Assembly (NCBI RefSeq): GCF_000143415.4
Contig: NW_003314479.1
Location: forward strand, 1-41,569
DNA from: Selaginella moellendorffii
Taxonomy: Eukaryota; Plantae; Lycopodiophyta
Reading direction: 5' to 3'
DNA length: 41,569 nucleotides
The position numbers were made by a program, and so were the translations under genes. The notes below the pieces were generated by a model. That model saw only the letters and a list, made by a program, of their open reading frames with translations. It was not told where the DNA came from and ran no database searches. Positions within the stretch are counted from its first letter, which is position 1. Each line of letters opens with the position of its first letter. Of this stretch, positions 1 through 41,569 are shown one piece after another.

Positions 1-1229
1 AGATATTATCTCTCTATATTCATGTATATATATTTAAAATTAAGGATTTATAACATTGTTATGAATGGTGAAATTTAATTATAATAAATGAATTTTAATG
101 TTTTACTCTATACTGGGGTAGAGTAGGGTTTGATGATATATAGTCATTTTTTTATGCTAGAATTATAAACTATCAGAAATGTCATGAATGCTATATAGAT
201 AGGTCTAATATAATTAAATTGCAGTTGATTTTCATGTATAAATGCAATGTAGGATTAAGTGTTAGAAAATTTTATGATAATATATAAATCTTAGACTATA
301 TCTTAGCCATTTGACAACTCAATGGGTTTAATTTTTTTATGTTTGTATTAATAAGTACCATAAGATTATTGATAAAAAATTATTTTAGAAAAGATTTATA
401 ATCATAATTTTAATTTTTAACATAATCATAATTATAAAATATATGGTTAAACATAATATAATATTTATATTAAAAATTCCTTTTGCAATTGACTCTATCA
501 CCAACACACATTGTAACATAATAAGTAAAACTCATAAGATTGTATCTTTGATCTTCTATAAGTGGAATTACTCATTATAAGATACTCTTAAGGATAGGTT
601 CAATACAAATGGCTGCACGAGTGAAAATCTAGAAACTTGATATTCTGTGAGAGGAAGAAACTAAAGCTTTAAAAGATCATACATGTATCTAGATGTTCAT
701 GGTGGCAGCGGAAGTGATTATTATTTTGTATTCTGCTCTATATGACTTACCATATCTAGTATGATCTATACCATAGACTCGTAGTTTTAGAAAAAAAAAT
801 AGTCTATGTACTAAAACTCAAATTATATTATTAAGATATATGCATATAATAATATTTTTATTACAGTATTAATAATTTTAGTGATAATATTATATTACAG
901 TATTAAAATTGTACATTAGTGACAATCATATCTTTTTAATATTTAAATTATTTATTAATTCACATATTTATATGTAACAAAAGTTATATTTATTAAATCT
1001 ATTCTGTAGCAATTTTGGCAATACTTAGTAAATTTAAACAATTTGTAACTAATTACATTATTACAAACTGTTTTAATCATTCATCAACTTCTACACAACA
1101 TTAGGTTTGAAAGCTCCAACTTGGCTTATACTCAGCAACCTGATACCACACACAACAAATTATAAAACAATTGTAGAAAGAAATAAAATATAGTTTTTGT
1201 TTTCTCGCACATTCTTCATTTAAGTGTCG

Positions 1230-2400
1230 AGTCCAACTATAATTTTTTGGTATCTCTGTAGCATTCAAGCTTGCAACGAATCTTCAGATTGTACATTTTT
1301 TATCAAATAGAGTCCATTACAGTAAAAAAAACAGTATAATCATCATCTTGTAGTGCAGCCAGCTTACATGCAGGCATCTCTACAATTTCATTAGCATCAT
1401 CAAATGCAACCGCCTATATATGTCCAGTGCTGTCGGGAATACACAAGTGTAGTGCATATTTGAAGTGAATATCTCCAGAATCAGTGTCACAAGTGCATTG
1501 CCACATACTTTCCGAAACCTGAGTAACCTTCTTGCCACATTGGCTTCCATTGACAACCTTCACGCANNNNNNNNNNNNNNNNNNNNNNNNNNNNNNNNNN
1601 NNNNNNNNNNNNNNNNNNNNNNNNNNNNNNNNNNNNNNNNNNNNNNNNNNNNNNNNNNNNNNNNNNNNNNNNNNNNNNNNNNNNNNNNNNNNNNNNNNNN
1701 NNNNNNNNNNNNNNNNNNNNNNNNNNNATATGGTTGTGTTGTAGCTAGCAACCATCCATTCACACAGCCGTGAGACATCTTCTAATTCAGGATCAACTAA
1801 AAGGTTAGAGCCACCTGTGACTGAAATGGACTTGCCATTGTAATCTGAAATCCAGCTGCCCTTCACGCATACGATAGGCCTCTCCCCTCGTCCAGGTTTC
1901 TCCTCTATTTCTGAACCTTCATCTTCAGCCTTTGAATCCCACAGACACATGTCTATACTGTGGCCCGATTCATCACTCAAAGAATTCTCATGAATGCTCC
2001 AGAATCCTTAGGAAAAATTTTTGTCCAATCCACATACCACCCCCAATCACATCTACAAATGTCTCTTGGCCGAGCTTAGAAGCATCTAAAACACTCGTTC
2101 TATTAAGAACAACCTTTGGAATATGTAGATCGTCCTCTACACACTTGATCCATAGTCTTGCTTGCTTTTATCTCCCAATTTGATTTATATGGTGTATATG
2201 CTGGTTTAGAGCACTGTACACCACTGTTCCATGAAAATATATAGACACTGCCTTGCTCAATCTTGCTTGAAAGATGCTTTGCATTCTCGCCAAACCCAGC
2301 AATACGTATTTTGGAACTTTATGCATCGGCAACATCAAATGACATAACACACCCAGCTGTGCCTGTTTCAAAGAATACAAATTTCCCTTTGTGTGTCACC
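1230..2400 (-). pseudogene. RPA1: Helitron-type RPA70-like ssDNA-binding protein, degraded
   Basis: DBD-A-like SFDVADA*SSKIRIAGFGE..GSVYIFS..FVDVIG; DBD-B-like DESGHSIDMCLWD..VKGSWISDYNGKSIS..LLVDPE; DBD-C Zn ribbon C..CGKKV..WQCTC..YALHLCIPDSTGH..YNLKIRCKLECY. Has stops, frameshifts and an N gap. Confidence 0.85.
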
Positions 2401-3229
2401 TTGGCATGAAAAGACCATTGGCAGTGGCTGCTAATGTCCTTAGTTGGCATCTCAGCTTCTTAGAACTCTGTCCCTTAACATGAAACAGAGAAAAANNNNN
2501 NNNNNNNNNNNNNNNNNNNNNNNNNNNNNNNNNNNNNNNNNNNNNNNNNNNNNNNNNNNNNNNNNNNNNNNNNNNNNNNNNNNNNNNNNNNNNNNTACAT
2601 ACATATGTAATGTAATTAGTTAAAACAATTTAACTAAATAACTATTTGTAATGTATTTAGACAAAACTAACATTAGTAGTCGTAGTGCTTTATATTTGTG
2701 TTTATTTTTTATAAAAGAAATATCAGAAGAAAAATCTGGGAGTGTCATATATATTTCAGTTGTTGGCTTTTTGTTTATATTGTTTCTTTATATTAACAAA
2801 GAATTATTCAAGCATGAGATTTCATGGTTATGTTAAAAGTTTTCACAGTGAAAGTGTGGGAAAGCTTACTCGATTGTAAGAAGAAGTTCAGCCTTTTCTA
2901 TATCATGATTTTTAAATACATATTGTGTAATTACATTAACCTTGAAGGATATGCACTTTGGTGTTCATTGAATCACCAATGAAAGGCACATCGAGTTGTA
3001 AACATCTATCACTTTGGCTTTAGTTCCGTCATCTTGGACCGTTGATACAACTTTGCAATCTCTAGAGACAGACCAGATATTCTTTTGGCTGCTTACTGAT
3101 ATTCCAGCAATGGAATCGTTGCCCCCATCAATGAAAGTTCCCATGTAAGTCAATGCTCGAAGTGCCTAAGAAAATATGCCTCAAGATAAATAAATCACAA
3201 ACTTTAATGAGCATATCACCTCAAGTGCC

Positions 3230-4330
3230 GGGTTCTTTCAAATATTCCCCATGTTTCCGTTGAAAGATCCAGTGCATTGTTCTAGACTCTGACCAATTCT
3301 GCATAAGAGCTTCACATGCTTCAACATCAGAAATCAAAGAGTAAAGGCACAGATGTAAAGGCAAAGGTTTATTTTTTTGAAGGAATGTCAAAGTTTCTAG
3401 AATGCAAGAACTTGTTGATTACACTTTGAAAGTGAGGTAAGCTTTTCTCTTTCTGGTGCAAATGCTAGCACATCTTTGGACTCACTGATTAAGAATGTAT
3501 AGTTACTTGGAACGTGCCTTGTCCAAGGTGAAGCTGGGCCTTTAGCGTGATGTGTTCCTTTATAGGTCCTGCATATGTACATATTTACATATTGCTTCAT
3601 CTTTAGAAGTTTGTTGCAATCTTGATCCACAGCATGATGAACAAACTGTGTATATAAAAACTGGACAGAGCTTATCTACTTCAAAGTATCCAGGTATCTG
3701 CAAAACAACATGTATTTAATATGGGCTTGTTTCATTTCCTTTTGCACTTACCCCTATGCATTCCCTTGCAATATTCTGAAAAACAGTGTCAAGGAACTAT
3801 TTTGGCATCATCTATTATACATAAAACAATGCTCATGCCTGTGACATTTGCTCTCTGAAATAACCATCTCCTTGTAAATTAATGAAACATCTTGTTGGTG
3901 GAGTTCCAGAAAAAAATTCATTCATCAACTTTTTGAATAATTCCATCATGTTGCCATGGAATTTGAGCTGTCATCATATAGATTATTGTCAGGACTCCAC
4001 ATGCTATATTGAACTTACTATTATCATATCAGAGTTGTTGATGTTATCTATTATTGTGAGTTGACCACTATTATAGCCTATATCATTGATGCTCACTACA
4101 ACACCTTCAACAGAACCTATAGAGTCTCGGCCTCTATATGACTCCATAAAGTTTGCAATGCTGACAGTTGGTACAGACAGACGAAGTTGTGGCACTATAA
4201 GCTATTACCTAAACGCTTATGTGTTCTTCTTAGTATAAGAGATGCTCATCATTGTGGTGGGTCAATAAAAAGAGATATGCCAGATGCACTGGGCCTGGGT
4301 TGGAACTCAAGTCATCATGTTGTTTCGCAT
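3230..4330 (-). pseudogene. Second degenerate OB-fold/Zn-ribbon (RPA-like) ORF
   Basis: OB-like SIANFMES..SVEGVVVSIND, and an exon after an AG acceptor near 3697 reading FIYTVCSSCCGSRLQQTSKDEAICK, resembling the RPA DBD-C Zn motif. Heavily decayed. Confidence 0.4.
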
Positions 4331-4480
4331 TTCTCTAGCATGACTCCACATTCAAATATATATAACCACAGATACCACCTACTCAAAAATAAACTGGACA
4401 TAACCACAAAGGAAGTGCATAGAAAGAAAAATAGGCAGCTAGCCCTTCCCACTCTTTCATGCACTGTGCTCCATGCACAG

Positions 4481-5180
4481 TGTGCGAGTGGAATCCCGAA
4501 TGGGACAGCCTTTCGCCTGATGAGCAGGCCAGGCTCAAGGCTCAGCAGGGCGTAAAATACGTTTGCCTCGACAGCTTACAGGTGCTCAACTCCGAAACTC
4601 TGGAACCGGTTGCCAAGGACGGTGTCACCATTGGTGAAGTTTGCATGCGTGGGAACATGGTGTTCAAGGGGTACTTGAACAATCCAGAGGCAACGCTGGA
4701 GAGTTTTAGAGGAGGATGATTCCACTCCGGGGACTTGGCAATTTGGCATCCCGATGGATACATCAAGATCAAGGATCGAGCCAAGGATATTATCATTTCT
4801 GGAGGGGAGAACATTAGCAGCCTGGAAGTGGAGAGCATCTTGTACAGGTAAAAGGAGAGTTTTTTCTTCTTTGTTTCTCGTTAAAGTTTGCTTCTTTTTC
4901 TTCCAGGCATCCAGCAGTGTTGGAAGCTGCTGTGGTGGCGCGGCCAGATGAGCAGTGGGGCGAGTCTCCATGTGCATTTGTGTCCCTCAAGCACGGCGTG
5001 AGAAGCAACAAGGAGGAGATACTCTCGTTCTGTCCACAGCATTTGCCAAAGTTCATGGTGCCAAAGAGCATCGTCATTCTCACGGCCTTGGACAAAACCG
5101 CAACTGGCAAGATCCAAAAACAGGTGCTGCGCAGCAAAGCAAGAGCTCTTGGCAGTGTCAAGAAAATCAGCAAGCTCTAC
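4481..5180 (+). pseudogene. Acyl-activating enzyme (AMP-binding, AAE clade I-like), 3' fragment
   Basis: [51 protein letters not shown]; 59-bp GT-AG intron 4848-4906; HPAVLEAAVVARPDEQWGESPCAFV..KTATGKIQK..SKL. TGG>TGA stop at 4717-4719; 5' part absent. Confidence 0.92.
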
Positions 5181-5215
5181 AAGCCAACTATTGAACTTGT
5201 AAAGCTTGAAATCGT

Positions 5216-6335
5216 TCATGGCCTGGAAAATCCCCAGTCTAGCTTGGCAATTTTAAACCGGTCAGCTACTGTTCCGTCTGTTGTAATGTACTGGAATGAG
5301 AAATAAATAAATAACATGCAAGAACCAAGAACGCAATTCATCTACCTCAAACAGTAGCTTTGTCTTATCAGCTGTCATATCCAAATGCCGACCTTCAAAT
5401 CAAGCTCCATGAACTAAACTGTCGACAAAAAAAGAAAAGAAAAGGTAGAATATCAATACCATATAAAGAGCTTCAATATAGGAAACAAAGCTGCAAGCTT
5501 ACATTACGAGGGAAGTCATCCAGGCTGAATTCGGCCATGCCAACCACGGCGTGAACTGGAGCTGAGTAAATTCTAATGTCAAAGAAATCAACGCCCACTA
5601 AATCCTTGATCACGTGCTGCAGGCAGTGGCCCTGAAACACAGCACAAGTTCGCTCATAGTTGTGAACATGCCCCCACACTGCTAAATCAACCTGTGCAAA
5701 AAAAAAAGAAAAAAGACAGTTTCATTCTAGTTTTCCCTTTGAAGAGCTCGTGTTTTACCTTGTTTCTCAAGAGCAATGGTTCCACAGCTGCTACAAATTT
5801 CGGATCCACACCTGGTAAAGTTTAGAAATAATTCCCCACAGTTGAGTGGAGTACATAGGTCGATGACTGAAAGAAAAATAGCACACATGAGTTTACAGAA
5901 TGAAAATGTGGATAAAAACAATTACCCTGTGAAAACTATCCATGGTGTACTGAATCTGTTGACAGATTCAAGGTCAGATTTCATCTAAGCGTACTGTAGA
6001 AGAAGGTTTTGTTGAAGTAAAGATGAAAAGAATAAGAATGCATACTTGTTCCCTGGTCAAGCTCCAGTCGTGTTCTGTAGAGATGACTGTGAAATGCACG
6101 GGGCTGATAGCCATCGAGTACCATATGTCTTGGACAGGCATCCGAAAATAAGTTCGATATGGGACTCCACACTTGCCACCTGAGTCTGGTGTGTTATACA
6201 AAGATCCTGAGTCTGGATAATCTATGAGAACCACACAGATCAATCTACAAGTTTTCGTAAGACTTTGTGAGTACCTCTTGTGGTTTTCAATGGCTGTCAT
6301 GTACACAGTCTTTGATGCTACTGGAACAGTGACAG
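5216..6335 (-). pseudogene. Purple acid phosphatase (NPP/PPD-type), 3' multi-exon fragment
   Basis: YMTAIENHKR (GNHER-like), PDSGGKCGVPY, VHFTVISTEHDW, TPWIVFTGHRPMYS, VDLAVWGHVHNYERTC, split by short introns; in-frame stops and frameshifts. Confidence 0.9.
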
Positions 6336-9300
6336 AGAAATGGAGGCAAGACCTGACAGCTACGTTGTGGATAGATTTGTAAAAGAGAAAGCAAGCCATA
6401 CACTTTCAGCCAGCATAGCAGAACACGTAAACCAACCTTATCAAAGATGGGGCACCATGCACGCAGCACTGTACACAGCACCATTTTCTTACCAGAAGAA
6501 AATATAATTCTGAAGTACACTGAAAGAGAATTCTGCACATAATCCCACACACAGGGAAAGCAGGAGAGAGGGAGAACCTTGCAGTAACCCATAGATTTGC
6601 CTGCTCTTTGCATAGCACCCTGTGGTTCTCCTCGCTCTCGTTCACCCTAAAAGCCACAATTAAAAAATTTCTGATTTGAAAAGTTACGACCTTTTGTAAT
6701 TATATCTCAGCTGTTAGATCTTGGCATATGCCCAGAATAAGCGTCCCCAGCATATGCTACTCTTTTGTTTAAATATACTAGCAGGGATCCCAGCTCCGCT
6801 GGGAGTAGTAGAGAATATTTTCAATTTGAAAAGATGTATTTGTAACTATAATTGTTTAAACTATTTCTTTTTCTTAATTTGTTTTAGCATGTTTATTTTT
6901 ATAGGTTGCTACCAAGGCTTACAGCTTTGATTCCAATCTGTGTATTATACAGCTTTACCAGGTTTGCAATTCCTTCATGCCTTTTTTAGTCATTTCTTTA
7001 CTGCACTAACTGGTTTTTCTCATGACAAGTTTGAGCCACAAAATCACAGATATCATGCAGTGATGGTGGTAGTGACAGTTTAGTGACCCTTCTATGAAAG
7101 TTCTTAAGCACAATTCTTAGGAATGGAGCTCTACCTCAGCTTCACAGAAATTGCTTAATGAAAAAGCAGCACTATAAAAAAAAAATTATAAACTAAACAA
7201 TGAAGAATCTGAGTAAGCATGTCAAGGAAAAGAAAAAGTACACATACCTTGAGTGGTCATTAGGGAGAGAGCAATAGGAGTGGCATGAAACTGGATTGAT
7301 GCTGTGTAGCATTTAAAAAGCTGCAAAACAGAGGTGAGGCACCAAACACCAAGAAAATGAAAAAAAAAATGAAAAAATGATCATAAGAATCATAGAACAC
7401 AAGCAAGGTAAGCCAGAAACTTGCTTAGAAATCTCAGCCGGCCTAAACAACAAAGTTTCTTACCTTGTTACTACTACCAGTTGCTACTGAGACTTACAGC
7501 TTTGATTCTAAGCTGTGCCTTCTGCAGCTTTTGTTTTTTTCTCATGACCACAAACATCATGCAGCGATGGAAGCAGCGACAGGTTGGTGACCCTTGTGCG
7601 GAAATCCACATTTGCAGTTAAGTTCTTAAGTGTTGTGTCATAACTCTCAGGAATGGAGCTCTACCTTGGCTGCATTTAAAACTAAAGAATGATTGAAATC
7701 AGCAAACATAAGGAAGGTAAGCAAATTGTAAGTTGTAAATGATGTACCTGCAGACAAATCTTGCAGATGGTGTCCTCTTTTTAGTTGCACCAGTGCTGCA
7801 CACACTTTTGATGAGCATACTACCAAACACAAAAGAGAGAAAAATAAATGAGGAAGAGCCAGAATTGCTTAGAACTCTCAGACAACTCAAGGAACCAAGT
7901 CCCTACCTTCAACCTGCTGCAACAAGAGCATGGGATTTCAGGATTCCCAGCCTCATCTTTCTCCTGCCCACCACCATCACAAGGATCACTCCATAAAGCC
8001 TCCATCAATAAAATCCCAGCAGGGCAAAAATAGAATCTACTGAACATGAAAAAACAGGTTTTGAGCTTGTTCCATTCTTATAGAAATGGGACTCGCCCAA
8101 CCAGTGCTGAGTCTCTCAATGTCCGTGTGTGGAGAGCAAAGAACACAACCTAAGCACATCTTTGATTTCATGGCAGCCAGGAGCCTTGTGCCATGGAACT
8201 TACAGCTGGGTAGGAGAAGGAGAACTCTGACTTGAGAAAGTTTGCCATGGTCAGCAAGGGATGAGGAATTCTCACAGTCGACTTGGATGCATAACTCCAT
8301 GCAATATCAACAACATCGAGCGAGCATGACAAGGAAATTTTGTAAGTTGATCGAATAAATTCTGTATTGATAAAAAAATCAAAAAATTTAGTGCGGATGA
8401 CATTACCTGCTGACAAATCTCACAAATGGTGTTCCCTTATCCTTATTCTTAGTGGCTACATTGGGAACCAGGAACTATTCCAAGCTGCAGTGCTCCTGGT
8501 CTCATGGAATAAAAAACGTTCTGGTTTCTATTGAGCCCATCCTGTGTGAATCAAGCAGCTAGAGCTCCAGAAGATTCTTCAAGTTGTACAATTTGAATGA
8601 ACTTGAACTTGTACTGAAGTTTTATACATAGAGCAAGATGCACACTTCACAGGTATAATGCCTTGCTTGCTGTGTCCTTAGTGTGCTACATCGCGACTTT
8701 TTTTGTCTTGGGATATCTGTGAANNNNNNNNNNNNNNNNNNNNNNNNNNNNNNNNNNNNNNNNNNNNNNNNNNNNNNNNNNNNNNNNNNNNNNNNNNNNN
8801 NNNNNNNNNNNNNNNNNNNNNNNTCTTATGATACTTATTATACACTCATAAATGAATATAATCGCATTGAGTTTTTCGTTACCTCAGATATAGTCTAAGA
8901 TTTGTGTAATATGATAAAGTGATAATACTGTTTTTAAGACTAATAATTTATAAATTGATAAATAACTATAATCACATACAGGTAAAAATATGATTGAGCG
9001 TCATTAGACACAATACAAAAGGCTACAATCTAAGAAAATGTCATTTCAGGAAAAAAAATAATTACACATCATCAATACCCTAATATCAGAGTAAAACCTT
9101 ACCTTTCACCGAAAAATATTAGCCTCAATAACATTGTTATAATGCCATAAATTTAAATAAAAATCAATGAAACATAAAGATAATAATCTTAATTTATATA
9201 AGCATTTTCTCTATATAAAAAGATATACAGAAACAATGTTAATGATATGTAATAGACTACTTCAACTTTTAATAAGTACTAATCTCCATAACAATATTTA

Positions 9301-9545
9301 TAATTTTTAAAATCATAAAATATAAGTAGTTTAAGTGATTTTAAAATCTATATTTCTTATCATTATTATATTTTAATATACTTAAAGTACCACTTTAATA
9401 TAAAATATAAAATATAAAAAATATATTTAAAAAGCTAATATTTTTTAAAAATTTAGATGTAGCAGATAAATAATAATATTTTTATATTTTGTCTATGGTA
9501 CTATATTTAATATAGTATAATAACATTATCAAACCCAGGAGCGAT

Positions 9546-10385
9546 GAAAATTAGTGACTAAAGTCTCAGCTATGCTAGGAGCATCGTGTTTATTCCTGAT
9601 GTTTTAGTAATTTCTAAGAGTTCTAATCATAATTGTAATTTTTAACATATTCATAATGATAACATACATAGTTAAACATATATAATCTTTATATTAAAAA
9701 TCCCTTCTACAATTGACTCTATCACTAATACAAAACACGATGTTCAAATCATGCTCAAGGCTCAGCAGGGCATGAAATACATTTGCCTGGACAGCTTACA
9801 GGTGCTCAACTCCGAAACTCTAGAACCGGTTGCCAAGGACAGTGTCACCTTTGGCGAAGTTTGCATGCATGGGAACATGGTGTTCAAGGGGTACTTGAAC
9901 AATTGTAGAAGAGTTTTCAAGCATGTGATACATATTGCTTGACATATGCAACACTTCATATTCAAGTATCATGCTAACATCGCCTACACTTCATATGCCG
10001 TATGGAATTTTATATTAAAATTGATATGGTTAGTAATGCATCATACATAATGAATCATAATTATTTTATCTGTATCTTGTATAATTAGTGTGAATCACTA
10101 ACACCATACAATAGAAAATACAATAGAAGACTTCACTCAACAATCAGAATTTTAAATGTGATATAATGTTATGAGTTATATTTATTATGTTATGATGTGT
10201 GTTGGTGATAGAGTGAATTGTAGAAGGGATTTTTAATATAAAGATTATATTATGTTTAACTATGTATGTTATCATTATGATTATGTTAAAAATTACAATT
10301 GCTATTACAACTCTTTGAAGTTACTAAAATATTAGGAATAAACACGATGCTCCCAGCATAGTTGGGACTTTAATCACTAATTTTC
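9546..10385. repeat. About 185-bp imperfect inverted repeat (9546-9732 / 10197-10385) of Helitron 3'-subterminal sequence
   Basis: The arms are reverse complements (gaaaattagtgactaaagtctcagctatgctaggagcatcgtgtttattcc.. vs ..ggaataaacacgatgctcccagcatagttgggactttaatcactaattttc) and are homologous to 19008-19160. Confidence 0.9.
9753..9903 (+). pseudogene. 151-bp second copy of the AAE exon segment
   Basis: Colinear with 4533-4683; 9 mismatches by my count, mostly transitions. Confidence 0.9.
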
Positions 10386-10399
10386 TTGGTATTGATTGG

Positions 10400-11299
10400 T
10401 ATGTACTTATACAATTAGAATTCTAGATTAGTGGATTCACAGTGATGTGAATGTATATAATCCAGGATATATACATTATCCTCGATCTAACATCTAAGTA
10501 TCCGAATTATATAATTGGTTATATAATTTTATATGATCAATATAATCAATATAATTCATTTATGCAATTAATATGTAATGCAATATATAAAACTTTTCAA
10601 GCATGAGATTTCATAGGTGGTTATGTTAAAAGTCTTGAATGTCAAAGTGTGGGAAAGCTTACTCGATTGTAAAAAGTTCAGCCTTTTCTATATCATGATT
10701 TTAAATACATATTCTGTAATTACATTAACCTTGAAGAATATGCCACTCTCAACTATTTTTTTCCCATGTGTCTTCATCTCCACTATTAAGCTTAAAAAGA
10801 ATCTCAATTGAATATGTTGCCCTTGCTCTTTTAAATATAGAAGGATAGATATGTACTTATACAATTAGAATTCTAGATTAGTGGATTCACAGTGATGTGG
10901 ATGTATATAATCCAGGATATATACATTATCCTGGATCTAACATCTAAGTAGCCAAATTATATAATTGGTTATATAATTTTATATGATCAATATAATCAAT
11001 ATAATTCATTTATGCAATCAATATATAATGCAATATATAGAAATATTCAAGCATGAGATTTCATAGGTGGTTATGTTAAAAGTTTTGAATGTGAAAGTGT
11101 GGGAAAGCTTACTTGATTGTAAAAAGTTCAGCCTTTTCTATATCATGATTTTAAATACATATTCTGTAATTACATTAACCTCGAAGGATATGCCACTCTC
11201 AACTATTTTTTTCCCACGTGTCTTCATCTCCACCATTAAGCTTGAAAAGAATCTAGATTGAATATGTTGCCCTTGCTCTTTTAAATATAGAAGGATAGA
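10400..11299 (-). repeat. Tandem duplication 2 x 450 bp, each unit starting at a Helitron 5' end
   Basis: 10400-10849 is near-identical to 10850-11299; both begin on the minus strand with A|TCTATCCTTCTATATTTAAAAGAGCAAGGG. Confidence 0.92.
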
Positions 11300-11789
11300 T
11301 TTCAGCAAGTAGAATAACTTTGGTAGGTGTTAGTTCTGTTTAGATCATCATGCAACGATGCTGTTTCTTATCAATAAGTATTTTTGGTTTTTTTTCTGTT
11401 TTGTTTTCAAGCAAACATAGCAATAGCACAACAGAATAGAGATTCTTGTAAGTGCAGGTCACTCTTTTGAACTGTTTTCTGCCTGCACGTTTCCTTTTGA
11501 ATGTTTTAAGCGTTTTTAGGATTGTGATCTGGAATGACATATAGACTTTTTTGTTTTTTACCTAATGCCTTTACGAGAGAGAGCAAAACACTAAATAAAA
11601 TCAAACACGGAAATCATTTCTATGCCCTGAGTTAATGTACAAATATCATGTACTGAATCAAACCAAGCTCATGGCTTCAAAGTTGTGTCTATAAACACGT
11701 ACATACACAACAGTTTATTTAATGCTGTCTTATTCCTTCAGAAATGGCTTTTTTAAAAACAGTTCATGGCTTTGTCTGTAAGAAAGTAG

Positions 11790-11960
11790 AGTAGGCTGCC
11801 ATGTAGAGATCCAATCCTTGTTCTCCACCACCTCAGCTGCCATGTACTTCGCTGTTGTGATATCTCCAAAAGGTGCTGATCACCACTTTGTCGCGCATGT
11901 TTAGCTTGGAAAGAATGTTGTTGAGCTTGAGATCCTGGTGAACCATGCCTCTCAAATAAA
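11790..11960 (-). pseudogene. Protein kinase catalytic-loop remnant
   Basis: GMVHQDLKLNNIL..(frameshift)FGDITTAKYMAAEV, resembling HRDLK/DFG/APE. Confidence 0.6.
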
Positions 11961-12070
11961 TCTATTTGAAGGTTTTTACCAGCTGCTTGATGATTCTGGC
12001 TGCTTTGTCCTCACCAATCTTCTCACAAATATGCTATATTTTAAAGACCAAATAATTATGGAATAATGCC

Positions 12071-12594
12071 TTAAGAAATGAAGGCAATATTTCCACCAAC
12101 GAATGTAACCACTCGAGGAAAAATGTCCGTGCCCTGTCCAAAAGGAGACTCGGACAACACCACAAAGTCGGCAAACTTTCCTTGCGTCAGCGACCCAACC
12201 AAATCCTCCAATGCAGCTGCATACACAGCCGAGGATGTGTACCTGTGAATCCAAAATCAAGAACTGCATTTCAGTTTTCTCATCTGTTTTCTCTTACCCT
12301 GCCACTGCGTCCCATGCAGAAATCCTTTCCTTGGGAATCCAGGGATGACTCCAGCCCGAAGGTGTTCTCTCCATGGCAGTGCGGATCCCTCCAACTGGAT
12401 TCACTGCTACCACCTTGAGAGAAACCATTCACGTAACGCCAAAGAAAAAGTAATTGACAGGCTTTTACAGGCCAGTCGGATCCTAGAGCAACCACGCTAC
12501 CATTTTCGAGGGACCAGAGGTTATAAGATCCGCGTGAGCGCTTCTCACCAAGTTTCTTCACGGCGTAGTAAGCATCATCTAGAAGTTGCTCTGG
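12071..12594 (-). pseudogene. LAF3: LAF3/YtcJ-like amidohydrolase, last three exons
   Basis: PEQLLDDAYYAVKKLGEKRS..ALGSDWP | VVAVNPVGGIRTAMERTP..WIPKERIS | YTSSAVYAA..GSLTQGKFADFVVLS..FVGG..*; canonical introns; 5' part absent. Confidence 0.85.
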
Positions 12595-12629
12595 CTGTAC
12601 AAAAATATAGGGTTTTGCAATGGAGGCAA

Positions 12630-14407
12630 AATGCAGTCATCTGCGTCGATGCGCACAATGCATGGTTTCTTCGGACTCCTCTTTGCTCAGTTTGGCCTTT
12701 ACTACGGCCTTTTGGACGTCCTGTGGTTTCCTCCTGTGATGTTTTCCTTCCTGGCGTTAGAGAGTAACTGAGGATCAAACGAAACAAACCTCGCCATGTA
12801 AGATTGCACTGCCTGAGCAAAGCCAGGCTTGTACGAGAAGAGCAGCCCACGGAAGAGCGATGGAGGCTTCTAGTTGAATACGTCGCTTACTCTAGCCTCG
12901 AACATCTTCTCGCCTAGCGGCTGAACGTGAGCTTGAAACTCTGTAGCATGAGTTTGACAGGGAAAAATTGGAGAGGTCCAAGGTTTTCCGCAGGTACCTC
13001 GGTGAGATGAAACCAAGCTCTTGTCCACATCCCGTTGCTTGTCTAGCACGAATGGCGTGGCACGATATTCTTGCCGCCTTCTCTTACGTTCCTTACGCAT
13101 GGATAGCTTTGGTTCTGATGGATCTTTCTCCCTCAGCATCTCTTCACAGAAAAACGGCAACCATATTGTCAAGAATGGCAGCAATGTCAATAAAAGAAGA
13201 AGCCAACCTGTGTCGAGGAAATACATGTCATCCAGAGCTTCAAGCTCTTCGTTACATACCCCATAGAAGAATAATATGCCTTGCTCTGCGTTCACGGAAT
13301 CTCCTGCAAGGGAGAAACGTGGACCAGAGGGTTTCCAAGTCGCCCAAACACCAGTCGCTACAAAATACGTAAAAGCCCCATGCGAGACCAACAGGAAACA
13401 AATCTACCTACAAGCGCACGTACTTAAGTCGAGAGTATGGACGTCATTGAATAGCTTGTGATCATCGGAGAATCCTCCAAACACGACAAGATACTTTCCA
13501 TGGCTGATTGTTGTGTGCCCGGCTCTTGGCATCAGCTCGGCACCAGTCGTCTTTACCTCCCGCCATGCCATTGTTTCTGGAAACGCACAATGTATGTACC
13601 TGTGTCCAGAATATGAATGTCGTTTAGATAGGCATTACCACCATCCTCGCCACCCATGACAACGAAACAGTTCTTATAGGAAGAGCAGGTATGGCTATCC
13701 CGAGGAATAGGCGAGACTCCAGTGGTAGAAATCTTCTTCCAGACAAAAGTATCTACAGGGGAAAAAAAAATATTTAGAAGAAAACAAGGAAAGATAACAG
13801 GATATTACTCGTGTTCAAAACATGGAGGTCGTTGTAGTACTCCTCCTCTGAGGGATCGCTGGATTTCCCACATCCCCCAAACACGAACAGGTTGTCACCG
13901 ATGAGAGACGCGCTATGTCCTTCTCTCGGAGCAGGAACATCACCAAAGTGTTGGTAGCTGCATCGGATGATAAGAACAAGAAAAAAAAATCGATAGAACT
14001 CAGAGCTTACCAGTATCCAAAACAAAGAGATCGTCTAGCGGGCTGGTTCCATTGGTACCACCAAACACATAGAGCTTAGACCCGACGGCCGTGGAGCTGT
14101 GGCTGTCCCAAGGAGAAGGGTGCGTTCCTTTCATCACAGGCTTGCTCCAGGTGTACATCCCTGCGCAATCCCACCAAAAACATGATCAAAACCATATTTT
14201 CTGGAAAACCCAGAAGAGGAAACTTATACCAAAGTCGAAGACATGAACATCGTTGGTCTGGCACTCGTCCTGGCCGCAGCCACCGAAAATGTAGATGAGA
14301 TTCCTGACCGCATTGCAGGTGTGGCCCCATTTGCACCCCGGCGGCTGCTGCTGGAGCTGATCGCTGGATCGACGAGGCGCCCACTTCATCTTTATCCTAA
14401 AATGCAA
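12630..14407 (-). pseudogene. Near full-length plant kelch-repeat gene (Rab9-effector/Tea1-like), disrupted
   Basis: KWGHTCNAVRNLIYIFGG, PSPWDSHSSTAVGSKLYVFGG, PAPREGHSASLIGDNLFVFGG, PIPRDSHTCSSY..GGED, PRAGHTTISHGKYLVVFGG, and C-terminal EKMFEARVSDVFN..LFRGLLFSYKPGF. Short introns; small deletions cause a frameshift near 13945 and a stop at 12870. Confidence 0.88.
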
Positions 14408-14584
14408 GTGTAAAAGAGAGACTACGGGGTTTATAGCGCTGCAAAATAGGAATCGCTCTCAATGTGGTTCCAGCCTCGAGCACCTAGAACAAACCGGAAC
14501 TTTAAGCCTCGAAAGAGAATAGGGAAGAAGCAAGAGAGTGAAATAGTATATGAATTTACTATGAATGAATGAAGCCAGTGCCAC

Positions 14585-14586
<2 letters not shown>

Positions 14587-14666
<80 letters not shown>
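14587..14666. repeat. (GA)40 microsatellite
   Basis: Perfect dinucleotide run about 230 bp inside a Helitron 5' module. Confidence 0.98.
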
Positions 14667-14670
<4 letters not shown>

Positions 14671-14814
14671 AGCTTACAATCTGCCTGAACGTCCTAAAAA
14701 TTCACTTGATTTGGAGGGTCATTCAATCCAAAGTTGAAGCGTTGCCACCCCTTTGGCACTTGATCTATGCCATCTATTTGAAGTTTTTGAATTTGAACCA
14801 TTAGATTATAAGTA

Positions 14815-14978
14815 TATTCAGAAATAATATTCTAAAAATGGAATAAAAGACGCCGGATGCCATATGCCAATAGCACGTTTAAATAAGGGAGTAAGATATT
14901 CAGAAATAATATTCTAAAAATGGAATAAAAGACGCCGGATGCCATATGCCAATAGCACGTTTAAATAAGGGAGTAAGA
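14815..14978 (-). repeat. Tandem duplication 2 x 82 bp of a Helitron 5' terminus
   Basis: 14815-14896 matches 14897-14978; each starts on the minus strand with TCTTACTCCCTTATTTAAACG. Confidence 0.95.
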
Positions 14979-16269
14979 TACCAGCTCTTTCGTTTAAATA
15001 TACTAGCAAGGAATCCAGCTCCGCTAGCTTGGACCAAAATAAGTCTTTGAAAACACTTTACTGGGATAGAAAAGTTATAGCTAATAGTGCAACATAGAAT
15101 AAATTAGTGTATATTGTATGCTTCTAAGATTTATCATGAGCATCTATAAAATCTATAAGAGTAATAATAATCACAAAGCCTTTTATAAGAGAAATCAAGT
15201 TTATAGATAATTAATTTGCTTTTAATTTGTAATTATTTAAAAATAAATGGAAAAAATATTAGCAGGGATTCCAGCAGAAAATAAAATCAAGGATCCTAGC
15301 TCTAATGGGAAGTAGATATAAAATTCTGTAAATGTAAATTAGTTTTCTGATATAAAAATATACTTTAATGATTCTGTAAATTAATATTTGTTCATTTTTG
15401 AGGTTCTAATCATATTTCCTGAACTTGTGTTACTTAGGTGGTTAATAGATTTGACGTTTTTAGATTATCATAGCTTACCCAGACAAGTTTTGATTGAAAC
15501 CAATCAGGCATTGCATGAAGCCTTGGAGGACTTGTACTTTCTATGGAGCAGAATCGGTCTGTGCCATACCACCAAAAGTATCAGAAAGGCTTCTTAGTGT
15601 AGAAAATATTTTTAACAGCTAGAGAAAAGCATGAATGACAACAGCTTAGCCATGTCCTGCCCACATGGCCACATGGCAAGTGCTAAACCTCAAGCACGAA
15701 TCTTGACATATCCATTCATGCTCTTGCCATTTGAAACAGGTCATTTAGCCCAACATTCATGCTCCTAGTAGCTTTCTTACTGCTTAGGTTCATGGTATCT
15801 AATGATACCATGCAGAGGTAGCCATGAGGTGCTGGGTTTTATCATCTCAATGCTTCCAGAGTAGAGTTCCCTTGCAAAGCCCTACTTTCACAACATTGTT
15901 TTCTTTGGGGAAGAAGTATGTGGTCATGGCAGCTCCCAGGATCAAAGAGTATCTCAGGGTTGAGTAATGGTAGGAAGTTCTAAGCAAGTTTTACTGCTCA
16001 TTCAATCTGGAAGCCTGCTACTCATCGGGAGAAGGATTGGAAATCTAGGAGACACTATCTACTCCTAGAGAGGTCTCTGCTGGAACCAGCAATGCTATGG
16101 GTCCAGAAAAATGCTGTTATGTCATCCCTTGAGAGGAGCAGTGAGGACATATCCAAGTTATAGCCACCAAAAACAAGGTGACAAAAGATGAGGCTTTGGA
16201 GATGATGTGGCCAGGCAATGAACAATGAGTCAGCAAGGGCTGCTGTGTGATGAGTCACACCTCTGGAGT

Positions 16270-16655
16270 TACTCCAGTCCAAAGTGGATCTTTGCGCCAT
16301 ATGATAGGCTTTTCTCTTGAATGAATCATCTAGAGAAAGTATTGGTCCTGCTATGTTATCAGTCTGGCCCTCAAAAAAAGGCCTCCAAGACTACCGAGCA
16401 GTTTCTCGCCATGGAATCCAATGAAACTTTCAAAAGTGATGGCTAAGAGAAATCAAGATAGAAAGTGTCATTGACTCAGCTAAGTTCGTGATCAATGTCT
16501 ACAACAGTAACCCTGCTCATGAAGCATGACGGAAGTGATCTCTTCAGCAAGATTGAGAGCTTTGTAAGTGGCAGCCGTGGTCTCCTCGGCCTTTTGAACA
16601 GCGTAGTCTTCCAGCTCCTGCATGCTCTCATCCTCCAAAAAATCAAAATGGACAA
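16270..16655 (-). pseudogene. SNAP33: SNAP25-family SNARE (SNAP33-like) fragment
   Basis: SMQELEDYAVQKAEETT..LNLAEEI..VMLHEQG, VDIDHELS, GEKLLGSLGGLF, GPILSLDDS; internal deletions. Confidence 0.8.
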
Positions 16656-17459
16656 GTGGGACAAGGGGTAGATTTCTAGACCATAAACATGCAAGGATCA
16701 TATAATCAGTTTTAAAACACTGCTTCCACATGTGATTGCTTCTGAGTGTTCACTTTTGCAAGCCTCAAAGTTTTTCACAAGGATCATTCCAAAAAACCAA
16801 AGTGAAGTAGTGGTCTCCTAAAATTTTGTATATTTAATTCGTTATCATACATTTAAAGAGCTTGCTAATCACTCACAATTCAATAAGTGGGACACAATAA
16901 GATGAGGAAGTAGAGAAACTTGATCCATTTCCACAGTTCCACTGGAAGCTGGACAGTGCCAGAAAGTGTTTTCTTTTTCATCTTGAGCAAAGCTTCCAAT
17001 CAGGCTTACAAGGCATACTTGACAAAATGTTTTACTTAATCTTCTAGAAAACAGTACAAACAAGAAGAAACAGGGCGAGAATGGAAAATCAGCTACTTGC
17101 TCCTACTTTGAGTCTGAAATTGTAGGCACTGCTGCTCCCATGACCTCAGCAGTAACTTTAAAACACAAGAGAAAATAATATTTTTGTTCTTACAGTAGCA
17201 ATGCTTCTATTGCAGTTTGGGATCTGCTAAAGGAAATACTGAAATGGTCTGTCAGTCAGTGTCATTGAACGCACAAACCAACCAAGATATGTGATGAACA
17301 TTAGATCTGTTGCTGTGACCAGAAAATCCTTAAAAGCGCCGCACCAGTGCCAGAATTGTGAATATGAAAGCAATGAGTGCTCCAATTCGAGTGTCCTCCT
17401 GCACTCACAGAGAATAAATCAAAAGCTGTAACTCAAGCTGGAATAGGACATCAGATTCA

Positions 17460-17850
17460 AAGATATACAATTTCAGACAAGTTTAGCTTTGGAGATATAG
17501 AATTGGCAATTGGATTTACTGGATCATGATCCATTGAAGTTTTTGAACTTATCTTCCGAAACAATTTAGATAGTCACTTACATAGCTTGTCTTTCAATGT
17601 GACAATTGACATGCTTGCCAAGATCCGGGGAGCTTATTTCATGGAAGGGACTCAAAGGTGCCATACTCCTGCGGTAAAATATGCGTGATGAAATTATGAA
17701 CAGAAACCATAGAGACACATACCTCGCACATAAAGAAGCACTGAGTGTATGCGTGAGGTCATCAAAGCTGATCAAAGCTGCTTGGGATAAGAAAGCGGAT
17801 CAATAGCCCACCTTTGCACAGATTGTCTGGAGACTATGAAAGTCTGTTGA
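17460..17850 (+). pseudogene. Possible kinase C-lobe remnant
   Basis: SDKFSFG near 17475 and KLIKAAWDKKADQ*PTFAQIVWRL near 17765-17840, resembling subdomains IX and XI. Confidence 0.35.
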
Positions 17851-18022
17851 TTGGCTGTTGCCCAGGTACTTTGTCTTTAAAATAAGAAGTAGAAAGTCAA
17901 GACATGGAACCATCTTGAAGCATATCTTAAATCATCACTATCATTTTCTCTAGAGTTCCAAATTTCCTGGGATGCAAAGAAAAGGTTAAGGAGCAGCTAT
18001 GAAAATTGCAGGAATAGAAGGA

Positions 18023-18610
18023 ATGGAAGTGGTTTACACAAAACGGGTGTTGCATTGGTCCCTGATGCTCGTTTTGGGGTAGTGCTCAAGAGGACGCTAG
18101 AAAATGCAGTAGAGAGGAACAGGGATCTTCTACTGTTCCATGTCTGATCTGTTGTCCGAACAATTGCAAAATTCTGGTAAGTCACTCTTTAGAAACATCA
18201 CTTGCATCTCACAAATTGCATAAGTTGGGAGAGTACCTGTCTCGCAAGTTTTGAAGGAAACACTTGCATGGCAACCAAGGAGGCCAGACAGCGAACTTCT
18301 CTCAGGAGCTGCAAATGTCTACAGACGTTACAAAGTCCAATTGGCTTGCTGAAAACTCAGAGGAAACACTTGACTTAGAGGTGAAAGCAGAATTTGTTCT
18401 TGTAGAGAGCGATGATGTTGATAAGTCTCTGGTGGAGCAAATTGAGAAGTACCAAGAGACAACGTTCATTCTTGGAGAGTCCTGAACAAACCTTCTGAAA
18501 GTACGCAAGCTTGTTTCCTGCAATGTGACAGACAGTTTTAGTACCTTTCATAAGAAGATTGAGGTTGAGAGTTTCAGACTACGTTCAGAAATATGCTCCA
18601 TGCTCCATAT
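18023..18610 (+). pseudogene. USP-like (STK_N) domain remnant of the U-box/kinase type
   Basis: TGVALV..LKRTLENAV..LLLFHV*, VKAEFVLVESDDVDKSLVEQIEKY..FILGES*, DYVQKYAPCSI. Confidence 0.55.
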
Positions 18611-20342
18611 TACTGTACTGTGCAGTGCATATTGAAATTCTCGAAATTGATGTTCAGGAATTCTTCACCACCACACTACTGCAGAAATTTGATCACTCGT
18701 CCAAAATTCATCTCCTGCTCACACTTGGATTTCTAAAAATCAAGATAGATCTGAAAAACTCATCTCATACCTGGTTGATGAGAGCAGCGAACCTCATGGC
18801 GTGCAACCGTGGTGAAATGCTGAATTACATAAGCACTCCTGGAAGAATGCTTCGAAAAAACAGGTTTACCATCGAAAAAACTGGTTTACCCTAAAAAAAT
18901 AAAAATGTTCCACTCTCAACTGTTTTTCCCATGTGTTTTCATCTCCACCATTAAGAATCTTGATTGAATATGTCGCCCTTGCTCTTTTAAATATAGAAGA
19001 ACTAGCAAAAGTCCCAGCTACGCTGGGAGCATCGTGTTTATTCTTGATATTTTAGTATTTCAAAAAGTTGAAATCATAATTATAATTTTAATATAATCAT
19101 AATTATAACATACATAGTTAACATAACATAATATAATATTTATATTCAAAATCCCTTCTACAAATATAACATAATAAATAATATAATAAATTTAACTTAT
19201 AACATAATATAACATTTAAAACTCTGAGTGCTGCATGATCTTCTATAAATGGAATTTTTCACTGTGGGATTCCATGGCCAGATAAGTCAATTAAATATTG
19301 AGGCTTGGTAACTATTTTTTTATTTGAAATCTCCATATAATTGATCTACAATATTTCCTCTTAATAAAAAATGTGTTTCTTAAGTAAACTAAACTATAAT
19401 GATTTCAAAAATAAATATTTAAAACTCACTTAAACTATATATATCTTATAAAATTAAAAAAATATAACAATTTTTATGGAATTTTATTTTTCATCTCTTT
19501 AGACTGAAATTTTTGGAATTTCATGATACTAAGTGATAAAAATTACTTTTATGTGTTATATTTTTTAGAAGAATTTCAAAATTTTACATATTTATCTTTG
19601 ATATTCCCTTATTCCTAATACTTATATTCTTACATTTTGAGAGTAATATTTAATATTAGAAGTATTCTACTTTATATCATTAGCATTATTTCTGTATGTG
19701 TTTTTTAATAGAGAGAATGCTTATGTAAAATAAGTTATTATCTCTCTATTTCATGGATTTATATTTAAAATTAAGGCTTTATTACAATATTTTAAAGGCT
19801 GATATTTTATAATGATAAATGAATGGCAAGGTTTTACTCTATATTGAGGTAATAATGATATATAAACTTTTTCTTTATTCTAAAAATATAAAATACCAGA
19901 AAATTCATAAATGGTATATAGATAGATTTAATATAATTAAAGTTCAATTGATGGTGAATCACATTTCTTTAGATGGTTCTTGTACTAATGTTGTCTCAAT
20001 GATATTTATACCTTATTATTTTTGTCATGTATAATTACAATGTAAGAAAAAATGTTAGAAAATTTATGATATTACATAAATCTTAGACTACATTTGAGCC
20101 AATTGAAGTCTCAATATGTTTAATCATTGATGATTGTATTAATAGTCATATAAATTTGTATATACTTTTGTTGATAATATGAAAAAAGAGAAATCTCAGT
20201 CTAAGAAGTGAAGCTGGGAGTGTCATATACATTTCAGTTGTTTAGTAATTTGGAAAAGTTCCTTATTCCGCTTTTCATTTCTATTGTTTCTTTATATTTG
20301 AAAAGTTAAGAAACATATATATAAGATATTCAAGCATGAGAC

Positions 20343-21133
20343 TTAATAGGTTGTATGTTGAAAGTTTTGAAAGTGAAGGTATGGCAAAGCACACCTGATT
20401 GTAAGAAGAACTTGAGCCTTTTCTGTACCATGATATTTTAATACATATTCTATAATTATATTAACCTTGAAGGACATTTCATTGGTATTTACCAATGGCA
20501 TATCAAGATTGTAAACATCTATCACTTTGGTTCAGTGCTATTATCTTGAATCACTGACACAACTTTGCAATTTCTTGAGATTGCCCAGATGTTCTTCTAG
20601 CAGCTTGTTGAGTAGAGCATTAGCTTGTAGTTATCTGCTTGAGAAGTGTTCACCACATTGAGCCAATGTTCACATGTTATTGCCTCAACAATCCATACAT
20701 GTTGGGCTTGTAGAATTGTTTGAAGTGTACAAAGCAGTGTCGCCCATGCAATGCAATTATATTCATCTCTTTCCAAGACAAATCTTGTGCTAATAAACCA
20801 AATGTTGATCTGAAGAAGCAACCACTATCTTTCATAATTATTTTATTGTCATTGATGACAAGGGTAGGATAAAATCAGCAATGGTAGAGGATTCTATTGA
20901 TCATCCACTGGATTGCATATCTTGGCTATTGGATGCATCCCCATATAAGCACCACCCACTACATAGAGTTGGCCATCCATAACCATATATGCACACAACT
21001 TTCAAGGACACAACATTGATGCCAAAGAACTCCATCGATTCATGTGTAGATCAATATAGAACTTTCTGTCAAGAGCTTGACACACAAATTCTCCTATGTA
21101 CTATAATCATCCACACTTTCTTGGCACTTCTAG
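20343..21133 (-). pseudogene. F-box/kelch-type repeat protein remnant
   Basis: DLHMNRWSSLASM..*KLCAYMVMDGQLYVVGG..AKICNPVDDQ*NPLP. Its tail recurs at about 2805-3100, 10595-10740 and 11045-11190. Confidence 0.55.
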
Positions 21134-24100
21134 NNNNNNNNNNNNNNNNNNNNNNNNNNNNNNNNNNNNNNNNNNNNNNNNNNNNNNNNNNNNNNNNNNN
21201 NNNNNNNNNNNNNNNNNNNNNNNNNNNNNNNNNNNNNNNNNNNNNNNNNNNNNNNNNNNNNNNNNNNNNNNNNNNNNNNNNNNNNNNNNNNNNNNNNNNN
21301 NNNNNNNNNNNNNNNNNNNNNNNNNNNNNNNNNNNNNNNNNNNNNNNNNNNNNNNNNNNNNNNNNNNNNNNNNNNNNNNNNNNNNNNNNNNNNNNNNNNN
21401 NNNNNNNNNNNNNNNNNNNNNNNNNNNNNNNNNNNNNNNNNNNNNNNNNNNNNNNNNNNNNNNNNNNNNNNNNNNNNNNNNNNNNNNNNNNNNNNNNNNN
21501 NNNNNNNNNNNNNNNNNNNNNNNNNNNNNNNNNNNNNNNNNNNNNNNNNNNNNNNNNNNNNNNNNNNNNNNNNNNNNNNNNNNNNNNNNNNNNNNNNNNN
21601 NNNNNNNNNNNNNNNNNNNNNNNNNNNNNNNNNNNNNNNNNNNNNNNNNNNNNNNNNNNNNNNNNNNNNNNNNNTGAATAAAAAAGGGCCATAACATGTA
21701 TAAAGTTCTTTTTTTATTTGCTACAACATTCACAGATCCAATGTTTTTATATTGGACATTTAATTCTTATACAAGGAAAATATGTAGTTGAGGGAGATTA
21801 AATTTGATATTAGTTTTTTATTTTATTTTATTTTATTAGTGAGCTGTATTGGATTGAGTCTTTATAAAGTTTACAACATGTTTGAGATAACTATTTATCA
21901 TGACACTTATATGAGCTTGGTTTACAAAGGTTATAGCCAATGAAATATAGAGGATTATAATTAAAGTTTGAACCTGTATAAAATTAACCATACCATTTGT
22001 TAACCATTTGTTAACTTGTATGGTTATGCTAATGTTATGTTAAATATTCTTGAGCAAGCCTGCCTTAGAGGATACTCATTTTCCACAAGAATTGTATTAT
22101 ATGCTAGATTATGCTATTTCCAGAAATCCTGCCAAGAGAGAAAAAGAAAAATTATCAAAGAATCTGATAATTGACTAACAAGAGAAGGTACTGACTACTT
22201 GTAGTGAGTTGTCACAGAAACTTGTGATCTAGCACCCTAGATGCATGGTCAATAGAGATATCTGAACAACCCTACATGCTAAAATTACTGCTATTGCATA
22301 TATTCAATCACACTCATCCAGGCACAATCCCAGCTTTGCTGGGAGTGTCATGTACATTTTTGTTATTTAGTAATTCTGAAAAGTTCATATTCATCTTTAT
22401 ATTTGAAAAGTTCATACTAATCATAACATACATACCAATTCTAATATAAAAACACACATCAGCTATATTTAGCACCTTTATTGGTTTGGACAAAATTGCC
22501 AATTTGGGATATATCATCATTCATCATACAAGTGTAATTAACTTTTATAATGTAGTATCAGAAATTAGATGGAGATATAGAAATATAAGTAGCTTTACAT
22601 ATGACAATTCATTTTCTTGACATGACAAGCCAGTTCCCATGTGTTCTTAACCAAACTCTAGTTAAACAATCAAATGAGAATATCTATTAGATATCAACTG
22701 CTATTGTACAAATTATGTGTAGTACTAAACATCCAAGAGCAGCATTAACAACACTGATGCTAAGTGGTGGCAGAATTAGGAATGTCATATAACTTTGGTA
22801 AATCACCATAAATCATCATGGTAAATCACCATAGGATAAAGGGTGAAAACCACATATGCTACAATAATTTCTCATACACAGGATAAATGCTAAATTGGTC
22901 AACTCATTATATTGAGAACTAACTTTTTATGTGTCATGAATCTATTATAGAGAATTAATTATCATTATATAAGATCACAGTTACCATTAATAATAATTTT
23001 TGTGATTGAGTTACTCTAGAGTAAATATATATTTACAAACACTTCTTGATGCATCATAGTTATTTATAGTTAGATACAGAACTTTTAGCTATAAAAATTT
23101 CCAAATATATATTTTCTGGGAGTGTCATGTACATTTCTGTTATTTAGTAATTTCTAAAATTTTATATTCATCTTTCTATATAAAATGTTCATATTAATCT
23201 TAACATGCATAACAAACTTTTCTGAAACCTTTATTGAAAGGCTAACACTATTAGTCATAGTTTTTTAACAAATAGTCTACTTTTGTAATAATATGCAAAA
23301 AGGAGAAAATTAATGGATGAATCTGAGCTAAAAACCCTACTTTTATTAAAGAATTAAAATAATACTTAATTAATCATAAATTATAAAGTATTTATTAATA
23401 TATTATCATTCTTGTCTGAAACTATATAATAGTGCAATAATGATTTGGAAATATTTAATAATTTTAAATGAAAATAACAAATAATATATCATTATATTCT
23501 TTTTTAATAATATTCTACTTAAATATTTTATTTTAATATTATAAATATTCTTTTATGAATAAATATATTTTAAATGATTTTATAATTCTTCACTTTACTT
23601 TCTTATTAAATTTTCAAGTTTTAATAGAATTGGGCTTTCAAAGAATTCTTTCTTTATATTTAATAAATTTTAGTCAAGCTGATATAGAAATATTATATTA
23701 TCATTTATATTTTGTTACTTTAGTGGTGTTAGTAGTGTTTCAAATAAAATTTTTGGAATTATTTTAAAAAAGCCCAACCGTTTAGAGTCAGAGACAATTA
23801 TACAATTACATGGTTATTTGATCAAAGAAAAGCTAGAATGTTTTATATGGAGTTTCTTATATTCCTGTTTGGTATATAAATATAAATACTATAATTATAA
23901 AAGTTTTTGGTTTTCTTATGTAAACAAAAAGGGTAGTTGATGTACCTAGATTATACTTAGATATTTGGGATATTCTACTATCTAATAGTTGTTATTCATT
24001 AAGATTAGTCTTTTATTTATAATTTTGAAATGTGTTTAGAATTTATAGACTTTCCCAAATACATATTGTATACTCTAGTTTATTCTAACATCTAATAATT

Positions 24101-25357
24101 GATATACAATAATATTAATCTTGCAAACTAAGTGTTTCTCTATGTAACACACTGTTATTTCATGTTATATATCTGTGTTTGCCATAACAGTTTTTTAGTA
24201 ACACAATTATCACAATGAAGGTTGACACTCATATTCTTTACTGTTCATATATACTTTTTTGATATTTCATAGGGCTTGATCTTCAGAGATGCCAAGTAGC
24301 ATTGGATACCATTCCATTGCATGTCCCACAACCAGAGCAAAATCACCATAAGACAATAACAAGCCTGAGCCTACTTTGGTCATATTATAGCAATAGATCA
24401 TGGTGGTTCGATAATAGATCATTGTTCCCAGCAATCTCTTAATGTTTTGCATTACTATAACGTTTATCAGTGGGTTCTGTTAAAGCTAGAAAACAGAGCA
24501 AGGACTTAAATCCATTAGCTGTAAATGAATTGTTACCTTCTTTTATAATATTGCAGCTCTAGGCAATGTGATATCTTAAGAATTGGGAAAAATAAAAAAG
24601 AACTACATCAAGGGCCTAAAGCTTCCATCTACTGCTCTATACTTCCTTGGAGATTCCCTTCCTTGTATAATTTCAAGGTTTTCAAGGCTGCAGAACTTAA
24701 GCCTCTAGTTGGAGACGTGACTCTGACTTGTGAACTCTCTTGGGTAGGTCAGCTTTATAAACCTGTGAAACAAAGAGCTAAACTTCCACTTTGGATTAAC
24801 AATAAAACTGGAAAAACAGGAACTTTAATGAACAGGAAAGCATGAGAGTGAGGCACTCACTACTTAGCACGTCGCTTGGATTAGCTCGTTGAGCTGGGTG
24901 TGAAGATATTTGGAATTCACCAGTGGACATCTTGAGCAGAGGCTGCCAGAGCAATTGTAGTCGGGTCTTTGGCAACTGGAGAGCTCAATCAATCTCTTTG
25001 GCTGAAGTTACTCTAGATTATTTTTCAGTGGCTCCTCGATATTGATATCGATAAGATCGTTTGCTGGAAGGATCTCCTCAAGATCTTTGCGGACCAGTGA
25101 TCGAACAGAGAGGGGTGCTCGGCTGTGATGTGTTACCACCACCACATTCTGCATAAACCCTAGCCTTAACCATTCCATCTCGTGGCTACTCTAGTCTCTG
25201 GGACAAAGGATCTAGCTCGCGGCCACTCTGGTCTCCAGGACAAAGGATCCAGCTCCCAATCCGCGGTGGAGTCCATTCCATCCTCTTCTGTGACAACTGC
25301 CTAGAGTTAACAACTATTGTATTAAAACCATGCACAACGTGTCTAACAGCCTCACTC

Positions 25358-25690
25358 TTGTCGAGACCCATTCTGATGAGTGCATCCAACAGCTAATCTG
25401 ATCCATTGTGGAGGCAACAGCACAAGGAACTCCCGCTGAATAAAGAGCTGCCAGCCATTCTCGTGGGCCAGCACTTGCAAAACAAGTTTCATGACAAACT
25501 GTAAACCTTGGATAGCTCTGTATATTTCTGATAGCCAATTCATCAATCCATACTCCGCCCAAGCTAGCTGGGAAAACAAAGTTACATTTCACTCTAACCT
25601 CTTCAGACTAACCACCCTTTTCAGGTCATGCTTGGAGGTACTACAAACGATCAATTGCCACTTCTCCTTATCCAGATCATCTCCAATAAT
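25358..25690 (-). pseudogene. HAD-superfamily (CbbY-like, At3g10970-like) phosphatase fragment
   Basis: LAWAE..LMNWLSEIY, GPREWLAALYSAGVPCAVASTMDQIS, LDALIRMGLDK; frameshifted. Confidence 0.7.
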
Positions 25691-26910
25691 TTTTTCTGCA
25701 AAAATGGTGAAAACAAAAAATCGATATAAAAAAGAGACCTTCCTCCAATGATGTCCCAGTCTCTGCAGTTCCTGGGACTTTGTCAAGTCGGGAGTGGACT
25801 TGTACACGTCCCGCTTGAAAGCTGATGCCAGTCGGCACTCATGGCAAGATCTAAAACAAAAGGGACCTCAGCAGTAGTGATCTCGTCCAGGAGGGTGCCA
25901 AGAGCTGGTCGAGAGTGATCGGCAGCCTGTTGTCGCAGCCTGGGACTCTTGTGAGCCAGATTGTGCACGATAATTACCAAGTCAAGGCTTTATATGGATC
26001 TGCTCTCAACAAACCATTCTTCAGCTGCTCTTCTTCATATGATAGGTNNNNNNNNNNNNNNNNNNNNNNNNNNNNNNNNNNNNNNNNNNNNNNNNNNNNN
26101 NNNNNNNNNNNNNNNNNNNNNNNNNNNNNNNNNNNNNNNNNNNNNNNNNNNNNNNNNNNNNNNNNNNNNNNNNNNNNAAAAAATTGTTGATATCAGTGTT
26201 CATGCTATGCCACCACAGTGCATAATATGGAGGTCTTTCCAGCACCCTGTCATGCCACTTGATTAGTAACATACGTGATTAATTAAAAAAAATGATTTAC
26301 CTCCAAACAAGAAGTCGTACCCATCTTAGTTTCATAGACACGCTCTTCGTCACAGAGTTAGTGCTACATAGTATAGTAGCTTGACTTAGACCTTCCACAG
26401 AAATATTAAGACTCTTCACACCCTCACTGTCCACAAAACCTTTTCTACATGAGTTTTCAAGATTGTAGCACACCTGCACATTACCTGACGAGAATGAGCA
26501 ACAAGACCTTGAGCAGCTCATCGTCTGAGGAACCAGAGGAGATGACTCAGATGCTGGAGCTGGTTGTCGTTCCAGATTGGTTCTTCACTTCTCTGGAATT
26601 TTTTCTGGGCTACGAGAAGAGTGCCTCCATGGTTTATAGTCAGGTATATTGAGTTGCCTCCCATTAATCGATGAGAAGTTCTACTGCTAACCTCTTCCAG
26701 AGTTTTGGTGTGGCTCCTTGAGAATCACTGGAGGATAATAACCGGAGGATGCAGCACCATCTTCTTATTCTCCTTGCTCTTGGCTGGAGGTGCTAAGAAA
26801 AGAAGCATTCATAATTCCAGATTTACCTACCAATCCGTGGAAGGCAGAGAAAAATATAAATTGAGAAAAACAAAGAGAAAATGCCAATCCGCGAAGAATC
26901 GGGCATCGAA

Positions 26911-27421
26911 TTCTGACCTCCAGTGGAAAATATAAGTAGTCTGCAAGAACAGAATCCAGGAGAGAGTACATCTGCCCGCTGCCTCTCCTGTCGCTGAATG
27001 CATTTTTTCCAGCCCTAAAAAGCCACATGAAATTTTTCTCTGATTTGAAACGACATGACCTTCGACAATTAGATCTTGGCCGTTAGATCTCAGGATATGC
27101 CCAGAATAAGTGTCGCCAGTATATGCTATTATTATACGGGCTCTTTCGTTTAAATATATGAGTATGATTCTGACCTCCAGTGGAAAATATAAGTAGTCTG
27201 CAAGAACAGAATCCAGGAGAGAGTACATCTGCCCGCTGCCTCTCCTGTCGTTGAATGCATTTTTTCCAGCCCTAAAAAGCCACATGAAATTTTTCTCTGA
27301 TTTGAAACGACATGACCTTCGACAATTAGATCTTGGCCGTTAGATCTCAGCATATGCCCAGAATAAGTGTCGCCAGTATATGCTATTATTATACGGGCTC
27401 TTTCGTTTAAATATATGAGTA
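26911..27421 (-). repeat. Tandem duplication 2 x 257 bp of a Helitron 5' terminus
   Basis: 26911-27167 is near-identical to 27168-27421; the second copy lacks its terminal 3 nt, which are found at 33599-33601. Confidence 0.95.
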
Positions 27422-30319
27422 CTAGCAGGGAACCCAGCTCCGCTGGGATGGTTAGATGCTAATTCTAAAAAGAGAACAATTTATTAAAACTTGTTTAAGT
27501 TCAATATGTAACAAGCACTTGGTTTATTTAGTTTTTACTTAGTGATTGCAACCAAACACTATTTCTTAAATGGTTTACTGGAATAGAATAATACAAGCTT
27601 GGACTCAAAGCTTAAAAGAATTATTCAACACTGTCTAAAAAAGTGTTAATAGTCATTTACAACTTTTGATGTTACAAGTTAGTCATAGTAACTTTATAGG
27701 TGCATGATACAAGTGCTAAGAACTTGCATCCACTCTTGCCATATAGAAGAGGGGAAGAATTACTGGCAAAGATCTTGGGATTGTCCTTTTCTAATGCTGA
27801 TAGGCCATAGTTTCTCAAAACAAAAATGGAAAGAGGGGAAAAGGAGGAAATATAGTAGTGTTTCCATTAATTCTCTCCTTGCATCCTCCCCACTGCTAGC
27901 AAGTCTTTTAGCAATTTATCCAATGATAATGAGCTTTGCCATGAGTCTTTGCGGCTAAGTTGATTAAGCATAACTTCAAAACCAAAAAAAAGAGTATAAT
28001 GGTACTTCAGGAATTCATTGTTGCCACCAAATTTGATAGCAAAAAATGGATGTTTGTGTACAGCTCATTCAAAATTTATGTTTGTTTGCCCAACAGGGCT
28101 GCGGTCTAAATGCTAATGAGTAACTGTATTACTGTTATCTTGCTTGGTGGAGTGATGCGATGGAAATATGCTCATTTCCTTCAAAAATTACCAAAATGAG
28201 GTCTTCCTAGGATTGCCTTAATAGCATATATTGTATAGTACAAAGAAATTACAATAATAATTCACGACATCCTATGGTGAAATAAAGGCCTATTCATTCC
28301 TTGGCTTGGGATGGAAAAGAAAAGCATGTAAAAAAGAGTCATGCAGCTTTACTGTCAGTGTGTATGTTAAGTTGGGCTTTGTGAGTCAGAAGATGGTGGT
28401 ACCCAACTTTGTTAACATACTAACCTGGCTTCTTTCAGCAAAGCACAGTAGAACTTTAACTTCCTTTCCTAGCTGTGAGCTGGACGCCACATAAAACAAA
28501 TGGTGGTGGGCAGAGGCCAATGACATCAGCAGCAGTCAGTTGTTTGGCCTTTTCTTTGGTGCCTACACCACCAGCACTGGCTTCACATCCCTCACCTGGA
28601 GTGTGCATTTCCAAGCAGTCAGCTCTGTTCATTGCAAGAGCCAATCTGATGGCTCCAGTAGTACATCGCATACCATGTCACCAATAACAACCTACTTGCT
28701 TAGTGCTGGCCACCTCTGGTAACAATTACTAAGACATTCTCACTACTGAGCTGATGAGTCATGCTGTGAAGTGCATCCTTCCGAGACTGTGGGAACCTGC
28801 CTGCACAGTGACTGAGAATGAAGCTGCCAATTACACCTCTACTTGCAGGTGATCGTGGTAAAGCCTCCGCTATCCAGCTGCCAACTCTAACATTGGGTTC
28901 ATGGACACACACGTTAATAGGGACCCCAACTCCACTGGGAGAAGTAGAGAACATTTCAATTTGAGAAGATGTAGTTGTACAAACTTTGGAATAGAACAAC
29001 ACATCTTTATAAAATAAAACAATAGAACAATGATTTATTGTGATTCTCTCAGTAACGAGATTTAGTGGTCTCTTATGTAATTTTTTTCTTAGTTGAAAAT
29101 AGGGAGGAATTTCACTATTGTGATGAACATTTAACACATGACTCTTTAAAAAATGTCTGCCAAGAAGCAATGCTCAGAGTCCTAAAAAAATTCCCATAAA
29201 TATGGAAATTCAACCACTCATCTTCCAGATCTTATTTGAATTTTGTAAAATGTTGTAACTACTCTTGCTTCATCACGACCAAAACCTAAAACACTTGAAA
29301 AAAAATGTAGAACACTAAATCACCAACATTTATCCTCTCTAGTTCAAAATTCTTTTCCAAGAAAATGACTAAAACAAGGTTTACCATTGAAATGCACACT
29401 TTCCATTTATTTTGTCACCAATTCTTCCACTCTTTATCACTCGATGGCTAGTGATTGTAAGCCATCAAGAAGCACATGCAAGTAATGCCATCAGCTTGGA
29501 ATCCTTCTCGTTACATCCTCCCAAAGTTTTTTCAAGCACATGGAGAGCATCTTGACAAGGTATGAATCTAAATGTCCTATCCAAGTCTGTCTCTATTTGA
29601 AAATTCTTCTTAAAAACACTTTTGACATGACTTGAACATTTTGGATGTGCACAATGTCCTCTTGTCTTAAGAAGACAGGATTTTATGCAATGCAATATGC
29701 TCAAGGTACTTTGCTTTTGTCATCCAAGCTTTCTTTTCTCCCAAGGTTTAAAATTCTACTCTCTGCTAGAAAGTTTTCCTGACCCCTCCAAGATTCTAAT
29801 CAAGAGACTCCTCAAGTTTCTAATCAATCATTTCCAGAGCATCTTCTCACAGCTATACAGAGCCTCTGGCCTCAACTATACAGATATTTCCAGAGCTTTT
29901 TTGGTTCTTTTTTTTTCTTTCTATTCTTGTTTTCATCTCTCATTTTCCAGGCATCTTCATCAATTTGCCTAAAACTCAATGATGATCTTGATCTTGCCGC
30001 AAGAAACACTGGCAGGAATGTCACTGCTGGNNNNNNNNNNNNNNNNNNNNNNNNNNNNNNNNNNNNNNNNNNNNNNNNNNNNNNNNNNNNNNNNNNNNNN
30101 NNNNNNNNNNNNNNNNNNNNNNNNNNNNNNATCTCATTCTTTTCGTCATTTTCAGAGAGAAGCATAGAGACATCCAACAAGAATGCCAAACCTGGAGTGC
30201 CTCTACTTCATTCTGCCATGAACTATCATGCTGCATAAGCTCCTTGCCATTAAAGCAATTCACAAAAGCTAAGGGTTTCTCCATATTCGACCAGTCATAG
30301 CTGTACATGCTATTTCTTA

Positions 30320-32830
30320 GCGTGATGCTAGAGCCACCTCAAGCTCCTGTTTAAGCTCCAGCAACTTTGGTGTGTTGTATCTGCCATTCTCCTGGAAAGA
30401 AGTAAAATAACATTATCAAACAGGGAAGAGATGCACAAAAACATGATACCATAGGCTGATGATCTATTGGTTCTTTCAAAATTATTGAGCTCTCGGGCAC
30501 ATTTGCAGATTCTCCAACCTCTGTAAAATGGCTTCCACCAACACTCGGAGCAGGAGACACCTCTGATTGGCTTTTGCATGTCTTCAGTACATGCATCTGA
30601 CAGCTTCCACCTCAATACAAGTCACAGTCTCAAAAACAACCAAGGCTATTATTGTTTCTTCACCATTCAAACACATGAAGATGAGACTCAATCCCTAGGC
30701 AGGACAGAAAATGACAAATTGAATTGGAGTAAGGCCAGCAAGGATAATCAAAATAGCATACCTCACATGTGATATACGTCTGTGCTGGCTTATATTGCAT
30801 TGACAGCTTCCCATGTCATTGTTTCCAAATCAAAGATGTTGAGGTCATTGAGCAAACACCTATTGGAGTCTTCTCCACCTAACATGACTCCACTAAAGCA
30901 GGATCCGATCAGCGAAATAGACTGGCCCCTCAAACAGTAAATGGTCAATCTCAGGTTCAAAAACATGAACTGGAGATAGAGAGCACTGAAGTGAGACACT
31001 GAAATGCATTATATTAACCTGACAGAGTCAAGGGTTTCTCAAGTGGCCACCAACAAACAGCATCCTGTTCTTCAGAATCTGAAAACACTCGGGAATATTG
31101 TATGAAAGTATAAAGCTAAAAAATTACCAGGCTATGACCGGCACAGGGTGGGATCAGTGGCATGGAGAAGGACAAAAGGAGACATTGGGAGCTTTTGCTC
31201 AACTTTGGACCAGGTGAGCATTCTTAGATTGAGCACCTATGGCAAAGGTGCAACATCAGTTATTAAAGAGCAAAACACTACATACCTGGACATCGTTCCA
31301 CCATTTGCTGATGGCAGCAAGGGGGATGGAGGAGAGTTGTTTACAGCAGGGATGTACTCCTCCTGAAGGCTTGGATTTAAATCATTGTCTGCATAGGATG
31401 AAAGAATGCTGCAAAGTTTTAGTTATAACACAAAAACAAACAAGTATAAAGCAATTTCACCAATTCCCTCAACTTTTTCCCCTTGCAACTTGACTACCAG
31501 TCTGGATCCTGTTTCTGCAAGTGAAAGATAAAGTCCCCGTGTCAAAAACATGAACTTGAGATAGAGAGCACTGAAGTGAGATGGATCTCAAAGCTCCTCT
31601 GCATTACATTAACCTGAGACAGAGTTGGGGGAGTTTTTTGAGTGGTCACCCACAACAAACAGCATCCTGTCTCTAAACATTTTTGCTGTGTGAAGGCCGG
31701 ATCCTCGCCCCTGTATTTCCCATCCGGCCAGATTCCAAAGCCTCAGCGATCCACAAACGTTCCCAGGATCTGGCTGTAAGGTGGAAGAATCAACACATCC
31801 GCAAACTCCACGGCATCCTCCACAATCTCCTCGATCTTCTTTTCGATGGCTTTCAACTCTGCCTCACTGGCTAGTCTTTCTTCCAGCAAGTACTTCTTGA
31901 AAGGAGCGATGGGATTGCAAGTGGCATGCTTGCTCTTTTGCTCTGGGCAGAAAGAAAGAGAGTGAAGAACAAAGCAAGGCACTTACCAGGCTTGCAGAGC
32001 TCGTCCGGATTGGTGAGAGAATGACCTCTATATACCAATAAGTCTCACACTCCACTAATATCGGGCCGTCACCCCTCTGAGCTCTCGCAATGGCTTCCTT
32101 GGCCACCTCGCCGACTTTGAGCACGTCCATTCCATCGACGTGAACTCCATGCATACAAAAGCCTCTCTTTTCTTCCAGATCTCCGGCACTAATGTAGCTC
32201 GAAAGTGGTCCATGCCGATTGCCAGAGGTTGTTCTCCACCACGTGGACAATCGAGTTAGACAGATACCAGAGGTGAAAACCATTCATTGCAAACATCACT
32301 CTCTCCATAATAGTGGAGCACTTGACATAATTTTCTTCCATTTTCATCTCCGTGACAATCCCACCATTTGCTGATGGCAGCAAGAGGGATATAGGAGAGT
32401 TGTTTACAGCAGGGATGTCCTCCTCCTGAAGACTTGAATTTAAATCATTGTCTTGCATAGGCTGAAAGAATGCTCCAAAGTTTTAGTTATAACACAAAAA
32501 TGAAAAAGTATAAAGCCATTTCACCAATTTCCTCAACTTTTTCCCCTTGCGACTTGACTACCAGTCTGGATCTTGTTCCTGCAAGTGAAAGTGAAAGTCC
32601 CCGTGTCAAAAGCATGAACTGGAGATAGAGAGCACTGAAGTGAGATGGATCTCAAAGCTCCTCTGCATTACATTAACCTGAGACAGAGTCGGGGAAGTTT
32701 TTTGAGTGGCCACCCACAACAAACAGTTATTAAAGAGTGAAAAGCTACATAGCTGGACATCGTTCACATAGTGATTCCCTCCAATCATGAACATCTTATC
32801 GTGTACAACCGCTGCTGCATGCTGCACACC
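30320..32830 (-). pseudogene. ACBP4: Dispersed exons of a kelch-type acyl-CoA-binding protein (ACBP4/5-like)
   Basis: QHAAAVVHDKMFMIGGNH..NDVQ (about 32755-32825); VLNLRMLTWSKVEQK..PLIPPCAGHSL (about 31128-31237); GQSISLIGS..GGEDSNRCLLNDLNIFDLETMTWEAV (about 30795-30930). Exons are in native order. Confidence 0.8.
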
Positions 32831-33175
32831 AAGGTTTACAATGTAGTTTCACACACAAAAAAAGACAAACCTGATAGTGAGATGCTGATCTTCATCCAGA
32901 TACCAGAGGTGAAAACCATTCGTTGCAAACATCAGTCTCTCCATAATAGTGGAGCACTTGACATCATTTTCTTCCATGTTCATCTCTTGGCAAGCCCACC
33001 ATTTGCCGATGGCAGCAAGGGGGATGGATTTAAATCATTGTCTTGCATAGGCTGAAAGAAAGCTGCAAAGTTTCAGTTCTAACACAGAAACGAAAAAATA
33101 TAAAGCCTTTTCACCAATTTTCTCAGCTTTTCTCCCTGGCGACTTGACTACCAGTCTGGATCTTGTTCCTGCAAA
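30960..33175. repeat. Multiply duplicated internal module
   Basis: ccaccatttgc(t/c)gatggcagcaag..ttgactaccagtctggatc.. at about 31298, 32362 and 32996; partial copy at 30960-31070; 32261-32350 recurs at 32897-32985. Confidence 0.88.
31680..32255 (-). pseudogene. pdhA: Plastid-type pyruvate dehydrogenase E1 alpha, 3' fragment
   Basis: IVHVVENNLW, GVHVDGMDVLKVGEVAKEAIARAQRGDGPILVECETY, RGHSLTNPDEL, 44-bp intron 31943-31986, EAELKAIEKKIEEIVEDAVEFAD, GFGIWPDGKYRGEDPAFT; frameshifts. Confidence 0.92.
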
Positions 33176-33306
33176 GATAAATAGATGGAAACTCTCAAAA
33201 AACATTGAAAAACTTACTTTCAAGGTTGTAAAGAAGAGTCACATAGCTTCAGTCAATGGCCCACTTCTCCACTGCAAGCACAAGCCGTGAGAAGCAGCAC
33301 ACACAG

Positions 33307-33313
<7 letters not shown>

Positions 33314-33367
<54 letters not shown>
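33314..33367. repeat. (GA)27 microsatellite
   Basis: Perfect run at the same position in the 5' module as 14587-14666. Confidence 0.98.
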
Positions 33368-33372
<5 letters not shown>

Positions 33373-33601
33373 ACTCACAATCTGCCCTGTCGCCCTAAAA
33401 AATTTCACTTGATTTGGAGCGTCACTAAAATCACATTGAAGCGTTGCCACCCCTTTGGCACTTGATCTATGCCATCTATTTGAAGTTTTTGAATTTGAAC
33501 CGTTAGATTATAAGCATATTCAGAAATAATATTCTAAAAATGGAATAAAAGACGCCGGATGCCATATGCCAATAGCACGTTTAAATAAGGGAGTATGATG
33601 A

Positions 33602-33630
33602 CTAGCAGAAACCCCAGCTCCGCTGGGAGA
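33602..33630 (-). mobile_element. Helitron 3' terminus (element C; 5' end not identified)
   Basis: Hairpin 33613-33627 + CTAG abutting the TC of element A. Confidence 0.85.
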
Positions 33631-34013
33631 TATAACATGAAATCGGACAAGCTGATACTCATCTCTGCATTGGATTCTTGCGTAACTCTCTCGAATCTCA
33701 AGATCTTACAGAACACATCGTTTAGTAAATTCTCTGGATCACTTAGGGGTCATCTTATTTATTTCCTTCTTCCCTTCTCATGATGGATCACCACTAAAAA
33801 ACTTGTAAGGATCCAAGATCTATTCTGAGGGTGACAGGAAGTGTATGAATTGGTGTAAAAAAAATTGAAAACGTGTGTTCTAGGAATTAACACGATGGTA
33901 AGCCCTATTGTTTAAGTTATTTTTTTGTAAAAGGAATACGGGGAATTTAATGACATGGGGAAACCCATGACACCGTGAACACAGAATCCCACCCGTTTCC
34001 AATCACAGCCATG

Positions 34014-34679
34014 TTACGATTCATCTTGTAAGAGAGCTGAAAGGACCACAACTGCAGCGAGCCTCCAGCTCCCAGGCTGCTGACAGCAACAACAGCAGCA
34101 AGTCCACCGAGCGATGCCTAGATGAGAACTGTGAGTCTGGCACCCAATGAGTAGAAGCGATGCGTTTGGACACACCTCCACAACTTGGTGTGTGTAGCTC
34201 ACATTGTGGGAGATGTAGTCGAGGTCTGGTTGGAATAGGTGGAGAGGCAAGAGCTCAGACTTGTAAGTGACGTCCTTGGTAGCTCTCCAAACAGGATCCG
34301 ATTGACACATGTGTTTGCCTGGGTGGAGGTGCCCTGGAACACAACCATAAGGTGTTTGTTAGCGGAGGTGGTGTCTTCCTTGTACACTGGGCCCCAAGCT
34401 TTGGAGTCTGAGGAGGGCTCAAGTGTTGGAAGTTTGGGGATGGCTTCCAGCTGGGGATGGAGGCAGGCATCCATAGGTTTTGGTGGAGATTGTGGTGAGC
34501 GGGGAGATGAAGAGTGCCAGACACTTAAGATCATGCTGTGAGAGCTTGGAGACTTTGTCCCACACTTCCAGAGCTTCTTCGCTTGGTGGGTTTTGTTTGG
34601 CTGAGCGGTGGTGGTGATGGCGGGCTAGAAAAACAATGGCAGGCACAACCAAAAGCAAGAGCAGGAGAGTGCAAGCCAT
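34014..34679 (-). pseudogene. Unidentified GC-richer gene remnant with a hydrophobic N-terminus
   Basis: MACTLLLLLLVVPAIVFLA start and staggered overlapping ORFs suggesting frameshifts; no family recognised. Confidence 0.25.
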
Positions 34680-35609
34680 GCATTTGTGATTCTTTAATTT
34701 TCAAACCCGCAGGGAGAACAGAGGTAAGATTCCTTCCAAACCATGAAGAAAAATCATGTATCTGTGTTGCCTTCGTCAAAGATTTACAAAAGTCCAACTC
34801 TTTTTCACTTTATATGGTCTGGCTCTTTCTTGCTTTATAATAGTCTGGATTTCTTAACTCTCAAATTTTCGAGTATGCACAACAGGAAACTAAAATTCAC
34901 AGATCTCACTTATCAGCATTGCTTTGGTCAAAAAGTTATATTTTATGGCCTAACACTATTATGTCTTAGATTTTGCATTTCTTTCTCTCTTTTAGCAGTT
35001 TCTTAACATCAAATGCTTTGTGATCAAAAGAGAGCATGCAAGAAGTTCCTCTGCAAGAAGAACCCCCAGGCTGACTTTGATGTGTTCCAAAGGCAATGAC
35101 TCTGAACTCAATATCCATGTTGAGTAGAATAAAGCTGCTTGGGTCCTCAGTAAACTTCCACCACCTCTCTTCAATTTCTTCTTGCCACTTTACAGTAAGT
35201 CACTGAAAAAATCTAAGATTCTGTAGAACTTCACTGGTTAAAACTTGGACAGGAAATCTAGAATAAAAAGCAAGCCTTTGAACACTTCTGTTTTTATCCT
35301 GGTCCTTTGATTTAAAACCAAGTGGGTTATGCTAGAACACCCTCCCTCGATATCAAGCTTTCAAGTAGATGTTGTAACTTTTAATTATGGATATCTTATG
35401 TTCCATCTCTAGGATGATGAATTTAGAATCTCTTGGAACTTTTTATGCAGGCATTTGCTTTCATTTCCAGCACAAAACTTGTAAAATAAAAGAAGCCAGT
35501 TTTGATTAATTACAAAGCCTTTCTTTCTAGAGCTTACAGCTATAACTTTCAACTGATTATTTTAAAATTAATATTAAAATGCTTACTCTTGACGCTAAAA
35601 TGCTTAAAA

Positions 35610-35666
35610 ATTCAATGTGCCCAAAATATTTTGTACTTCTCCCAGCGGAGCTGGGATCCCAGCTAG
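35610..35666 (+). mobile_element. Helitron 3' terminus on the plus strand (5' end not identified)
   Basis: TCCCAGC-GGA-GCTGGGA (35640-35656) + CTAG (35663-35666)|T; the subterminal sequence resembles the reverse complement of 6805-6830. Confidence 0.88.
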
Positions 35667-35742
35667 TTTATATTTATATTTATATTAGTGGTTTTATATA
35701 CAAACACTAAGGGTAGCTAAGTTTTTCTAGGTTTTTTAAGTT

Positions 35743-37870
35743 ATGGAAGAGAATGTTGAGAACCAGGAAATTTGGAAGTTTCAAAAGAATAGCAGATTAA
35801 TACTTCTGCCCCACATCACATGGAGAGGCAGAGGGCATAACATTTATTTATGACAGATGACAGATGACACGTGCAAGTTCATCAGTATCAACAAAATATC
35901 TGCCAGACATGGCAACACTTCCAAGGTCCCGAAGAATGTCATCATGGTGACATCCAAATGCATGGCACAATCTCAGATTTTCATCCTGTTAAACCACAGT
36001 TCCACATAAACATAAGAACATTCCCAGCTTGCAGACCTATAATACAGGATAAATACTTCTCCACTATAACGATGAAGACAAGTAAGGTGATAGCACGAAC
36101 TTTGTTAGCAAAGCCAGGCATGTGGTTATAATGATGGTTGGTCTGGTTGATTTGTTTTCACTTTCCTTTTGAAACTGCAGGAATAGACATGGAAGCCGAA
36201 ACCACCCCCAAAGCCTGAAGTAACAAAAAGAGAGCCAAAACCAGGGATTGATCTTGGTAGTGACAAAGAGATTGCAGAAGAGCAAGTTCACACATCCAAG
36301 AAAATGGTGACTGGAAATTGTTTTATAGATTTTTCTGCTAATGGGATATTATGCAGATTGTTGTAAGGGACAAGGATTGGTGGTGCAGTAGCATTTAGTG
36401 ACCGAGATGCCATGGTTATTACTTCAAATTACATGTCCAAAATTTTTCATCACAAGAAACTTTTAGTAGTGGCCAAATGGAATGCTGTCCTTTCAAAGAT
36501 CCAGCATATGGCAAGTGTTTTGCTGAACAAAACATTGGAATACAGTCAATTCCAATCACTTGAGACAGACATCGTGCATCTCGACTTTATGTGCTGCTAA
36601 GGTAAAGTGATAGATCACAGAGAGGTGTCTCGAAATAACTGTGTACAATATCAGCCTAAAATGCTGAATGATGAGAACAGAAAGATCATTCTTGACAGTG
36701 ATTACATGTGTGCCTTTCTGGATTCATCAAAGCCAAGGTAAGCTCATTGAATTTATCTGGTCATTAACAGCATTTTCTTTGCAGATTTGTCAATGCTTTG
36801 GACCAAAACGAAGTTCTGGACTTATTTGAAGATGACTTTGCAAGCTTTGGGAGCATGCAAGACAGAAAACAATCAGTGTTGTAATGATGAGATCTCTTGT
36901 CGGTCATCCAATCCATCAATCAGCTCTTGCTGGATTTGGTCAGGAATTTCAAGCATTTTAGGATCTACTATATAGCAAAGGAAAAATGATTTCTGCAATT
37001 AAGTGGAACGTGAAATGCTTGGCCAAGGAACAATTAAAAAACAGTTCTTGCAAGAATGATGACCTCCTTCACTCATGAATGCCAAATTGCAAGGAAAGTA
37101 GAATCAAGTCAATGGGTTTTCTTAGGGTAACAGCTGTCAATGGCCGATACATCATCGGTGTATGTTCTATGACCAATATGGAACTACTTTTTCAACTATA
37201 ATCCGTTGAAGGAGGTGAAGTTTGCTCTCTTCATCTTTGTGATTGTGCAAAAATGACTCATTGTTTACAGAGAAAAGAGTCCAATAATTCATTTTTTAAT
37301 CTGGAAACCAGTATTGTCTGGGAGCTATCTTAATCTTGCTACTGAAGGAGGGGAGATTCACAAGCTGTTATCAGGGAGCAGCATCGTTTACTAGACTGGT
37401 ATGCACGTTTTTGTTTTTTTTCCTAAAGACAAAGAAACCTGTGAAATGTGAAGCTTTGGGATTCTTGTTCTTGTTCCTGCAGAAGGCAGGATTCCAGGAG
37501 GATGGTGGTTGTGTTACTTCTAGCCTGGTGACAAGGTTGGAGCTTGAAGAGATGAGACTGGGAGTGTTGGATCTTGCCTTTTGACTGGTCTGCTGGATTT
37601 GTTGTTAAAATACGGCCTGACTGGTATGTTCTAAGTTTTAAACTTATAGCTTCACCCATGTTTTTATAGGTGAAGTTTATGAATCAGGAATGCCAACTAC
37701 TGCCTGAGAAGAGCCAAGAAGAGGAGAAAGGATACCAATTTCTCTTATGAACTCAGTAGAGTGGACACTGAGAACCAAGTTTGAAATTATATCAAAGGAG
37801 ACTTTGAAAGTTCGTAACCCCTACAGGCCGAGGGTGTCTATAATTGAACATTGCTATAACACTTGACAAG
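35743..37870 (+). pseudogene. DNAI3: Axonemal inner-arm dynein intermediate chain (WDR63/IC140-like), degraded
   Basis: Colinear motifs: ISDFHPVK; KPGIDLGSDKEIAEEQV; GAVAFSDRDA; ECCPFKDP..EQNIGIQSIP; NNCVQYQPK..AFLDSSKPR|FVNALDQNEVLDLFEDDF; ATEGGEI. Many stops and frameshifts; both boundaries approximate. Confidence 0.78.
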
Positions 37871-40800
37871 GTAAATGCTCCTTTTTTCTTTTCCTGTTTT
37901 TATTTCTTTGCATTTGTCTTTTTGTGACAAATTTTTCTTTTGCTGGTTTTGAGTGTGTCCTACAGCAATTGTTCATAGATCCTCGGGAGGCACCACCACT
38001 TTTGAGAAAGCTTGAGTAGAAGGAACTTGTTTATGGCTGTGTAGTGGACAGAACTCAATTGTGATGATGCCACACATCCCACTGGATAGATTAACTTAGT
38101 TGAAGTAGCAGATGTAAGGGATGATGGGGAAGTCTCCGGGAGTCACTGTCATGTTGGGCTGATCTAGCTGATGATTTCTGGTGATTTAAGAGATACACTG
38201 CGAGGTTTGGAGCCGACAGTGTTGTAAGACATGATGGTTCAGATGTACACTAAGTGCTTCTTTTTGTGAAAGGTATATGGTTAATGTTCATCGTTTCATC
38301 ACACATGTTTTATCACAGGAATGAGGCACCTTTGAGTCTCCTTCAATAGAAATAAGCTCCCTGGATCTTGGGGAGCATGTCATGCTGCTTCTAGAAGCAG
38401 CTGCCAAGTACTTGATATGGCTTGGAGGCAGTGTCGACTGCAGTCGTGGAAGAGAACAGTTCTACAAAAACACTGCCAAGAATCAGTTGTGGTTCTCAGA
38501 TTCTAAATTTCCAGTAGATATTGGTGAGAAAAGAGGTTTGCAATCTGCAAAAAGGAGTCCTTCCAGATTTCAGACAACGAGTCACTTGAGGAAAGCTTTC
38601 ACATTATCAAAATGCAAATTCTTGCACTATAACATAAGTTCAAGTCGTAGTTTTAACTGGCTTTCAATATGCTTATGAATGTATTCTTATTGAAAATTTA
38701 AATCTTATGTAACTTTTTATTTATCTCCTTAATTACAACTTAGTTTCTTACTAAATATGATTTCTAAAAGGTTTACATTTTACTATTTCATTTGACTTGC
38801 TCTTGACTTAAGAAGAATGAGAAAATCAAGCCCTCTAATCCCTGAAAAATGAACCTGCAAAAGATCACAATCATCATTGAGATGTTGTGTCTGAGATGCA
38901 ATGTGTACTTCACAATGTGCAACATGCAGTGGCCTGTTGTGATACTAATAAAGCATCAACCACTTAGGCCATTTTGCTAGGCAATGTCATCTCCTGCAAG
39001 ACATTCTTACAATTGTGTAGCACTCCAAAACATGGAACAAGAGCCAGGCTAATGATCATTATTCAATTTTTTTATAAATAGAATTCTACTGATTTTTTTC
39101 ATCCAACTTCTTTAGAGCATGTTATATGTTGTGAAAAGTTAGGAGATTAAACTAAATCATAGTTAGATTTGAAACTTTCAGTTTATAATATAGCTAGAAG
39201 TTAATGTACATATATTTTTATGAACATTATAATGTGATTATATTCAGAATAGAGTTGTAATTATTGATAATACATGAAAATAATTTTTATATGTTGTGGT
39301 TATCCAGTTATTTAGATTAGTAAAATATGTAAAGGTTAGATATCTTTGGTCTATATACTCTAGAAAATATTTAAATTGGAGAGCTGGAAATAAGCATAAT
39401 TATGGTAACAGTTGCATCCTTGTTTTACAAAGTGATAGAAAGTTTATATTATACTCTAATAAAAAAGATATGTATTGTTCTATCAATACGTATTGCACTA
39501 AATATATATTTTCAACAATATTAACTATATAGATGACTTTAAGCCCCTCATGACCCATACATCTATCTTTGGAGAAACAGTTTTGTGTTGGTTATAATTT
39601 TTGTAGACTGTAGCCTATGACTTGGACAAGAGCATACTAAAATAGGTGGATTTTCTTTGACTAAATTTTGTATTTCTGAAAGTATGTGGGAAAGAAGGGA
39701 AGTGCTATGATTCTAAGCATAATAAATTCTTTATATGAATTTTCTAAAGAGAGTTCAAATGACATTGCGAAAGATAGAAATCTCAAGAAATTAATATGCA
39801 GTTTTTGCTTTGCTTTCGTGAGACAGCCAGGATTGTGAACTTGGTGTTGCTGAATAACACATGGTGATATATGTGCCATATTTATTCATTTGTATGTGGT
39901 GTATGTGTTTCTTTTGAATGTAGATGACATTAAGCACAAGCTTTATCACTTTTATACTCCACCATGAATTAGAAGAACACTTGCCAAGTACAGGATGTCA
40001 AAGAACACTTCCAGCGAGCACAGTGGGCATAGTCAGTGGTGTGGCATTAATAGTGACTTTCAATGTACTGTCTCAATATGTAGTGTCGAAGACGTCCCAT
40101 ATGCTTTTGGCTGCATTTAAACTTTCCACAACTAGACTTCTACATGCACTTTTCTAGGCAATCCACCAAAGGCCACACTAATAGGCAGACTCCTACAGAT
40201 AGAGCAAATACACCTTCATCTGATCCAACCTAGCTTTTATAGGACTCTAGCTCCAAAATCTCTTTACATAGCTCTTTCGAGTCAGTTCCATGCTTAAACA
40301 TGTGCATCTATCTATCTATCACTTTCTTCTCTTGTTTTGGTAGAAAGTTTAGTTTTTTCTGTGTGGTTTCTTTCTTGCCAGGTTTAGAAGGATAAAACAT
40401 TGTGGCTCAAAATCTGAGAAAGCTGGTTTTAATGCCATTGCATTAACAAGAACCAATTATATATAGTTTTAAAGAGCTAAACTTAGCACTTGTATGTTTT
40501 TATTTTTATTTAATGTGTATTATGTCAAAATTTACTTGCTTATCTCTTTATATTATGACCAGTCTGGATTTATATTTTCAGAATTATATAATTTAAATAT
40601 ATATGGGAAAAAGAGAATTTATATCAGGGTTCTTTAACACATAAGAGTTCCTACCTTATATCCATCTGGCTAAATACAAGTGCTAAGCCCTGTAAAAGAT
40701 GCACATCAAATCTAGCATGATAACCATTCATGCTTTGTGTGACCTCAGGATTTGTGACATGGATTTTAGTGGTATCACATTTGGTGATAGGGGGAGACTT

Positions 40801-41569
40801 TAGGCAAACCTTACCTGTTCTTAAAAGAACTTGCCACACACAAATTATTCGAAATAGTGTTAAATCTTCACCAATATGGTCTAAAATTTAAAAGTTCTCA
40901 TTGCCTATAAACATGCAAGTGAACCCAGAAGAAAAGGAATGGTCAAGATGGCTTGTGACCCAAGGAAATGGCAATCTCCCTAACCTCCTAAGATTTAATC
41001 AGGACATTCAGAGCACCATTAACATCCACTACTAGAGAACAATTGATAGTATGTTTGAAAAACATATAGAGACAAGCAACTTAAGCCTATTTCGAAAGGC
41101 TATTCTCACAACTTAAATGACCTCTCTTTACAAGTAAATGACTAAATCCTTTCAAGAATGAGAAACAATAACAAACAAGAGCATTAATACTGTAGAAACA
41201 GAATCAAATGAGAAGATGCTTGACTATCCTCTTAAACTTGGTAACACCGTCTGGAATGCCTTCACATAAGCTAAACATAAAAATCAGCTGTATCATAATG
41301 CTCTTACATAATATTAACACAAATAAACTATCATAACCAAAGCTTTACCAAATGTTATTGAAGTTAAAATTTTACATAATGATATGCAATAATCTCTTTG
41401 AAACCAAAAAAATGGAGATATGCCAATCATTGTAAAATGGTAGTAGTTCTCTATAAGACATGCATTCTCTATTACAATTTGCAAATCCTAAAGACAAACA
41501 CTAAAATATAAAGATATTATTGCTAAGACAAGTTTTCAACCATGGTCAACTTTATGTTGCACTCTTAAG

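Follow-up and report, generated by a model that had tools for sequence, protein, structure and literature searches.

Beyond an AT dinucleotide in AT-rich DNA, the choice of target by Helitrons is poorly understood. In maize, unlike Helitrons have been found joined head-to-tail (Du 2008, BMC Genomics, PMC2267711), and insertions of maize Helitrons favour sites close to or within other Helitrons (Yang & Bennetzen 2009, as cited in PMC3288121). In bats, where the arrangement was reported by Pritham & Feschotte 2007 and Grabundzija 2016, the sections of the 2016 paper drawn on here (PMC4778049) describe 3ʹ ends that directly adjoin a 5ʹ end, intact or truncated, of another Helitron, with empty sites that identify them as insertions. 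In fungi, one FoHeli4 precedes the partial 5ʹ end of another by 2 bp (Chellapan et al. 2016, PMC5148889). Truncated Helitrons in tandem arrays that combine several 5ʹ ends with a single 3ʹ end have also been described (Xiong, Dooner & Du 2016, Plant J, as summarized in PMC12628747). The first-pass annotation of the locus treated here knew of no description, at this resolution, of Helitrons inserting into the first bases of other Helitrons; given the reports from maize (Du 2008), bats and fungi (Chellapan 2016) and the multi-5ʹ-end arrays (Xiong 2016), the arrangement is already known, and the present chain is a dense example of it.

The window, a stretch of 41,569 nucleotides of Selaginella moellendorffii DNA (NW_003314479.1, positions 1 to 41,569), was searched on both strands for the pattern CCCAGC-N3-GCTGGG-N5-10-CTAG, with shuffled sequence as control. 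There were four minus-strand matches (CTAG ending at 6778, 19002, 27422 and 33602), one plus-strand match (35641-35666) and none in shuffled sequence; a fifth minus-strand 3ʹ end, with CTAG at 15003, has a decayed hairpin. The layout of these ends is a 6-bp stem (CCCAGC/GCTGGG), a 3-nt loop, 7 nt and CTAG. A 5ʹ terminal TC is also present (intact termini TCATACTC, TCTTACTC and TCTATCC, each after an A), and these termini, the hairpin and insertion between A and T without duplication are canonical features of Helitrons (Helitron1/HLE1). The elements appear to be non-autonomous; Pfam scans of 30 selected ORFs detected neither a Rep nor a helicase domain, and among the window's ORFs none of either kind was noticed, an RPA70-like one alone being present. 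A wider sample of 240 kb joined the window to ten other S. moellendorffii loci (L001-L010), which were picked via AAE7 and RPA paralogues without reference to junctions; as these genes are carried by the window's own Helitron families, the sample is biased rather than genome-wide.

All five minus-strand ends run into a same-orientation 5ʹ leader, as had been noticed at the outset. On the minus strand, CTAG is followed by TATATTTAAAC... at both 6778 and 15003, by TTCTTCTATATTTAAAAG... at 19002, by TACTCATATATTTAAAC... at 27422 and, at 33602, by TCA and then TCATACTCCCTTATTTAAAC.... Three leader types can be told apart, in line with the initial count of 5ʹ-end subtypes: type A has the intact terminus TCATACTCATATATTTAAAC (window 27167, L009, L010), type B TC(T/A)TACTCCCTTATTTAAAC (window 33598, 14978, 14896) and type C TCTATCCTTCTATATTTAAAAG (window 11299, 10849; variant TCATCC in L003). 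Because intact termini found elsewhere fix the start of each leader, the junction offsets are 0 (33602), 3 (27422), 4, or 3 in the variant (19002), 9 (6778) and 9 (15003), which agrees with the offsets first given except that 4 becomes 3 in the variant. Every window junction lies after an A and before a T within a terminus known intact elsewhere. The A leader offers only seven such A-T steps among its first 40, and the offsets across all data (0, 3, 4, 9 and 33, with 36 in one short-read contig) fall on A-T steps. The plus-strand end at 35666 is the window's sole intact 3ʹ end without a leader, AT-rich non-leader DNA lying next to it; decayed 3ʹ-like ends without CTAG, at ~9560 (minus), ~10377 (plus) and ~28920 (minus, ending CTAT), likewise have no leader after them.

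With a probability of roughly 0.6, the best reading of the region is a chain of no fewer than five non-autonomous Helitrons, all in the same orientation and with gene fragments, in which insertion into the 5ʹ leaders of resident elements is real and has happened repeatedly. All members lie on the minus strand. The uppermost recognizable element, E0, is represented by its 3ʹ end (33602..33627; hairpin CCCAGCGGAGCTGGG, GTTTCTG, CTAG); its 5ʹ end was searched for and not found. Its CTAG adjoins, at offset 0, a TCA at 33599..33601, which is best read as a 3-nt stub, nt 1-3 of the A-type leader of the next-but-one element (E2), severed by the insertion of E1. E1 (27422..33598) has an intact B-type terminus, TCATACTCC, at 33598, an (AG)n tract at 33313-33367, an internal decayed 3ʹ end, ending CTAT, near 28920-28946, and a terminal hairpin and CTAG at 27447-27422. 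After this CTAG (offset 3), an A-type leader resumes at nt 4 as the first copy of a 257-bp tandem duplication (27165..27421), whose second copy, beginning exactly at TC, forms the intact A-type terminus TCATACTCA of E2 at 27167. E2 (19002..27167) closes with the U1-type 3ʹ end GACTTTTGCTAG at 19027-19002, and E3 (15003..19001) combines a C-type leader lacking its first 4 (or 3) nt with a decayed hairpin and CTAG at 15028-15003. The CTAG of E3 adjoins, at offset 9, a 24-nt A-leader stub (14979..15002, leader nt 10-33), followed in turn at offset 33 by a B-type terminus; the remainder of this leader, from nt 34 onward, is absent from the window. The composite E4 (6778..14978) contains B-type termini at 14978 and 14896 in 83-bp tandem leader copies, a (GA)n tract at 14587-14666, C-type termini at 11299 and 10849 in a 450-bp tandem, inverted decayed 3ʹ ends at 9546-9732 and 10198-10385, and a hairpin and CTAG at 6803-6778. 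E5 (1..6777), which exceeds the window start, opens at nt 10 (offset 9) of an A2-type leader, a variant without nt 29-39 that is the same in L007, and its paralogue in L003 has a U1-type 3ʹ end. The chain does hold pieces of host genes, as the first-pass annotation had it: an E1_dh fragment in E1 (31864-32283), a Kelch fragment in E4 (13774-14025) and, in E5, an AMP-binding_C (AAE7) fragment (4917-5306) and the RPA70-like ORF (1414-1980).

The leader duplications of 257, 83 and 450 bp, each of which begins exactly at the terminal TC, resemble products of replication round a circular intermediate. CTAG-TC is moreover the junction of Helitron circles, and there are reports of tandem arrays from bats and plants. 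A rolling-circle multimer that diverged later is nevertheless a very improbable source of the chain, since self-comparison of the window showed that neighbouring elements have only terminal tens of bases in common and differ in leaders (A, B, C), 3ʹ types and cargo. Such an origin of the whole chain is contradicted by the same comparison, in which there were no unit-length repeats and only the three leader segments were tandem; stubs and offsets other than 0 would also be unexpected.

The window has six assembly gaps, four of them within the range of the chain (30031-30130 in E1, 26048-26177 and 21134-21674 in E2, 8724-8823 in E4), so that three of the four elements E1 to E4 are interrupted and E3 alone is gap-free. 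No paralogue spanning these four gaps was found, and for this reason how many elements lie between two junctions, and of what size, is known only for 15003-19001. The letters of the junctions are unaffected because each gap is at least 1.2 kb from every junction. This distance also bears on whether repeats at Helitron ends were wrongly joined in a draft scaffold with gaps, for which the six gaps, and the presence in public runs of only ~40% of the window's sampled words, could be adduced. Mis-joining is the remotest of the explanations weighed here, for the same junction types occur at the ten other loci, in large scaffolds, and in independent short-read contigs from two organisms, which yield more joins of CTAG to a leader, with breakpoints exactly matching those of the window.

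The census of 3ʹ ends against random A-T sites that the first-pass annotation had suggested for the whole genome was run on the 240 kb. In this family-biased sample, 18 of 22 hairpin-plus-CTAG ends meet a leader, compared with a background in which a leader core lies within 12 nt after 35 of 41,150 A-T steps (0.085%). In the ten extra loci alone, 13 of 16 such ends run into a leader, mostly as CTAG-TACTC (offset 3), and there are three additional junctions, one with a different 3ʹ-end family and two with decayed 3ʹ ends (L007+17491, L008+5896, L001-3694). A leader follows 12 of 10,752 AT-rich A-T steps (0.11%) in the 240 kb and one of 1,017 hairpin-less CTAG sites, and none of the ~45 TATTTAAA-like motifs outside leaders has a 3ʹ end in front. 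The excess of 3ʹ ends at resident 5ʹ leaders is therefore far beyond AT-richness or a short TATTTAAA-like motif; because so few A-T steps qualify, chance would place all five window ends at leaders with a probability of ~1e-15.

Two filled sites retain both flanks. In L003, a 4,187-bp TC...CTAG element, to which E3 is 93-95% identical, is inserted precisely between A33 and T34 of a leader; once rebuilt, this leader has no gaps and agrees at 78-80 of 84 positions with four of the six intact leaders used for comparison. Within the window, both-flank evidence comes from E1 alone and from its 3-nt stub: the element lies precisely between A3 and T4 of an A-type leader, and the rebuilt target, TCA plus 27421 onward, is identical at 43/43 positions to the intact copy at 27167. 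Both sites rebuild without gain or loss of a base, as in insertion between A and T without target-site duplication, and at both the stub upstream (24 nt in L003, 3 nt at E1) is continued by the remainder downstream. Stacked stubs, TCA TCA, precede the leader at L010+10582 and occur likewise in short-read contigs. The stubs expected of offset-4 and offset-9 events (TCTA and TCATACTCA) are found nowhere in the 240 kb.

The missing stubs are consistent with the reverse order of events, in which the downstream element would be the newcomer, landing at the resident cleavage site CTAG-T with its 5ʹ end intact (offset 0) or beginning at an alternative A-T step of the leader, RepHel having nicked the donor a few letters in. 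This order was considered for the maize pair by Du et al. 2008 (PMC2267711). CTAG-T is likewise a natural RepHel cleavage site, and very young A1 composites, 99% alike, each stand behind a different and far more diverged 3ʹ element. The reverse order is all the same unlikely, as it requires a non-canonical G-T target, whereas a leader target gives the canonical A-T at every junction, and it accounts neither for the 24-nt stub and exact remainder around the L003 element nor for the TCA before E1 and the stub stacks.

Some junctions look inherited, travelling inside composites, and 15003 is a candidate. The neighbourhood of E3 and E5 is common to the window and L003 at 93-95% identity, and a 50-nt module of hairpin-CTAG and 24 nt of A leader is present at both window-15003 and L003-16322; in L001/L006 and L003-4310/window-19002, homology extends to either side of the junction. 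Each of these three pairs may be one event copied, 19002 and L003-4310 possibly being of shared ancestry. Decayed internal 3ʹ ends attest that read-through composites exist, and multi-terminus Helitrons of maize are explained in this way. One or a few ancestral junctions might on these grounds have been multiplied throughout by composite transposition (terminator bypass), segmental duplication or unequal recombination, the last between the ~60-80-nt modules of 3ʹ end plus leader that are common to all chain members. For the chain as a whole this is improbable: one leader family has at least four upstream partners at three offsets, one 3ʹ family has five downstream contexts, the divergence of the two flanks is often very unequal (in L002-11959/L004, 74% on the upstream side and 97% on the downstream side), and every separate type of junction would still need a first cause. 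In the A2 leader family, copies meet different upstream partners at offsets 9, 33, 3, 3 and 3; U1-type 3ʹ ends meet B (+3), C (+4), A (+3), A (0) or host DNA; and A1 composites are 99% alike yet differ in partners and offsets (+3 in L004, 0 in L009). The same leader family has thus been struck by different partners at different offsets. The targeting of termini first proposed is partly upheld, in its base-pair precision, in the proportion of ends at the ten loci and in the two both-flank insertions, but the five junctions are not all independent; recruitment of the incoming strand by a RepHel bound to the resident 5ʹ end, which the first-pass annotation offered as an example of a mechanism, is a hypothesis. 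As for the first bases as target, the five window junctions, at offsets 0-9, conform, but the zone is wider, with offsets 33 and 36 used as well.

If integration into resident leaders is correct, the chain would have been built mainly by ordinary Helitron integration, between A and T and without target duplication, aimed at the 5ʹ leader of an already resident Helitron. The target zone would be the ~10 nt between the terminal TC and a conserved TAT(A/T)TTTAAA block, with a hot spot directly after the first A (TCA-T) and less frequent targets between a host A and TC (offset 0) and, in A-type leaders, at the A-T steps of nt 33 and 36. At each hit, the incoming CTAG would abut the truncated resident leader, and the severed first letters of the resident would remain as a stub upstream of the incoming TC. 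Terminator bypass would copy pieces of the chain as composites, and some junctions would for that reason be inherited, not new. We infer the order of most events and the selection of the target by RepHel through recognition of its own left end. That the Helitron transposase of this lycophyte prefers resident left ends, cutting at A-T within ~10 nt upstream of TAT(A/T)TTTAAA with its hot spot after TCA, and that self-targeting is the main mode of integration, is a tentative proposal to which we would give slightly less than even odds. Left-end recognition would then double as target recognition, and self-targeting would build self-assembling arrays, countable stub stacks and longer composites of shuffled gene pieces. 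A genome in which four in five 3ʹ ends of one family group lie among the opening letters of the left end of another Helitron naturally preserves a base-by-base record of how targets were chosen. It offers a simple way for captured exons of many genes to be joined in large mobile composites and wrongly annotated as genes, and a warning for the annotation of Helitrons, as TC is missing from most 5ʹ ends here.

The maize pair, like the window, consists of two unlike Helitrons with different gene cargo, in which CTAG is directly followed by TC; in the window, five junctions place CTAG next to the 5ʹ end of another, unlike element whose cargo is unrelated. Whereas the maize pair is an isolated case, the arrangement here is the rule (18/22 ends), with five or more members to a chain, and most hits fall a few letters inside the leader, offset 3 being dominant, and leave stubs. 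The bat cases, in the sections drawn on here, are noted as a source of novel 3ʹ ends rather than as a dominant target choice, and those sections describe neither offsets at A-T steps nor stub stacks. The fungal Helitron2 elements belong to another clade with other termini, and the cases are anecdotal and involve copies of the same family. The tandem arrays of Xiong, as summarized, share with the window their several 5ʹ ends, to which the window's duplications starting at TC correspond, whereas the window has two-copy duplications within a chain of unlike elements rather than long centromeric arrays.

Bacterial IS608 (IS200/IS605 family) and IS91 use HUH single-strand transposases, insert at targets that resemble or adjoin their own end cleavage site and make no target duplication. 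The likeness concerns a possible mechanism, not membership: the bacterial elements have short fixed target words, whereas the window gives no sign of a guide-sequence mechanism, and a conserved hairpin was looked for in the leaders and not found. Self-targeting, if true, would be a eukaryotic counterpart of the transposon-directed target choice of IS608.

Searching the window for the hairpin+CTAG pattern of Helitron 3' ends gave four matches on the minus strand and one on the plus strand, against none in shuffled sequence; the stem of a fifth minus-strand end, at 15003, is decayed. Immediately after all five minus-strand ends, the 5' leader of a Helitron in the same orientation begins. Intact termini, both from the window and from other loci, define three leader types: type A (TCATACTCATATATTTAAAC), type B (TC(T/A)TACTCCCTTATTTAAAC) and type C (TCTATCCTTCTATATTTAAAAG, with a variant TCATCC). 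The offset, that is, the number of leader nucleotides skipped at the join, is 0 at 33602, where CTAG lies against TCA, a cut-off leader start (termed a stub) from the A leader of E2, the third element of the chain E0 to E5. It is 3 at 27422, 4 at 19002 (3 if the C variant is used) and 9 at both 6778 and 15003, all on the minus strand, and every one of these positions is an A|T step of the intact leader. The junction letters and the intact termini thus bear out the first-pass annotation, which had described minus-strand ends running into same-orientation 5' termini of three subtypes, at A|T steps and with these offsets. Absent from that annotation were the intact plus-strand end at 35666, which no leader follows, and three decayed 3'-like ends without CTAG in the window, none of which meets a leader.

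Ten additional S. moellendorffii loci (198 kb; L001 to L010) were fetched through paralogues of an RPA-like gene and of the AAE7 fragment, both carried as cargo in the window, blind to junctions. In the combined 240 kb, a leader directly follows 18 of the 22 ends found with a relaxed 3' pattern (5/6 in the window, 13/16 elsewhere), a sample that is biased to the window's own Helitron families and whose rates are not genome-wide. Offset 3 (CTAG|TACTC) accounts for eleven junctions. Outside this count are three junctions, one formed by a 3' end of another family and two by decayed 3' ends; a fourth leader type occurs at one of the three. As background, a leader core comes after A|T steps in 0.085% of cases overall and in 0.11% of the AT-rich ones, and after 1 of 1,017 CTAGs that lack a hairpin. 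Viewed from the leaders outside the window, the upstream side is a 3' end in 12 of 16, a stub of another leader in two and free in two. Targeting by motif alone was rejected: TATTTAAA-like sites also occur about 45 times away from leaders, and none of these has a 3' end before it.

All junctions were compared over 600 bp on either side. Copies of the A2 leader (in window element E5, L003, L005, L007 and L010) have different upstream partners, with offsets of 9, 33, 3, 3 and 3, respectively. U1-family 3' ends (GACTTTTGCTAG) meet B (+3), C (+4) or A leaders (+3 or 0), or host DNA, and A1 composites with 99% identity across 3.9 kb differ in partner and offset (+3 in L004, 0 in L009). This variety within the A2, U1 and A1 families argues for many separate events. 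Set beside it, an origin in few events that composites or recombination then spread is unlikely, even though two pairs, L001/L006 and L003-4310/19002 (L003-4310 giving locus, strand and position), are homologous on both sides and, judged from their sequences, may each reflect one copied event. The concern that a single ancestral junction had been copied may apply to these pairs, and the differing partners and offsets speak against it as a general account. A 50-nt module in which the hairpin-CTAG is joined to nt 10-33 of an A leader is common to junction 15003 and L003-16322. At 15003, E3, the stub and E4 probably arrived jointly as a read-through composite, which would account for the stub's remainder missing from the window.

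Which neighbour arrived later can be read where both flanks are available, in one case in L003 and one in the window. In L003, an A leader is split between nt 33 and 34 by a 4,187-bp TC...CTAG element, 93-95% alike to window element E3. When the 24-nt upstream stub is put together with the post-CTAG sequence, a gapless leader results; of six intact leaders compared with it, four agree at 78-80 of 84 positions. The case in the window is TCA (33601-33599), which, joined to the sequence after the CTAG of E1, is identical at 43/43 positions to the intact copy at 27167; E1 thus entered E2's leader between nt 3 and 4. As predicted, stub stacks are found at L010+10582 (TCA TCA before a leader) and in contigs from public sequencing runs, the latter also containing an offset-36 insertion. 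Every offset falls on an A|T step, and among the A leader's first 40 steps only 7 are of this kind. At L010 10582-10620 (plus), TCA TCA TCAAACTC...TTTATTTAAAGT represents the fourth leader type (D), with no 3' end upstream; in L001, near 3694 (minus), a decayed 3' end runs into a D leader at offset 0. An A leader is also met at offset 3 in L007 (plus, about 17450-17500) by a 3' end from another Helitron family, which has a long AT-rich hairpin, TTGGGAGATATATATCTCCCAA, followed by TTTGCTAG; the leader is therefore a target across 3'-end families.

Counting against insertion into leaders, stubs for the offset-4 (TCTA) and offset-9 (TCATACTCA) events were searched for in the 240 kb and not found. 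In 33560-37400, the stub stack predicted above E0 (pattern TCATACTCATCTATC, at most 3 mismatches) returned matches at chance level only, and the search did not locate the 5' end of E0. It is improbable that a newcomer with a shortened 5' end inserts at the resident's 3' cleavage site, and concatemers are a very improbable source of the joins. The best reading, to which we give a probability of about 0.6, is canonical A|T integration aimed at the left ends of resident Helitrons, combined with composite copying. An incoming Helitron would integrate at A|T within the left end of a resident, and composites would then be copied, carrying their junctions along. By recognising its own left end, the transposase would also position target cleavage; as a cause of targeting, such recognition is plausible by analogy with IS608-type HUH transposases. 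In the strong form of this proposal, left-end-directed target choice may be the main integration mode. A leader hairpin as transposase landmark was rejected: folding the four leader types as DNA revealed no structure that was conserved or significant (z -0.9 to +2.3), with a 9-bp stem in the A2 variant only, leaving a structural landmark without support.

The window (41,569 bp, G+C 37%) contains six N runs. Four of these gaps fall within the range of the chain, and because every one is at least 1.2 kb from the nearest junction, the junction letters are safe; an artefact is scarcely credible. A continuity check found no paralogue bridging any of the four, and the number of elements between junctions is certain for 15003-19001 only. 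The outer gaps (1567-1727 and 2496-2595) are both collinear with at least five paralogues, the second being over-sized (100 N versus 13-24 bp in paralogues). Assembly GCA_000143415.2 of S. moellendorffii holds paralogous stretches 90-96% identical to large parts of the window. The cargo of the chain comprises E1_dh, Kelch and AMP-binding gene fragments and a gap-interrupted RPA70-like ORF (1414-1980, minus); the best relatives of the AMP-binding fragment (4917-5306) are S. moellendorffii gene models at 79-92% identity. An Rfam search of the whole window gave no match. In the four best public runs (X1-X4, short Logan contigs), 24-40% of words sampled from 14400-19400 are present and many differences from this stretch are fixed, indicating that the sequenced plants differ from the assembled haplotype or accession. 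Their contigs show junctions of other copies and neither bridge nor date the window's own.

Three leader segments are tandemly duplicated, all on the minus strand: 257 bp, 99% alike (26910-27421); 83 bp, 98% alike (14809-14980); and 450 bp, 95% alike (10400-11300). In all three, copy 2 begins exactly at the terminal TC and the last letter of copy 1 is A. Self-insertion was rejected as their source: the next CTAG is not followed by the remainder expected of a resident, and identity between copies is 95-99%. Local duplication is the likelier origin. They look less like slippage than like something made locally by the transposition machinery, one possible route being abortive rolling-circle starts that were re-ligated. 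In both B-type elements, a (GA)n microsatellite (14587-14666 and 33313-33367) lies about 230-300 nt from the terminus, a shared placement that indicates a family feature rather than local expansion. Two inverted, outward-pointing pairs of 3' ends enclose 0.5-2 kb: 9546-9732 with 10198-10385 (91% alike over 188 bp, CTAG lost) and 33602-33627 (minus) with 35641-35666 (plus). Inside E1, at about 28920-28946 (minus), is a decayed 3' end with hairpin CCCAGTGGAGTTGGG, CTAT replacing CTAG and no leader after it.

This internal end resembles what have been called "pseudo 3' termini" in multi-terminus Helitrons of maize, and the leader duplications match published arrays with several 5' ends and one 3' end. 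Unlike Helitrons joined head-to-tail were described by Du et al. 2008 (PMC2267711), who also raised the idea of insertion at the host-A|T of the resident's 5' end. Bat cases, including insertion beside 5'-truncated Helitrons, appear in Grabundzija et al. 2016 (PMC4778049), fungal ones in Chellapan et al. 2016 (PMC5148889), and Dong et al. 2011 cites a preference of maize Helitrons for other Helitrons. The first-pass impression that such joins had not been described at this resolution does not hold for the joins themselves, which are published for maize, bats and fungi. The window is a real, clear instance of a known arrangement, to which it and the sample add a frequency, an offset map with a hot spot, two sites filled exactly and evidence that such joins arose recurrently.
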